Below, piece after piece: positions 1-64,000 of a stretch of 64,000 bases of DNA (the first letter of the stretch is position 1; each line of letters opens with the position of its first letter). Below the pieces are notes generated by a model, which did no database searches, was not told the origin of the DNA, and was given only the letters and a program-made list of their open reading frames with translations. The position numbers and the translations under genes were made by a program. This DNA comes from Malacoraja senta (Eukaryota): assembly GCA_038087875.1 (NCBI GenBank), contig JAXLNO010003629.1, positions 62,001 through 126,000 on the forward strand, in the 5' to 3' direction.

Positions 1-269
1 GAATTTTTTAATATGTGGATTAGGCAATATTAAACAGGCATGAATTGAAAATGATTTGGCAGACAGGAAACAGAGAGAAGACTTCGTTAGGGTGGCAGGT
101 GGTGATGAATGATCCAGAATCAATCCAGTTCTTGAGTCCGTTATTTTCAATGTTCATCAATGGTATTGATAAAGGAAACAAATTTAATGTTTCTAAGTTT
201 GATGACATGAAACTGAGAGGAAGTAGGAGAAGCAAAGAGGATGCAAAGAGGTTTCCAGGTGATGTCAGT

Positions 270-1250
270 CAGTTGAGTTACTTGCAAAATATACACAGAT
301 GCAGCAGAGAGTCATAGAGCTGTAGAGCATGGAAATAGACACATCGACCCAACACACACATGCTGACCAAGATGTCCAACTGACCCCATCACAATTGGCT
401 GTGCCTGGCCCATGTCTCTCCAAACATGTCTTGCGTCCTAAACAAGGGGTTTAGGACGCAAGATAAGGGGTGAAACATTGAGGGCTGAGACATTTCTTCA
501 TTGTGAATATGGTGAGCCATTCAAATTCACCGCACAGAAACTGGTAGATGGCAGGTCACTGAATCCTGTTAAGTAGGGGATAGATTTATTTGACATAAAA
601 TGCAGCAACATTTATATAACCATATAACCATAACAGCACGTAAACAGGCCATCTCGGCCCTTCAAGTCTGTGCCGAACACTTAAAAAAACATGTTTTTTT
701 ACTTCCCCCTAGTCCCATCTACCTGCACTCAGACCATAACCCTCCATTCCTTTCCCGTCCATATACCCATCTAATCTATTTTTAAAGGATAAAGTCGAAC
801 CTGCCTCCACCACTTCCACTGGAAGCTCATTCCACACAGCTACCACTCCCTGAGTAAAGAAGTTCCCCCTAATGTTACCCATAAACCTCTGTCCCTTAAT
901 TCTCAAGTCATGTCCCCTTGTTTGAATCTTCCCTGCTCTCAATGGGAAAAGCTTATCCACGTCCGGGAGAGAATTGGAATATGAGATTGTTTTGTATGAT
1001 TGAACAGGCTCAAAGTGACAAATAATCCACCCCTGGTTCTCTTTTGCATGTTTCAATAGGTTTTGTGATGGTTTGATATGTTCTTTGTCCTTCACACTTC
1101 TGATGTTTATTTACACATTGTGAAATTTAGTCAGATATAAAACAGGAAGCAAATCATTGTGGTTAAAAAAATAAATCATTGTGGTTAAATTGCAAGACAG
1201 CTCTTCCTGCAGCCTTGACCATTGCTCTGAATTTTGCATCAGGTCCTGAA
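270..1250 (+). repeat. Older, diverged direct paralog of the 25365-25520 / 29310-33265 region
   Basis: Matching blocks 285-420 vs 25385-25520, 470-600 vs 29310-29460, 970-1060 vs 29470-29574, 1056-1131 vs 31291-31367, 1130-1250 vs 33135-33265. Confidence 0.75.
610..962 (-). mobile_element. CR1 LINE 3' fragment (family B, ATAACCAT-type tail)
   Basis: ORF 709-1095 is the CR1 ORF2 C-terminus (RGHDLRIKGQRF); absent at the paralogous site near 29460. Confidence 0.85.
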
Positions 1251-1312
1251 TCATTCAGAGCAATGGTCAAGGCTGCATGAAGAGCTATCTTGCAGTTTAA
1301 CCACAATGATTT
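1173..1312. repeat. Fold-back hairpin, 60-bp arms (3 mismatches), 20-nt loop
   Basis: 1173-1232 vs reverse complement of 1253-1312; weaker pairing extends to about 1120/1368. Confidence 0.9.
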
Positions 1313-1370
1313 GTCCATTCTGAGCTCTGGGCTGTTTCGCTTCCTATTTTTTATCTCAACTAAATTTCGA

Positions 1371-1426
1371 GTGTTTAGTAAATGACGTGTTTAGTAAATG
1401 ACGTGTTTAGTAAATGACGTAAATGA
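1371..1426. repeat. 16-bp tandem repeat GTGTTTAGTAAATGAC x3 plus partial
   Basis: Exact copies at 1371, 1387 and 1403. Confidence 0.95.
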
Positions 1427-2477
1427 TGGGAGTAGGCCCCACAAATAACGAAGGATCAGCAATGTATTTCCAAGTTATGATGGTGACTAACTGGGTCAAT
1501 TTGTGCCACTCCACTAACTTGACCAAGCAATTCTGGGTATGGATTGTGCTTGCATATTGTGGATATATTTTCCAGCACCGATGCAGTCATCAATGTAATG
1601 GGGATAGAGTTCGGGGATAGGGCCAGTGTACACCTGGAACACAATGTATCTCTCGTGTCTATATCTCTAGGCTGTGATGATCTTGGTGCAACTCTGTGAG
1701 GTTGGGCTTGGAGAACACCAAATGACATGGGGAAAAACTTGTGATTGTGAAAATGTTTGCTGGAGGATCTACCTTGAGTGAAATTCAGAACTGAGGAGAA
1801 AATTGCTCTCAATATTGGACTTACTTTGAAAAATTGTAGTAGCTTGATTATCATACGCAGCTCACTGGTGACCTCCTAAGTCCAAGCTCCACCATGATCT
1901 GATGCAATTGAATATTGGTTTGAACTATCGGACCAACTACAGCATGAACAGGCAAGAATATTGACCGTTCCATTTATTACAAAACAACAGATTCTGTCAT
2001 TTGCCATTGTCATAGACATTTCAAACATCACACAGTCATCTGCTTCAATATGTGTAACTGGAAACTATTCTAACTTCAGTTGTAAATAGCATTAATTATA
2101 CTTGTCTTTCTCCAGGCTGGTTAGCATTCTGCAAAAGATTTTCTCTTTACCTCACGAACGTGACACTGAACTAAATTGAATTGAACTGGAAGGGACGTGA
2201 TTTATTCCCAGAGGTTGTGAAGGTCTTGCTGCAAACTGTGCGGTTTGATTTGGAGAAAACTGAAAGTTGCAGAAGAAATTGGATGATCATGAGGATGGTG
2301 ACTGGTGGGTTTACCTTGTGTGAAACTCAGGACATAATTACACACAACATTGGAATAACTGAGTAAATACAGCATTTTGATTATTACATCTACTCGATAT
2401 TAAATTGTATTATTTCTATAGCTTTCAATAGATTTTAAGGAAGTCTTTAGACTGATTTAAGTTGCTGCAGACACAAC

Positions 2478-4004
2478 AAGAGCTGCAAGCAGAAATAGTG
2501 GATGCATTAGTGATAATATTTCAAAACTCTTTAGATTCTGGAGTAGTTCCTGAGGATTGGAGGGTAGCTAATGTAACCCCACTTTTTAAAAAGGGAGGGA
2601 GAGAGAAAACGGGGAATTACAGACCAGTTAGTCTAACATCAGTAGTGGGGAAAATGCTAGAGTCAGTTATTAAAGATGGGATAGCAGCACATTTGGAAAG
2701 TGGTGAAATTATTGGACAATATCAGCGTGGATTTACGAAAGGTAAATCATGTCTGACGAATCTTATAGAATTTTTCGAGGATGTAACTGGTAGAGTGAAT
2801 AAGGGAGAACCAGTGGATGTGTTATATCTGGACTTTCAGAAGGCTTTCGACAAGGTCCCTCATAAGAGATTAGTATACAAATTTAAAGCACATGGTATTC
2901 GGGGTTCAGTATTGATGTGGATGGAGAATTGGCTGGCAAACAGGAAGCAAAGTGTAGGAGTAAACGGGTCCTTTTCAGAATGGCAGGCAGTGACTAGTGG
3001 GGTACCGCAAGGCTCACTGCTGGGACCCCAGCTATTTACAATATATATTATTGATTTGGATGAGGGAATTGAATGCAACATCTCCAAGTTTGCGGATGAC
3101 ACGAAGCTGGGGGGCAGTGTTAGCTGTGAGGAGGATGCTAGGAGGCTGAAAGGTGACTTGGATAGGCTGGGTGAGTGGGCAAATGCATGGTAGATGCAGT
3201 ATAATGTGGATAAATGTGAGGTTATGCACTTTGGTGGCAAAAACAGGAAAGTAGACTATTATCTGGATGGTGGCCAATTAGGAAAAGGGGAGATGCAACG
3301 AGACCTGGGTGTCATGGTACACAAGTCATTGAAAGTAGGCATGCAGGTGCAGCAAGCAGTGAAGAAAGCGAATGGTATGTTGGCCTTCATAGCAAGAGGA
3401 TTTGAGTATAGGAGCAGGGAGGTTCTACTGCAGTTGTACAGGGTCTTGGTGAGACCACACCTGGTGTATTGCGTACAGTTTTGGTCTCCAAATCTGAGGA
3501 AAGACATTCTTGCCAATGATGGAGTACAGAGAAGGTTCACCAGACTGATTCCTGGGATGTCAGGACTTTCATATGAAGAAAGACTGGATAGACTCGGCTT
3601 GTACCCGCTAGAATTTAGAAGATTGATGGGGGATCTTATTGAAACTTCTTAAGGGGTTGGAGAGGATAGATGCAGGTAGATTGTTCCCGATGTTGGGGAA
3701 GTCCAGAACAAGGGGTCACAGTTTAAGGATAAGGGGAAAGTCTTTTAGGACCGAGATGAGAAAAACATTTTTCACACAGAGAGTGGTGAATCTGTGGAAT
3801 TCTCTGCCACAGAAGGTAGTTGAGGCCAGTTCATTGGCTATATTTAAGAGTTAGATGTGGCCCTTGTGGCTAAAGGGATCAGGGGGTATGGAGAGAAGGC
3901 AGGTACAGGATACTGAGTTGGATGATCAGCCATGATCACATTGAATGGCGGTGCAGGCTCGAAGGTCCGAATGACCTATTCCTGCACATATTGTCTATGT
4001 TTCT
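2478..4004 (+). mobile_element. CR1 LINE, 5'-truncated, RT to 3' UTR (family A)
   Basis: [31 protein letters not shown] motifs; premature stop at 3191-3193. Confidence 0.95.
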
Positions 4005-4231
4005 AAATATTTTCAAGATGTAGCGTCTCGAACATGTTTATAATGATTACGTAAAATAATTGACATCTGCTGCTATGTATGCCTCCATATAACTTTATAT
4101 AACTTATATAACTCAATATAAGCAAGACCGCTCTTAGGGAGCGGCAGTAACGCAGCGGCCTTGTGAGGGAAGTGCCCTGTGAGAAAAGTGAGAGTCTTTG
4201 GCTCGAGAGTCTTCGGCTAGGAGGCTGAGGA

Positions 4232-5514
4232 GAGGAATTCCACAAAGTCACAACTCTCTGGGTTGAAATGTTTTTTCTCAACTCAGTCTTAAATGACCTC
4301 CCCTTTATTCTAAGACTGTGGCCCCTGGTTCTGGACTCGCCCAACATTGGGAACATTTTTCCTGCATCCAGCTTGTCCAGTCCTTTTATGATTTTATGTT
4401 TGTATAAGACCCCCCCTTATCCTTCTAAACTCCAGTGAATACAAGCCTACTCTTTTCAATCTATCCTCATATGACAGTCCCGCCATCCCAGGGATCAATC
4501 TCGTGAACCAACGCTGCACTGCCTCAATCACAAGGATGTCGTTCCTCAAATTAGGAGACCAAAACTTTACACAAACTCCAGATGTGGTCTCACCAGAGCC
4601 CTGTACAACTGCAGAAGAACCTCTTTACTCCTGAATCCCCTTGTATGAAGGCCAACATTTCATTAGCTTTCTTTCCTGCCTGCTGTACCTGTAAGCCAAC
4701 TTTCAGTGACCGGTGTACAAGGACACCCAGGACTCGCTGTACCTCCCCCTTACCTAACCTAACCCCATTGAGATAATAATCTGCCCCCTTGTTTTTGCCG
4801 CCAAAGCGGATAACCTCACATTTATCTATATTATACTGCATCTGCCCACTCAATCTGTCCAGGTCACCCTGCAGCCTCCTAACATCCTCTTCACAGTTCA
4901 CACTGCCACCCAGCTTTGTGTCATCCGCAAACTTGCTAGTGTTGCTCCTAATTCCCTCTTCCAAATCATTAATATATATGGTAAACAGTTGCGGCCCCAA
5001 CACCGAGCCTAGCGGCACTCCACTCGCCACTGCCTGCCATTCTGAAAAGGACCCGTTCACTCCTACTCTTTGCTTCCAGTCTGCCAACCAATTTTATATC
5101 CATGTCAACACCCTACCCCCAATACCATGTGCTCTAATTTTAGTCACCAGTCTCCCGTGCGGGACCTTATCAAAGGCTTTCTGAAATACACTACATCCAC
5201 TGGCACCCCTTCATCCATTTTACTTGTCACATCCTCAAAAAATTCCAGAAGATTAGTCAAGCATGATTTCCCTTTCATAAAACATGATGACTTGGACTAA
5301 TCCTGTTACTGCTATCCAAATGCCCCATTATTACCTCTTTAATAATTGACTCCAGCATCTTTCCCACCACCGAAGATAGGCTAACTGGTCTGTAATTCCC
5401 CGTTTTCTCTCTCGCTCCTTTCTTGAAAAGTGGGATAACATTAGCTATCCTCCAATCCACAGGAACTGATCCTGAATCCATTGAACATTGGAAAATGATC
5501 ACCAATGCGTCCAT
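4232..5514 (-). mobile_element. CR1 LINE fragment, RT region
   Basis: ORFs 4590-5087 and 5275-5559 contain RT motifs; frameshifted. Confidence 0.9.
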
Positions 5515-8500
5515 ATAACCATATAACCATATAACCATTACAGCACGGAAACAGGCCATCTCGGCCCTTCAAGTCCGTGCCGGATTTAAAAAAAAAAAAA
5601 AATACTACCCCCTAGTCCCATCTACCTGCACTCAGACCATAACCCTCCATTCCTTTCCTGTCCATATACCCATCCAATCTATTTTTAAAGTATAAAATCG
5701 AACCACCCTCCACCACTTCCACTGGAAGATCATTCCCTACAGCTACCACTCTCTGAGTAAAGATGTTCCCCCTAATGTTACCCCTAAACTTCTGTCCCTT
5801 AATTCTTGTCATGTCCCCTTGTTTGAATCTTCCCTACTCTCAATGGAAATAGCTTATCCACGTCAACTCTGTCTATCCCGCTCATAATTTTAAAGACCTC
5901 TATTAAGTCCCCTCTTAACCTTCTGCGCTCCAAAGAATAAAGACCTAACTTGTTCAACCTTTCTCTGTAACTTAGTTGCTGAAACCCAGGCAACATTCTA
6001 GTAAACCTCCTCTGTACTCGCTCTATTTTGTTGACATCCTTCCTATAATTAGGCGACCAAAATTGTACTCCATACTACAGAATTGGCCTCACCAATGCCT
6101 TGTACAATTTTAACATTACATCCCAACTTCTATATTCAATGCTCTGATTTATAAAGGCCAGCACACCAAAAGCTTTCTTTAACATGAGATTCCACCTTCA
6201 GGGAACTATGCACAGTTATTCCTAGATCCCTCTGTTCAACTGCATTCCTCAATTCTCTACCATTTACCATGTACGTCCTATTTTGATTTGTCCGGCCGAG
6301 ATGTTGTACCTCACATTTATCAGCATTAAACTCCATCTGCCATCTTTCAGCCCACTCTTCCAAATGGCCTAAATCTCTCTGTAGACTTTGAAAATCTACT
6401 TCATTATCCACAACACCACCTATCTTAGCATCATCTGCATACTTACTAATCCAATTTACCACACCATCATCCAGATCATTGATGTATATGACAAACAACA
6501 GTGGACCCAACACAGATCCCTGAGGCACCCCACTAGTCACCGGCCTCCAACCTGACAAACAGCCATCCACCATTACTTTCTGGCATCTCCCATTCAGCCA
6601 CTGTTGAATCCATCTTGCTACTCCACAATTAATACCCAACAATTGAATCTTCTTAACCAACCTTCCATGAGGAACCTTGTCAAAGGCCTTACTGAAGTCC
6701 ATATAGACAACATCCACTGCTTTACCCTCATCAATTTCCCGAGTAACCTCTTCAAAAAATTCAAGAAGATTAGTCAAACATGACCTTCCAGGCACAAATC
6801 CATGTTGACTGTTCCTAATCAGACCATGTTTATCCAGATGCTTATATATATTATCTCTAAGTATCCTTTCCATTAATTTGCCCACCACTGACGTCAAACT
6901 AACAGGTCTATAATTGCTAGGTTTACTCTTAGAACCCTTTTTAAACAATGGAACAACATGCGCAGTACGCCAATCCTCCGGCACCACTCCCGTTTCTAAT
7001 GACATTTGAAATATTTCTGTCATAGCCCCTGCTATTTCTACACTAACTTCCCTCAATGTCCTAGGGAATATCCTGTCAGGACCTGGAGACTTATCCATTT
7101 TTATATTTTTCAAAAGTGTCAGTACTTCCTCTTCTTTGATCCTCATAGTTTCCATTGCTACTCTACTTGTTTCCGTTACCTCACATAATTCAATATCCTT
7201 CTCCTTGGTGAATACCGAAGAAAATACATTGTTCAATATCTCCCCCATCTCTTTTGGCTCTGCAGATAGCTGTCCACTCTGACTCTCTAATGGACCAATG
7301 TTATCCCTCGTTCTCCTTTTGCTATTAATATGGCTGTAGAAACCCTTTGGATTTACTTTCACCTTACTTGCCAAAGCAACCTCATATCTTCTTTTAGCTT
7401 TTCTAATTTCTCTCTTAAGATTATTTTTACATTCTTTATACTCTTCAAGCACCTCATTTACTCCATGCTGCCCATAATTATTGTAGATATCTCTCTTTTT
7501 CCGAACCGTGTCCAATTTCCCTTGAAAACCATGACTCTTTCCAATTATTACTCTTTCCTTTCAACCGAACAGGGACATAAAGATTCTGTACTCTTAAAAT
7601 TTCACCTTTAAATGTCCTCCATTTCTCTATTACATCCTTCCCATAAAACAAAATGCCCAATTCACTCCTTTTAAATCCTTTCGCATCTCCTCAAAGTTAG
7701 CCTTTCTCCAATCAAAAATCTCAACCCTTGGTCCAGTTCTGACCTTCTCCATAATTATATTGAAACTAATGGCATTATGATCACTGGATCCAAAGTGCTC
7801 CCCAACACATACTTCTGTCAACTGACCTGTCTCATTTCCTAACAGGAGGTCCAGCACTGCCCCTTCTCTAGTAGATACCTCTATGTATTGCTGCAAAAAA
7901 CTATCCTGCACACATTTTACAAACTCCAAACCATCCAGCCCTTTTACAGAATGTGTTTCCCAGTCTATTTGTGGAAAATTGAAATCTCCCACAATCACTA
8001 CCTTGTCCTTACTACTAATATCTGCTATCTCCTTACATATTTGCTCTTCCAATTCTCGCTCCCCATTAGGCGGTCTATAATACACCCCTATAAGTGTTGC
8101 TACACCTTTCCCATTTCTTTGTTCCACCCAAATAGCCTCCATAGACGAGCCCTCTAATCTATCCTGCCAAAGCACTGCTGTAATATCTTCCCTGACTAGC
8201 AATGCAACACCTCCACGTCTTGCCCCTCCAATTCTATCACACCTGAAGCAATGAAATCCTGGAATATTTAGTTTCCAATCACAGCCATCCTGCAACCATG
8301 TTTCACTAATCGCCACAACATCATACTTCCAGGTGTCAATCCAGGCTCTAAGCTCATCCACCTTTCTTACAATGCTCCTAGCATTAAAATAGACACATTT
8401 AATAATAATAATAATAATAATAATGGATGAGATTTATATAGCGCCTTTCTAATACTCAAGGCGCTTTACATCACATTATTCATTCACTCCTCAGTCACAC

Positions 8501-9371
8501 TCGGTGGTGGTGAGCTACTTCTGTAGCCACAGCTGCCCTGGCGCAGAGTGACGGAAGCGTGGCTGCTAATCTGCGCCTACGGCCCCTCCGACCACCACCA
8601 ATCACTCACACACATTCACACACATTCACACGCAGGCAAAGGTGGGTGAAATGTCTTGCCCAAGGACACAACGACAGTATGCACTCCAAGCGGGATTCGA
8701 ACCGGCTACCTTCCGGTTGCCAGCCGAACACTTAGCCCATTGCGCCATCTGCCACCACCACTTATTTTCTTTTTATTATCTTTTTCTCCTTTCCCCCCTA
8801 CATGTTGGGTCTGAGTGCTTCCCTTCTCTGCCTCCTGCCTCACACACTGTCTACTAGCTTTCTCTATTTGAGTCCCTCCCCCCAACCACTCTAGTTTAAA
8901 GTCTCCCCAGTAGCCTTTGCAAATCTCGCCGCCAGGATATTTGTTCCCCTCGGGTTCAAGTGCAACCCGTCCTTTTTGTACAGGTCACACCTTCCCCAAA
9001 AGAGGTCCCAATGATCCAGTAACTTGAATCCCTGCCCTCTGCACCAGTCCCTCAGCCACAAATTTATCCTCCACCTCACCCCATTCCTACTCTCACTGTC
9101 GCGTGGCACAGGCAGTAATCCTGAGATTGTTACTTTTGCGGTCCTTCTCCTTAACTCTCTTCCTAAATCCCTAAATTCTCCTTTCAGGACCTCTTCTATT
9201 TTCTCCCTATGTCATTGGGACCTATATGTACCACGACCTCAGGCTCCTCTCCCTCCCATTTCAGGATATCTTGGACACGTTCAGACACATCCCAGACCCT
9301 GGCACCAGGGAGGCAAACTACCATCTGGGTCTCCTGACTGCGTCCACAGAATCGCCTATCTGATCCTTAGT
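5515..9371 (-). mobile_element. CR1 LINE family B, near full length: ORF1 SGNH-esterase-like remnant, APE endonuclease, RT
   Basis: DGLHLN (ORF1), SETWL/YRPP/GDFN/SDHN (APE), KYADD (RT); interrupted by a SINE at 8401-8757. Confidence 0.92.
8401..8757 (-). mobile_element. tRNA-derived SINE with L2-type 3' end and (ATT)n tail
   Basis: Minus strand has A-box TGGCGCAATGG, B-box GGTTCGAATCCC, an internal GTGTCCTTGGGCAAGACA block and a GTAAAGCGCCTTGAG...AAAGGCGCTATATAAAT 3' stem; absent from the right-arm copy at about 26200. Confidence 0.85.
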
Positions 9372-9789
9372 GGGCAAGGAGAACAAAACAGCACACAAGG
9401 GGTGGTGTCAGGAATATCCTGTAATATGGCAACAAGACATCTTGTTACTGTGCTCAAAAACTCCAGAAGAGAAGAGCAACAAATATCACTTGCCTACTTA
9501 CTGCATGCTGCATCACATGTCTGCTTTCAGTGATTAGTGCACAAAGACGCAGATATCTTTATCAATATTTCTGAATCAATCACAATTCCTATAGTTCTCA
9601 GTCTTTCTGTCTATACACAATATTATGGATAGGAAATGTATGGAGGGACATGGGTTAGGTGCAGGCAGTTGGGACTGGCTCAGATACACAACTTGGTCAG
9701 CATGTATGCATTGGGCCAATGGGCCTATTTCCATGCTGTACAGCTCTATGACTCTTTGCTGCATCTGTGTGTATATTTGGACACTAGCT

Positions 9790-11516
9790 CAACTGACTGG
9801 GAGGAGCCGGCCAAAGTTCACTGGAAAGATACACTAGCAGGGATGACGGTGGAACAAAAATGAAAGGTGTGTCTAGGAATAATACAGAAGGTGCAGGATC
9901 AGTTCATTCCTAGGAGGAAGAAAGATTCCAAGGGGAGAAAGGGATGAGACCATGGCTGACAAGGGACGTCAGGGACAGTATAAAAATTAAAGTGAAGAAG
10001 TACAACGTAGCAAAGATGAGCGGGAAGCAAGAGGATTGGGTAATGTTTAAAGAACCTCAGAAGATAACCAAAAAGACAATACGGGGAGAAAAGATGAGGT
10101 ACGAAGGTAAGCTAGCCAAGAATATAAAGCTGGATAGTAAAAGCTTCTTTAGGTATGTGAAGAGGATAATATTAGTTAAGACCAAAGTTGGACCCTTGTA
10201 GACTGAAAAAGGTGAATTTATTATGGGGAACAAGGAAATGGCAGATGAGTTGAACAGATACTTTGGATCTGTCTTCACTAAGGAGGACACAAACAATCTT
10301 CCTGATATAGCAGTGGCCAGAGGATCTGGGGTGACGGAGGAACTGAAGGAAATCCACATTAGGCAGGAAATGGTGTTGGATAGACTGATGGGACTGAAGG
10401 TTGATAAATCCCCAGGGCCTGATGGTCTGCATCCCAGGGTACTTAAGGATGTGGCTCTAGAAATCGTGGACGCATTGGTGGTAATTTTCCAATGTTCTAT
10501 AGACTCAGGATCAGTTCCTGTGGATTGGAGGGTAGCTAATGTTATCCCACTTTTTAAGAAAGGCGGGAGTGAGAAAACAGGGATTTATAGACCAGTTAGC
10601 CTGCCATCGGTGGTGGGGAAGATGCTGGAGTCAATTATGAAAGATGAAATAGCCGCACATTTGGATAGCAGTAACAGGATCGGTTCGAGTCAGCATGGAT
10701 TTACGAAGGGGAAATCATGCTTGACTAATCTTCTGGAATTTTTTGAAGATGTAACGAGGAAAATGGACAAGGGAGAGCCAGTGGATGTCGTGTACCTGGA
10801 CTTTCAGAAAGCATTTGAAAAGGTCCCACATAGGAGATTAGTGGGCATAATTAGGGCACATGGTATTGGGGGTAGAGTGCTGACATGGATAGAGAAGTGT
10901 TTGGCAGACAGGAAACAAAGAGTAGGGATTAACGGGTCCGTTTCAGAATGGCAGGCAGTGATTAGTTGGGTACCACAAGGCTCGGTGCTGGGACCGCAGC
11001 TATTTACAATATACATCAATGATTTGGATGAAGGGATTCAAAGTAACATTAGCAAGTTTGCAGAAGACACAAAGTTGGGTGGTAGTGTGAACTGTGAGGA
11101 GGATGCTATGAGAATGCAGGGTGACTTGGACAGGTTGGGGGAGTGGGCAGATGCATGGCAGATGAAGTTTAATGCAGATAAATGTGAGGTTATCCACTTT
11201 GGTAGCAAAAACAGCAAGGCTGATTACTATCTAAATGGCGTCAAGTTGGGAAAAGGGGAAGTACAACAGGATCTGGGGGTCCTTGTTCATCAGTCTATGA
11301 AAGTAAGCATGTAGGTACAACAGGCAGTGAAGAAAGCAAATGGCATGTTGGCCTTTATGACAAGAGGAGGAATATAGGAGCAAAGAGATCCTTCTGCAGT
11401 TGTACAGAGCCCTAGTGAGACCACACCTGGAGTATTGTGTGCAGTTTTGTTCCCCTAATTTGAGGAAGGACATTCTTGCTATTGAGGGAATGCAGCGTAG
11501 GTTTACAAGGTTAATT
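9790..11516 (+). mobile_element. CR1 LINE ORF2 fragment
   Basis: ORF 10223-11314 with complete RT motifs; mirrored by 20936-25365. Confidence 0.92.
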
Positions 11517-12275
11517 TGACGCAATTTAGATAGTAATCTGCCTTCCTGTTTTTGCTACCAAAGTGGATAACCTCACATTTATCCGCATTAAACTTCATCT
11601 GCCATGCATCTGCCCACTCCCCCAACCTGTCCAAGTCACCCTGCATTCTCATAGCATCCTCCTCACAGTTCACACTGCCACCCAGCTTTGTGTCATCTGC
11701 AAATTTGCTAATGTTCCTTTGAATCCCTTCATCCAAATCATTGATGTATATTGTAAATCGTTGCGGTCCCAGCACCGAGCCTTGCCGTACCCCACTAGTC
11801 ACTACCTGCCATTCTGAAAGGGACCCGCTAATCCCTATTCTTTGTTTCCTGTCTGCCAACCACTTCTCTATCCATGTCAGCACTCTACCCCCAATACCAT
11901 GTGCCCTAATTTTGCCCACTAATCTCCTATGTGGGACCTTATCAAATGCTTTCTGAAAGTCCAGGTACACTACATCCACCGGCTCTCGCTTGTCCATTTT
12001 CCTAGTTACATCCTCAAAAAATTCCAGAAGATTTAGTCAAGCATTATTTCCCTTTCGTAAATCCATGCTGACTTGGACCGATCCTGTTACTGCTATCCAA
12101 ATGTGCGGCTATCTCATCTTTTATAATTGACTCCAGCATCTACCCCACCACCGATGTCAGGCTAACTGGTGTATAATTCCCTGTTTTCTCTCTCCCGCCT
12201 TTCTTAAAAAGTGGGATAACATTAGCTAGCCTCCAATCCACAGGAACTGATCCTGAATCTATTGAACATTGGAAA
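11517..12275 (-). mobile_element. CR1 RT fragment fused tail-to-tail to the previous element
   Basis: ORF 11503-11997 with KFADD; mirrored by 20165-20935. Confidence 0.9.
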
Positions 12276-13550
12276 AAAAATAGAATCATTTGAAAGAATA
12301 ATAACATTAGCTTTATTCATTGGAAAGACTAAAATGAATTTGAATAGTCAAGAGAAACACCGCTATTTTAGATTTTAATCAGTCGGATGTAGCAAAAACA
12401 ATGACATGTGTCCCCTTTTTAGTGAAGACACCATCATTGTAATGGGAGAACACATTTCACAATAACATTTGAAGAAGTACATCAGTTTTGCAAACTACAT
12501 TTCAATCATTTAATCCCGTTCATTTAATCCACTATTACCAATGAAGAATAATGTCGGAAGTTTACTGACCTTCTGCAGAGGAACTTGTGTGGAATTCTGG
12601 AGAAGCAGCAACGTGGCTTTGAGCCCAGCACAGGACAAGCTGAGGCTCCCTCACACTGCACAGTAACTGACACTGCCTCTTGTCAAACTAAACGACACTC
12701 CCCCTCCAGCTCAGGTTTCCGGCACCACTGGTGTTGATACAAATGGGTTCAGATATAGAATTATACCACAAATAAAGATTCCATCTGGAATCGAACTTGC
12801 ACCTTTGCGGTTTTGAACATTTCGAATGGATCTCAAACGGGAGAGCTCCAGGTGCTTTGCCGCATCCTGCTGGGCCTGATGTTCCACGAGAGAGTACATG
12901 CAATCCAGGGATGTCCTGCCATTTCATGATGAAAAAACATCCATAGAGGGTTGTGTTCATTAAACATGCTGGCAATTCCATTACACCCATTAGGATAAAC
13001 TGAACCATTCCCGGGGAGAGGATTGGCCCTGGTGAAAGGAGAAAGAACATACTGTTTCCTGACTTGCCTCTTCATGGGAAGGAGCCCACAGATTTCACCA
13101 TGGGAAGCTTTCACTGTCCTAATGAATGCCCACCATCATTGGTCAGCTGAGCAAAATCTCAAATGACATTAAAAGAAGCAAGAGTACAGAGTGTACACTG
13201 GATGTGGACCTCAGCATCCATCATTGGGAGTGGCTTGGTCACACGACCACTCACTGAGATGGCTGAACCCTGAAGGATGTGTCTGCCAGGCTCTTTCTAC
13301 AGCAGGTAGAGAATGAGCCAATGACCTCCTCCTCTCCTGTCCACCTGCAACAGGTGAAACTGTTGACCATGGCTTTGGCAGAAATCAGAAGACCATTGCA
13401 CAGTTCTCATTGAGGACAATGTTTTGTCATTACACCAAAGTCGTCCCATATTGCTCTGACTGGCACAACAGTTTTTGATGTCATCTTCCCAAAGGAGCCG
13501 CAGAGGCTGATGCATTGACTATGTTCAAGGTAGAGGATGATTGACTATAA

Positions 13551-14088
13551 GGACTATGGAAGGACATTATAGCCATAGAGGGAGTGCAGAGAAGGTTCAC
13601 CAGACTGATTCCTGGGATGTCAGGACTTTCATATGAAGAAAGACTGGATAGACTTGGCTTATACTCGCTAGAATTTAGGAGATTGAGAGGGGAACTTATA
13701 GAAACGTACAAAATTCTTATGGGGTTGGACAGGCTAGATGCAGGAAGATTGTTCCCGATGTTGGGGAAGTCCAGGACAAGGGGTCACAGCTTAAGGATAA
13801 GGGGGAAATCCTTTAAGACCGAGATGAGGAAAAACTTTTTCACACAGAGAGTGGTGAATCTCTGGAACTCTCTGCCACAGAGGGTAGTTGAGGCCAGTTC
13901 ATTGGCTATATTTAAGAGGGAGTTAGATGTGGCCCTTGTGGCTAAAGGGATCAGGGGGTATGGAGAGAAGGCAGGTACGGGATACTGAGTTGGATGATCA
14001 GCCATGATCATATTGAATGGCGGTGCAGGCTCGAAGGGCCGAATGGCCTACTCCTGCACCTATTTTCTATGTCTCTATGTATCTATAA
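13551..14088 (+). mobile_element. Young CR1 family A 3' fragment, left-arm specific, TSD CTATAA
   Basis: CTATAA at 13545-13550 and 14083-14088; the empty site gactataaactcaac is present (as reverse complement) near 18875 in the other arm. Confidence 0.88.
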
Positions 14089-14369
14089 ACTCAACAGAAG
14101 TCAGAAGACGTGGAGAAAGTGGGAAGGTGGTGTTGAGACCAATATTGGATCAGCTGTATGAGCCTGAAAAATTGTGCTCCCTCAGACTTTATTCCTTGGA
14201 GTGCAGGAGGCTGAGATAGTTGAATTATTGAGGGGAATAGATAGACTGAATGAACAGAGCCTTTTACCCAGTGTGGGGGTATCAAGAACCAGAGTACACG
14301 GGTTTGAGGTGAGATGATAAGGTTTAATATGAACACGAAGGGCATCCTTTACATTCAAAGGATAAAGGA

Positions 14370-14990
14370 TTCAAACAAAAGGAGTTGAGTATAGAAGCAA
14401 AGAGGTCCTTCTGCAGTTGTACAGGGCCCTAGTGAGACCACACCTGGAGTATTGTGTGCAGTTTTGGTCTCCTAATTTGAGGAAGGACATTCTAGCTATT
14501 GAGGGAGTGCAGCGTAGGTTTACAAGGTTAATTCCCGGGATGACGGGACTGTCATATGCTGAGAGAATGGAGCGGCTGGGCTTGTATACTCTGGAGTTTA
14601 GAAGGATGAGAGGGAATCTTATTGAAACATATAATACTATTAAGGGTTTGGACACGCTAGAGGCAGGAAACATGTTCCTGATGTTGGGAGAATCCAGAAC
14701 CAAGGACCACAGTTTAAGAATAAGGGGCAAGCCATTTAGAACGGAGATGAGGAAAAACGTTTTCACACAGAGGGTTGTGAATATGTAGAATTCTCTGCCT
14801 CAGAGGGCGGTGGAGTCCGGTTCACTGGATGCTTTCAAGACAGAGCTAGATAGGGCTCTTGAAGATAGTAGAGTCAGGGCATATGGGGAGAAGGCAGGAA
14901 CAGGGTACTGATTGTGGATGATCAGCCATGATCACATTGAATGGCGGTGCTGGCTTGAAGGGCCGTATGGCCTACTCCTGCTCCTATTGT
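14370..14990 (+). mobile_element. CR1 3' fragment nested in an older CR1 relic (both arms)
   Basis: ORF 14417-14788 (LEYCVQFWSP); mirrored at 17978-18595. Confidence 0.85.
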
Positions 14991-17977
14991 CTATAAAGGG
15001 TAGTAGGTATATGTGATGAGCTGCCAGAGGAGGTAGTTGAAGCAAGTACTAACATTTCAATTAAAAGACACTTGAAATGGTTCATGGAAAGGAAAGGTTT
15101 AGAGGGATATGGTGCAAATGGAACTAAGTTTGATGAGGAAACTAGGTCAGCATGGACGTGTTGCAGCTGTTTCTGTGCTGTACAACTCTGTGGTTCCATG
15201 ACTCTGACTAAGTCCTGATAGCTGTATGAGAGCATCTTCACCAAAAGTATTGCAGAACTTCAAGAAGGCAGCTCACCACCATCTTCTCCAAGGTAGTTAG
15301 GGATGGATAATAAATATTGACTTTGATGCTGATATTAGTAAAAACTAATTGGAATAAATCTTCTCCTTTGCAATATACTGTAGATTATCTACCACAATTT
15401 ATCCCAATCACTGAAAAACACAGATACTTGAGCTTCTCTGTCTTTTAGTTACTATCCTTATAATAAATGCATCCTCAGCTCACACACATATGTTCTGTTC
15501 TCACGTATTTAAAACAAATTACACAATAGAATTACAAGGAATAACTTTTAAATGTAAAGGGTAAATAGAGAAGTTGTATCTGAACATAACATCAGCGTAA
15601 AAGAGGAAGGATCTGTGTTAGGCCCTGTTTACACTTCTGCTTGCACCACATAAGACAGTGTGTGGTACAATACAATACAATACCGTTTATTGTCATTTGA
15701 ACCTCACATGAAGTTCAAACGAAATTTGGTTTCTGCAGTCATACAAACAAGTAAAAAGAACCAAGACACAACACAATTTACACAAACATCCATCACAGTG
15801 AATCTCCTCCTCACTGTGATGGAAGGCAAAGTCTTATCTCTCCCCTGCACTCCCCATTCTCCTCCCGATGTCAAAGTCAAAGCCCCCGGCGGGCGATGGT
15901 AAATAAGTCCCGTGACTGAAATCCTAACGGGAATCCCAAAATTCCCGGCCGCTCCACACAGCAGCTGTCTCCGTTGCCTGAATCCCACATTCATAGAAAC
16001 ATAGAACATAGGTGCAAGACTAGGCCATTCGGCCCTTCGGCCCTTCGAGCCAGCACTGCCATTCAATATGATCATGGCTGGTCATCCAGGATCAGTACCC
16101 CGTTCCTGCTTTCTCCCCATACCCCTTGATTCCGTTAGCACTAAGAGCTAAATCTAACTCTCTCTTGAATTTTGTGATTCCCGTTAGGATTTCAGTCACA
16201 GAAGACAGTAGATGCCATTTTACTGGATGAATTTCAAAGAGAGTTAGATAGAGCTCTAGGGGCTAGCGGAATCAGGGGATATGGGGAGAAGGCAGGAAGA
16301 GGCTACTGATTCTGGATGATCAGCCATGATCATATTGCATGGTGGTGCTGGCTCGAAGGGCCAAATGGCCTACTCCTGCACCTATTGTCTAGGTTTCCCT
16401 GTTTCTAGGTCAGATGAGATATGGGAACATGAGGTTAGTCACAAGAGGGAGAGGAGAAATTTGGATAATTTTAAACTGAACAATTTCACTCTGAGGATTT
16501 TGACAAAAGTAAAGAAAAGGTTGAGATTGTTAGGAAGCTGGGTAGTGGGGATTTAAGAGAGATTCAGAAGAGGTTCTATTGACACTGCTCCCTTTACAAG
16601 TGTTGTGGAACCTCCAAAATTATAAAGTAGTTGTAAGTATTTGAATATTATTAATCCAGGTGTACTTGATTTTACTTGTGAAGCATTTCTTTACTCATTC
16701 AGTTATGCTCGACAATTTGAGCATCACTGTCAAGGTTAGTGGTTTCCCCCCATTGTTAATTGTACTCAAGACAGTGGTAGATTGCTTTCCTAAACCTTTC
16801 CGTTCCTTCCGGTGAAAGTACTCCCACAGTTATACTAGGTATGGAGTTGCAGCATTAAGAAGCAGTATCGATAAAGGAAAGGTGATTCATTTCTTGTTAT
16901 CATGGGGCGAGCAATTCCTGACATTACAAAACCTCTCCATCAGCGGCAAGGCCCAATTCAGGAGGGTGCAATGCCTTGATGAATGTTACTCCGGTGATAC
17001 TGAAGAAGCACAACATCATCCAGGACATAGCATGTCCCCATCTACTACTGTATGTCCCCATCTACAAGGTGTCTCAACGTTCATTGCCAAGGCTACTTCA
17101 ATAACACCTCTCATATCAGTGATCCCATCAACCAAGAAAGACAATGGCAACAGGCCCATGGGATCACCACATGCTGTGGGTGCCTCTCCAGTCATGACTT
17201 GGAAATCCATTGCTGTTCCTTCATTCCTATCAAGAGCACTGTGGGGACATCATTCACTGGCTACGTAAGGATGTTCACATCCTCATGGGCTAAAAATGGA
17301 AGCCTGAGCAGTGAGGCCCACATCCTAAACAAGTGTAAACATGGCCTAACACAGATCCTTCCTCTTTTACGCTGATGTTATCTTTAGATACAACTTCTCC
17401 ATTTACCCTTTACATTTAAAAGTAATTCCTTGTAATTCTATTTGTGTAATTTGTTTTAAATACGTGAGAACAGAACATATCTGTGTGTGCTGAGGATGCA
17501 TTTATTATAAGGATAGTAACTAAAAGACAGAGAAGCTCAAGTATCTGTGTTTGTCAGTGATTGGGATAAATTGTGGCAGATAATCTACAGTATGGTGCAA
17601 AGGTGAAGATTTATTCCAATTAGTTTTTACTAATATCAGCATCAAAGTCAATATTTATTATCCATCCCTAACTACCTTGGAGAAGATGGTGGTGAGCTGC
17701 CTTCTTGAAGTTCTGCAATACCTTTGGTGAAGATGCTCTCACACAGCTATTAGGACTTAGTCAGAGTCATGGACCCACAGAGTCGTACAGCACAGAAACA
17801 GCTGCAACTCGTCAATGCTGACCTAGTTGCTCATCAAACTTAGTTCCATTTGCCCCATATCCCTCTAAACCTTTCCTTTCCATGAACCTGTTCAAATGTC
17901 TTTTAATTGAAATGTTAGTACTTGCTTCAACTACCTCCTCTGGCAGCTCATCACATATACCTACTACCCTTTATAGA

Positions 17978-18595
17978 CAATAGGTGCAGGAGTAGGCCAT
18001 ACGGCCCTTTAAGCCAGCACCGCCATTCAATGTGATCATGGCTGATCATCCACAATCAGTACCCTGTTCCTGCCTTCTCCCCATATCCCCTGACTCTACT
18101 ATCTTCAAGAGCCCTATCTAGTTCTCTCTTGAAAGCATCTAGTGAACCGGCCTCCACAACCCTATGAGGCAGAGAATTCCGCATATTCGCAACCCTCTGT
18201 GTGAAAAGGTTTTTCCTCATACCGGTTCTAAATGGCTTACCCCCTATTCTTAAACTGTGGTCCCTGGTTCTGGACTCTCACAACATCAGAAACATGTTTC
18301 CTGCCTCTAGCGTGTCCAAACCCTTAATAATCTTATAGGTTTCAATAAGATAACCTCTCATCCTTCTGAACTCCAGAGTATACAAGCCCAGCCGCTCCAT
18401 TCTCTCAGCATATGACAGTCCCGTCATCCCGGGAATTAACCTTGTAAACCTACGCTGCACTCCCACAATAGCAAGAATGTCCATCCTCAAATTAGGGGAC
18501 CAAAACTGCACACAATATTCCAGGTATGGTCTCACTAGGGCCCTGTAAAACTGCAGAAGGACCTCTTTGCTCCTATACTCAACTCCTCTTGTTTG
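17978..18595 (-). mobile_element. CR1 3' fragment (mirror of 14370-14990)
   Basis: ORF 18278-18535. Confidence 0.85.
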
Positions 18596-20164
18596 AATCT
18601 TTTATCCTTTAAATGTAAAGGATGCCTTTGGGTTCATATTAAACCTTATCATCTCTTATCAAATCCGTGTCCTCTGGTTCTTGATACCCCCACACTGGGT
18701 AAAAGGCTCTGTTCATTCAGCCTATCTATTCCCCTCAATAATTCAACTATCTCAGCCTCCTGCACTCCAAGGAATAAAGTCTGAGGGAGCACAATTTTTC
18801 AGGCCCATACAGCTGATCCAATATTGGTCTCAACACTACCTTCCCACTTTCCCCACGTCTCCTGACTTCTGTTGAGTTTATAGTCAATCATCCTCTACCT
18901 TGAACATAGTCAATGTTTCAGCCTCTGCAGCTCCTTTGGGAAGATGACATAAAAAACTGTTGTGCCAGTCAGAGCAATATGGGATGACTTTGGTGTAATG
19001 ACAAAACTTTGTCCTCAATGAGAACTGTGGAATGGTCTTCTGATTTCTGCCAAAGCCATGGTCAGCAGATTCACCTGTTGCAGGTGGACAGGAGAGGAGG
19101 AGGTCAAGTAGGTCATTCCCTTATGTTGGCTCATTCTCTACCTGCTGTAGAAAGAGCCTGGCAGACACATCCTTCAGGGTTCGGCCATCTCAGTGAGTGG
19201 TCGTGTGACCAAGCCATTCCCAATGATGGATGCTGAGGTCCACACCCAGTGTACACTCTGTATTCTTGCTTCTTTTAATGTCATTTGAGATTTTACTCAG
19301 CTGACCAATAATGGTGGGCATTCATTAGGACAGTGAAAGCTTCCCATAGTGAAATCTGTGGGCTCCTTCCCATGAAGAGGCAAGTGAGGAAACAGTATGC
19401 TCTTTCTCCTTTCACCAGGGCCAATCCTCTCTCCGGGAATGGTTCAGTTTATCCTAATGGGTGCAATGGAATTGCCAGCATGTTTAATGAACACAACCCT
19501 CTATGGAGGTTTTTTCATCATGAAATGTCAGGACCTCCCTGGATTGCATGTACTCTCTCGTGGAACATCAGGCCCAGCAGGATGCAGCAAAGCACCTGGA
19601 GCTCTCCCATTTGAGATCCATTCGAAATGTTCAAAATCCCAAAGGTGCAAGTTCGATTCCAGATGGAATCTTTATTTGTTGTATAATTCTATATCTGAAC
19701 CCATTTGTAACAACACCAGTGATGCCGGAAACCTGAGCTGGAGGGGGAGTGTCATTTAGTTTGACAAGAGGCAGTGTCAGTTACTGTGCAGTGTGAGGGA
19801 ACCTCAGCTTGTCCTGTGCTGGGCTCAAAGCCACGTTGCTGCTTCTCCAGAATTCCACACAAGTTCCTCTGCAGAAGGTCAGTAAACTTCAGACATTATT
19901 CTTCATTGGTAATAGTGGATTAAATGAACGGGATTAAATGATTGAAATGTAGTTTGCAAAACTGATGTTCTTCTTCAAATGTTATTGTGAAATGTGTTCT
20001 CCTATTACAATGATGGTGTCTTCACTAAAAAGGGAACAAATGTCATTGTTTTTGCTACATCCGACTGATTAAAATCTAAAATAGCGGTGTTTCTCTTGAC
20101 TATTCAAATTCATTTTATTCTTTCCAATGAATAAAGCTAATGTTATTATTCTTTCAAATGATTC

Positions 20165-20935
20165 TATTTTTTTTCCAATGTTCAATAGATTCAGGATCAG
20201 TTCCTGTGGATTGGAGGGTAGCTAATGTTATCCCACTTTTTAAGAAAGGCGGGAGAGAGAAAACAGGGAATTATAGACCAGTTAGCCTGACATCGGTGGT
20301 GGGGAAGATGCTGGAGTCAATTATAAAAGATGAGATAGCCGCACATTTGGATAGCAGTAACAGGATCGGCCCAAGTCAGCATGGATTTACGAAAGGGAAA
20401 CCATGCTTGACTAAATCTTCTGGAATTCTTTGAGGATGTAATTAGGAAAATGGACAAGCGAGAGCCAGTGGATATAGTGTACCTGGACTTTCAGAAAGCA
20501 TTTGATAAGGTCCCACATAGGAGATTAGTGGGCAAAATTAGGGCACATGGTATTGGGGGTAGAGTGCTGACATGGATAGAGAATTGGTTGGCAAACAGGA
20601 AACAAAGAGTAGGGATTAGCGTGTCCCTTTCAGAATGGCACGTAGTGACTAATGGGGTACGGCAAGGCTCGGTGCTGGGACCGCAACTATTTACAATATA
20701 CATCAATGATTTGGATGAAGGGATTCAAAGTAACATTAGCAAATTTGCAGATGACACAAAGCTGGGTGTCAGTGTGAACTGTGAGGAGGATGCTATGAGA
20801 ATGCAGGGTGACTTGGACAGGTTGGGGGAGTGGAGAGATGTATGGCAGATGAAGTTTAAAGCGGATAAATGTGAGGTTATCCACTTTGGTATCAAAAACA
20901 GGAAGGCAGATTACTATCTAAATTGCGTCAAATTA
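20165..20935 (+). mobile_element. CR1 RT fragment (mirror of 11517-12275)
   Basis: ORFs 20140-20433 and 20450-20944. Confidence 0.9.
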
Positions 20936-21216
20936 ACCTTATAAACCTACGCTGCATTCCCTCAATAGCAAGAATGTCCTTCCTCAAATTAGGGGACCAA
21001 AACTGCACACAATACTCCAGGTGTGGTCTCACTAGGGCTCTGTACAACTGCAGAAGGATCTCTTGCTCCTATATTGAACTCCTCTTGTTATAAAGGCCAA
21101 CATGCCATTTGCTTTCTTCACTGCCTGCTGTACCTATATGCTTACTTTCATAGACTGAAGAACAAGGACCCCCAGATCCCGTTGTACTTCCCCTTTTCCC
21201 AACTTGACGCCATTTA

Positions 21217-23950
21217 ATAGACTCTAATAGACAACATATTTACAAACAGTATGGACAACAGCATAAAGAGTGGGTTACTACTAAATGACATCAGTGACCA
21301 TCTGCCGGTTTTTGTAATGTTTGTTTGTAATTATGTTAAGTGTAAGGATGTTAATAAGATTAGATACAGGAGAGTAAGAACAGAAGAATCTATAAATAAA
21401 TTTAGAAATGTATTACTGACCCAAAATTGGAAACAGGTGTTTAAAGAGACTGATACCAACAAAGCGTATGAAACATTCTTGATAATATTTAAATCATTAT
21501 ATGATGAACACTGTCCTTTGAAACAACACAACAAGAAGCAGAAATATATAGTTAGGCCATTGATGACAAAAGGACTACAAAATGCATGCAAAAAAAAGAA
21601 TAACTTGTATAAAGAATTCATAAAATTCAGAACTATAGAAGCAGAAAGTAAATACAAAATATATAAAAACAAATTGACTAGTATTATGAGGACATGTAAG
21701 AAAGATTATTATAATAAAATATTAAACGATAATAAAAATAATATTAAGGGCATATGGAATGTGTTAAATAATATTATCAGGAATGCATCAATGAATATAA
21801 ACTACCCTCAGTATTTTGAAGACAATGATACAACTGTAAGCGATATGAAATATGTGGTTAATGGGTTTAACAAATTTTGGCAGAAGAAATCGATAATCCA
21901 CAGTCAGAAGAAGGAGAGGGGAAGGTTGTGGATTTGTTAGACAGCAACCCAAACTCAATGTTTTTGAAAGCAGCTGATGAATAGGAGATTATTGACATTG
22001 TTAGTAATTGTAAGAATAAAAGGTTTACAGACTGGAATGACATTGATATGGCTTTAATCAACGTAGTCATTGGTGTAATTGTAAAACCCTTAACTTATAT
22101 TTGTAATTTATCTTTCAAAACTGGTGTATTCCATGTAAAATGAAAACTGCCAAAGTCATCCCACTATACAAAGCTGGAGACAGAAATCAATTTACAAATT
22201 ACAGGCCGGTGTCGTTACTCTCTCAGTTCTCAAAAATATTAGAAAAACTGTATGTAAGTAGATTAGATAACTTTATCGAGAAGCACGAATTGCTAGTTGA
22301 TAGTCAATATGGATTCAGGTCAAACAGATCGACATCCATGGCATTAATGGAGTTAATTGAAGACATTACCAGTTCTATAGATAACAAGAAATATGCAGTG
22401 GGTGTATTTATAGATTTGAAAAAAGCATTCGATACTATTGATCATCATTTGCTAATCAAAAAACTGGAAAAGTATGGAATCAGAGGGGTTGTACTAGAGT
22501 GGATGAGAAGCTACATAAGTAAAAGACATCAGTTTGTGCAAATAGGGGACTGCAAATCAACATGCTTAGAAATAACTTGTGGAGTCCCACAGGGGTCGGT
22601 TTTGGGCCCCAAATTATTTATTTTGTATATTAATGATATATGTAGGGTGTCAAACCTCTTGAAATTTGTGTTATTTGCAGATGACACTAATATTTTCTGT
22701 GATGGGGACAATTTGCAGCAGCTTTTGGAGGTGGTCACAGCAGAAATTAGTAAATTAAAAACATGGTTTGATTTGAATAAATTATCATTAAATTTAAACA
22801 AAACCAAACTTATGCTGTTTGGAAAACGCAAAATAAATACACATGTAAAAGTAATGATAAATAATGTTGAAATAGAAAGAGTGTATGAAAATAAATTTCT
22901 GGGTGTGATTCTTGATCACAAAATCTGCTGGAAACCCCATATAAAACATGTGAGAGCAAAAGTAGCACGGAGTATTGGAGTGATGGGGAAAGCAAGGCAT
23001 GTTTTGAATGAGAGAGCACTGTATATTCTGTACAGCTCACTTGTGTTACCGTATTTAAATTACTGTGTGGAAGTATGGGGCAACACCTACAAAACCACCT
23101 TACAATCACTAAGCACACTACAAAAAAGAGCTATTCGTATAGTAAACAATGTAGGATATCAAGAACACACCAATATACTGTATTTAAAATTACACACCTT
23201 AAAGATTAAGGATCTGGTAGAATTTAAAACTCCACAAATAATTTATAAAGCAAAAAATAAACTGCTACCTGTAAACATACAAAAACTGTTCAAAGACAGA
23301 GAGGGGGGTTATAACTTTAGAGGGAAACTAAACTTGAAACAGCATTATGCTCGGACCAATTTAAAAAGTATGTGTATTTCCATTTGGGGGGTGGTTTTGT
23401 GGAATGGTCTTGACGAAACGATTAAACAAAGTATGAATATAATGCAATTTTAAAAAATGTACAAAAGATATATCTTTGAAAAGTACAGTAATGAGGAAGG
23501 AGAATGTAAATCTCACAGATGTTAATGGTGCTTGTTCTTTTTGTTCTTTTCTTTTTTTATTCTTTTTTTCTTAATTGCTTGATTGGAGTAGTTTTATTTG
23601 AATTGTCTGTTTAGTTTATTTTATTGAATTTTGCATTTGTTAATGGTGAAGAATGGGGGTAGGCCTTGACAAGCATAGGCTTCTTCCTATCCCTTTTCCA
23701 ACGTGTCTAATGTGTATTATGTTGAAATTGGCTTTTGATTTTTTAATTGATGTATGTACATATATGTTATGTATATGTGTATGTATGTATATATGTACAT
23801 GTATATGTATGTATGTGTGTATGTATTTATGTATATATATATGTATATATATAATTTTCCTTTATTTACTATGCATTTTCATCTATTCTTTTCTTCTTTT
23901 TTTAATCGTTCGAAATAAAAAGATATCAAATCAAATCAAATCAAATCAAA
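21217..23950 (+). mobile_element. AT-rich L2-group (Crack/Daphne-like) LINE, 5'-truncated within the endonuclease
   Basis: SDHLPVF (APE end), NYRPVSLL, DLKKAFDTIDH, GVPQGSVLGP, FADD; 3' UTR stem ggggtagg...cctatcccc, AATAAA and (TCAAA)n tail; TSD ATTTA at 21212-21216 and 23951-23955. The clade name is inferred. Confidence 0.85.
23750..23850. repeat. (TATG/TA)n low-complexity microsatellite in the Crack-like 3' UTR
   Basis: Visible alternating TA/TG run. Confidence 0.85.
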
Positions 23951-25800
23951 ATTTAGAAAGTAATCTGCCTTGCTGTTTTTGCTACCAAAGTGGATAACCT
24001 CACATTTATCTGCATTAAACTTCATCTGCCATGCATCTGCCCACTCTCCCAACCTGTCCAAGTCACCCTGCATTCTCATAGCATCCTCCTCACAGTTCAC
24101 ACTGCCACCCAGCTTTGTGTCATTTGCAAATTTGCTAATGTTACTTTGAATCCCTTCATCCAAATCATTGATGTATATTGTAAATAGCTGCGGTCCCAGC
24201 ACCGACCCTTGCGGTACCCAACTAGTTACTGCCTGCCATTCTGAAAGGGACCCGTTCATCCCTACTCTTTGTTTCCTGTCTGCCAAACACTTCTCTATCC
24301 ATGTCAGCACTCTACCCCCAATGCCATGTGCCCTAATTGTGCCCACTAATCTCCTATGTGGGACCTTATCAAATGCTTTCTGAAAGTCCAGGCACACAAC
24401 ATCCACTGCCTCTCCCTTGTCCATTTTCCTAGTTACATCTTCAAAAAATTCCAGAATATTAGTCAAGCATGATTTTCCCTTCGTAAATCCATGCTGACTT
24501 GGACCGATCCTGTTAATGCTATCGAAATGTGCGGCTATTTCATCTTTCATAATTGACTCCAGCATCTTCCCCACCAACGATGTTTGGCTAACTGGTCTAT
24601 AATTCCCTGTTTTCTCTCACGCCTTTCTTAAAAAGTGGGATAACATTAGCTACCTTCCAATCCACAGGAACTGATCCTGAGTCTATAGAACATTGGAAAA
24701 TTACCACCAATGCATCCACGATTTCTAGAGCCATTTCCTTAAGTACCCTGGGATGCAGACCATCAGGCCCTGGGGATTTATCAGCCTTCAGTCCCATCCA
24801 TCTATCCAACACCATTTCCTGCCTAATGTGGATTTCCTTCAGTTCCTCCGTCACTCCAGATCCTCTGGCCACTACTATATCAGGAAGATTGTTTGTGTCC
24901 TCCTTAGTACCTGTTCAACTCATCTGCCATTTCCTTGTTCCCCATAATAAATTCACCTTTTTCAGTCTACAAGGCTCCAACTTTGGTCTTAACTAATTTT
25001 TTCCTCTTCACATACCTAAAGAAGCTTTTACTATCCTGCTTTATATTCTTGGCTAGCTTACCTTCGTACCTAATCTTTTCTCCCCATATTGTCTTTTTGG
25101 TTATCTTCTGTTGTTCTTTAAACATTACCCAATCCTCTTGCTTCCCGCTCATCTTTGCTACGTTGTACTTCTTCGCTTTAATTTTTATACTGTCCCTGAC
25201 GTCCCTTGTCAGCCATGGTTGTCCCTTTCTCCCCTTGGAATCTTTCTTCCTCCTAGGAATGAACTGATCCTGCACCTTCTGTATTATTCCTAGAAATACC
25301 TGCCATTTTTGTTCCACTGTCATCCCTACTAGTGTATCTTTCCAGTCAACTTTGGCCGGCTCCTCCTAGTCAGTTGAGCTAGTGTCCAAATATACACACA
25401 GATGCAGCAAAGAGTCATAGAGCTGTACAGCATGGAAATAGGCCCATTGGCCCAATGCATACATGCTGACCAAGTTGTGTATCTGAGCCAGTCCCAACTG
25501 CCTGCACCTAACCCATGTCCCTCCATACATTTCCTATCCATAATATTGTGGATAGACAGAAAGACTGAGAACTATAGGAATTGTGATTGATTCAGAAATA
25601 TTGATAAAGATATCTGCGTCTTTGTGCACTAATCACTGAAAGCAGACATGTGATGCAGCATGCAGTAAGTAGGCAAGTGATATTTGTTGGTCTTCTCTTC
25701 TGGAGTTTTTGAGCACAGTAACAAGATGTCTTGTTGCCATATTACAGGATATTCCTGAGACCACCCCTTGTGTGCTGTTTTGTTCTCCTTGCCCACTAAG

Positions 25801-28800
25801 GATCAGATAGGAGATTCTGTGGACGCAGTCAGGAGACCCAGATGGTAGTTTGCCTCCCTGAGAGTAGGAATGGGGTGAGGTGTAGGATAAATTTGTGGCT
25901 GAGGGACTGGTGCAGAGGGCAGGGATTCAAGTTTCTGGATCATTGGGACCTCTTTTGGGGAAGGTGTGACCTGTACAAAAAGGACGGGTTGCACTTGAAC
26001 CCGAGGGGAACCAATATCCTGGCGGCGAGATTTGCAAAGGCTACTGTGGAGAGTTTCAGCTAGAATGGTTGGGGGGAGGGACTCAAATAGAGAAAGCTAG
26101 TAGACTGTGTGTGAGGCAGGAGGCAGAGAAGGGAAGCACTCAGATCCAACGTGGAGGGGAGAATGAAGAAAAAGATAATAAACAGAGAATAAGTGGTGGT
26201 GGGTTTCTTAAATGTGTATATTTAAATGCTAGGAGCATTGTAAGAAAGGTGGATGAGCTTAGAGCCTGGATTGACACCTGGAAGTATGATGTTGTGGCGA
26301 TTAGTGAAACATAGGTGCAGGATGGCTGTGATTGGAAACTAAAAATTCCAGGATTTCGTTGCTTCAGGGGTGATAGAATTGGAGGGGCAAGTGGTAGGGG
26401 TGTTGCATTGCTTGTCAGGGAAGATATTACAGCAGTGCTTTGGCTGGATAGATTAGAGGGCTCGTCTAGGGAGGCTATTTGGGTGGAACAAAGAAATGGG
26501 AAAGGTGTAGCAACACTTATAGGGGTGTATTATAGACCGCCTACTGGGGAGCAAGAATTGGAAGAGCAAATATGTAAGGAGATAGCAGATATTAGTAGTA
26601 AGCACAAGGTAGTGATTGTGGGTGATTTCAATTTTCCACACATAGACTGGGAAACACATTCTGTAAAAGGGCTGGATGGTTTGGAGTTTGTAAAATGTGT
26701 GCAGGATAGTTTTTTGCAGCAATACATAGAGGTACCTACTAGAGAAGGGGCAGTGCTGGACCTCCTGTTAGGAAATGAGACAGGTCAGGTGGCGGAGGTA
26801 TGTGTTGGGGAGCACTTCGGGTCCAGTGATCACAATACCATTAGTTTCAATATAATTATGGAGAGGGTCAGAACTGGACCTAGGGTTGAGATTTTTGATT
26901 GGAGAAAGGCTAACTTTGAGGAGATGCGAAAGGATTTAAAAGGAGTGAATTGGGACATGTTGTTTTATGGGAAGATGTAGTAGAGAAATGGAGGACATTT
27001 AAAGGTGACATTTTAAGAGTACAGAATCTTTATGTCCCTGTTCGTTTGAAAGGAAAGAGTAATAATTGGAAAGAGCCATGGTTTTCAAGGGAAGTTGGAC
27101 ACGGTTCAAAAAAAGAGAGAGATCTACAATAATTATAGGCAGCATGGAGTCAATGAGGTGGTTGAAGAGTATAAAGAATGTAAAAAGAATCTTAAGAGAG
27201 AAATTAGAAAAGCTGAAAGAAGATATGAGGTTGCTTTGGCAAGTAAGGTGAAAGTAAATCCAAAGGGTTTCTACAGCTATATTAATATAAAAGGATAACG
27301 AGGGATAAAATTGGTCCATCAGAGTGTCAGAGTGGACAGCTATCTGCAGAGCCAAAAGAGATGGGGGAGATATTGAACAACTTCTTTTCTTCGGTATTCA
27401 CCAAGGAGAAGGATATTGAATTATGTGAGGTAAGGGAAGCAAGTAGGGTAGCTATGGAAACAAGAGGATCAAAGAAGAGGAAGTACTGACACTTTTGAAA
27501 AATATAAAAATGGATAAGTCTCCAGGTCCTGACAGGATATTCCCTGGGACATTGAGGGAAGTTAGTGTAGAAATAGCAGGGGCTATGACAGAAATATTTC
27601 AAATGTCATTAGAAAAAGGAATAGTGCCGGAGGATTGGCGTACTGCGCATGTTGTTCCATTGTTTTAAAAGGGTTCTAATAGTAAACCTAGCAATTATAG
27701 ACCTGTTAGTTTGATGTCAGTGGTGGGCAAATTAATGGAAAGGATACTTAGAGATAATATATATAAGCATCTGGATAAACAGGGCCTGATTAGGAACAGC
27801 CAACATGGATTTGTGCCTGGAAGGTCATGATTGACTAATCTTCTTGAATTTTTTGAAGAGGTTTCTAGGGAAATTGATGAGGGTAAAGCGGTGGATGTTG
27901 TCTATATGGACTTCAGTAAGGCCTTTGACAAGGTTCCACATGGAAGGTTGGATAAGAATTATTGGGTATTAATAGTGGAGTAGCAAGATGGATTCAACAG
28001 TGGCTGAATGGGAGATACCAGAGAGTAATGGTGGATAACTGTTTGTCAGGTTGGAGGCCGGTGACTAATGGGATGCCTAAGGGGTCTGTGTTGGGTCCAC
28101 TGTTGTTTGTCATATACATCAATGATCTGGATCATGGTGTGGTAAATTGGATTAGTAGGTATGCAGATGATACTAAGATAGGTGGTGTTGTGGATAATGA
28201 AGTAGATTTTCAAAGTCTACAGAGAGATTTAGGCCATTTGGAAGAGTGGGCTGAAAGATGGCAGATGGAGTTTAATGCTGATAAGTGCGAGGTGCTACAT
28301 CTTGGTAGGACAAATCAAAATAGGACGTACATGGTAAATGGTAGCGAATTGAGGAATGCAGTAGAACAGAGGGATCTAGGAATAACTGTGCATAGTTCCC
28401 TGAAGTTGGAATCTCATGTAGATACGGTGGTAAAGAAAGCTTTTTGTGGGCTGGCCTTTATAAATCAGAGCATTGAATATAGAAGTTGGGATGTAATGTT
28501 AAAATTGTACAAGGCATTGGTGAGGCCAATTCTGGAATATGGTGTACAATTTTGGCCACCAAATTATAGTCAACAAAATAGAGAGAGTACAGAGGAGATT
28601 TACTAGAATGTTGCCTGGGTTTCAGCAACTAAGTTACAGAGAAAGGTTGAACAAGTTAGGTATTTATTCTTTGGAGCGCAGAAAGTTAAGGGGGGACTTG
28701 ATAGAGGTCTTTAAAATGATGAGAGGGATAGACAGAGTTGATGTGGATAAGCTTTTTCCATTGGGAGTAGGGAAGATTCAAACAAGGGGACATGACTTGA

Positions 28801-29065
28801 GAATTAAGGGACAAAGGTTTAGGGGAAACATGAGGTGGAACCTCTTTACTCAGAGAGTGGTAGCTGTGTGAAATGAGCTTCCAGTGGAAGTGGTGGATGC
28901 AGGTTCGATTTTATCATTTAAAAATAAATTGGATAGGTATATGGATGGGAAAGGAATGGAGGGTTATGGTCTGAGTGCAGGTAGATGGGGCTAGGTGAGA
29001 GTACGTTTTCGGCACGGACTAGAAGGGCCGAGATGGCCTGTTTTCATGCTGTAATTGTTATATTA
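25801..29065 (+). mobile_element. CR1 family B element (mirror of 5515-9371)
   Basis: Same 5' junction as the left arm; ORF1 DGLHLN, APE and RT motifs with stops and frameshifts. Confidence 0.92.
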
Positions 29066-29574
29066 TATACCCGAGAACGGGTTTTCCTGCCACAGAAGGA
29101 ATTCAGCCAAACTGACCAGACTGATTCTTGGAATGGCAGGGCTAACGTGTGAGGAGAGGAGGAGCCACTGGGCCAGTAGTCACTGGAGTTTGGAAGACAT
29201 GAACGGGACCTCACTAAATCAAACAAAATTCAGGCAGAGCGAGACAAACCCCAGGTGTAAGGATTTTTTTCGGCGACTGGAGGATCTAGAACTAGAGGTC
29301 GCAGACTTAAGACCTGAAGGGCTGAGATGTGGAAAAATGTCTTCATTCTGAATATAGTGAGCCTTTAAAATTCACCCCATGGAAAAAATGGTAGATGACT
29401 AGTAAATGAATCCAGTTAAGTAGCGGATAGGTTTTTTATTGACACAAATGGCATCAATGATTATAGGGAGAGAATTGTAATATGGGGTTGACAGAGAAGG
29501 TTGTGTTGAATGACGGAACGGGCTCAATGTGCCAAATAATCCATTTCTGCTCCTCTTTTGCATGTTTCAATAAG

Positions 29575-31290
29575 TAAGTAAGTTTATTGGCCAAGTATTC
29601 ACATACAAGGAATTTGCCTTGGTGCTCCGCCCACAAGTAACAACATAACATACAGTGACAGTTACGGATGACTCAGAAAACACTAAACATTAATAATAAT
29701 AAAACATTAATGATAAAACGCCATTGACCAAGCATGTGAACCAACAAAATACCAGATCAAAGGGAGGCTACAGATTTTTAGCTGTTGAGTAGAGCAACTA
29801 CTCGTGGGTAAAAACTGTTTTTATGTCTGGCTGTGGCAGCTTTGACAGTCCGGAGTCGCCTTCCAGAGGGAAGTGATTCAAAGTGTTTGTGGCCAGGGTT
29901 AGAGGGGTCAGAGATGATCTTGCCCGCTCGCTTCCTGGCCCTTGCAGTGTACTGTTCATCAAAGGAGGGAAGGTAGCAGCCAATAACCTTCTCTGCTGAT
30001 CAGACGATTCGCTGAAGCCTCCAGGTGACGTGCTTGGTGGCTGAGCCAAACCAGACCATGATGGAGAAGGTGAGAACAGACTCTACGATGGCCGTGTAGA
30101 ATTGGACCATCATTGCCTGTGGCAGATTGTGCTTCCTCAGCTGCCGCAGGAAGTTCATCCTCTGTTGTGCCTTTTTGACTGTGGAGTCAATGGTAGCCCC
30201 CCACTTAAGGTCCTTGGAGATGATGGTTCCCAGGAACTTAAAAGACTCCACAGATGTGACTGTGGTGTTGTTGATGGTGAGTGGGGTGAGGGGTGGGGTA
30301 GCTCTCCTAAAGTCTACAATCAATTCCACTGTCTTAAGAGCATTGTGCTCCAGGTTGTTGCGATGGCACCAGGATGCCAGCTGTGTCACTTCCTGTCTGT
30401 AGGCAGATACCCCCCCATCCTGGATCAGTCCAATCAGGGTTGTATCGTCAGCAAACTTGAGAAGCTTGACAGAGGTGTCTGTGGAGGTGCAGTCGTTGGT
30501 GTAGCGAGAGTAGAGGAGAGAAGATAGTACGCAGCCTTGCGGTGCTCCAATGCTGAGCGTTTGCGGGTCCGAGATGTGCTTTCCCAGCCTAACATGCTGC
30601 TTCCTGTGTGTCAGGAAGCTGGTGATCCACCAACAGAGGGGTTCAGGCACAGTCAACTCGGAAAGTTTGGAGTTTAGTAGCTCTGGCACAATGGTGTTGA
30701 ATGCAGAGCTAAAATCAACAAACAGGATCCTCGCATAGGTCCCCTGGTGGTCTAGGTGCTGTAGGATGAAGTGCAGGCCCAGGTTGACTGCACCATCCAC
30801 AGATCTATTGGCCCGATATGCAAACTGCAGAGGGTCCAGCAGGGGGTTGTGATATTTTTCAGCTTGGACAGCACAAGCCTTTCAAGGGCCTTCATGACTA
30901 CAGAGGTTAGTCATTAAGACAAGTAATCCTTACCTTTTTGGGTACAGGGACAATAGTGGAGACTTTGAAGCAGGCAGGGACAGTACATGTTTGCAGGGAC
31001 TGGTTAAACATGTCTGTATATGTTTGGCACAGAGCTTGAGAGTAGAGGGGGAAACATTGTCAGGTCCTGGAGATTTCCGGCTTTTCTGTCTTCTGAAAAG
31101 CCTCTCCACCTCCTCTATTTTTATTGTTGATGAAGTGATGGTGTTCATCAAGGAGGGTGTGAGTAATTGGGTGTGAAGTGGTGATTGGAGGACGGTGGGT
31201 GTAGAAGGGCCCAGTCTTTGCAGACTGAGGTCAGGCTGTGAGTGGGTGTGAAGTGTTGGTTGGGGTGGGAAATGGTCCAGTCTTTTCATA
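29575..31290 (-). mobile_element. Rex1/Babar-type non-LTR retrotransposon, 5'-truncated, TSD CAATAAG
   Basis: ORF 30000-30800 (FVDFSSAFNTI, KFADDTTLIG); CAATAAG at 29568-29574 and 31291-31297; the empty site catgtttcaataggttttg is at 1047-1065. Confidence 0.9.
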
Positions 31291-31367
31291 CAATAAGGTT
31301 TTGTGATGGGTTGATCTTTTCTTTGCCCTTCACACCTCTGCTGCCTATTTCACGTTGTGAAATTTAG

Positions 31368-33138
31368 AAACATAGAAACATAGAAAATAGGTGTAGGAGG
31401 CCATTCGGCTCTTTGAGCCAGCACTGCCATTCATTGTGATCATGGCTGATCATCCCCAATCAATAACCCGTGCCTGCCTTCTCCCCATATCTCTTGACTC
31501 CACTAGCCCCTAGAGCTCTATCTAACTCTCTCTTAAATCCACCCAGTGACTTAGCCTCCACTGCCCTCTGTGGCAGGGAATTCCATAAATTCACAACTCT
31601 CTGGGTGAAAACGTTTTTTCTCACCTCAGTCTTAAATGGCTTCCCCTTTATTCTAAGAATGGCCCCTGGTTCTGGACTTGCCCAACATTGGGAACATTTT
31701 TCCTGCATCTAGCTTGTCCAGTCCTTTTATAATTTTATATGTTGCTATAAGACCCCCCTCATCCTTCTAAACTCCAGTGAATACAAGCCTAGTCTTTTCA
31801 ATCTTTCCACATATAACAGTCCCGCCATCCCAGGGATCAATCTCGTGAACCTACGCTGCACTGCCTCAATCACAAGGATGTCCTTCCTCAAATTAGGAGA
31901 CCAAAACTGTACACATTACTCCATATGTGGTCTCACCAGAGCCCTATACAACTGCAGAAGAACCTATACTGAAATCCTCTTGTTATGAAGGCCATATTCC
32001 ATTATTCTTCACTGCCTGCTGTTTATGCACGCCAACTTTCAGTGACTGGTGTACAAGGACACTCAGGTCTCGCTGCACCTCCCCCTTACCTAACCTAACC
32101 CCATTGAGATAACAATCTGCCCCCTTGTGTTTGCCGCCAAAGTGGATAACCTCACATTTATCTATATTATACTGCATCTGCCACGCATCTGCCCACTCAC
32201 TCAACCTGTCCAGGTCACCCTGCAACCTCCTAACATCCTCTTCACAGTTCACACTGCCACCCAGCTTTGTGGCATCTGCAAACTTGCTAGTGTTGCTCCT
32301 AATTCCCTCTTCCAAATCATTAGTATATATGATAAACAGTTGCGGCCCCAACACCGAGCCTTGTTGCACTCCAATCGCCACTGCCTGCCATTCTGGAAAG
32401 GACCCGTTCACTCCTACTCTTTGCTTCCGGTCTGCCAACCAATTTTCTATCCATGTCAACACCCTACCCCCAATACCATGTGCTCTAATTTTAGTCACCA
32501 TTCTCCTGTGCGTAACCTTATCAAATGCTTTCTGAAAGTCTAGATACACTACATCCACTGGCATCCATTTTACTTGTCACATCCTCAAAAAATTGCAGAA
32601 GATTAGTCAAGCATGATTTCCCTTTCATAAATCCATGTTGACTTGGACTAATCATTTTACTGTTATCCAATGCCCCATTATTACCGCTTTAATAATTGAC
32701 TCCAGCATTTTCTTACCACCGAAGTCAGGCTAACTGGTCTGTAATTCCCCGTTTTCTCTCTCGCTCCTTTCTTGAAAAGTGGGATAACATTAGCTATCCT
32801 CCAATCCACAGGAACTGATCCTGAATCTGCCATTTCCTTGTTACCCATAATAATTTCACCCACGTCTGCCTTCAAGGGACCCACATTTGACTTTGCTATT
32901 CTTTTTCCCTTAACATATCTAAAGAAGCTTTTACTGTCCTTCTTTATATTCCTGGCCGGCTTCCCTATGTACTTCATCTTTTCAGCCCGTATAGCCCGTT
33001 TTGTTTCCTTCTGTTGTCCTATGAAAGTTTCCCAATCCTCTGGCTTCCGGCTACACTTTGATGTGTTGTACATCTTTTCTTTTAGTTTTATTCTATCCCT
33101 AACTTCTCTTGACAACCACGGTTGCCTCCCACTTCCCT
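31368..33138 (-). mobile_element. CR1 LINE, 5'-truncated with an internal deletion
   Basis: (CATAGAAA)n tail at 31370; RT ORF 31983-32564; the empty site gaaatttagttgag is seen in the paralog at 1355-1368 (reverse complement). Confidence 0.9.
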
Positions 33139-33269
33139 TAGTTGAGAAAAAAATCAGGAAGTAAAACAGCCCAGAGATCAAAATAGACGAATCATTGTGG
33201 TTGAATTGCATAAAAGCTCTTAATGCAGCTTTAACCATTGCTCTGAATTTTGCTTCAGGTCCTGAATGT

Positions 33270-33480
33270 GATATGAGTTTGTATGTTGGTTGCACCAAGC
33301 TTCAGTGCGTCCCTCAGCACGTTTTCCTGCAGTCTGGAGTGGGTCAAGTGGCAACATTCCCTGATGGACCACACTTTGACAGATCGTTGCTTCATTCCTC
33401 AGCACAGTAACAGTGTGTGGGAGATGGGGCAATGTTCCTGTCCTTATAATCCAGCCTTTGACCCACAGTGAGCAGCATCA
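33270..33480 (-). mobile_element. L1/Tx1-like ORF2 3' relic
   Basis: Reverse complement reads ...GTGCTGAGGGACGCACTGAAGCTT, matching the copy at about 39950. Confidence 0.55.
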
Positions 33481-33719
33481 GAACAGAAGTATTGCAATTG
33501 AAGTTTTATCTTTAGAAACAAAATAGACACTTCCTCAATCTTACATTCAATGGCCTTAGCATTGAAGGCAAGCATACCATACGCCTTCTTCACTACCCTA
33601 ACTACTTATGCTGCCACTTTCCGTGAGCTATCAACGTGGACTCCAAATGCACTGAAGATATGTGTCTCAAACTGGCTCAGTCTAAAATTCTATGTTTTTT
33701 CCCACAGGGAATCCACAAA

Positions 33720-33807
33720 ATGAGGCCCTGGTTTTTCTGCAGCAGTTTGCCAGCTGGTTTGATGTTCAGTGTCTTTGTTTTCCTGCTTCGACCTGTTTCC
33801 ACACAGA
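33720..33807 (+). CDS. Leader (signal peptide) exon MRPWFFCSSLPAGLMFSVFVFLLRPVSTQ
   Basis: Acceptor ttttttcccacag| at 33707, 12-nt UTR, ATG with A at -3, hydrophobic core LMFSVFVFLL, consensus phase-1 donor A|GTAAGT at 33808; joins in frame to the exon at 38174. Confidence 0.7.
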
Positions 33808-36800
33808 GTAAGTGCTTTCTCTTCACCGGTCACAACCACGTTGCTTTACTTTATCATTGTCCGTGTAAACCCACACCCCATTGTCAATCTCACTTTCCTC
33901 TCCACGTCCCACAAAACCACCCCATCCTTGCTGGAGCTCCATTTCTGAGCCTCTCCCATTAGCTCCCTCCGTCCCCTTCCCCTGCACCAACATGGTCCTT
34001 TTCAAAGTCAGAAATGGCCCCCGGTGAGTAGTGTGACATAGTTGTCCACACCATCCTCCCCAACATCTCCCCACCACAGTCCAGGTGGGTGGAACTGCCC
34101 TTGACTTACAGATCCAGTCGCAGCCCAAGAACTACCCGGATTGTCTTCACTTCATGCTCCAGCACAGTTCCCTCGGGCACCCTCCGACAATCTACCATGG
34201 ACCCCTCCTATTTCTCATCCTCAAGCTGCCCTTCGGTGACATCAGCTGACGTTTCACCGTTGCTTCCACAAGTTGACTGTGGACACCAGCTTGACCTCGC
34301 TAGCACCTCCCTCGACGCCTCCATAGTCTCCACATTCCCAGAGTACACGTGGGACATCCAGGACTGCATGAGCAGAATTCCCCCCCAACTGAACACTTTG
34401 AATCCCAAAGCCATTGTCTTCAGTCCCACCACAACCCCTTTCTCCAGCCAGCAATTCCATTCCATTCAAATCCCAGAATATTTGGGGGTCAGACTGGTGA
34501 TTCAGTGGCAGCAAACCAAACTCCAGGATGGTGTGTTGCCTCCCTGGTGCCAGGGTACAGGATGTCTCCCAGCAGCTGTGGGACATTCTCAAGGACGAAG
34601 GTGAACAGCCAGAAGGCAGTGGGCACTTTGGCACAAATGGGATGGGTAGGAAAAGGGATGAGGTCTGATAGTTTCTCTACCACTGACATGAATCTCACTG
34701 CATCAACAACTCTTCAACCCTTCCACAAACTCACCTGTGGCCATAGAACACACACAGATCTTTATCAAGGCTCGCTAGGCTCATCATCTCCAGATTCCTC
34801 CCGGTGCCATGTGTTAGTGAAGGTAGTAATAGGAAGAAAGGACAGATGAATGTATGGCTCAGGACTTGGTGCAGGGGGCAGAGATTCAGATCCAGATCAT
34901 TCGGCCATTGGCATCTATTCTGGGGCAGACGTCACCTCTACAAGAGGGATAGTTTGTATCTGAAATGGAGGGGACCAATATGTTTGCAGGGAGGTGCACT
35001 AGTGTTACCAAGAGGGCTAAACTGGAGAGGTAGGGGGGTGATGGGAAGGTGGAGATGAAGATAAGTAAGTCTCAAAGGAAGGACAGACAGAGGGAGGTGA
35101 AGTTATATAGTGAAACTGATGGGTGGAGGTATGTTCATTTCAATGCAAGGAGTATTGTGGGCAATGTAGATGAACTTAGAGCCCAGATCGCTGTTGGGAA
35201 CTATGATGTTGTGGTCATTGTGGAAATATGGTTGTGACTGGGACATGACTAGCAGCTCAATGTTCTGTGTTTCTATGGGAAAAAGATGGGGGAATTGCTC
35301 TATTAATCAGGGAAACTATCTTGTTGGCACTCAGAGTGGAGACTCTGGATGGTTTGTCCATTGAGGTGATATGGGTAGAGCCATGTGAAAATAAGAAAGG
35401 TGCAAGCAATTCAACGGAATTGTATCAGAGGTCCCCCAAGAGTGAGCAGGAAATAGAGGAACAGATATAGACACAGATTACTGAAAGTTTACACAAATGG
35501 ATGTCTTGGGGGGTGACTAATGGTATATCCAATAGGATGTTTTGTAACAGTTGTGAATAGTGCAACGTGAGAAAGGAATCCAAAATGGAACTTGTGTTGG
35601 GAAATGAGTCTGGCCAAGTGACTGATGTTTTAGTGAAAGAGTATTTTGGAGACAGTGAATACAACTCCATAAGTTTTAAGATTGGTTTCAATAGGGATAA
35701 GTCTGTTCTGTGCGACAAGACATTAATTTGAGTAAGGCAAACGACACCATTATTAGGCAGGAGCTTGGTAAGGTACACTCAGAGCAGTTGTTATTAAGTT
35801 ACTCCAAGTCTGAGATTGACAATTGTCTGAAGGTCAGTTGATCCAAACTCAAGACCGGCAAGTTCCAGTAAGGAGGAGAGATAAGGCTGGCAAAGTAAGG
35901 GAACCTGAGATGACCAAATAAATTTGTAAATTTGGTCAAAAATAGAAAGGAAACACATGCAAGGTTCAAGAATATGATAGCAGAGATGGCCATTGAGGAA
36001 TATAAAGCAAGGAGGAAAGAACTCAAGCGGGCGATTAGAAGGGAGAAAATAGGCCACAAAATAGCTGTGGCGATTTGGAGTAAAGAAAGTTCCAAGGCTT
36101 CTTATACTTACATTAAAATCAAGACGGTAGACAAGGAGAAGGTAAACAAGGATAAATGAAGGAAACTGAAACTGGAGTTAGGGGATGTAGGTGAGGTGTC
36201 AGATAACTCCAGGGATGAGAGGAGCAAGGGAAAAGGAAAAAAAATGAAATAAAATAAAATATGTCAGTAAAAAGGTGGGGTGGATTGTTTGGGGATTTGT
36301 TGCCTGAAAGTCAAGAATTCAATGTTCATACCATTAAGTTGTCAGATAACCAAGAGAAATATGAAGTGAGATTTCTTCAGTTTGCATGTGGCCTCACTGA
36401 CAATGGAGGAGGCCAAGGACAGAAAGATCAGTATGGGAATGGGAGTTTAAATGGTTTATTTGTTTAGAGAGATAATTCAGCGAATTGAAGAACTGTGAGT
36501 CACATGACAATGGTAGGAAATTATTGGAAATGATTCTTTGGGATAGAATTGACTCCCATTTGGAACAAAATAGATGAGGGGATTAAAGACAGTAGGCATG
36601 ACTTTTACGTGGCATTGTCTACAGTGATTTTAGTAAGGCACTTGGTAAAGTCCCCCATGATAGACTGATGATGAAGATTAATAAGCATGGGATTAACATT
36701 GAATTGTTTGTTAGGATTCAGAATGGGCAGACTAGAAAACAGAGGAAAAGGCAATATTCAGGCAGGAAATCTGTGACCAGTGGAGTTCTATATGGATCTC

Positions 36801-39800
36801 TGCCAGGACCACTGTCAGTCATGATTTATACAATTAATTTAAATGTAGATGGGTTGGTTAGTACATTTGCAGATGAGAACAAGATTGCTGCACTGTGAAC
36901 AACGCTGTCAAAGTATCAAAGTATGTTGTAAAGTAATGAATGGGATATAGACCAGCTACAGAAATGGGTGGACAAATGACAGATCAAGTTTAATCCAAGC
37001 ATCTGTAAGGTGTTGCACTTTGGGAGGTTGAAAATAAGGGGAAGATATACAATTAATGGCAAGGCCCTTAACAGCATTGATGTACAGAGGGACCTTGGGA
37101 TCCAAGTCCCAAACTCTCTGAAAATGGTAATACAGGTAGATAGAGTGACAAAGAAGGCAGATGGCATGCCTTTGGTTGGATCATTGGGTATAAGAGTCAG
37201 GAAGTCAGGATGTGATGCAGCTTTGTAGGACTTTGGTTGGGCCGGATTTCAAGCATTACATGCAGTTCTGGATGCCCCAAAACGATGCAGAGGCTTTGGA
37301 GACAGGGCGGAGAAGGTTTACAAGAATTATGCATGTGTTACTGGATATTAGCTACAAGGAGAGGTTGAATAGACTTGGATTGTTTTCTCTGGAATGTTTG
37401 ACATTGAAGTAAGGCTTGATAGAATTCTACCAAATTATGAGCGGCAAGGTCAATGTAGACAGTCAGAATCTTTTCCCCAGGATGGAAATATCAAATACAA
37501 GAGGGCATGGGGGGCTTTTAGGTGAGAGAGGCAAAGTGTGAAGGAGATGTGAAGGACAAGTATTTTACAGTGGTGAGTGGCTGGAACATGCTGCTGGTGG
37601 TGATGGAGGGAGATGTGTCAATGGGATTTAAGAGACTTTTGGATAGATATGGATAGAAACGGAGAGATATGGATTATGTGTAGGCAGATAAGAGTTGGTC
37701 GTGGCATTATGCTCGACATGGACCTTGTGGGCCGAGGGGCTTGTTCCTGTTCTGAACTGTTCTATGTTGTAAATCACTGTGGAATGAGGAGCAGGCAGGG
37801 AGGCAGGAGCATGTTTATTCTGTTCCAGGTCTGTCCGACAAGGGCCGGGGATGCGGTGTGTACAGGATCGGCCTGATCTTCACCCACATCAGGAAACCCC
37901 ATCACAGGGAACACCGGCTGGAGACCCGACACAAACGCCCTTCCACCTCCGTCTTTCTCCCACTCACTCTTCTCATGTCATGAAGTATCCCTGGATCAGG
38001 CCAGGTTATTCCAGCCAGCCATCTATTCACAAACTGTGTCCGTCTCACTGGAGGTTCTGTGGGAGATCAAAACATTCTGGAAATAAATGAAATTCAAAAT
38101 TAATAATTACAGACATGGAGTGGAGGAAATGTGCTTAAAATGTTAATTCCTACATTTTTCCTATTTCCAACAGAAATCAGAAATCAGATTTATTTCTTGG
38201 ATAATGGAGGCGACATTGTGTTAAAAGGACCGGACAATCCTGGGAGTTACACTGTTGTCTGGGAATGGGAACCACACTCAGGGCCGGGAAAACACGCTGT
38301 GGTAACTCTCCGCGCCGAGAACAAGGGCTTGTGGAGCAGACAGTGGGGCAATGGCTGGGGAAACATAGACAAGAACAAGGAGGTGGATGTGGATCTCCGT
38401 ACTGGTAATATGGCAATAAAAAAAAACACATTTAAATGGTCAGGATTGTTCACTTTGACCGAAACACATCCGAGGAACCAGATCCTGAAACGATATGAAA
38501 TATATGGGATCAAAGGTGAGTGGGCGAGACACGGATCAACAATATGTTTCTATGTAAATAATGTCACGTGTAATGATGAAATATGGCGGGAATTGTGAGA
38601 CTTCTTCCACCAGATGAATCTCCCAATGAAACAATTGGGGGAAAGATTTGTCTTCATTGATTCTGTGGGCCTGGGGTGAGATTGTCGAGTGACACTGCTG
38701 CTCAATGTTACCCAGTGAACCAGGTCCATGCCTCACTTGGTTGAGATCCCAGAGGAAGTCCTTCATCTGTGGAACTTACACTGGTGGGAGAGTTCCCACC
38801 TTGAGGGCGGTTGGGGGAGACATGACAGGGACAAATGGACAAACGTATCAATCCAGTTACATCTAAATGTTGTTTGCATTCACTGGTCAGAGTGTTGCCG
38901 GTTGCACCAGCAGTGTCACGGTGAACAGCCGGCATTGACCTGTGTGAATATAAACAGCTTCAGGACTTCCACCCATGCGTTTCACAACGAGGAATTCCAC
39001 AACTTGCTGACAGTTCTTGCGGTGAATCTGCCAGCGCTCCCCTTCACTTCTCCACGTGGAGACCAGGACTGGAGCAGGAATATGCTGATATTCCCCGACA
39101 CTGGCACTGGGAAAACTGCTCCCGGATCCGGTGCCTGCAGGGGTGGAGACTCTTCAGGAATCAAAACTAATTGTTATTGTAGAATTAGACTCTTTCATGA
39201 TAAAAAAATGAAATATTCAATATTAATAAATGTGTTTACTTCTAGAAGTTGGTGCCACTCAGAACCATTCCAACATTCCTGGGATGGCAGGACTTTCATA
39301 TGAAGAAAAACTGGATAGACTCGGCTTGTACACGCTAGAATTTAGAAGATTGAGGGGGGATCTTATAGAAACTTACAAAATTCTTAAGGGGTTGGACAGG
39401 CTAGATGCAGGAAGATTATTCCCGATGTTGGGGAAGTGCAGAACCATGGGTCACAGTTTAAGGATAAGAGGGAAGTCTTTTAGGACCGAGATGAGAAAAT
39501 CATTTTTTACACAGAGAGTGGTGAATCTGTGGAATTCTCTGCCACAGAAGGTAGTTGAGGCCAGTTCATTGGCTATATTTAAGAGGGAGTTAGATGTTGC
39601 CCTTGTGGCTAAAGGGATCAGGGGGTATGGAGAGAAGGCAGGGATGGGATACTGAGTTGGATGATCAGCCATGATCATATCGAATGGCGGTGCAGGCTCG
39701 AAGGGCCGAATGGCCTACTCCTGCACCTATTTTCTATGTTTCTATGTTTCTAACAGCTTGGGAGCTTTAGCAGAGGATGAACAAGGCCTTTGCCTCCTGT

Positions 39801-42800
39801 AGATAATTCTCCACAGGTGTAAAGGGATTGGGATTTGTTCATTGCTCTAACGTTTGCCGAGATACAGTGAATGAGGTTGGATCCAACTACTTTGATCGTC
39901 ATGTTTTCCCCAGCGAAATCTCCTTTGCAGAATATTCTAGGCTGCAGGAGTACGTGCTGAGGGACACACTGAAGATCAGTGCAGACAAAGCAAAGGCATT
40001 GTGGAATAGAACAACAGTCCATGGACCATCTGCCACCAGTCCCCGCCGAGCTAAATCTAATGTACAAACCTCTGAAACACTTGAATTGGTATAATCTCAG
40101 GATGCAGCGTGAGTGTCAAGAGTGTTATGTACACAAAATGTGTGAACACTGTCAAAGTGAGGAACAATCACACTATGTCTGTGTAGTCTGTACAATATCA
40201 AATTCAGATTTAGATTCATATTAGTTCATTGTCATATACATTTGGGTAAAACACATTCATTGTTCAGATAAAGTAAATTATAATAAAAGGTACATTAAAA
40301 AATGCAACAAAAGCAAAACAGCAGAATGGTGCAGAGATTGCAGTGCAGTCTGAAGTAATGCAACATAAAACTAACGTTTATGAAAATGCCCCAGGGGATG
40401 ATGAGTGTTTGTGGCTCTGGGCTTGGACTAGCTGGAGTTTAGAAGAATGAGGGGCGTGTCTAGGTTTTCACTTGAGGTGAGATTGAGCCCAGTCATTGGA
40501 CTTGTACAAACCACTACTCACTCTGAATCTCATTGATCTCTTTTTCACAGTTGAGGCAAGTGCACAGAAGCCTCTGTTGGGCAGTGACGTCACACTCAGC
40601 TGCACCATCTCCAGACTCTCAGATACAGTCAGTCTTCACTGGAGACCCATGGACTCATCCCAGCAGAACAGGAGCAACACTGATCAGATCCGCCTGGATA
40701 ACACGGTCTATCTGATGGTTCAACACGTTACATTGGAGGATGGGAAGCTGTATGTGTGTGATGTGCAGGAAAACGGAAACATTGTTCACACAAGTAACGG
40801 AGATTTTACTGTAGACAACAGTGAGTGTAAACACCTCCCATTGGATATCAAGTAGACACTTGTATCACGGTGCTTCTTGTAATATTATATAATCATATAA
40901 CCATATAACAATTACAGCACGGAAACAGGCCATCTCGACCCTTCTAGTCCGTGCCGAACACGTATTCACCCCTAGTCCCATATACCTGCGCTCAGACCAT
41001 AACCCTCCATTCCTTTCCCGTCCATATAACTATCCAATTTATTTTTAAATTATAAAAACCAGCCTTCCTCCACCACCTTCACTGGAAGCTCATTCCACAC
41101 AGCCACCACTCTCTGAGTAAAGAAGTTCCCCCTCATGTTACCCCTAAACTTCTGTCCCTTAATTCTCAAGTCATGTCCCCTTGTTTGAATCTTCCCTACT
41201 CTCAGTGGGAAAAGCTTATCCACGTCAACTCTGTCTATCCCCCTCATCATTTTAAAGACCTCTATCAAGTCCCCCCTTAACCTTCTGCGCTCCAAAGAAT
41301 AAAGCCCTAACTTGATCTAATTAAGCCCTAATTATGTGTGTGCCCCGTGAAGAACTGTGACAGTGACCAACTGCTCTCCAGTATAAAATGCTGCAATGAT
41401 CAGGGAGAAGTTTACAGAAAGTCTCTCTGTGGAGCAGATGCCTGCTTGTCTCTGTGTGACAGACACACAGCAAAGGAGGGGGATGTCTTTCTGTAACCAT
41501 TCTTCAGTCAAGTATTTTGTCAGTTTATCTTGCCATCAATGCTCCAGTATCTGAGACTGAGATACTGATCTCAAAGTGTCAGATAGAAAGTGTAGTCACC
41601 ATGACAACCACCCGCATTTGCTGCTCACACTCACACTGGGGGTCCCGGCCCACACATCAGCACTGAACAACAATCCATCCCCTCTCCCCTCACTGACCCT
41701 TCTCTCCGAGTCTGGTGTTGCTTGAAGTGATTCCACCTGCTGCAGACTCGGGATTCGGATCTGCATTCAGCTGGGAGCAGGACCCGGGAACAGGGAAGGA
41801 CAGGGAATCAATGGGTGTGAATGGGAGAGGGATGGTGGGAATAATGGGAATGAAGGGACGGGAAGACCCGACCCACTTGAAGTGCCAACCTGTCCGGGTC
41901 AGTCCCCACGCAGGCATCCTCTGGGCTGCTTCTGTACGCAGCCTGAACCTGCACCACCTCCTGCAGACAGACTGACAGAGACATTCACCTCCCAGACCGC
42001 TCTCAGGAGTCTCCGGGAGGTTTCATTCCATCCCGGGAGATTCCCGGACAATCCGGGTGTGGGGGCGAACCTAATGTTGAAATGTAGAGTGGAATATCCA
42101 AACTTCACTGCAATTTACTGCCGTACAGGACATTGTATTTTATAAAGATCTGATGAGTTTAGTGCGGCATTCATGAAAGATGTTACATTTGAAACTTGAT
42201 CAGCTGAACAAAACACCACGAATGTTTATAAGAAGAAGGTTGAGAATCTCTGTATGGCACGGTAACTGTAATACTGAAAGGAGTTATCCTCTGTCTCTCT
42301 GATACAGATTTATATAAAGGGAGATACAGACTTTACCGCTCCAGCACAGATCACAGTGAACTTCACCTGGTTTGTTCTGGGAGTTATGGTCGTAGCTATT
42401 CCCGTGCTGAGTGGTTCTGGACACCTCTTCACCTTCAACAGCAGAAAGTAATAGCATCTGCAGACCGTTCTCAGCCCATCAATGTCAAAGGGACCGACTT
42501 CGGGAATCGACTGGTGACCTCAGGGAAACCCTTCGATGGCAAGGATTTCAGTGTGAGGATTGTCCCCGTTTTGTTTCAAGATGCCGGAGTTTACACATGT
42601 TTTCTGGAACCAAATCGATTTCGCACCATTTATCTAGTCACAGTGAAAGGTAGGAGACAGAATGTTGCCACTGAGTTTACTGATGAACTTATTGTTTAAA
42701 ATGTAAACAACCTGCTTGTTTCCACAGTCACAGCTGAACCGTCTGATGCAGTGACTGAGGGAGACAACGTTACCCTGACCTGCTCTGTGTCTCACGTCAT

Positions 42801-45800
42801 TGAGTCAATGAGACTGGTTTGGATCAATGGCGATGGCAAAAGTGTTGGAGAAAAGACACTGACCGGGAAAGAGAAATCACTGAGTCTGGTTATTCAGAAA
42901 GCTGAGAGAGGCAGAGGGAACTGCAGATGTGGTTTGTTTCATCAAGGCCTGCCCCGGCTTTTTGTCCCGTACTATCAGGAGCCCCGTGGTAAGTGATAAG
43001 GGTTTGTTCTTCATATTTAGAGTTATGATTGAGTTTTGATGTCGCTTATTGATGCTGAAATTTGAATGGAATATTTTCTTCCAGTTTGAGTGGTCTAACT
43101 CTGTTATGATCAATGAATTCTCAAATTTCAAATAACACTTCCCGAACCCCACTTCTCCCCCCTTCATTGTGCACGCATTTATCCCACCACCCAGTTATCC
43201 TATTCTCTTCCCTTCCTCTTTCAACTCATCTCCCACCCCTTCCTTGAGTTTTCCTTTTATGTTCTTGCTCCACTTCCACCCATATCCCTCCCTCTGTTAC
43301 TGATCTGACTGTAGATCAGTCAGTATTAGTTGACCTGATCTACGTCATGTTTTACTGCATGCCGCTGTGTACTCAAACAGTCATCATATTATCTAGTCTG
43401 TTAGTCCAGCCTCTAGTTAGATTCGTTGCTGAGCTTGAGCTTACAGAACCTAAGTATTTGAGCTCTGTGTGTTTACTATAACAAACAACTTCTTCTTATG
43501 TATGGATCCTGTTATTACACGTGTTTATACTGACAACCTTTTGTCTCCATTTCACCCCTCCATTTTGTCATTATCTCCATCCATCTACTCATCACCATTC
43601 CCCACCTGTATCCACCTATCACTCACCATGCTTTGTCTCATGCCTACTTCCCTTCCCCAGTTGTCACTCTCCCATTCCATCAGCCTGAGAATGCATCCTG
43701 ACATGAAACGTCATCAATCCATTCCTTCCACAGATGCTGCCTGACCCATTGAGTTTCTCCAACACTTTGCGTTTGATCAACATTCCACAATCTGCAGTTT
43801 CTTGTGTCTCCATGGAGACCCACTGGTCAACGTGGGCAGATTGCTGCAGAGGGCCTGTTTCCATGCTGTTCCATGATGATGAATTATAACGTACAACTTA
43901 GTAAAGATTAATTCTCTGCAATATTGCTAATGACAAGGTCAGTGAAAAATTATTGTCCAACATTTACTCATTTGTTCTCTTTTCCTACAGGAAGTGGACA
44001 TTATATGTACTTTTTGCATCAGGAAGGCAACTTTGTATTGAAAGGACCTGGAAATGGCCCCATTGACTTGGAATGGAGGCCACACTCAGGGCAACAAACC
44101 ACAAAGCGATTGGCCACTTTCCACAGAGAAGATCAGCAGTGGGACGTACAATGGAGTGATGAGTACAATCAAATACCAGGCATCTCCCAGAGGATGCATG
44201 CGGACTGGGGTACCCTTAATCTGAGGATCAGGATGCCCACATTCAAACTTGCAGGACTGTTCACCTGGAATCAGACACAGCCCGCTGGGAAAATCCTGAG
44301 ACAGTGGGAACTATTTGGGATTAAAAGTAATAGAGTCATAATGTCACACAGCACTGAAACAGGCCCTTTGGCCCAATTCATCCATACTGACCAACTACCC
44401 ATCTAAACATCCCATTTGCCCTCATTTGGCCCTTATCCCTTTAACCTTTTTTCCCATCTACCTGTTTAAATGCCCTTTAAATACTGTACCTACATCAAAC
44501 ACTTCCTCTGCTCGATCTTTCCATAAAGTATGTTCATGTACCACACTCTTTGTCAAAAAACTGCCCCTAATATTAAGGGGTATATCAAATCTGCCCCTCT
44601 CACCTTAAACATGTACTACCTAGTTTTTGATTCCCCAACCCTGGAAAAAAAGACCATGTGCGTTTACTATAGATATGCCTCTCATGATTTTATTCACTCC
44701 CATATAATCTCTGTTAAAGACATCCAAGAAATATAATCAGTCTGAAGAAGGGTCTCAACCTGAAACGTCACCTATCTATGTTATCTAGAGTTCAAAGGTC
44801 TTTTATTGTCACGTGTACCAATTAAGTGATATTCATATTACCAGACATGCTGAATTACTCCTGCACTTTATGTCCTTTTAAATATTTACCAGCACCTGCA
44901 GTTCTGTGTTTCTACTATACTAAAACATCCCTACCTGGAAGTGTTGATGTGGGAGACGAGGGGGCGAGGGGGACAGGTGGTCACTACCAGGAAGTGTTGA
45001 TGTGGGAGACGAGGGGGCGAGGGGGGAAAAGGTGGTCACTACCAGGAAGTGTTGATGTGGGAGACGAGGGGGCGAGGGGGACAGGTGGTCACTACCAGGA
45101 AGTGTTGATGACATCACTGAGCACGGCAGCTCAACATTCAGCCAACTGTCTGCCTGCAGGAAAAAGACAATTCTGCCCACAGTAGTTCAGAAAGCTGTTG
45201 GTGAACTGAACCACATGTGTCTGTTTCCACAGTTGAGGCAGACTCACCGAGGCCAGTGATGGGCAGTGACATCACCCTCAGCTGTACCATCTCCAGACTC
45301 CCAGATACCATCAGTCTTCACTGGAAACCAAGAGGCTCGTCTCAGCAGAACTGGAGGAACAACACTGATAAGATCCGTCTGAATAACGCCGTCTATCTGA
45401 TGATCCAACACATTGGAGCAGGAAATCCCAATCTATACACATGGGAAGTGCAGGAAAATACCTCCATTGTTCTCACTGGAGACACCAATGTTGAAGTGGA
45501 TCAGGGTGAGTCCAAAGCTGCCTTGCAGCAGGTATTAAATAGTTCTTGATATCAAACTGTTCCACATGTTGTATAGTGAGCACTGACTCCACCCGTGGGC
45601 TTCCACACTGCAGGATGTGGACATTGCCTTTACCCTGGGACATGGTGTAAATATAAAATGGTGGCACTAAGATTGATGGAGCCACACAGGAGAACCAAGG
45701 GATTTATTTCAGTTCATCTGCATGAATCAAAGAGAATAATATCCAGTGATGGAAATAACATCTAGTTTTCAGTGTATAACAGAACAGGAAAATATGACCT

Positions 45801-48800
45801 AATTCAAGTATAAATGCAGAGGAAATATCAGAATCAGAATCAGAATCACATTTTATTGGCCACGTAATCATACACAAGGAATTTGACAGTGCTTTGCTCG
45901 CATGTGGTAAAAACACGATATACAGCAGACAATTAAAAATAAAACATTATAATTTAAACAAGTGAAAATAAAGTACCGGAGTAAAAAGAGGCTACCGACT
46001 TTTGGCTGTTGAGTAGAGCTACGGCTCGTGGGAAGAAGTTGTTTTTATGTCTGGCTGTGGCAGCTTTGATAGTCCGGACTCACCTGCCAGAGGGAAGTGA
46101 TTCAAAGAGTTTGTGGCCAGGGTGAGAGAGGTCAGAGATGATCTTGCCCGCTCGCTTCCTGGCGCTTGCAGTGTATAGTTCATCAATGGAGGGAAGGTTG
46201 CAGCCAATAACCTTCTCTGCTGATCGGACGATTCGCTGCAGACTCCAGGTGTCGTGCTTGGTGGCTGAGCCAAACCAGACCATGATGGAGAAGGTGAGGA
46301 CAGACTCTATGATGGCCGTGTAGAATTGGACCATCATTGCCTGTGGCAGGTTGTGTTTCCTCAGCTGCCGCAGGAAGTACATCCTCTGTTGGGACTTTTT
46401 GATTGTGGAGTCGATGGTGGCCTCCCAGTTGAGGCGCTGGAGATGATACATAGATACATAGATACATAGAAAATAGGTGCAGGGGTAGGCCATTCGGCCC
46501 TTCGAGCCTGCACCGCCATTCAATATGATCATGGCTGATCATCCAACTCAGTATCCCGTACCTGCCTTTTCTCCATACCCCCTGATCCCTTTAGCCACAA
46601 GGGCCACATCTAACTCCCTCTTAAATATAGCCAATGAACTGGCCTCAACTACCCTCTGTGGCAGAGTGTTCCAGAGATTCACCACTCTCTGTATGAAAAT
46701 GTTTTTCCTCATCTCGGTCTTAAAGTATTTCCCCCTTATCCTTAAGCTGTGACCCCTTGCCCTGAACTTCCCCAACATCGGGAACAATCTTCCTGCATCT
46801 AGCCTGTCCAACCCCATAAGAATTTTGTACGTTTCTATAAGATTCCCTCTCAATCTCCTAAATTCTAGCGAGTATAAGCCAAGTCTATCCAGTCTTTCTT
46901 CATATGAAAGTTCTGACATCCCAGGAATCAGTCTGGTGAACCTTCTCTGCACTCCCTGTATGGCTATAATGTCTTTCCTCAGATTTGGAGACCAAAACTG
47001 TACGCAATACTCCAGGTGTGGTCTCACCAAGACCCTGTACAACTGCAGTAGAACCTCCCTGCTCCCATACTCAAATCCTCTTGGTATGAAGGCCAACATA
47101 CCATTCGCTTTCTTCACTGCCTGCTGCACCTGCATGCCTACTTTCAATGACTGGTGTACCATCACACCCAGGTCTCGCTGCATCTCCCCATTTCCTAATC
47201 GGCCACCATTTAGATAATAGTCTGCCTTCCCGTTTTTGCCACCAAGGTGGATAACCTCACATTTATCCACATTATACTGCATCTGCCAAACATTTGCCCA
47301 CTCACCCAGCCTATCCAAGTCACCCTGCAGTCTCCTAGCATCCTCCTCACAGCTAACACTGCCCCCCAGCTTAGTGTCATCCTCAAACTTGGAGATGTTA
47401 CTTTCAATTCCCTCGTCTATTTCATTAATATAAATTGTAAATAGCTGGGGTCCCAGCACTGAGCCTTGCGGTACACCACTAGTCACTGCCTGCCATTGTG
47501 AAAAGGACCCGTTTACTCCTACTCTTTTCTTCCTGTTTGCCAGCCAGTTCTCTATCCACATCAATACTGAACCCCCAATAACGTGTGATTTAAGTTTGTA
47601 TCCTAATCTCTTATGTGGTACCTTGTCGAAAGCCTTCTGAAAGTCCAGATACAACACATCCACTGGTTCTCCCCTATCCACTCTACTAGTTACATCCTCG
47701 AAAAATTCTATAAGATTCGTCAGACACGATTTACCTTTCGTAAATCCATGCTGACTTTGTCCAATGATGATGCCGAAGAAATTAAATGACTCCACAGTTG
47801 TGAGTGTGGTGTTGTTGAAGATGAGTGGGGCGAGGGGAGGGGGAGCTCTACAATCAGGAGGGGAGGATTGAGTCTACAATCAATTCCACTGTCTTATGAG
47901 CACTGAGCTTCAGGTTGTTGCGATGTGAACAGCACACCAGCTTTATGATTAGGGTGCCTTGGACATCGTGCTGAAGTAAGCATGCAGGTACAGCAGGCAA
48001 TGGAGAAAGCAAATGGCATGTTGGCCTTCATAGCGAGATGATTTGAGTATAGGAGCAAAGAGATCCTACTGCAGTTGTACGGGGCCCTGGTGAGACCACA
48101 CCTGGAGTATTGTTTGCAGTTTTGGTCCCCTAGTTTGAGAAAGGACATTCTTGCTATCGAGGGAGTGCAGCATAGGTTCACCAGGTTAATTCCTGGAATG
48201 GCGGACTGACATATGATGAACGAATGGATCGACTGGATTTATCACTGAAATTTAGGATGAGAGGGGATCTTATAGAAACGTATAAAATTATTAAGGGATT
48301 GGGCAGGCTAGATGCAGGAAAAATGTTCCCCATGTTGGGCGAGTCCAGAACCAGGGGGTCCCAGCTGACATCCCAGAGCCATGGGTTTGTCCCTGTGGAA
48401 ACTCACAACATTATATCTCGGCGTGTGTGGAAATCTAATTCTTTGTTCCCTGTCCCTCTCTTGCAGGTTTACATAACAAGACGTACACAGTTTATCGCTC
48501 AGTCACAGATCACAGTGAACTCGACCTGATTTGTGAAGCTTCTCCTGAGCTCAGTGAAACGAAATGGACTTGGAAATCACCACGTTTCCAGAATCAAGAG
48601 ATGGAAATCGCTTCTTCTCACAGGTCTGAGCCGATACATGTCGACAGGAGCTACTTTGGGAATCGACTGGAAACCACAGAGGGAAATGTGAATGGCAAGA
48701 ATTTCCGTGTGAGGATTGTCCGCGTGCAGTTTGCAGATGCTGGAGTTTACACATGTTCCACGGGATCAAATATATATGTGAACATTGACCTAATCACAGT

Positions 48801-51800
48801 TATAGGTAGGAGACTGGATGTTACTACTTTTAAGAATTAAGTTACTGGTAATCTGAGTACAGACTGTAATGTCAGCAGAAATTCCCAAGTTTGAAGAATT
48901 ATTTTACCTCCAGAGCTTATTTGTATTTTGCTGAACCCAAAATCTGCCCTAAACCAACATTATTGGGAAGCACATCAAATGTTATTTTCATTTATTTTGC
49001 TGAAAACACATTGTTTTATACATAAGGGAGGGAATATGATGAAGGTTGATTCACATAGGTGCAAATGAGCTTCTATCGGAAATATTAAAAAAATCATTCA
49101 ACTTCTCTCAACACATTCCCCAAGTTTCTTTGACCTCAAACGACCCATCCTAATTTTTGAAGGCTCACTGGAGGCTTTAAACTGAGTGTATTTTGTGGAA
49201 TTTATCGATTAATATTTACCTGGATGAGTGTTGTGGCCAAAACTGTGGCCAGAGACAATGATGTGGGCATTGGTTGCTCTTTGTATAATTAGTTCAAAAC
49301 TGTTGTGAATGATTATGGAAAAGACACTTGGGGAGGTACATGGATTGGAAAGTTGCAGAGGGATATGGGCCAAATGTGGGAACATATTTTAGATGGAGCA
49401 TCTTGGGCGGCATGGATGAGTTGGGCTGAATGGACCGAATTGTTTCATGCTGTATGACTATGCCTCTAACTCTTGTTGTGTAATATAATTTTCCACACTT
49501 AGAACACCAGATACTGGTGTCAAAGTACTGAGAAAAACACAATCCAGACAAAATTCATTGTTTTACGATTTTCTTCTTTCCACAGTCACAACTGAACCAT
49601 CTGGCGCTGTGACTGAGGGAAGAAAGATTACCCTGACCTGCTCTGTGTCTCATGTCACTGAGTCAATGAGACTGGTTTGGATCAATGGTGAAGGCAAAGT
49701 TGTAGAGGAGAAAAATCTCATGCAAACAAAGCAGGAGGACAATTCTTTGCAGCTGATTATTGCAATAGCTGATGGAGTAAGAAGGAAATGGACATGTGGT
49801 TTGTTTCATCAAAGTACAGCCAAGGTTTTCATTCCATATAATCTGCAGGTGAACAGTAAGTTTCTTAGCTTCTGCTCTTCATTATCTCGCCACAGAGTTC
49901 TTGTCACGTTGCTATTCTTTTTGGATAACTTTTAACATTCCATGTCTTACTGCAAGTAGAGCTCAATCATAGACATTTCCTTCAAACCTCTTGTCCATGC
50001 CTATAAGGTCATTTCTATTGTAAGTAGTCCAGGTCTCTGAAGCATATGGGAGCACATGGATCACTACTGCTGGCAGACCACTGACCAAGACCTGTGATGG
50101 CCATCTCATTGAAGGTGATCGGAAATTTCATCAACAATGTCTGTCCTTGTTGATAAGTGTCTCCAGAGGTATGAAAACCAGTCCACTAGTATGAAAGCCA
50201 GTGTGTCACTGTGAACCTTTTTGTCAGAAGTCAGTATAGTAAGGTGGGCAGCTTGGTGGAAGATCTTTGCCATAACACCCAAACTGTGCCACTTAAAGAT
50301 CACAAAAGTAGTGAAAATCATCTTGAAAATAGTTGTACGTTTCTTTCCCCTGTTCTGATGCTGTAAAACATTACAGCGGTTGAAGCATCCACAGTAACTT
50401 CACCAAAGGCTGCCATGTGAGAACAGAAGATGTGGGGGAGGGAATACTGATGTCTTCACCTTGTCTGACCATGATGGCTCAGTGGTAGGGTTGCAGCCTT
50501 ACAGCGCCAGGGACCCGGGTTCAATGCTGACTACAGGTGCTGTCTGTATGGAGTTTGTACCTTCATCCCGTGCCCTGTGTGGGTTTTCTCCAGGATTTCC
50601 GGTTTTCTCCCAAATTCCAAAGATGTACAAGTCTGTAGGTTAATAGGCTTAGTTTAATTGTATGTTGTCCCTGGTGTGTGTAGGATAGTGTTAGTCTGTG
50701 GGAATCGCTGGTTGGTGTGGACTCGGCGAGCCCAAGGGCCTGTTTCCGCGCTGTATCTCTAAACTAAACTAAACACGCCCTTTCCTCCCAATCCCACCCA
50801 TCCATTAATCCCTGCCCTTCATGTGGTCCGAAGCCTCGGTGAAAGACATTTTGTACAATGCTGACATAAGGCAAAGCACTGACCCCTAACAGAGGAAGAT
50901 CCTGTAAACACCCAGTCACAAAGAAACAATCTCCACCACACATAGATCAATGAAGAGTCAGTGAAGCACAAAGTGGAAAGTATCAATGTCCCAACAGGAA
51001 CACTTTAATTCCTCACAGATAATCACATCATCCAATCATAGAATTGTGGAATGGTTGTAGCAGAGAAGGTGGCCATTTGACCCATGCTAACTCTCATCCA
51101 GAGCAACTCGCTAATTCTACCCCCTCTCCTTTTGCCATCACATTGCAGCTTTTTCATCACTATATATTTGTCCAATTCTCTCTGGAAAGCCATGATAGAA
51201 CCCAGCTCTCCAACTGATGCAGACAGTACACTTCAGACTCCAACTACCTGCTGCCTAAAAAGATTTTCCACAAGTCATTCTAACATGTTTCCCCTTTATT
51301 TTAAACCTATAACTTTTTGTGCTCAGCCTTTCCACTGAAGGGAGCATCCTTCCACAATCCATTCTGTTCAGACTGAATATATGAGGCATAAATGAACAAT
51401 GATGCCATTGATGTGATGAAAGAGCATTATTGACTCTTGTCTTCAAACTCTCTCTTCAGTGTGCCATGGTAATAACTGGACAGAGAACAGCCATAAAAAG
51501 TATCTCAATTAAACCAACCATGTTTACTGTTTAGTTTAGGTTAGAGATACAGCGCGGAAACAGGCCCTTCGGCCCACCAGGTCCACGCCAACCAGCGATC
51601 CCCGCATATTAACACTATCCTACACCCACTAGGGACAATTTTTACATTTACCAAGCCAATTAACCTACAAAGCTGTACGTCTTTGGAGTGTGGAAGGAAA
51701 CCGAGGATCTCGGAGAAAATCCATGCAGGTCCCGGGGAGAAAGTACAAACTCCGTACAGACAGCACACATAGTCGGGATCGAGCCCGTGTCTCCGGTGCT

Positions 51801-54388
51801 GCATTCACTGTAAGGCGGCAACTCTACCGCTGCGCCACCATGCCGCGTTCATTGTGTCATCTCTTTGTGACATGTTTACAGTTTGACTTGCTGATTCAAC
51901 TGCTTCAATGCACCATCTGATGTGATTATTTGACTGAACACAGCAACCTGCTCCCTGATGGTCACTGTGTGCTATAGGTTGGTGTTAATAATCCTTACTC
52001 CTGGCGAGCAGCAGTCTCCCCCCTGGGAGGGGACAACATGGTTCTGACTACAGTCGGCTGAGAGTCCACTTAGAAATGAAGACTTTGGTTGTCCTCTGCC
52101 TGTGCCTCAGTGCCAGTAAAACCCTGCTCCGTCAGCCGCTGCACCAAGGGAGAGGCCACCCCCACCCACACCCACTCCCACTGCGGTGTCCCCACCTCCC
52201 AGATTGGAAATCTGTGCTCCTGGCTGAGCAGAAGCCTCCCCATGTACGCTCATCTAGCACAGTCTCGCTATGCAGCAGAACTGAAGTTGAACTTTATTTT
52301 ACAAGGGTAGCGCACACCAGCCTCTCCATCCTTTGGCCTCATTGCAGACTGATGCTTTTGGGTGGTGAGCTGTCCTTAAAGGGCAGGAGATATCAATCAG
52401 TGAGTGAATAGATTAGTTGGTGTGTGGAATTAATGCATGGATCAACCATCTCCAATTTTACACTAAAAACACATGAAGATGTGTTCATTAGGATTGAAAT
52501 AATAATGTGTTCAACCTCATTGACATCAGTAGGCAATGGTTACATGCACAGTACAGTTTTAGTACTTGAAGACCAAAATTAATTTTAGGAGTTGAAAATC
52601 GGAATGAAAAATAATAATAATAATAATCAGGACAGATAGGAACTGTGAAAGAGGAACAACTGTGAAAGAGGAACAAAACCAAGGAACTGATTGTGGACTT
52701 TGGAATGGGTAGGATGGGGACCCACAGTCCCGTTTATATCAACGGGTCGAAGGTGGAAATGGTCAAGAGCTTCAAATTCCTGGGCGTGCACATCTCTGAA
52801 GTTCTCTCCTGGTCTGAGAACACGGATTCTATTATAAAGGAAGCACATCAGCGCCTCTACTTCCTGAGAAGATTACGGAGAGTCGGTATGTCAAGGAGGA
52901 CTCTCTCTAACTTCTACAGGTGCACAGTAGAGAGCATGCTGACTGGTTGCATCATGGCTTGGTTCGGCAACTTGAGTGCCCAGGAGTGAAAAAGACTACA
53001 AAAAGTTGTGACCACTGCCCAGTCCATCATCGGCTCTGACCTCCCTACCATCAAGGGGATCTATCGCAGTCGATGCCTCAAAAAGGCTGGCAGCATCATC
53101 AAGGACCCACACCATCCTGACTACACACTCATCTCCCCGCTACCTTCAGGTAGAAGGTACAGGAGCCTGAAGTCTGCAACGACCAGGTTCAGGAATAGCT
53201 ACTTCCCCACAGCCATCAGGCTATGAAACTCAACTGAAACAAAACTCTGAACATTAATAGTCCATTATCAGTTTATTTGCACTTTATCTGTTTTATTTAT
53301 TCATGTGTGTATATATTTATACAATGGTATATGGACACACTGATCTGTTCTGTATTCATGCCTACTATATTCTGTTGTGCTGAAGCAAAGCAAGAAATTG
53401 ATTGTCCTAACTGGGACACATGACAATAAACTATCTTGAATCTTGAGTCCAGCCATGATCGCATTAAATGGCGTTGCTGGTTCGAGGGGCCGAATGGCCT
53501 ACTCCTGCATCTATTGTCAATTGTCAAAGATCCTTTCTTTGAATCTGACAACGTTTTTTTCATCATAAAACATGAACTCACTTCTTTCCCTTTCCACGGA
53601 TACTGCTTAAACGGCTGAGTATTTCTAACGTTTGCAGTTCTTGTGCGCCTGGTTAGAGAGGATTGAAGCTGGAGGGCAATATCCACTCTGTTATCAGCAG
53701 TGCTCATTCAACCATTGTTCCAGGCTTAGACTATGATAGACATTTGTCCACAGTACAGTGGGAAGTATCACAGCTGAATCAGCTACTTTATCAACCAGCC
53801 ATCAGCTTCCATCTCCTGCCTGAGAAATGTCAGCTGATTGTAACCAAGAAATAGAAACTTGTGTGAATGTTTACAGTCTCTAACTGATGGTTACTGAGGC
53901 AAGTTGTGGCTCTCTAATCTTTCTGAGTAAGGTCAATTAATCTGGAAAAAAAAGACACAATGTGCTGGAGTAACTCAACGGGTCAGGCGGAATCTCTGGA
54001 GAACATAGATTGGTGAGGTTTTGGGTCTTGACCCTACTTCAGACTAAAGGGCTGCGACCTGAAATGTCACCTGCCTAACCTGCTGAGTTTCTCCAACACT
54101 TTGTGTCTTTTATTGGTAAACTCTCATCTGCAGTATCTTGTGTCTCAGTGAAACTGGATCACAAGTTAAACTCAAGACTTCTGCTCTAAATTAGTCAGTG
54201 TGGTTAATGCCTGGTCTTTGGGGGAGCTTTTGAATGGTGTCCATTTATTCTACAAATGTGAACTGTGTTTATTATTTTGACAGGGAATTATACTTTCCTC
54301 AGATTTGTTGTAATAATCGGAGGTCTGGCTGTTCTCATCGTCATTATACTGGCAGTGGAGTTCTGTCAAAGAAAGCGCAAGCCTACAG
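33720..54388 (+). CDS. Spliced gene for a type I membrane receptor with 8 Ig domains, (V*-C2-V-C2)x2 + TM; CD4/LAG-3/G6F-like-related IgSF member; 3' end incomplete
   Basis: join(33720-33807,38174-38515,40551-40820,42308-42649,42728-42988,43991-44326,45233-45505,48467-48805,49586-49855,54284-54388). Every intron is GT-AG and phase 1, the junction codons (K,V,N,V,G,I,G,V,R) are sense, and there are no internal stops; 2626 nt. Family assignment is inferred from architecture and the WxC motif. Confidence 0.85.
33850..34440 (+). mobile_element. Ancient L2 RT relic
   Basis: Translation QLDLASTSLD...DIQDCMS...QLN...KAIVFSP follows the L2 post-YADD pattern. Confidence 0.55.
34800..37760 (+). mobile_element. 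Ancient, heavily degraded near-full-length CR1 in the leader-D1 intron
   Basis: Collinear remnants of ORF1 (WLRTWCRGQ), APE (FNARSI), RT (FADE) and 3' end. Confidence 0.75.
38174..38515 (+). CDS. Ig exon D1: cysteine-less V-like domain (IRNQIYFLDNGGDIVLKGP...VVWEW...SGLFTLTE...YGIK)
   Basis: ttccaacag| acceptor, AAG|GTGAGT donor, 342 nt open; Trp in C strand, GLFT at the F-strand GxYxC position; paralogous to D5. Confidence 0.8.
38600..40060 (+). mobile_element. L1/Tx1-like ORF2 3' relic interrupted by CR1
   Basis: WSRNMLIF and YVLRDTLKISADKAKALW resemble the Tx1-type ORF2 C-terminus. Confidence 0.5.
39275..39750 (+). mobile_element. Young CR1 family A 3' fragment
   Basis: ORF 39230-39655 ending GYGEKAGMGY; (TTCTATGT)n tail. 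Confidence 0.9.
40551..40820 (+). CDS. Ig exon D2: C2-type domain (GSDVTLSC...LHW...LYVC)
   Basis: tttttcacag| acceptor, A|GTGAGT donor, 270 nt open, canonical C-W-C. Confidence 0.9.
40895..41290 (-). mobile_element. CR1 family B 3' fragment
   Basis: ORF 41050-41295; CATATAAC tail. Confidence 0.88.
42308..42649 (+). CDS. Ig exon D3: V-type domain (LHLVC...AEWFW...FGNRL...DFSVRI...DAGVYTC)
   Basis: ctctctgatacag| acceptor, AAG|GTAGGA donor, 342 nt open; DAGVYTC V-set motif. Confidence 0.9.
42728..42988 (+). CDS. Ig exon D4: C2-type domain (VTEGDNVTLTC...LVW...GNCRCGLFHQ)
   Basis: 78-bp intron after D3; tttccacag| acceptor, G|GTAAGT donor, 261 nt open. Confidence 0.9.
43991..44326 (+). CDS. 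Ig exon D5: cysteine-less V-like domain (HYMYFLHQEGNFVLKGP...LEW...AGLFTW...FGIK)
   Basis: tttcctacag| acceptor, 336 nt open, weaker donor AAA|GTAATA; about 35% aa identity to D1 by hand alignment. Confidence 0.75.
44931..45110. repeat. G-rich minisatellite, 53-55 bp unit x3.4
   Basis: Units start at 44931, 44984, 45039 and 45092 (CTACCAGGAAGTGTTGATGTGGGAGACGAGGGGGCGAGGGGGACAGGTGGTCA). Confidence 0.95.
45233..45505 (+). CDS. Ig exon D6: C2-type domain lacking the F-strand Cys (GSDITLSC...LHW...LYTW)
   Basis: tttccacag| acceptor, G|GTGAGT donor, 273 nt open; about 57% identity to D2. Confidence 0.88.
45826..47930 (-). mobile_element. Rex1/Babar-type 3' fragment split by a CR1 insertion
   Basis: (TCAGAA)n tail; KKSQQRMYFLRQLRKHNLPQ matches the element at 29575; it continues at 47770-47930. 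Confidence 0.8.
46448..47768 (-). mobile_element. Young CR1 family A element, 5'-truncated, open RT-to-end ORF
   Basis: ORF 46548-47795 (415 aa) ending GYGEKAGTGY. Confidence 0.93.
47970..48365 (+). mobile_element. CR1 ORF2 C-terminal fragment ending about 100 bp upstream of the D7 acceptor
   Basis: LEYCLQFWSP-type sequence. Confidence 0.8.
48467..48805 (+). CDS. Ig exon D7: V-type domain (LDLIC...KWTW...FGNRL...DAGVYTC)
   Basis: ccctctcttgcag| acceptor, AG|GTAGGA donor, 339 nt open; about 47% identity to D3. Confidence 0.9.
49586..49855 (+). CDS. Ig exon D8: C2-type domain with WxC motif (ITLTC...LVW...KWTCGLFHQ)
   Basis: tctttccacag| acceptor, A|GTAAGT donor, 270 nt open; about 56% identity to D4. 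Confidence 0.9.
50471..50774 (+). mobile_element. HE1-type V-SINE
   Basis: tRNA-like A/B boxes, GGGTTTTCTCC core, CR1-like 3' end, (AAACT)n tail. Confidence 0.85.
51528..51847 (-). mobile_element. HE1-type V-SINE
   Basis: Reverse-complement copy of the same family, with a (TTTAG)n tail on the plus strand. Confidence 0.85.
52640..53445 (+). mobile_element. Rex1/Babar-type 3' fragment
   Basis: KTKELIVDF...FKFLGVHIS...AHQRLYFLRRL; GACAATAAA...TTGAATCTTG tail. Confidence 0.85.
53948..54150. mobile_element. Short hairpin-forming repeat, probably Penelope-derived (related relics at about 43670-43812 and 44735-44915)
   Basis: AAAGACACAATGTGCTGGAGTAACTCA...TGAGTTTCTCCAACACTTTGTGTCTTT inverted pair; GAAACGTCACC-type motif shared among copies. 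The superfamily is inferred. Confidence 0.45.
54284..54388 (+). CDS. Transmembrane exon RNYTFLRFVVIIGGLAVLIVIILAVEFCQRKRKPT
   Basis: attttgacag| acceptor, AG|GTAAAG donor, phase 1, a hydrophobic run of about 20 aa followed by Cys and a basic stop-transfer cluster. Confidence 0.8.
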
Positions 54389-54415
54389 GTAAAGTACATG
54401 AATACATCCTTAATG

Positions 54416-55455
54416 TAGATATGTTACAAAACTTACCTTCAGTCGCGCTGTAATTCTGTCACTGGCCGTGTGCGCGATTTTGGCGCCTTTAAGGGGGGGC
54501 GGGGTTAAAACGCGGGTTTCTCCTCCCTTGTCCTGGTTGATATTTTGTTGGAGTACACGCCTTGGCTGACAAATCGTTCCTAGTGGCGTTTTGTGTGTTT
54601 TTTATTTTTATTAAATCTTCAATGTCAGAGCTAGAGTAATTTTAAAATCAGCTCCTGAAGCGTCAACGCCGATAACGGGGACGGATTTCACACACGGGAC
54701 AGGTAAACGAAAGTGGTTTCTTTAAATGTATGAAAGTGCTTCTTAAGAAGCCTTTAATTCACATTTTTTCATGCGACACGGTGATTTTATTCCCCGAATT
54801 AACGGCAGTATTTTTCATGCCAATACGGGGTTAAATTCACCGCAAATGAACGTTCCAAAAGTTCGCGTTACAGAAATCCTCACTCACAAGATGATTTAAA
54901 TCCCCATTAATTTACAGGTATTAAACATTCAATTCCTTCCATTTGGCCTGTAAATTCATGAAAATTAGATTTAAAAATTATGTTATATTGTGAATTATTG
55001 TGTGACTGTTATTTGGACACTTAGGCTATTGAAAAATGTTAATCTATTCTTAAGAAATTGATAGATGTTTAGATCTAGTAATTGAATTTTGTAATTAGCT
55101 ACAATTAGGTAACTAACTAATTATATGCTATACTTTCATGTCTTCGAAGTAAGATTGTTTCATATTTGTTTCAGAATGCTTCAATCTATAATAACTGAAA
55201 ATTTCTTTCAGTTATCATAACTTTTAAGAAAGTTATGGGCTTTTAACTGTCGTCGATCACAGCTTTTGTGTTAAGTCAATGGAAAAGCAATAGGGAACTA
55301 GATGCTAATTTCTGAGTATATAATGGCCATAACTCTTTTAATACTGAAGATATGAAAGTGAATTAAGTGTCAAATTAAACTTCTTGTTATGCTTTATCTG
55401 ATGGGATAAATTGCAGACTTTATTTTTTAAATCTCAAAATTTTGTAACATTGCTA
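54416..55455. mobile_element. Non-autonomous DNA transposon, 16-bp TIRs (TAG...CTA), 7-bp TSD CTTAATG
   Basis: TAGATATGTTACAAAA vs TTTTGTAACATTGCTA (14/16); CTTAATG at 54409-54415 and 55456-55462; no internal ORF. Confidence 0.8.
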
Positions 55456-56445
55456 CTTAATGCAGCACAGATTCCCCAAATTAACAATGACAATGTTATC
55501 TCTGATACAAGGAGAAAAGAACAATATATTTTGGATGAGAAAAGTATCTGTTTGTGCATATGTTGTTGAGAAATTAATTTCAGAATTTTTGTGTTCAATT
55601 AAAGCATTATTTATGCAATGTGGATTGTCTACCTGTCTACCTGCGTTGCCAGGAGGAGTCTGCTGTATGATTTCAGGTGCTGTTCTGCAATGACCTGACC
55701 ACGTGGTGATTGTGTCACCATCCCCTGTGTAAACCATTATCAAATAAACATGCCAGAAGTTGAAGTATAGCTAGTGTAGTCATGTAGAAAATATGGTCTC
55801 CAATTTGCCCTCAACATGTTCCTATTTACTGAGGGATGAATATTGGCCAGGAAACCAGGAGACCAAGCTATCTCCACTGCACATTGGTGATTCACGTTCC
55901 AAAATCTATTGTGTCCCAAGAGGCCAGAAGGGGCCTCAGTTTAACAAATAATCTTTAATCTGGTGAGGGCAATGCTACAGCAATCCCACATGGCAACAGA
56001 GTGTTAGGCTCAACTGTGTGTTCAAATTTGGGGTTGTGCCTGAGGGTTTATTCTGTGTTGTTGAACAAACTGATCAGACGGGTATCGGGCTAGTACAACA
56101 GTTCATCAAGGTCACTGACACATGGAATACTCAGTTCTTAAAGCTTCTCTTATATTTATATAAATCACCTTTTTTCCATTAAAACATAAACCATTCCAAT
56201 AACTGATCATTAGAAATATAAAATTACACATTGAATATATTAACTGTATGTACATTTATAAATTCAGTTGCTCCTTTACTTGTCATCTTGACTTGTGAAA
56301 ACTCTGCAGTGCAAAGATGCATTAGTCCACTCTCCAGATATTTTCAACTCTGCTAGATACCTCCACATGTTGGCCTTACCTCATTCATGGTCTCCTGTGC
56401 CTTCCCACCCATGTTCTGTCCAGCAATGGCTCTATCGTGGAATAG

Positions 56446-59385
56446 ATACATAGATACATAGAAATTAGGTGCAGGAGTAGGCCATTCGGCCCTTCGAGCC
56501 TGCACCGCCATTCAATACGATCATGGCTGATCATCCAACTCAGTATCCCGTACCTGCCTTCTCTCCATACCCCCTGATCCCTTTAGCCACAAGGGCCACA
56601 TCTAATTCCCTCTTAAATATAGCCAATGAACTGGCCTCAACTACCCTCTGTGGCAGAGAGTTCCAGAGATTCACCACTCTCTGTGTGAAAAAGTTTTTCC
56701 TCATCTCGGTCTTAAAGGATTTTCCCCTTATCCTTAAGCTGTGACCCCTTGTCCTGGACTTCCCCAACATCGGGAACAATCTTCCTGCATCTAGCCTGTC
56801 CAACCCCATAAGAATCTTGTACGTTTCTATAAGATCCCCTCTCAATCTCCTAAATTCTAGCGAGTATAAGCCAAGTCTATCCAGTCTTTCTTCATATGAA
56901 AGTCCTGACATCCCAGGAATCAGTCTGGTGAACCTTCTCTGCACTCCCTCTATGGCTATAATGTCCTTCCTCAGATTTGGAGACCAAAACTGTACGCAAT
57001 ACTCCAGGTGTGGTCTCACCAAGACCCTGTACAACTGCAGTAGAACCTCACTGCTCCTATACTCAAATCCTCTTGCTATGAAGGCCAACATACCATTCGC
57101 TTTCTTCACTGCCTGCTGCACCTGCATGCCTACTTTCAATGACTGGTGTACCATGACACCCAGGTCTCGCTGCATCTCCCCATTTCCTAATCGGCCACCA
57201 TTTAGATAATAGTCTGCCTTCCCGTTTTTGCTACCAAAGTGGATAACCTCACATTTATCCACATTATACTGCATCTGCCAAACATTTGCCCACTCACCCA
57301 GCCTATCCAAGTCACCTTGCAGTCTCCTAGCATCCTCCTCACAGCTAACACTGCCCCCCAGCTTAGTGTCATCCGCAAACTTGGAGATGTTGCTTTCAAT
57401 TCCCTCGTCCAGATCATTAATATAAATTGTAAATAGCTGGGGTCCCAGCACTGAGCCTTGTGGTACCCCACTAGTCACTGCCTGCCATTGTGAAAAGGAC
57501 CCGTTTACTCCTACTCTTTGCTTCCTGTTTGCCAGCCAGTTCTCTATCCACATCAATACTGAACCCCCAATACCGTGTGATTTAAGTTTGTATCCTAATC
57601 TCTTATGTGGTACCTTGTCGAAAGCCTTCTGAAAGTCCAGATACAACACATCCACTGGTTCTCCCCTATCCACTCTACTAGTTACATCCTCGAAAAATTC
57701 TATAAGATTCGTCAGACACGATTTACCTTTCGTAAATCCATGCTGACTTTGTCCAATGATTTCACCACTTTCCAAATGTGCTGCTATCCCATCTTTAATA
57801 ACTGACTCTAGCAGTTTCCCCACTACCGATGTTAGACTAACTGGTCTGTAATTCCCCGTTTTCTCTCTCCCTCCCTTCTTAAAAAGTGGGGTTACGTTTG
57901 CTACCCTCCAATCCTCAGGAACTACTCCAGAATCTAAAGAGTTTTGAAAAATTATCACTAATGCATCCACTATTTCTGGAGCTACTTCCTTAAGTACTCT
58001 GGAATGCAGCCTATCTGGCCCTGGTGATTTATCGGCCTTTAATCCATTCAATTTACCCAACACCACTTCCCGACTAACCTGGATTTCACTCAGTTCCTCC
58101 ATCTCCTTTGACCCGCGGCCCCCTGCTATTTCCGGCAGATTATTTATGTCTTCCTTAGTGAAGACGGAACCAAAGTAGTTATTCAATTGGTCTGCCATAT
58201 CCTTGTTCCCCATGATCAATTCACCTGTTTCTGACTGCAAGGGACCTACATTTGATTTAACTAATCTCTTTCTCTTCACATATCTATAAAAACTTTTGCA
58301 GTCAGTTTTTATGTTCCCTGCCAGTTTCCTTTCATAATCTATTTTCCCTTTCCTAATTAAGCCCTTTGTCCTCCTCTGCTGGTCTCTGAATTTCTCCCAG
58401 TCCTCTGGTATGCTGCTTTTTCTGGCTAATTTGTACGCATCATCTTTTGCTTTGATACTATCCCTGATTTCCCTTGTTATCCACGGATGCACTACCTTCC
58501 TTGATTTATTCTTTTGCCAAACTGGGATGAACAATTTTTGTAGTTCATCCATGCAGTCTTTAAATGCCTTCCATTGCATATCCACCGTCAACCCTTTTAG
58601 AACTAATTGCCAGTCAATCTTGGCCAATTCATGTCTCATACCCTCAAAGTTACCTTTCTTTAAGTTCAGAACCGTTGTTTCTGAATTAACAATGTCACTC
58701 TCCATCCTAATGAAGAACTCAACCATATTATGATCACTCTTGCCCAAGGGGGCACGCACAACAAGTCTGCTAACTAACCCTTCCTCATTACTCAATACCC
58801 AGTCTAGAATAGCCTGCTCTCTCGTTGGTTCCTCTACATGTTGGTTTAGATAACTATCCCTCATACATTCCAAGAAATCCTCTTCCTCAGCACCCCTGCC
58901 AATTTGATTCACCCAATCTATACGTAGATTGAAGTCACCCATTATAACTGTTTTGCCTTTGTTGCACGCATTTCTAATTTCCTGTTTGATGCCATCCCCA
59001 ACTTCACTACTACTGCTAGGTGGCCTGTACACAACGCCCACCAGCGTTTTCTGCCCCTTAGTGTTTCGCAGCTCTACCCATACCGATTCCACATCCTCCA
59101 AGCTAATGTCCTTCCTTTCCACTGCGTTAATCTCCTCTCTAACCAGCAACGCCACCCCACCTCATTTTCCTTTCTCTCTATCCCTCCTGAATATTGAAGA
59201 TCCCTGGATGTTCAGCTCCCAGCCTTGGTCACCTTGGAGCCATGTCTCCGTGATCCCAACTATATCATAATCATGAATTGCTATCTGCACGTTCAACTCA
59301 TCCACCTTATTACGAATGCTCCTTGCATTGAGACACAAAGCCTTCAGACTTGTTTTTACAACGCTCTTACCCCTTATACCGTAAC
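56446..59385 (-). mobile_element. Very young CR1 family A element with essentially complete ORF2 (APE + RT), one premature stop
   Basis: ORFs 59162-59458 and 56540-59155 are in the same frame, separated by a single TGA at 59162-59164 (KGK*GGVALLV). Confidence 0.95.
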
Positions 59386-60075
59386 TCAAATCCATGCTCA
59401 TCCTGTACCTCATATTCTCCATCACCATCTTCTTGGGCATCCTGTCCATGTAACACATGATCTATCCATGTAATTTGACTTCTGTCACTCATTCCCGTCA
59501 TTGCACCACCATTTTATTCACAATAGTTTTCCTGAACTGAATCCAAATTCTCTGATTATCAAATAGGATTTAAACCTCTGCTTCTGGACTATTAATCTCA
59601 AAGAGTCTTGGATTAATATCCAGTTAACCTATGACAATCCAAAAGTACATCAAAATAAGCAAACTAAATAATGTACCCATTAACAAGAGTCAGCACAACA
59701 CCTTTGAAAGTAAGTTGGAGAGAAACACATCACCAATTCTGAATCTGGTAATGTTGGGTAAAATTAATTACATATTGTGTTTATCATATTTGTGGAAAAT
59801 GGAGTTAATGGAATCTCTATTGTGTTTTGTTAAATGTGTGAAATTAAATTGTATGTAAAATCATGAAGGGAATAGATAGGGTGAGTGTGCAGAGTCTTTG
59901 ACCCAGTATAAAGTAATCAAAAACTAGAAGACATAGGTTTAAGTTGAGAGGAACCTGAGTGGCAGCTTTTTCACTCAGATGATGGTGGTTATATGGAACA
60001 AGCTGACAGAGAAGGTCGATGAGGAAGGAACTATAACTGCATTTAAAAGACACTTAGGTAGGTACATGAACCAAC

Positions 60076-60930
60076 GGGTGGCGCCGCAATGGCTGCCTCG
60101 CCAACAGTCTGTCTCGTCCTTTTCCTTCTTTGATGTTTTTCAGTATGAGTTAAATGGATGTTTTAGTGTTCTTTAGCTTTATTTTATGTGGGGGGTGGAG
60201 GGAGGTTGGGGGAACCTTTTTAAAATCTCTTACCTCGCCGAACATGCATTTTTTTCCGTATCGTATCTCCATCCGCATCCGCACTGTGGCCTAACATCGA
60301 GGTGCTGGCGGCCTCTTGCTGGGGATTGACTTCGGGAGCTCCAACCGCGTGAGCCTGCAGGACTTAACATCGTGGAGCTGGTGGTTCCTGTCGGGGATCG
60401 ACCTTGGAGCTCCAACCGTGGAGCCTGCGGATTTAACATCGTGAAGCACGTGGTCCCTTTGTTAGGGATCGACTTCGGGAGCTCCAACCGTGGGAGCCTG
60501 CAGGATTTAACATCGTGGAGCACGCGGTCCCTTGTTTAGGGATCGACTTCGGGAGCTCTAACCGTGGGAGCCTGCAGGACTTAACATCGTGGAGCAGGTG
60601 GTCCCTTGGTTAGGGATCGACTACGGGAGCTCCAAGCCACAGGAGCTTCGACCGGCCTGACCTGGGGGCTTCAATCGTCGGCTGCGGGAGCTTCTATCAC
60701 CCCGACTGCGAATGGTTCGACTGCCCCGACCACGGGAGAATAAAGAGTGAAGAAGATTAGACTTTATCGCCTTCCGTCACAGTGAGGAATGTGGAGAATC
60801 CACTGTGGTGGATGATTATATTAACTTTTCTGTAGTTGTGTGTCTTGTTGCTTTTTCTGGTATGACGATGATAAATTGAGTTTAATTGCACCTTAATTGG
60901 TGCACATGACAATAAAATACATTTGAATCT
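60076..60930 (+). mobile_element. Non-autonomous retroelement with internal tandem array and Rex1-like 3' tail
   Basis: CpG-rich, no ORF; ends CACATGACAATAAA...TTGAATCTT like the Rex1 tail at about 53420-53445. Confidence 0.55.
60292..60640. repeat. Tandem array, about 70-74 bp unit x5
   Basis: Recurrent TTAACATCGTGGAGC...GGGATCGACTTCGGGAGCTCCAACCGTGGGAGCCTGCAGGA. Confidence 0.9.
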
Positions 60931-60956
60931 TTGGAGAAGAAAGGTTAAGGTCATGG

Positions 60957-61183
60957 TGTAGCGGAAACTGCTGGCGCACGTAGATATCGAACCCGGAGTT
61001 GGGATGCCGCGGTCACGTGAGTCGGGAGGGGCTGCTGTTTTCGCGCGGTTTCGTTTTGGCGCCACAGTTGTTTTGCTGACCACCGTTGTGATCAGACATG
61101 TATGCATAGACCTGTTTGCTAAGGAGCGAATGTTCAATAAAAACCGTTCAGAAAACGTAGTCGTCGTTTCTGCATCCGCTAAA
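60957..61183 (+). mobile_element. Solo LTR (Gypsy-like), 227 bp, TSD ATGG
   Basis: Termini TGTAGCGGA / TCCGCTAAA (8/9 inverted), ATGG at 60953-60956 and 61184-61187, internal AATAAA near 61135. Confidence 0.7.
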
Positions 61184-61701
61184 ATGGGTCAATTGCAGGC
61201 ACATGGGACTAGCTTGGATGGGGCAAATTGGATGGTATAGACTAGTTGAGCCAAAGGACATGGTTCTGTGCTGTATGACTCTATGACTCTTTGACTTTAT
61301 AAAAAGGTGAAAAAAATTTAAATTGTGCCCTCTCTCTAAACAGGTTTGGGCAATCAAACACAGACAGCTCCACCATCAAAAAGAAACACAGAAGGTGAAT
61401 CTCAACTTTAAGGCAACCTTGAAGAAATTCAGCAGATGGCAGGTGTAGTGGCCATTTGGCCTGTTTTACTTGTCACTGATGATGGCATGTGCCTTTAAAT
61501 TTTAGACTGCCCGTTGTATTGTGGGTGGGATTTATGACGTGTTTTGGGGCGTGTTTGGAGCTTAGTTGCTTGCGCAGAAGTCTAGTTTTTAGATTAGTTT
61601 GGAGAGACGACGGAGAAGGTCAAACCTTCGACCATGTCAATGTTACGGAGACGAGGAGTTTTGTAATGTTTAAAGTTGCAAGTTGGAATTGAAGGAAGAT
61701 T

Positions 61702-63941
61702 AGGGGCAACAGACAAGGATGTTCACTATCACCGCTGTTATTTGCTTTGGTAATTGAACCCCTTGCTGAAAAAATAAGAACACACTCGAATATTCACGGT
61801 TATAACACAAAATATTCAAACAACAAACTATCCCTATATGCTGATGATGTACTACTGTACATCACAAAACCACAAATTAGTATACCAAATATATTAAACT
61901 TAATTGAGGACTTTGGATCCTTTTCAGGATATAGAATAAATTGGAACAAAAGTGAAATTATGTCGATTAAACCAAAAGACTCAACACATCTCAGGAAATT
62001 CCCTTTTAAAATAGCTATGGAAAAATTCAAATATTTAGGAATTGAGATTACTAGAAATTACCATGATATGTTTAAAGCTAATTATAATCCCCTACTTAAG
62101 AAATTAAATAATCTGATTAAATTTTGGAAAACACTTCCGATGTCCTTAATAGGTAGGATAAATGCTACAAAAATGATTTTCTTGCCACAAATCCTTTACC
62201 TATTTCAATCAATACCTATATATCTCCCAAAAAAGTTTTTCAAAAAACTGGACTCAGACATTACAAATTTTATATGGGATTACAAATCCCACAGAATACA
62301 AAGAACACACCTTAACAAACGAAAAGAGTTGGGGGGTCTAGCGCTCCCTAACTTTATGTATTATAACTGGGCAGTAAATATTAAAAATATGATTCACCTG
62401 CTGGACAATTCTGCCCAGCAGGTGGACTGGATTATAATGGAAAAAGGGGATTGCTCCCCGAATAATATAGGAGCGATTATTCTCTCTCCAATAAATTTGA
62501 ATAATAAAAATTATAATAAAAATCCAATTATATATAGCACTATTAGAACATGGAAGCAAATAAAACAGAATCTAAAATTAAGAAACCTATCTCTCTTAAT
62601 ACCAATAGTCAATAACCCATCGTTTAAACCTTCAATCATAGATAAAGCATTTATACAATGGGAAAGAATGGGAATTAAAACGCTCGAAGATCTGTATGAA
62701 TTAGAAAAATTACTATCATCCCAACAACTACAACTGAAATATAATTTGAAAAATAATCAATATTTTAAATATCTACAAATCTGTGACTATTTGAAAACAC
62801 ACACAAAAGATTATTATAATATGCCTTCCGACTTACTAGATGAAGCAATGAAGACAAAGGCGGAATCAGTTAATTTAATATCATACTTATATAATATCAT
62901 CTTAAATATAGAAATACCCACAACAGATGGAATTAGAAGAGATTGGGAACAAGATCTAGGTATAAAAATTTCAAAAGAGAGTTGGGATAATCATTTATTA
63001 CAGGTGCATAAATGCTCGATCAACGTACGACATACGCTTATCCAATTTAAAACATTACATAGATTATATTATTCAAAAACCAAACTAAATAAAATCTTTC
63101 CTAACGTCTCACCAATCTGTGATAAATGTATATGTCAAGAAGCTACCATAGCACATTCTTTTGTTTTTTGTACAAAAATCCAAAAATTCTGGTTTGAAAT
63201 ATTTGATATTTTTTCAAAATTAATCAAAATAAAACTGGTACCAAAACCAGAATGGATTATTTTTGGAATATCGGAAGGTATTCCTGAATTAAACGTGTAT
63301 CAGAAGAATTTACTCAATTATGGGCTAATAATGGGAAAAAAGCTTATACTTAAATTCTGGAAAAATGCGCCCACACCAACAATAAAAATGTGGACATCAA
63401 ATATGTTGGAAACATTACATCTGGAAGAGATGAGATTCCTCCTAGTAGGCAAAGTAGATCAATTTCAAAAGACGTGGTCTACGTTTTTGGACCTATTACA
63501 AGCATGAGGTGCAATAGTAATTTAGAAAAACAAATAAATAAATAAAAGGTATCTGGACCTGGTAATGGGAGGTAAAATAAAAACAGACTTGGTTGGTAGT
63601 TCCTTCTCTATGAAGTATGGTATAAGAATTATAATAGAGCGATTGTTCCTTCTTTCTTTCTCTTTTTTTTCTAGGGTCTATTTTCTAACTTTACTTCCTT
63701 CTCTAACTTCTTTTCTAAGGGGCTTTCTTTTCCCAACACTCTTTTGCACTTCACAACCTTTGTGCACTTTCTTCACTTTTCTTACTTCTTTCTTTTTCTT
63801 TCTTAAAGTTTAAAAAAGTGAAGCGGTACAAAAAATGTATTAATATATACGTGTTGTACATTACTGTAATCTACCGTACTTCTAAAAAATAAAAAATAAA
63901 AAAAAAAATAAAAAAAAATAAAAAAAAATAAAAAAAAAAAA
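61702..63941 (+). mobile_element. Young L1 LINE, 5'-truncated, intact ORF2 C-terminal 586 aa, poly(A) tail, 17-bp TSD
   Basis: YADDVLL RT motif, CDKC...HSFVFC zinc-knuckle region; GGAATTGAAGGAAGATT at 61685-61701 and 63942-63958. Confidence 0.95.
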
Positions 63942-64000
63942 GGAATTGAAGGAAGATTGCAGTAACGAGTCGGAAGAAACTTGGATGTATCTTGCTGTTT

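What the first reader, a model, noticed from the sequence alone, without database searches (positions are those of the whole stretch)
5515..29065. ~23.5 kb inverted segmental duplication (giant imperfect palindrome) directly upstream of the Ig receptor gene
Seen: the two arms share order, unique sequence and exact TE junctions in reverse complement around a 1694-bp spacer (15637-17330). A 270-bp sample showed about 14 differences, and the arms carry arm-specific insertions, so it is not a simple assembly mirror. Established: large palindromes promote gene conversion, inversion polymorphism and copy-number change, often at immune or amplified loci. Inference: the leader exon has a splice acceptor, so a non-coding first exon and promoter lie upstream, possibly within or next to the right arm and therefore duplicated in the opposite orientation.
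Basis: partly seen in the sequence, partly recalled or inferred. Interest (0 to 1): 0.7.

Follow-up and report, generated by a model that had tools for sequence, protein, structure and literature searches.

The report
Old inverted duplication of junk DNA
A roughly 10-kb stretch of transposon-rich, gene-free DNA upstream of a skate immune-receptor gene was copied once in reverse, most likely by a DNA-repair accident, and the two copies have drifted apart since, so the structure is real but ordinary.

Summary
The palindrome is real.

- **Duplicated unit.** It is 5793-15636 / 17331-28813, with 8,708 aligned columns and 4.0% divergence. The outer 264 bp of each arm are only family-level copies of a LINE 3' tail (88.8% alike). 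The outer breakpoint therefore sits in a hybrid LINE.
- **Age.** Each arm has private retroposon insertions with target-site duplications. A smaller inverted repeat nested in both arms predates the event.
- **Content.** The arms hold LINE and SINE debris and non-coding DNA. No gene was found.
- **Other organisms.** Contigs of three related organisms carry the spacer but all stop matching at 17332, the inner edge of the right arm. Words across that junction occur only in two other organisms. The right arm is therefore probably the lineage-specific copy, joined with 2 nt of microhomology as in fold-back or template-switch repair.
- **Arm exchange.** The arms are not homogenised. One 444-bp tract is a candidate gene-conversion tract.
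- **Gene link.** The right arm ends 4.66 kb from the receptor's ATG. A link to its promoter is untested.
- **Earlier notes.** This scan has already noted several similar inverted duplications elsewhere in this genome.

It is ordinary and of low interest.

The parts
5793..15636 (.). Left arm, truly duplicated unit (probable source copy)
   Evidence: collinear reverse-complement match to 17331-28813, 4.0% divergence over 8,708 aligned columns.
5529..5792 (-). Outer 264 bp of the left-arm LINE: 3' end with three 8-nt tail repeats. Alike to the right arm only at family level.
   Evidence: 88.8% to the right-arm tail, equal to unrelated copies at 614-963 and 40887-41314. Change point at 5793 (support interval 5739-6100).
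15637..17330 (.). Single-copy spacer (fold-back loop). 15637-16410 is repeat-rich; 16411-17330 is unique.
   Evidence: for the exact edges. depth table: the unique part is present in all four organisms laid.
17331..28813 (.). Right arm, truly duplicated unit (probable derived inverted copy)
   Evidence: contigs of X3, X5 and X6 stop matching at 17332 and run on unlike the laid stretch for 30, 88 and 142 letters; junction words are held only by organisms A and K.
28814..29063 (+). Outer part of the right-arm LINE tail. Probable remnant of a LINE already at the acceptor site, forming the outer half of the hybrid LINE.
   Evidence: it shares 6 sites and one indel state with copy 40887-41314, while the left tail shares them with copy 614-963. 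No site groups left with right.
5529..9400 (-). LINE in the left arm (endonuclease and reverse transcriptase ORFs). Its partner lies at about 25770-29063 on the + strand.
   Evidence: RVT_1 at 6136-7515 and Exo_endo_phos at 7630-8361; the 871-aa LINE ORF of 56543-59161 aligns along 8214-5624.
8406..8749 (-). Left-only short retroposon-like insert with a (TAA)n end
   Evidence: No clean target-site duplication. No tRNA found.
9094..9305 (.). Present in the left arm only; read as a 212-bp deletion in the right arm at about 25860
   Evidence: protein-level matches to the LINE copy at 34032-34713 run across the edge at 9305/9306, so the piece belongs to the LINE.
13545..14082 (.). Left-only young LINE 3' fragment, inserted after the duplication
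   Evidence: 6-nt target-site duplication CTATAA, with the empty site in the right arm at 18884; 99% alike to 56442-56970.
21217..23955 (+). Right-only LINE of another family, inserted after the duplication
   Evidence: RVT_1 at 22140-23453; (AAATC)n tail, target-site duplication ATTTA, empty site in the left arm at 11231.
10727..12033 (.). Older nested inverted repeat of a LINE reverse-transcriptase piece (10727-11247 vs 11513-12033). Its partner in the right arm is 20414-20924 vs 23950-24460.
   Evidence: 13 sites group the partner copies across arms and none conflict, so it predates the large duplication.
9355..9798 (.). Candidate arm-to-arm gene-conversion tract or mutational cold spot (partner 25368-25811)
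   Evidence: at most 3 mismatches in 444 columns, permutation p=0.002; 1.9% divergence over 9306-9948.
33708..33807 (+). Leader exon of the neighbouring eight-Ig receptor gene (ATG at 33720), preceded by a pyrimidine tract and CAG. Not part of the palindrome.
Evidence: read directly.

Best explanation
This is a genuine, lineage-specific inverted segmental duplication made in one repair or replication accident of the fold-back / template-switch kind. It has been decaying neutrally since.

The proposed course is as follows. The ancestral order was left arm, spacer, then some other sequence. A break or collapsed fork arose just right of 17332. The free 3' end paired through 2 nt (AA against TT at 15635-15636) with the same strand 1.7 kb back. 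It then copied the left arm backwards for about 9.8 kb. That produced the right arm and left a 1,694-bp single-copy loop as the spacer. Synthesis left the arm inside a LINE 3' region. It rejoined the chromosome through homology with another copy of that LINE lying on the far side of the break, which produced a hybrid LINE at about 28813.

Shown here: the palindrome itself, its exact edges, the 4.0% divergence, the private insertions, the drop in identity in the outer 264 bp, the absence of the spacer/right-arm junction from contigs of three related organisms, and words from that junction in two others.

Inferred: the direction of copying, the 2-nt microhomology, the homology-driven second junction, and the lack of function.
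For: - **Architecture and edges:**
- **Divergence:** 4.0-4.2%, with CpG sites at 22% against 3.7% for other sites. There is no rate difference between the arms: 50 against 60 polarised changes, p=0.39.
- **Events after the duplication, private to one arm:** a LINE 3' fragment with target-site duplication CTATAA in the left arm, and a 2.7-kb LINE with target-site duplication ATTTA in the right arm.
- **Nested older inverted repeat shared by both arms:**
- **Inner junction:** contigs of X3 (record 11), X5 (record 20) and X6 (record 29) match the spacer at about 97-98% and all end their match at 17332. They carry 30, 88 and 142 further letters that fit nothing in the laid stretch.
- **Junction words:** an 80-nt query centred on that junction is held only by organism A (3 of 4 and 2 of 4 sampled words, two samples) and organism K (2 of 4). 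Organisms B to E hold none.
- **Depth:** over the unique inner arm it is about twice the spacer's in X1, and no more than the spacer's in X3, X5 and X6 (a crude measure).
- **Outer junction:** the identity change point is at 5793/28813, with 11.6% against 4.6% mismatches. In the outer part no site groups the two arms, while 6 sites and an indel group each arm with a different unrelated copy. Homology does not resume beyond the LINE tails.
- **Fit to the literature:** spacer size and 2-nt microhomology fall in the ranges reported for fold-back inverted duplications. These are spacers of 766-70,466 bp, microhomology of 2-8 bp, and hybrid LINE or Alu elements at some junctions (PMC3907307).
Against: - The arms differ by 4.0%. 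The window differs from organism D, which lacks the junction, by only about 2.4-3.1% in the few contigs shown. Under a strict clock the duplication would then look as old as, or older than, that split. The samples are small (13/550 and 14/451 differences), so the conflict is not significant.
- The letters that B, C and D carry beyond 17332 were not shown, so the ancestral right-hand neighbour is unknown.
- The relationships of organisms A to K are coded and unknown. Polarity rests on the coincidence of their break with the arm edge.
- The junction search used only 4 sampled words.
- No contig bridging 15636/15637 was listed, so continuity of left arm and spacer in the other organisms is assumed.
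- The hybrid LINE could equally result from later ectopic conversion of one tail.
Confidence: 0.62

Rival explanations
1. Two-step origin. The arm was duplicated earlier to a dispersed or differently arranged position. A later inversion or deletion in the window's lineage brought the two old copies into mirror arrangement and created the junction at 17331.
For: The arm divergence of 4.0% is not smaller than the divergence from organisms that lack the junction, which is 2.4-3.1% for X6. X3 shows two different contigs over 19237-19390 (records 14 and 15). These could be two paralogous copies.
Against: Depth over the unique arm parts in X3, X5 and X6 is no more than that of the single-copy spacer. 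The two X3 contigs have low depth and may be alleles. The arrangement with a 1.7-kb loop, 2-nt microhomology and a hybrid LINE is explained by one event. Two events need more coincidences.
Confidence: 0.13
2. The same single inverted duplication, but it originally ran to or beyond the LINE 3' end. The outer 264 bp of one arm were later overwritten by ectopic gene conversion from another LINE copy, and the flanks were replaced by later LINE insertions into the tails.
For: Each tail is followed directly by a different 5'-truncated LINE in the same orientation: 5516 down to about 4083 on the left, and 29109 to about 29570 on the right. This looks like tail-targeted insertion. The identity drop is confined to the repeat.
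Against: Homology does not resume beyond those secondary LINEs. This model needs a conversion event plus loss of the flanks, where a hybrid junction explains both observations.
Confidence: 0.1
3. Assembly artefact: two haplotypes, or a mirrored contig, joined head to head.
For: Palindromes are a known failure mode of long-read assemblers. No raw long reads of the assembled individual could be laid.
Against: Divergence of 4% is far above allelic levels. There are four large arm-private events, two of them with target-site duplications. The window has no N or gap. There is a unique 1.7-kb spacer with sharp edges. R-arm-specific or junction words are present in two samples of organism A and in organism K.
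Confidence: 0.03
4. Retrotransposition of a read-through transcript. A 10-kb RNA starting near the inner end and ending at the LINE 3' tail was reverse-transcribed and inserted nearby in inverted orientation (5' transduction).
For: The homology ends at a LINE 3' terminus with tail repeats in both arms.
Against: The last 264 bp, which should be the best-copied part, are no more alike than unrelated copies. No target-site duplication flanks either arm. The size is unusually large.
Confidence: 0.03
5. A functional palindrome. It could be a hairpin-RNA or piRNA source against the LINEs it contains, or a duplicated and inverted regulatory module for the receptor gene.
For: LINE-rich inverted arms would form long double-stranded RNA if transcribed through. 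The leader exon has an acceptor-like site, so some upstream exon is plausible. Runs guessed to be RNA hold 8-14% of the words of 14100-18800, but this is expected from transposon transcripts.
Against: There is no conservation: the junction is absent from three related organisms. The arms decay at equal, neutral-looking rates. The ORF shared by both arms has 11 amino-acid changes in 120 residues. There is no Rfam match. No RNA data were laid.
Confidence: 0.05

Closest known systems
Fold-back inverted duplications with a single-copy spacer (human constitutional cases, Hermetz et al. 2014, PMC3907307)
   Same: Two inverted copies lie around a non-duplicated spacer of kilobase size: 1,694 bp here, against 766-70,466 bp in that study. 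A 2-nt microhomology is inferred at the spacer/inverted-copy junction. A hybrid LINE sits at a junction.
   Different: Here the event is small (about 10 kb against megabases), interstitial, fixed in a lineage and old. There is no terminal deletion, telomere healing or translocation. The hybrid repeat is at the far end of the inverted copy, not at the spacer junction.
Replication-based template-switch rearrangements (FoSTeS/MMBIR, DUP-TRP/INV-DUP; named from my own knowledge)
   Same: An inverted copy is inserted next to its source. One junction has microhomology and one is mediated by a repeat.
   Different: No triplicated segment is seen. The pre-existing inverted repeats that drive recurrent DUP-TRP/INV-DUP events are not evident at the inner junction.
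Gene-conversion-maintained ampliconic palindromes of primate sex chromosomes (from my own knowledge)
   Same: Large inverted arms around a short unique spacer.
   Different: Those arms stay above 99.9% identical, carry expressed genes and persist across species. Here the arms are 96% alike and gene-free, and the junction is missing from three related organisms.
Other inverted duplications noted in this same skate genome by this scan (s1-140391, s1-140237, s1-140450, s1-184357)
   Same: Same genome and same architecture (inverted arms with a short spacer). The follow-up agents judged most of them genuine repair accidents.
   Different: Those involve MHC, light-chain, IgM-flanking or Harbinger sequence. 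This one carries only LINE and SINE debris. I did not re-examine them.

Membership tests
Fold-back / template-switch inverted duplication | Two copies in inverted orientation separated by a non-duplicated spacer of about 0.7-70 kb | tested here: met
   Arms 5793-15636 and 17331-28813 with a 1,694-bp spacer that has no internal arm homology. Range taken from PMC3907307.
Fold-back / template-switch inverted duplication | The spacer/inverted-copy junction is new, meaning absent from the unrearranged state | tested here: met
   Contigs of three organisms (X3, X5, X6) end their match at 17332 and continue with unlike letters. Junction words are found only in organisms A and K. Polarity is inferred, because the relationships of the organisms are coded.
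Fold-back / template-switch inverted duplication | Short inverted microhomology (2-8 nt) or a hybrid repeat at that junction | tested here: inconclusive
   The contigs match 2 nt (AA) past the spacer edge. The template has TT at 15635-15636. Two nucleotides are also expected fairly often by chance.
Fold-back / template-switch inverted duplication | The second junction restores chromosome continuity (telomere, translocation or template switch back) | tested here: inconclusive
   A hybrid LINE is inferred from the identity change point at 5793/28813 and from the site patterns. Later ectopic conversion is not excluded.
Conversion-maintained ampliconic palindrome | Arm-to-arm identity near 99.9% through ongoing gene conversion | tested here: not met
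   Identity is 96.0%. Only one 444-bp tract stands out (p=0.002).
Conversion-maintained ampliconic palindrome | Arms carry intact, selected genes | tested here: not met
   Only RVT_1 and Exo_endo_phos ORFs of LINEs were found. The ORF shared by both arms is not conserved.
Assembly false duplication (haplotig mis-join) | Arms differ at allelic level, the junction lies at a gap, and no independent read support exists | tested here: not met
   Divergence is 4% with private transposon insertions. The window has no N. Junction words occur in runs of two other organisms. Long reads of the same individual were not available.
LINE-mediated transduction retrocopy | The copy ends in the LINE's own 3' tail and is flanked by a target-site duplication | tested here: not met
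   The tail is present, but the tails of the two arms are no closer than unrelated copies. No flanking direct repeat was found.
Hairpin-RNA / piRNA-producing inverted repeat | Transcription through both arms and small RNAs mapping to them | not testable with these tools
No listed holder is on record as RNA.

The most novel reading that the evidence does not exclude
The LINE-rich palindrome is transcribed through, perhaps from the receptor gene's upstream region. It would then fold into a roughly 10-kb hairpin that feeds small-RNA silencing of the still-active LINE family it contains. Alternatively, the inverted right arm supplies a new upstream exon or promoter to the eight-Ig receptor gene in this lineage only.
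Probability: 0.04. Interest if true: 0.5.

Novelty: new member of a known kind. Interest (0 to 1): 0.18.

Why it matters
It matters little for biology. It is one more neutral inverted segmental duplication in a repeat-rich skate genome that, by this scan's own notes, holds several. Three points have modest value.

1. Both breakpoints can be read. One has 2-nt microhomology at a 1.7-kb loop and one lies in a hybrid LINE. This is a clean natural example of fold-back or template-switch repair becoming fixed in a vertebrate lineage.
2. It shows that the DNA directly upstream of this immune-receptor gene was remodelled recently. That should be kept in mind when looking for the gene's promoter or comparing the locus between skates.
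3. The near-identical LINE tails at the arm ends illustrate how family-level repeat homology can inflate the apparent size of a duplication.

Tried and rejected
- **Orthologous contigs by protein search.** I searched the spacer ORF 16882-17268 to fetch orthologous contigs of other skates. There was no hit, so the letters beyond 17332 in organisms B, C and D stay unknown.
- **Rfam.** A scan of the whole window found nothing.
- **tRNA.** A search in the left-only insert 8406-8749 found nothing.
- **Target-site duplications around a whole arm (retrocopy idea).** None was found.
- **Resumption of arm homology beyond the secondary LINEs at both outer ends.** None was found with 9-nt words.
- **Excess of private changes in the right arm.** The nested repeat suggested 33 against 16. 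The excess disappeared with outgroup polarisation over the whole arms, at 60 against 50, p=0.39.
- **Site 19286/13161.** Both arms share a letter against all four organisms laid. It lies in a CpG context, so it is not usable as proof of conversion.
- **Coding potential of non-repeat parts.** Pfam gave nothing beyond LINE domains. The 120-aa ORF kept in both arms has 11 replacements.
- **Depth as copy number.** I used it only as a crude hint, because the tool warns against that use.
Full report
**Observation**

A seed-and-extend scan and a gapped self-alignment both show one collinear series of reverse-complement blocks:

| Left arm | Right arm | Identity |
|---|---|---|
| 5529-8405 | 29063-26205 | 93.3% |
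| 8752-9095 | 26202-25859 | 95.1% |
| 9306-11236 | 25860-23951 | 95.6% |
| 11227-13550 | 21220-18878 | 96.0% |
| 14083-15636 | 18883-17331 | 94.9% |

The window holds no N. A global alignment of the arms and direct reading of the edges place the inner ends at 15636 and 17331. Over 8,958 aligned columns the arms differ at 4.2% of sites (K2P 0.044). CpG sites differ at 22% and other sites at 3.7%.

**What the arms are made of**

Pfam finds reverse transcriptase and apurinic-type endonuclease domains in the long ORFs. Protein-level comparison with the LINE ORFs elsewhere in the window gives the following layout for the left arm, with the right arm mirroring it.

- 5529 to about 9400 is one LINE on the minus strand. 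Its 3' end carries three 8-nt tail repeats and lies at the outer edge of the arm.
- 9920-11516 and 12276-11512 are two pieces of another LINE's reverse transcriptase lying tail to tail.
- 14370-14994 is a LINE-tail family repeat.
- The rest has no other copy in the window. Where reads were laid it has low, single-copy-like depth.

No non-transposon domain was found. A 120-aa ORF kept in both arms has 11 replacements and so is not under selection. Rfam finds nothing. The arms are gene-free as far as these tools can see.

**A duplicated segment, not independent transposon copies**

The alignment blocks run across the borders between repeats and non-repeated DNA. The small inverted repeat nested inside each arm (10727-11247 vs 11513-12033, and 20414-20924 vs 23950-24460) gives 13 informative sites. 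All 13 group each copy with its partner in the other arm. That composite structure therefore existed before the large duplication and was copied whole.

**Events since the duplication**

- The left arm gained a 538-bp LINE 3' fragment at 13545-14082. It has the target-site duplication CTATAA and is 99% identical to 56442-56970.
- The left arm also gained a 344-bp short retroposon-like insert at 8406-8749, with a (TAA)n end and no clean target-site duplication.
- The right arm gained a 2,739-bp LINE of another family at 21217-23955. It has an (AAATC)n tail and the target-site duplication ATTTA.
- The right arm lost 212 bp (left 9094-9305). Matches to another copy show that this piece is internal to the LINE.

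Polarising 110 arm differences with other copies in the window shows no rate difference between the arms: 50 left-derived against 60 right-derived, p=0.39. All of this speaks for an old, neutrally decaying duplicate and against an assembly mirror.

**The outer edge**

Homology stops exactly at the 3' terminus of the LINE in both arms, which needs an explanation. In the outermost 264 bp the arms are only 88.8% alike. That is the same as either arm against unrelated copies of this tail at 614-963 and 40887-41314. In that stretch no site groups the two arms together. Six sites and an A-rich indel group the left tail with copy 614 and the right tail with copy 40887.

A likelihood change point lies at left 5793 / right 28813 (support interval 5739-6100). 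Mismatches run at 11.6% outside it and 4.6% inside it. Beyond the tails the flanks are unrelated, and each carries a different secondary LINE. Homology does not resume.

The simplest reading is that the real breakpoint is inside the LINE, and that one arm's LINE is a hybrid of the copied element and a resident copy of the same family. The truly duplicated unit is then 5793-15636 / 17331-28813, with 8,708 aligned columns and 4.0% divergence.

**Evidence from other organisms**

The index of public runs lists organism A as the best holder of 14100-18800, with 0.49 of the words. Organisms B to E hold about 0.33.

I laid contigs of X1 (organism A), X3 (B), X5 (C) and X6 (D) on 13400-19390. This was the only read-laying run allowed. 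The unique part of the spacer is present in all four, at roughly 97-98.5% identity. Three contigs that cover the spacer's right end all stop matching at 17332: X3 record 11, X5 record 20 and X6 record 29. They carry 30, 88 and 142 further letters that fit nothing in the laid stretch. In those three organisms the spacer is therefore not followed by the right arm.

An 80-nt query centred on that junction has 4 sampled words. Only organism A holds them (3 of 4 and 2 of 4, in two samples), along with organism K (2 of 4). Organisms B to E hold none.

Depth over the unique inner arm is about twice the spacer's in X1. It is no more than the spacer's in the other three. The tool warns that depth is not copy number, so I treat this as a hint only.

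Taken together, the junction at 17331 is a derived feature of the window's lineage together with A, and perhaps K. The right arm is the copy. The three contigs match two letters (AA) past the spacer edge, and the template strand has TT at 15635-15636. This gives a 2-nt microhomology at the junction.

**Mechanism**

These features fit a fold-back or template-switch event. They are a kilobase-sized single-copy loop, a microhomology junction at the loop, an inverted copy of the adjacent sequence, and a second junction made through repeat homology.

For human constitutional inverted duplications, Hermetz et al. report spacers of 766-70,466 bp and 2-8 nt of inverted microhomology. They also report hybrid LINE or Alu elements at some junctions (PMC3907307). 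The skate event differs in being small, interstitial and fixed.

The direction of copying, the microhomology and the homology-driven second junction are inferences. The structure, its edges and the absence of the junction from the laid contigs are observations.

**Age**

A divergence of 4.0% is about 2.5 to 3 times the window's difference from organism A in the spacer, which is about 13 fixed differences in about 930 nt. It is similar to, or somewhat above, its difference from organism D, at 13/550 in the arm and 14/451 in the spacer.

The last comparison sits uneasily with a duplication younger than the split from D. The counts are too small to reject it. This tension is the main support for the rival in which an older duplicate was later rearranged.

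An absolute date would need a skate substitution rate, which I did not verify. With a rate near 1e-9 per site per year, taken from general knowledge, the event would be on the order of 20 million years old.

**Gene conversion**

The arms as a whole are not homogenised. One tract, left 9355-9798, has at most 3 mismatches in 444 columns (permutation p=0.002). It may be a conversion tract or a mutational cold spot.

One site where both arms share a letter against all four organisms is in a CpG context, so it is not informative.

**Relation to the receptor gene**

I did not re-test that.

The ATG at 33720 lies 12 nt after a pyrimidine tract and CAG, so a spliced upstream non-coding exon is plausible. 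The right arm ends 4.66 kb upstream, and the interval between is mostly LINE fragments.

No RNA data could be laid. If the right arm is the newcomer, it was set down in front of an existing gene and did not bring that gene's original promoter.

**Verdict**

The structure is a real, lineage-specific inverted duplication of transposon-rich non-coding DNA, best explained by one fold-back or template-switch repair event. It belongs to a known kind, and this scan has noted several others in the same genome. Interest is low.

Noticed in passing
window 56540-59155 (-), with 13558-14086, 46450-46978, 56442-56970: There is an 871-aa open LINE ORF with endonuclease and reverse transcriptase domains. Its 3' fragments are 97-99% identical to one another, and one of them was inserted into the left arm after the duplication. 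This LINE family looks recently active.
   Followed up: partly
window 17052-17065 and spacer 15950-17250: Contigs of X1, X3 and X6 carry 48 letters where the window has 12. About 13 spacer sites differ from all four organisms laid. The window's genome is therefore not identical with any of them, at about 1.4% from the closest.
   Followed up: no
window 16031-16370: The spacer itself holds a small decayed palindrome (79% complementary) made of two LINE-tail fragments. A 33-nt inverted pair lies at 15912-15944 / 16167-16199.
   Followed up: no
window 492-1363 vs 29337-33267: The flanks outside the two arms share five short collinear matches in direct orientation (79-88%), interrupted by LINEs on the right side. 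This is probably an old repeat family, but an older direct duplication of the flanks is not excluded.
   Followed up: no
window 5793-15636 vs 17331-28813: Transitions and transversions between the arms are about equal: 180 against 175 in columns away from gaps. The window-private differences in the spacer look similarly rich in transversions. The cause is unexplained.
   Followed up: partly
window 44931-45110 and 60322-60635: Tandem repeats of 53 nt (3.4 copies, inside the receptor gene span) and of 74 nt (4.3 copies).
   Followed up: no
window 4083-5516 (-) and 29109-29570 (+): Each arm's LINE tail is followed directly by a different 5'-truncated LINE in the same orientation. This suggests that LINEs of this kind insert into existing tails.
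   Followed up: partly

What the first reader, a model, noticed from the sequence alone, without database searches (positions are those of the whole stretch)
33720..54388. Eight-Ig-domain CD4/LAG-3-like receptor built by tandem duplication of a four-exon V-C2-V-C2 cassette
Seen: ten open, phase-1 exons give leader + D1-D8 + TM. D1/D5, D2/D6, D3/D7 and D4/D8 are pairwise paralogs, and even the intron edges match (gtaggagac after D3 and D7; tccacag|tcaca before D4 and D8; cacag|ttgaggca before D2 and D6). So a genomic block of four exons was duplicated. Established: CD4 and LAG-3 have a V-C2-V-C2 ectodomain with a WxC signature in C2 domains, and some teleost CD4-1 D1 domains lack the Cys pair; teleost G6F-like is a related 4-domain receptor. 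Inference: this is a doubled (8-domain) member of that group in a cartilaginous fish, roughly twice the length of CD4, which would change the geometry of any MHC-II or other ligand contact. Counter-evidence: CD4 and LAG-3 D1 is normally split by an intron and here it is not, and no Lck or FxxL tail was found, so strict orthology is unproven.
Basis: partly seen in the sequence, partly recalled or inferred. Interest (0 to 1): 0.9.

Follow-up and report, generated by a model that had tools for sequence, protein, structure and literature searches.

The report
Eight-Ig-domain skate immune receptor gene
This is a real gene for a membrane receptor with eight antibody-like domains, one member of a large unnamed family of paired inhibitory and activating receptors in sharks, rays and primitive bony fish whose four-domain unit folds like CD4/LAG-3; it is not CD4 or LAG-3, and this copy has a stop codon early in its signalling tail.

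Summary
D1/D5, D2/D6, D3/D7 and D4/D8 are paralogous (35-58% aa).

I add an eleventh exon, tail exon T1 (61344-61442). It carries an in-frame TAA exactly where skate orthologues have the Tyr of a YxN motif.

The gene belongs to a family of more than 140 predicted proteins, nearly all labelled only "uncharacterized". Members occur in all elasmobranch orders sampled, chimaera, sturgeon, paddlefish, bichir, bowfin and eel. They carry either a YxN plus two-ITIM tail or a Lys-bearing TM, so this is a paired-receptor family.

The same eight-domain layout exists in Mobula, Leucoraja, Rhinoraja and Amblyraja.

An AlphaFold model of the Mobula D1-D4 cassette matches CD4 best, then LAG-3. Rat CD4 D3-D4 superposes at 2.6 Å. 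However, the D1 and D2 sequences, the tails, CD4-specific Pfam models and multigene status do not fit CD4/LAG-3 membership.

The two cassettes are ancient lineages, each shared with four-domain genes, and not a recent in-gene doubling.

First readers of this scan flagged about ten similar eight-Ig loci elsewhere in this genome; I did not check those notes.

The parts
33720..33807 (+). Exon 1: start codon and signal peptide (29 aa plus 1 nt, ends in phase 1)
   Evidence: ATG with A at -3 and donor GTAAGT. 72-79% identical leader exons lie in Leucoraja loci L003 and L005.
38174..38515 (+). Exon 2: D1, a V-type Ig domain without the Cys pair
   Evidence: Phase 1-1, 342 nt. No Pfam hit. AlphaFold pLDDT 88 with a V-set fold; best matches are 2B4, NTB-A and NITR11. 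It defines the family in the 1.8-billion-protein profile search.
40551..40820 (+). Exon 3: D2, a C2/C1-like Ig domain with a Cys pair and YxC in strand F
   Evidence: Pfam ig and C1-set matches. 87-88% identical to the Leucoraja counterparts.
42308..42649 (+). Exon 4: D3, a V-set Ig domain with a Cys pair
   Evidence: Strong acceptor found at 42307|42308. Pfam V-set E 2e-5.
42728..42988 (+). Exon 5: D4, a C2 Ig domain; the family's WxC is CxC here (W replaced by C)
   Evidence: The W is over 90% conserved in the family.
43991..44326 (+). Exon 6: D5, paralogue of D1 (35% aa), no Cys pair
   Evidence: 82% identical to Leucoraja L003 D5.
45233..45505 (+). Exon 7: D6, paralogue of D2 (58%); the F-strand Cys is replaced by Trp (YTW)
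   Evidence: The same Cys-to-Trp change is present in Mobula and Leucoraja orthologues.
48467..48805 (+). Exon 8: D7, paralogue of D3 (48%), V-set
   Evidence: Pfam V-set 29.2 bits, above the 26-bit gathering score..
49586..49855 (+). Exon 9: D8, paralogue of D4 (58%), with an intact WTC motif
54284..54388 (+). Exon 10: stalk, uncharged transmembrane helix of the inhibitory type, and basic stop-transfer residues; followed by a GT donor
   Evidence: 83-93% identical to the TM exon of Leucoraja P0084. No Lys-type TM exon exists in the window.
61344..61442 (+). Exon 11: first cytoplasmic exon T1 (99 nt, phase 1-1), with an in-frame TAA at 61409-61411 replacing the Tyr of the YxN motif
   Evidence: tblastn of skate orthologue tails gives E 3e-11 and 72% identity. 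AG acceptor and GTGTAG donor. Orthologues read LYGN or LYAN at this site.

Best explanation
The locus is one gene for a type I membrane protein with eight Ig-like ectodomains, arranged as two V-C2-V-C2 cassettes. It belongs to a large, unnamed immunoglobulin-superfamily multigene family of cartilaginous fishes and early-branching ray-finned fishes. Judging by its closest relatives, the host is a skate. Family members pair similar ectodomains with one of two signalling ends. One end is an uncharged TM plus a long tail with YxN and two ITIM-like motifs (IHYGSI and VIYAQI). The other is a TM with a central Lys and a short tail. This is the classic layout of paired inhibitory and activating innate immune receptors. 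This gene has the inhibitory-type TM. By inference, its intact orthologues bind an unknown ligand through the fast-evolving V domains, then recruit SHP-type phosphatases and Grb2 through the tail. The four-domain cassette has the CD4/LAG-3 architecture: rigid V-C2 rods with one continuous strand running from strand G of the V domain into strand A of the C2 domain, and WxC in the fourth domain. This probably reflects distant common ancestry, not membership. In this copy a TAA replaces the YxN tyrosine codon in the first tail exon. The full-length mRNA would therefore give a receptor with a 30-residue signal-less tail or be degraded. Skipping this 99-nt phase 1-1 exon would stay in frame. The ectodomain shows no extra decay, so the lesion is recent, allelic, or tolerated. 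Shown here: the exon model, the paralogy, the family, the paired tails and TMs, orthologous eight-domain loci, the fold match and the stop codon. Inferred: splicing in this species, ligand binding, inhibitory signalling and the fate of the truncated form.
For: Exon model and phases. Cassette paralogy.

Family: a D1/D5 profile finds 37 cluster representatives among 1.84 billion proteins, all elasmobranch, chimaera or basal actinopterygian, plus weak cyprinid hits. A cassette profile finds 103 more family proteins, nearly all 'uncharacterized'.

Paired design: 41 proteins have ITIM tails and 32 have a Lys in the TM. Leucoraja P0103, of the Lys-TM type, is 75% identical to the window's D1-D4, and its D4 ends in the same way before the TM exon.

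Eight-domain orthologues:
- Mobula P0004 is 57% identical over residues 1-875.
- Leucoraja locus L003 has the same order L, D1-D8, TM, T1.
- Rhinoraja P0070 and Amblyraja P0061 gene models span the D4-D5 junction.

Fold: the AlphaFold model has pLDDT 88.7 with continuous strands at residues 105-120 and 310-325. The top 13 Swiss-Prot matches are all CD4, followed by LAG-3. VIA-align gives CD4 Z 18 and rat CD4 D3D4 rmsd 2.6 Å over 170 of 177 residues. The family profile hits LAG-3 in the PDB at E 1e-12 with WxC aligned.

Stop codon.

Ectodomain not decayed: 5-8 departures from 63 conserved columns, the same as in the Leucoraja and Mobula eight-domain genes. dN/dS is 0.4-0.8 in most exons.
Against: No transcript data for this species were available, so the D4-D5 join and the use of T1 rest on splice-site logic and on gene models in other species.

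The Leucoraja RefSeq model starts at D5.

Tail exons T2-T4, which carry the ITIMs in orthologues, lie beyond the window, so their state is unknown.

The stop codon may mean this copy is a pseudogene.

Sequence-level evidence for CD4/LAG-3 kinship is weak. LAG-3 scores no better per stretch than CEA. The D1-D2 profile finds only generic Ig hits. D1 has no significant PDB sequence match.

The inhibitory function is read from motifs only.
Confidence: 0.72

Rival explanations
1. It is a true CD4 or LAG-3 family member, a doubled co-receptor for MHC class II.
For: CD4 and LAG-3 are the best structural matches over the whole four-domain cassette. WxC is present in the D4-type domain. D1 is unsplit as in shark CD4 and LAG-3.
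Against: The tails have YxN and ITIMs, with no Cx(C/H) or (F/Y)xxL(D/E). D2-type domains have YxC. No CD4-specific Pfam model matches. This is a multigene family with Lys-TM partners. Elasmobranch CD4 and LAG-3 are separate, named four-domain genes (PMC10768021). Relatives in bowfin and sturgeon have none of the markers that the finding lists for the CD4/LAG-3 locus (GPR162, GNB3, COPS7A, MLF2) within 10 kb.
Confidence: 0.05
2. These are two adjacent genes, or a gene plus a dead half: D1-D4 and D5-D8 are not joined in mRNA.
For: The Leucoraja RefSeq model starts at an internal Met in D5. Four-domain genes with a nearly identical first cassette exist (L005). The cassettes belong to different old lineages.
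Against: There is no TM, stop-containing terminal exon or leader-like exon between D4 and D5, which are only 1002 bp apart. The D4 donor and D5 acceptor are both good and both in phase 1. Mobula, Amblyraja and Rhinoraja gene models join the two halves. The Leucoraja locus has the leader and D1-D4 directly upstream of its D5.
Confidence: 0.1
3. This copy is a young pseudogene in a birth-and-death multigene family and makes no functional protein.
For: An in-frame TAA lies in T1, 31 nt before the exon's end, with further exons downstream in orthologues, so nonsense-mediated decay is expected. The conserved Trp of WxC is lost in D4, and a Val-to-Glu change sits at the cytoplasmic end of the TM. 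A LINE lies just after T1. Unverified notes report many paralogues in this genome.
Against: All ten upstream exons are open with intact splice sites. Departures from conserved columns are no more numerous than in the orthologues. The codons after the TAA are still conserved, 8 of 11. T1 can be skipped in frame. A conserved Tyr-less short-tail class exists in the family (P0080, P0083, P0088).
Confidence: 0.35
4. The family is the cartilaginous-fish branch of an already named family: CEACAM, G6F-like, MDIR or DICP.
For: CEA is the top PDB sequence hit for the profile. The N-terminal V domain lacks Cys, and the layout with an ITIM and a C-terminal ITIM/ITSM-like motif recalls CEACAM1. One isoform is auto-named CEACAM5-like. 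A skate EST was once called a CEA homologue (PMC4079198). G6F-like has four Ig domains, YxN and reported CD4/LAG-3 similarity (PMC3528668). MDIRs are modular skate receptors with ITIM or charged-TM forms (from my own knowledge; PMC3031540).
Against: D3 and D7 are V-set domains with a Cys pair, unlike CEACAM A and B domains. The D1 profile hits no CEACAM N domain. No CEACAM appears in the top 30 structural matches. No ITAM occurs in any tail. No protein named MDIR, DICP or G6F appeared among the 154 proteins retrieved. MDIR V domains are described as CD300/pIgR-like.
Confidence: 0.15

Closest known systems
CD4 / LAG-3 family
   Same: The ectodomain unit is V-C2-V-C2 with one phase-1 exon per domain. 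Each V-C2 pair forms a rigid rod in which one continuous strand runs from strand G of the V domain into strand A of the C2 domain. WxC lies in strand F of the fourth domain. CD4 and LAG-3 are the best structural matches.
   Different: The signalling ends differ: YxN plus ITIMs, or a Lys in the TM. D2-type domains have ordinary YxC. D1 has no detectable sequence similarity to CD4 or LAG-3. The family is multigene. Cassettes are multiplied to 8 domains, and to 16 or more than 20 in the catshark and eel gene models. No CD4-specific Pfam model matches.
Paired inhibitory/activating IgSF receptor families (CEACAM1/3, SIRP, Siglec/CD33-related, LILR/KIR, teleost NITR/LITR)
   Same: Near-identical ectodomains are coupled either to ITIM-bearing tails or to a TM with a basic residue. 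Genes are clustered and numerous, and the membrane-distal V domains evolve fast.
   Different: The domain types and their order differ. No sequence-level membership in any of these families was found. The ligand and the adaptor are unknown.
Ly9 (SLAMF3)
   Same: Ly9 has a doubled V-C2 unit, and its N-terminal V domain lacks the disulfide. D1 of the window is structurally closest to the SLAM/CD2-family V domains of 2B4 and NTB-A.
   Different: Ly9 ranks only 29th for the whole cassette. SLAM tails carry ITSMs (from my own knowledge). Here D3 and D7 are canonical V-set domains.
Teleost G6F-like (G6fL)
   Same: It has four Ig-like domains, a TM and a YxN motif (PMC3528668).
   Different: G6fL has an ITAM; no tail in this family does. 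A direct sequence comparison could not be made with the tools.

Membership tests
CD4/LAG-3 family | Four extracellular Ig-like domains in the order V-C2-V-C2, one exon per domain (D1 unsplit in sharks) | tested here: met
   Exon model, Pfam domain types, model secondary structure. The unit is present twice in this gene. Shark D1 exon structure comes from PMC10768021.
CD4/LAG-3 family | A continuous beta-strand links strand G of each V domain to strand A of the following C2 domain, giving rigid rods | tested here: met
   The AlphaFold model of the Mobula orthologue's D1-D4 has strands at 105-120 and 310-325. Rat CD4 D3D4 superposes at 2.6 Å over 170 of 177 residues. This is a predicted model of an orthologue, not of the window's own protein.
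CD4/LAG-3 family | WxC motif in strand F of D4 | tested here: met
   Trp and Cys are over 90% conserved in the family's fourth domain. The window's D8 has WTC; the window's D4 has CRC, with the Trp lost. The motif aligns to WxC of LAG-3 D2 and D4.
CD4/LAG-3 family | WxC motif in strand F of D2 as well | tested here: not met
   D2-type domains have YxC throughout the family. The window's D2 has YVC and its D6 has YTW.
CD4/LAG-3 family | Cytoplasmic Cx(C/H) motif (CD4) or (F/Y)xxL(D/E) motif (LAG-3) | tested here: not met
   The window's TM and T1 exons, and the full tails of the orthologues, have neither motif. They carry YxN, IHYGSI and VIYAQI instead.
CD4/LAG-3 family | Location in the conserved LAG-3-CD4 genomic neighbourhood | tested here: inconclusive
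   The window's flanks hold only LINE fragments. Bowfin and sturgeon relatives sit next to CSRNP and CCDC81-like genes, or next to an M1 aminopeptidase and a PA/M28/TFR-like gene, within 10 kb. That range is too short to decide.
CD4/LAG-3 family | Sequence recognition by family-specific profiles, or top database matches named CD4 or LAG-3 | tested here: not met
   The listed families are generic Ig models and a few weak unrelated matches; Pfam's CD4-specific models (PF05790 C2-set and PF09191 CD4-extracel, accessions given from memory) are not among them, and one search prints only the first 25 of 35 families. None of the 154 retrieved proteins is named CD4 or LAG-3. The LAG-3 PDB hit is no stronger per stretch than the CEA hit.
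Paired inhibitory/activating IgSF receptors (functional class) | Related ectodomains combined with either ITIM tails or a TM carrying a basic residue | tested here: met
   41 ITIM-tail and 32 Lys-TM proteins. Lys-TM protein P0103 is 75% identical to the window's D1-D4.
Paired inhibitory/activating IgSF receptors (functional class) | This copy itself carries functional ITIMs | not testable with these tools
   Exons T2-T4 lie beyond base 64000: in Leucoraja and Rhinoraja, T2 is 1.9-5.4 kb after T1. T1 has an in-frame TAA.
CEACAM family | A Cys-less N-terminal V domain related in sequence to CEACAM N domains, followed only by C2 (A/B) domains | tested here: not met
   D1 lacks Cys, but its profile finds no CEACAM N domain. 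D3 and D7 are V-set domains with a Cys pair. No CEACAM is in the top 30 fold matches.
G6F-like | Four Ig domains plus a tail with YxN and an ITAM split over two exons | tested here: not met
   There is no YxxL/I-x6-8-YxxL/I in any tail examined. Ectodomain homology was not tested because no G6fL sequence was obtainable.
MDIR (skate modular domain immune-type receptors) | Sequence identity with Raja eglanteria MDIR1-5 domains (CD300/pIgR-like) | not testable with these tools
   No MDIR sequence could be fetched. No retrieved protein carries that name, although many come from skates. The description is taken from PMC3031540 and from memory.

The most novel reading that the evidence does not exclude
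This gene represents an undescribed, ancient sister family of CD4/LAG-3. It is a clustered set of paired inhibitory and activating innate receptors in cartilaginous and basal ray-finned fishes. It keeps the CD4-type V-C2-V-C2 rod and treats it as a module, stringing two copies together here, and four or more in the catshark and eel gene models. If so, the T-cell co-receptor fold would derive from, or share a root with, an innate paired-receptor system. The eight-domain forms would reach roughly twice as far from the membrane as CD4.
Probability: 0.35. Interest if true: 0.75.

Novelty: new variant of a known kind. Interest (0 to 1): 0.58.

Why it matters
CD4 and LAG-3 have stood as an isolated pair with an unusual rod-like architecture and no clear relatives. 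This work points to a large family with the same fold but innate-style paired signalling, present from chimaeras to sturgeons. That gives a concrete candidate for where the co-receptor ectodomain came from. It also adds an unstudied receptor system to the immune gene set of sharks and rays. The phase 1-1 cassette design shows how receptor length can change in steps of four domains. For genome annotation, several RefSeq models of this family appear to be cut or fused. Examples are the Leucoraja model that starts at D5 and the catshark 1710-aa model with a LINE-like N-terminus.

Tried and rejected
1. Neighbouring genes for synteny. The window outside 33.7-61.5 kb holds only LINE/RT fragments.

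2. Tail exons T2-T4. They are not in the window.

3. A Lys-type alternative TM exon. None is present.

4. Named relatives by word-indexed searches with sturgeon P0026 and with two family profiles. These returned only 'uncharacterized' family members plus weak CD22-like cyprinid hits. The link to G6F-like stayed untested.

5. ESM Atlas feature search. It returned generic Ig clusters only.

6. D1-only and D1-D2 profiles against the PDB. There was no specific relative.

7. Fold search of the window's own D1. It is a generic V-set domain, slightly closest to SLAM/CD2-family and NITR V domains.

8. Literature search for a description of the family. None was found in the open-access library.

9. Recent in-gene tandem duplication. 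I rejected this because the cassettes are not sister groups and the introns no longer align.

10. I first counted T1 as 100 nt, which would make skipping shift the frame, and noted the stop at 61407-61409. A recount gives 99 nt and a stop at 61409-61411. The earlier notebook entry is wrong on both points.

Full report
**Observation.** I rebuilt the gene model from the raw sequence.
- Ten exons on the + strand all have AG acceptors and GT donors. All internal exons are multiples of 3 nt in phase 1-1.
- Their coordinates are L 33720-33807, D1 38174-38515, D2 40551-40820, D3 42308-42649, D4 42728-42988, D5 43991-44326, D6 45233-45505, D7 48467-48805, D8 49586-49855 and TM 54284-54388.
- tblastn of each exon against the window shows four paralogous pairs: D1/D5 35%, D2/D6 58%, D3/D7 48% and D4/D8 58%. 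E-values run from 5e-17 to 3e-32. There are no further copies in the 64 kb.
- Beyond 10-20 bases at the exon edges the introns no longer align.
- Synonymous divergence between the cassettes is 0.57-0.96, so the split is old.
- Pfam recognises D2, D3, D4, D6, D7 and D8 as generic Ig or V-set domains, and gives nothing for D1 or D5.

**A missed exon and a stop codon.** The TM exon ends in a donor site, so I searched downstream with the tails of homologues.
- One exon, T1 (61344-61442, 99 nt, phase 1-1, AG/GT), matches the first cytoplasmic exon of skate orthologues at 72% identity, E 3e-11.
- It has an in-frame TAA at 61409-61411. Leucoraja and Rhinoraja read Tyr at this position, in LYGN and LYAN.
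- The 11 codons after the stop are still 8/11 conserved.
- The later tail exons are not in the window. In the orthologues T2 lies 1.9-5.4 kb after T1. Here a 604-aa LINE reverse-transcriptase ORF fills 61693-63504.
- As written, the mRNA would encode a 30-residue tail without any tyrosine motif, or it would be a target of nonsense-mediated decay (inference).
- Because T1 is 99 nt and phase 1-1, skipping it stays in frame.

**The family.**
- A profile of D1 plus D5, scored against 1.84 billion cluster representatives, found 37 proteins.
- A profile of the whole cassette found 103 more family proteins in the word-indexed collection.
- They come from every elasmobranch order sampled, from Callorhinchus, and from sturgeon, paddlefish, bichir, bowfin and eel. 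Nearly all are named 'uncharacterized protein'.
- The closest relatives of the window are skate proteins from Leucoraja, Rhinoraja and Amblyraja, at 76-88% identity in most exons and dS of about 0.15-0.18. The host is therefore a skate, but not one of these three species, or else these are paralogues.
- Among 146 family proteins, 41 have an uncharged TM and a long tail with YxN, IHYGSI and VIYAQI-type ITIMs. Another 32 have a TM of the type GYLLVKL with a central Lys and a short tail.
- A small conserved class has an uncharged TM and a short Tyr-less tail (P0080, P0083, P0088).
- Leucoraja P0103 is of the Lys-TM type. It is 75% identical to the window's D1-D4, and its D4 ends with the same residues just before the TM exon.
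- This is the signature of a paired inhibitory and activating receptor family. The window's gene is of the inhibitory type by its TM and by T1.

**Is the eight-domain form real?**
- Mobula birostris XP_072120630 (P0004, 974 aa) aligns to all 875 residues at 57% and continues into an ITIM tail.
- The Leucoraja locus L003 has the same order of leader, D1-D8, TM and T1. Its RefSeq model nevertheless begins at D5.
- The Rhinoraja model P0070 (cut by a contig end) and the Amblyraja model P0061 both span the D4-D5 junction.
- The D6 Cys-to-Trp change is shared by the window, Leucoraja and Mobula.
- In the window there is no leader-like, TM-like or terminal exon in the 1002 bp between D4 and D5.
- I therefore accept one eight-domain gene. 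Transcript proof for this species is lacking.

**How the two cassettes arose.**
- I built a maximum-likelihood tree of 40 cassettes. The window's C2 falls with the C2 of Leucoraja and Mobula. That clade also holds the cassette of a sawshark four-domain protein and the cassette of Amblyraja P0089. It is sister, with weaker support (SH-aLRT 92), to a group made of the catshark cassettes and a catshark four-domain protein.
- C1 falls in a different, well-supported clade together with many batoid four-domain genes.
- Forcing all cassettes of the eight-domain genes into one clade is rejected: the log-likelihood drops by 124 and AU p is 3.6e-6. One caveat is that I defined the group after seeing the tree.
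- The two halves are therefore old cassette lineages. Either an ancient internal duplication was followed by repeated cassette loss, or neighbouring paralogues fused. The data do not choose between these.
- Cassette multiplication recurs in the family. The catshark model P0001 has four D1-type domains and about 15 Ig domains: three full cassettes preceded by one that lacks its D1 behind a LINE-like N-terminus. The eel model P0015 has three full and three partial cassettes. Both models may be partly fused.
- Between loci, the V exons diverge far more than the C2 exons: D1 48-73% and D3 60-65%, against about 87-88% for D2 and D4. dN/dS is near 1 for D1 and D3. This fits diversifying selection or exon exchange at the ligand-binding domains.

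**Relation to CD4/LAG-3.**
- AlphaFold2 on the Mobula D1-D4 with a 62-sequence alignment gave a confident model, pLDDT 88.7 and pTM 0.85. Long continuous strands run from each V domain into the next C2 domain, at residues 105-120 and 310-325. Takizawa et al. (PMC10768021) describe this rare feature for CD4 and LAG-3.
- Foldseek against reviewed UniProt models returns CD4 at ranks 1-13 and 15 (IgSF3 at 14), then LAG-3 from rank 16, aligned over the whole cassette.
- Against the PDB, LAG-3 and CD4 are the best natural hits. TM-scores for CD4 (0.35-0.43) and LAG-3 (0.29-0.35) are well above the roughly 0.2 of other multi-domain Ig proteins.
- VIA-align gives CD4 Z 18.1. Rat CD4 D3-D4 superposes at 2.6 Å over 170 of 177 residues.
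- The family profile hits LAG-3 chains in the PDB at E 1e-12 with the WxC motifs aligned.
- Against membership, per matched stretch LAG-3 scores no better than CEA.
- The D1-D2 profile finds only generic Ig domains.
- D1 has no significant sequence match. On its own it looks like a generic disulfide-less V domain, nearest to 2B4, NTB-A and NITR.
- D2-type domains carry YxC, not WxC.
- No CD4-specific Pfam model matches.
- The tails lack Cx(C/H) and (F/Y)xxL(D/E).
- Elasmobranchs have their own named, four-domain CD4 and LAG-3 genes.
- In bowfin and sturgeon the relatives are flanked, within 10 kb, by genes that are none of the markers the finding lists for the CD4/LAG-3 locus. This is weak evidence.
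- My reading is that it works with a CD4/LAG-3-type scaffold and may be distantly related, but it is not a member of that family.

**State of this copy.**
- The ectodomain exons depart from 63 highly conserved family columns 5-8 times per cassette. The Leucoraja and Mobula eight-domain genes show the same number.
- dN/dS against the orthologues is 0.4-0.8 for most exons.
- Apart from the TAA, the notable private changes are Trp-to-Cys in the WxC of D4 and Val-to-Glu near the inner end of the TM.
- The gene is either a recently disabled copy, a tail-less (decoy-like) variant, or an allele or assembly error. I put about one third on outright pseudogene.

**Other candidates and earlier notes.** CEACAM, G6F-like, MDIR and DICP were considered. 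The tested features do not fit: no CEACAM N-domain similarity, V-set third domains, and no ITAM. I could not obtain G6fL, MDIR or DICP sequences for a direct comparison. First-stage notes of this scan list about ten other eight-Ig 'CD4/LAG-3-like' loci on other pieces of this genome. One is described as lying in a multigene cluster and several as having inhibitory tails. These notes are unchecked but fit the multigene picture seen in other skates.

**Verdict.** The finding is a new variant of a known kind: a paired-receptor family built on a CD4/LAG-3-like scaffold. It is of moderate to good interest for comparative immunology. That interest is tempered because the proteins already sit in databases as uncharacterised predictions, and because this particular copy has a premature stop.

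Noticed in passing
window 11383-21064: A large palindrome made mostly of LINE/RT-like sequence. The arms are about 11383-15526 and 17442-21064, 94-97% complementary in five collinear blocks, with a spacer of about 1.9 kb. It could be a real inverted duplication or an assembly artefact.
   Followed up: partly
window 61693-63504 (+), 46548-47795 (-), 6136-7515 (-), 22140-23453 (+): Long LINE reverse-transcriptase ORFs. One open 604-aa ORF sits about 250 bp after tail exon T1, and one 415-aa ORF lies inside the D6-D7 intron. The first 33 kb of the window is almost entirely such fragments.
   Followed up: no
window 54358-54360: Glu replaces the Val found in the Leucoraja and Rhinoraja orthologues near the cytoplasmic end of the TM helix (ILAVEFC against ILAVVFC and ILAAVLC). 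This change is private to this copy.
   Followed up: no
window 42989-42996: Reading through the D4 donor meets a stop after two codons (…EPRGK*). Intron retention would therefore give a secreted four-domain form. Rhinoraja P0085 is a 438-aa model that ends right after D4.
   Followed up: no
L003:5188-9248 (Leucoraja erinacea CM054017): The RefSeq model LOC129701493 starts at an internal Met in D5. However, a leader exon and D1-D4 exons lie 0.7-4.8 kb upstream in the same orientation. The gene is probably under-annotated, and is eight-domain as here.
   Followed up: yes
L003, L005 compared with window D1-D4: Between loci the V exons are far more divergent (D1 48-73%, D3 60-65%) than the C2 exons (D2 and D4 about 87-88%). 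dS is also raised in D1. This suggests exon exchange or diversifying selection at the V domains.
   Followed up: partly
proteins P0001 (Scyliorhinus canicula, 1710 aa) and P0015 (Anguilla rostrata, 2139 aa): Both gene models hold several tandem cassettes: three full cassettes and one lacking its D1 in P0001, and three full and three partial cassettes in P0015. The two internal catshark cassettes (the second and third D1-type units) are each other's closest relatives, which indicates recent, independent multiplication. The P0001 N-terminus looks LINE-derived, so the model may be partly artefactual.
   Followed up: partly
family proteins P0016, P0022, P0047, P0049: Some isoforms or genes lack single domains (D3 in P0016, D2 in P0022) or lack the TM (sturgeon X2 isoforms P0047 and P0049). 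This is what in-frame skipping of phase 1-1 exons would produce.
   Followed up: no
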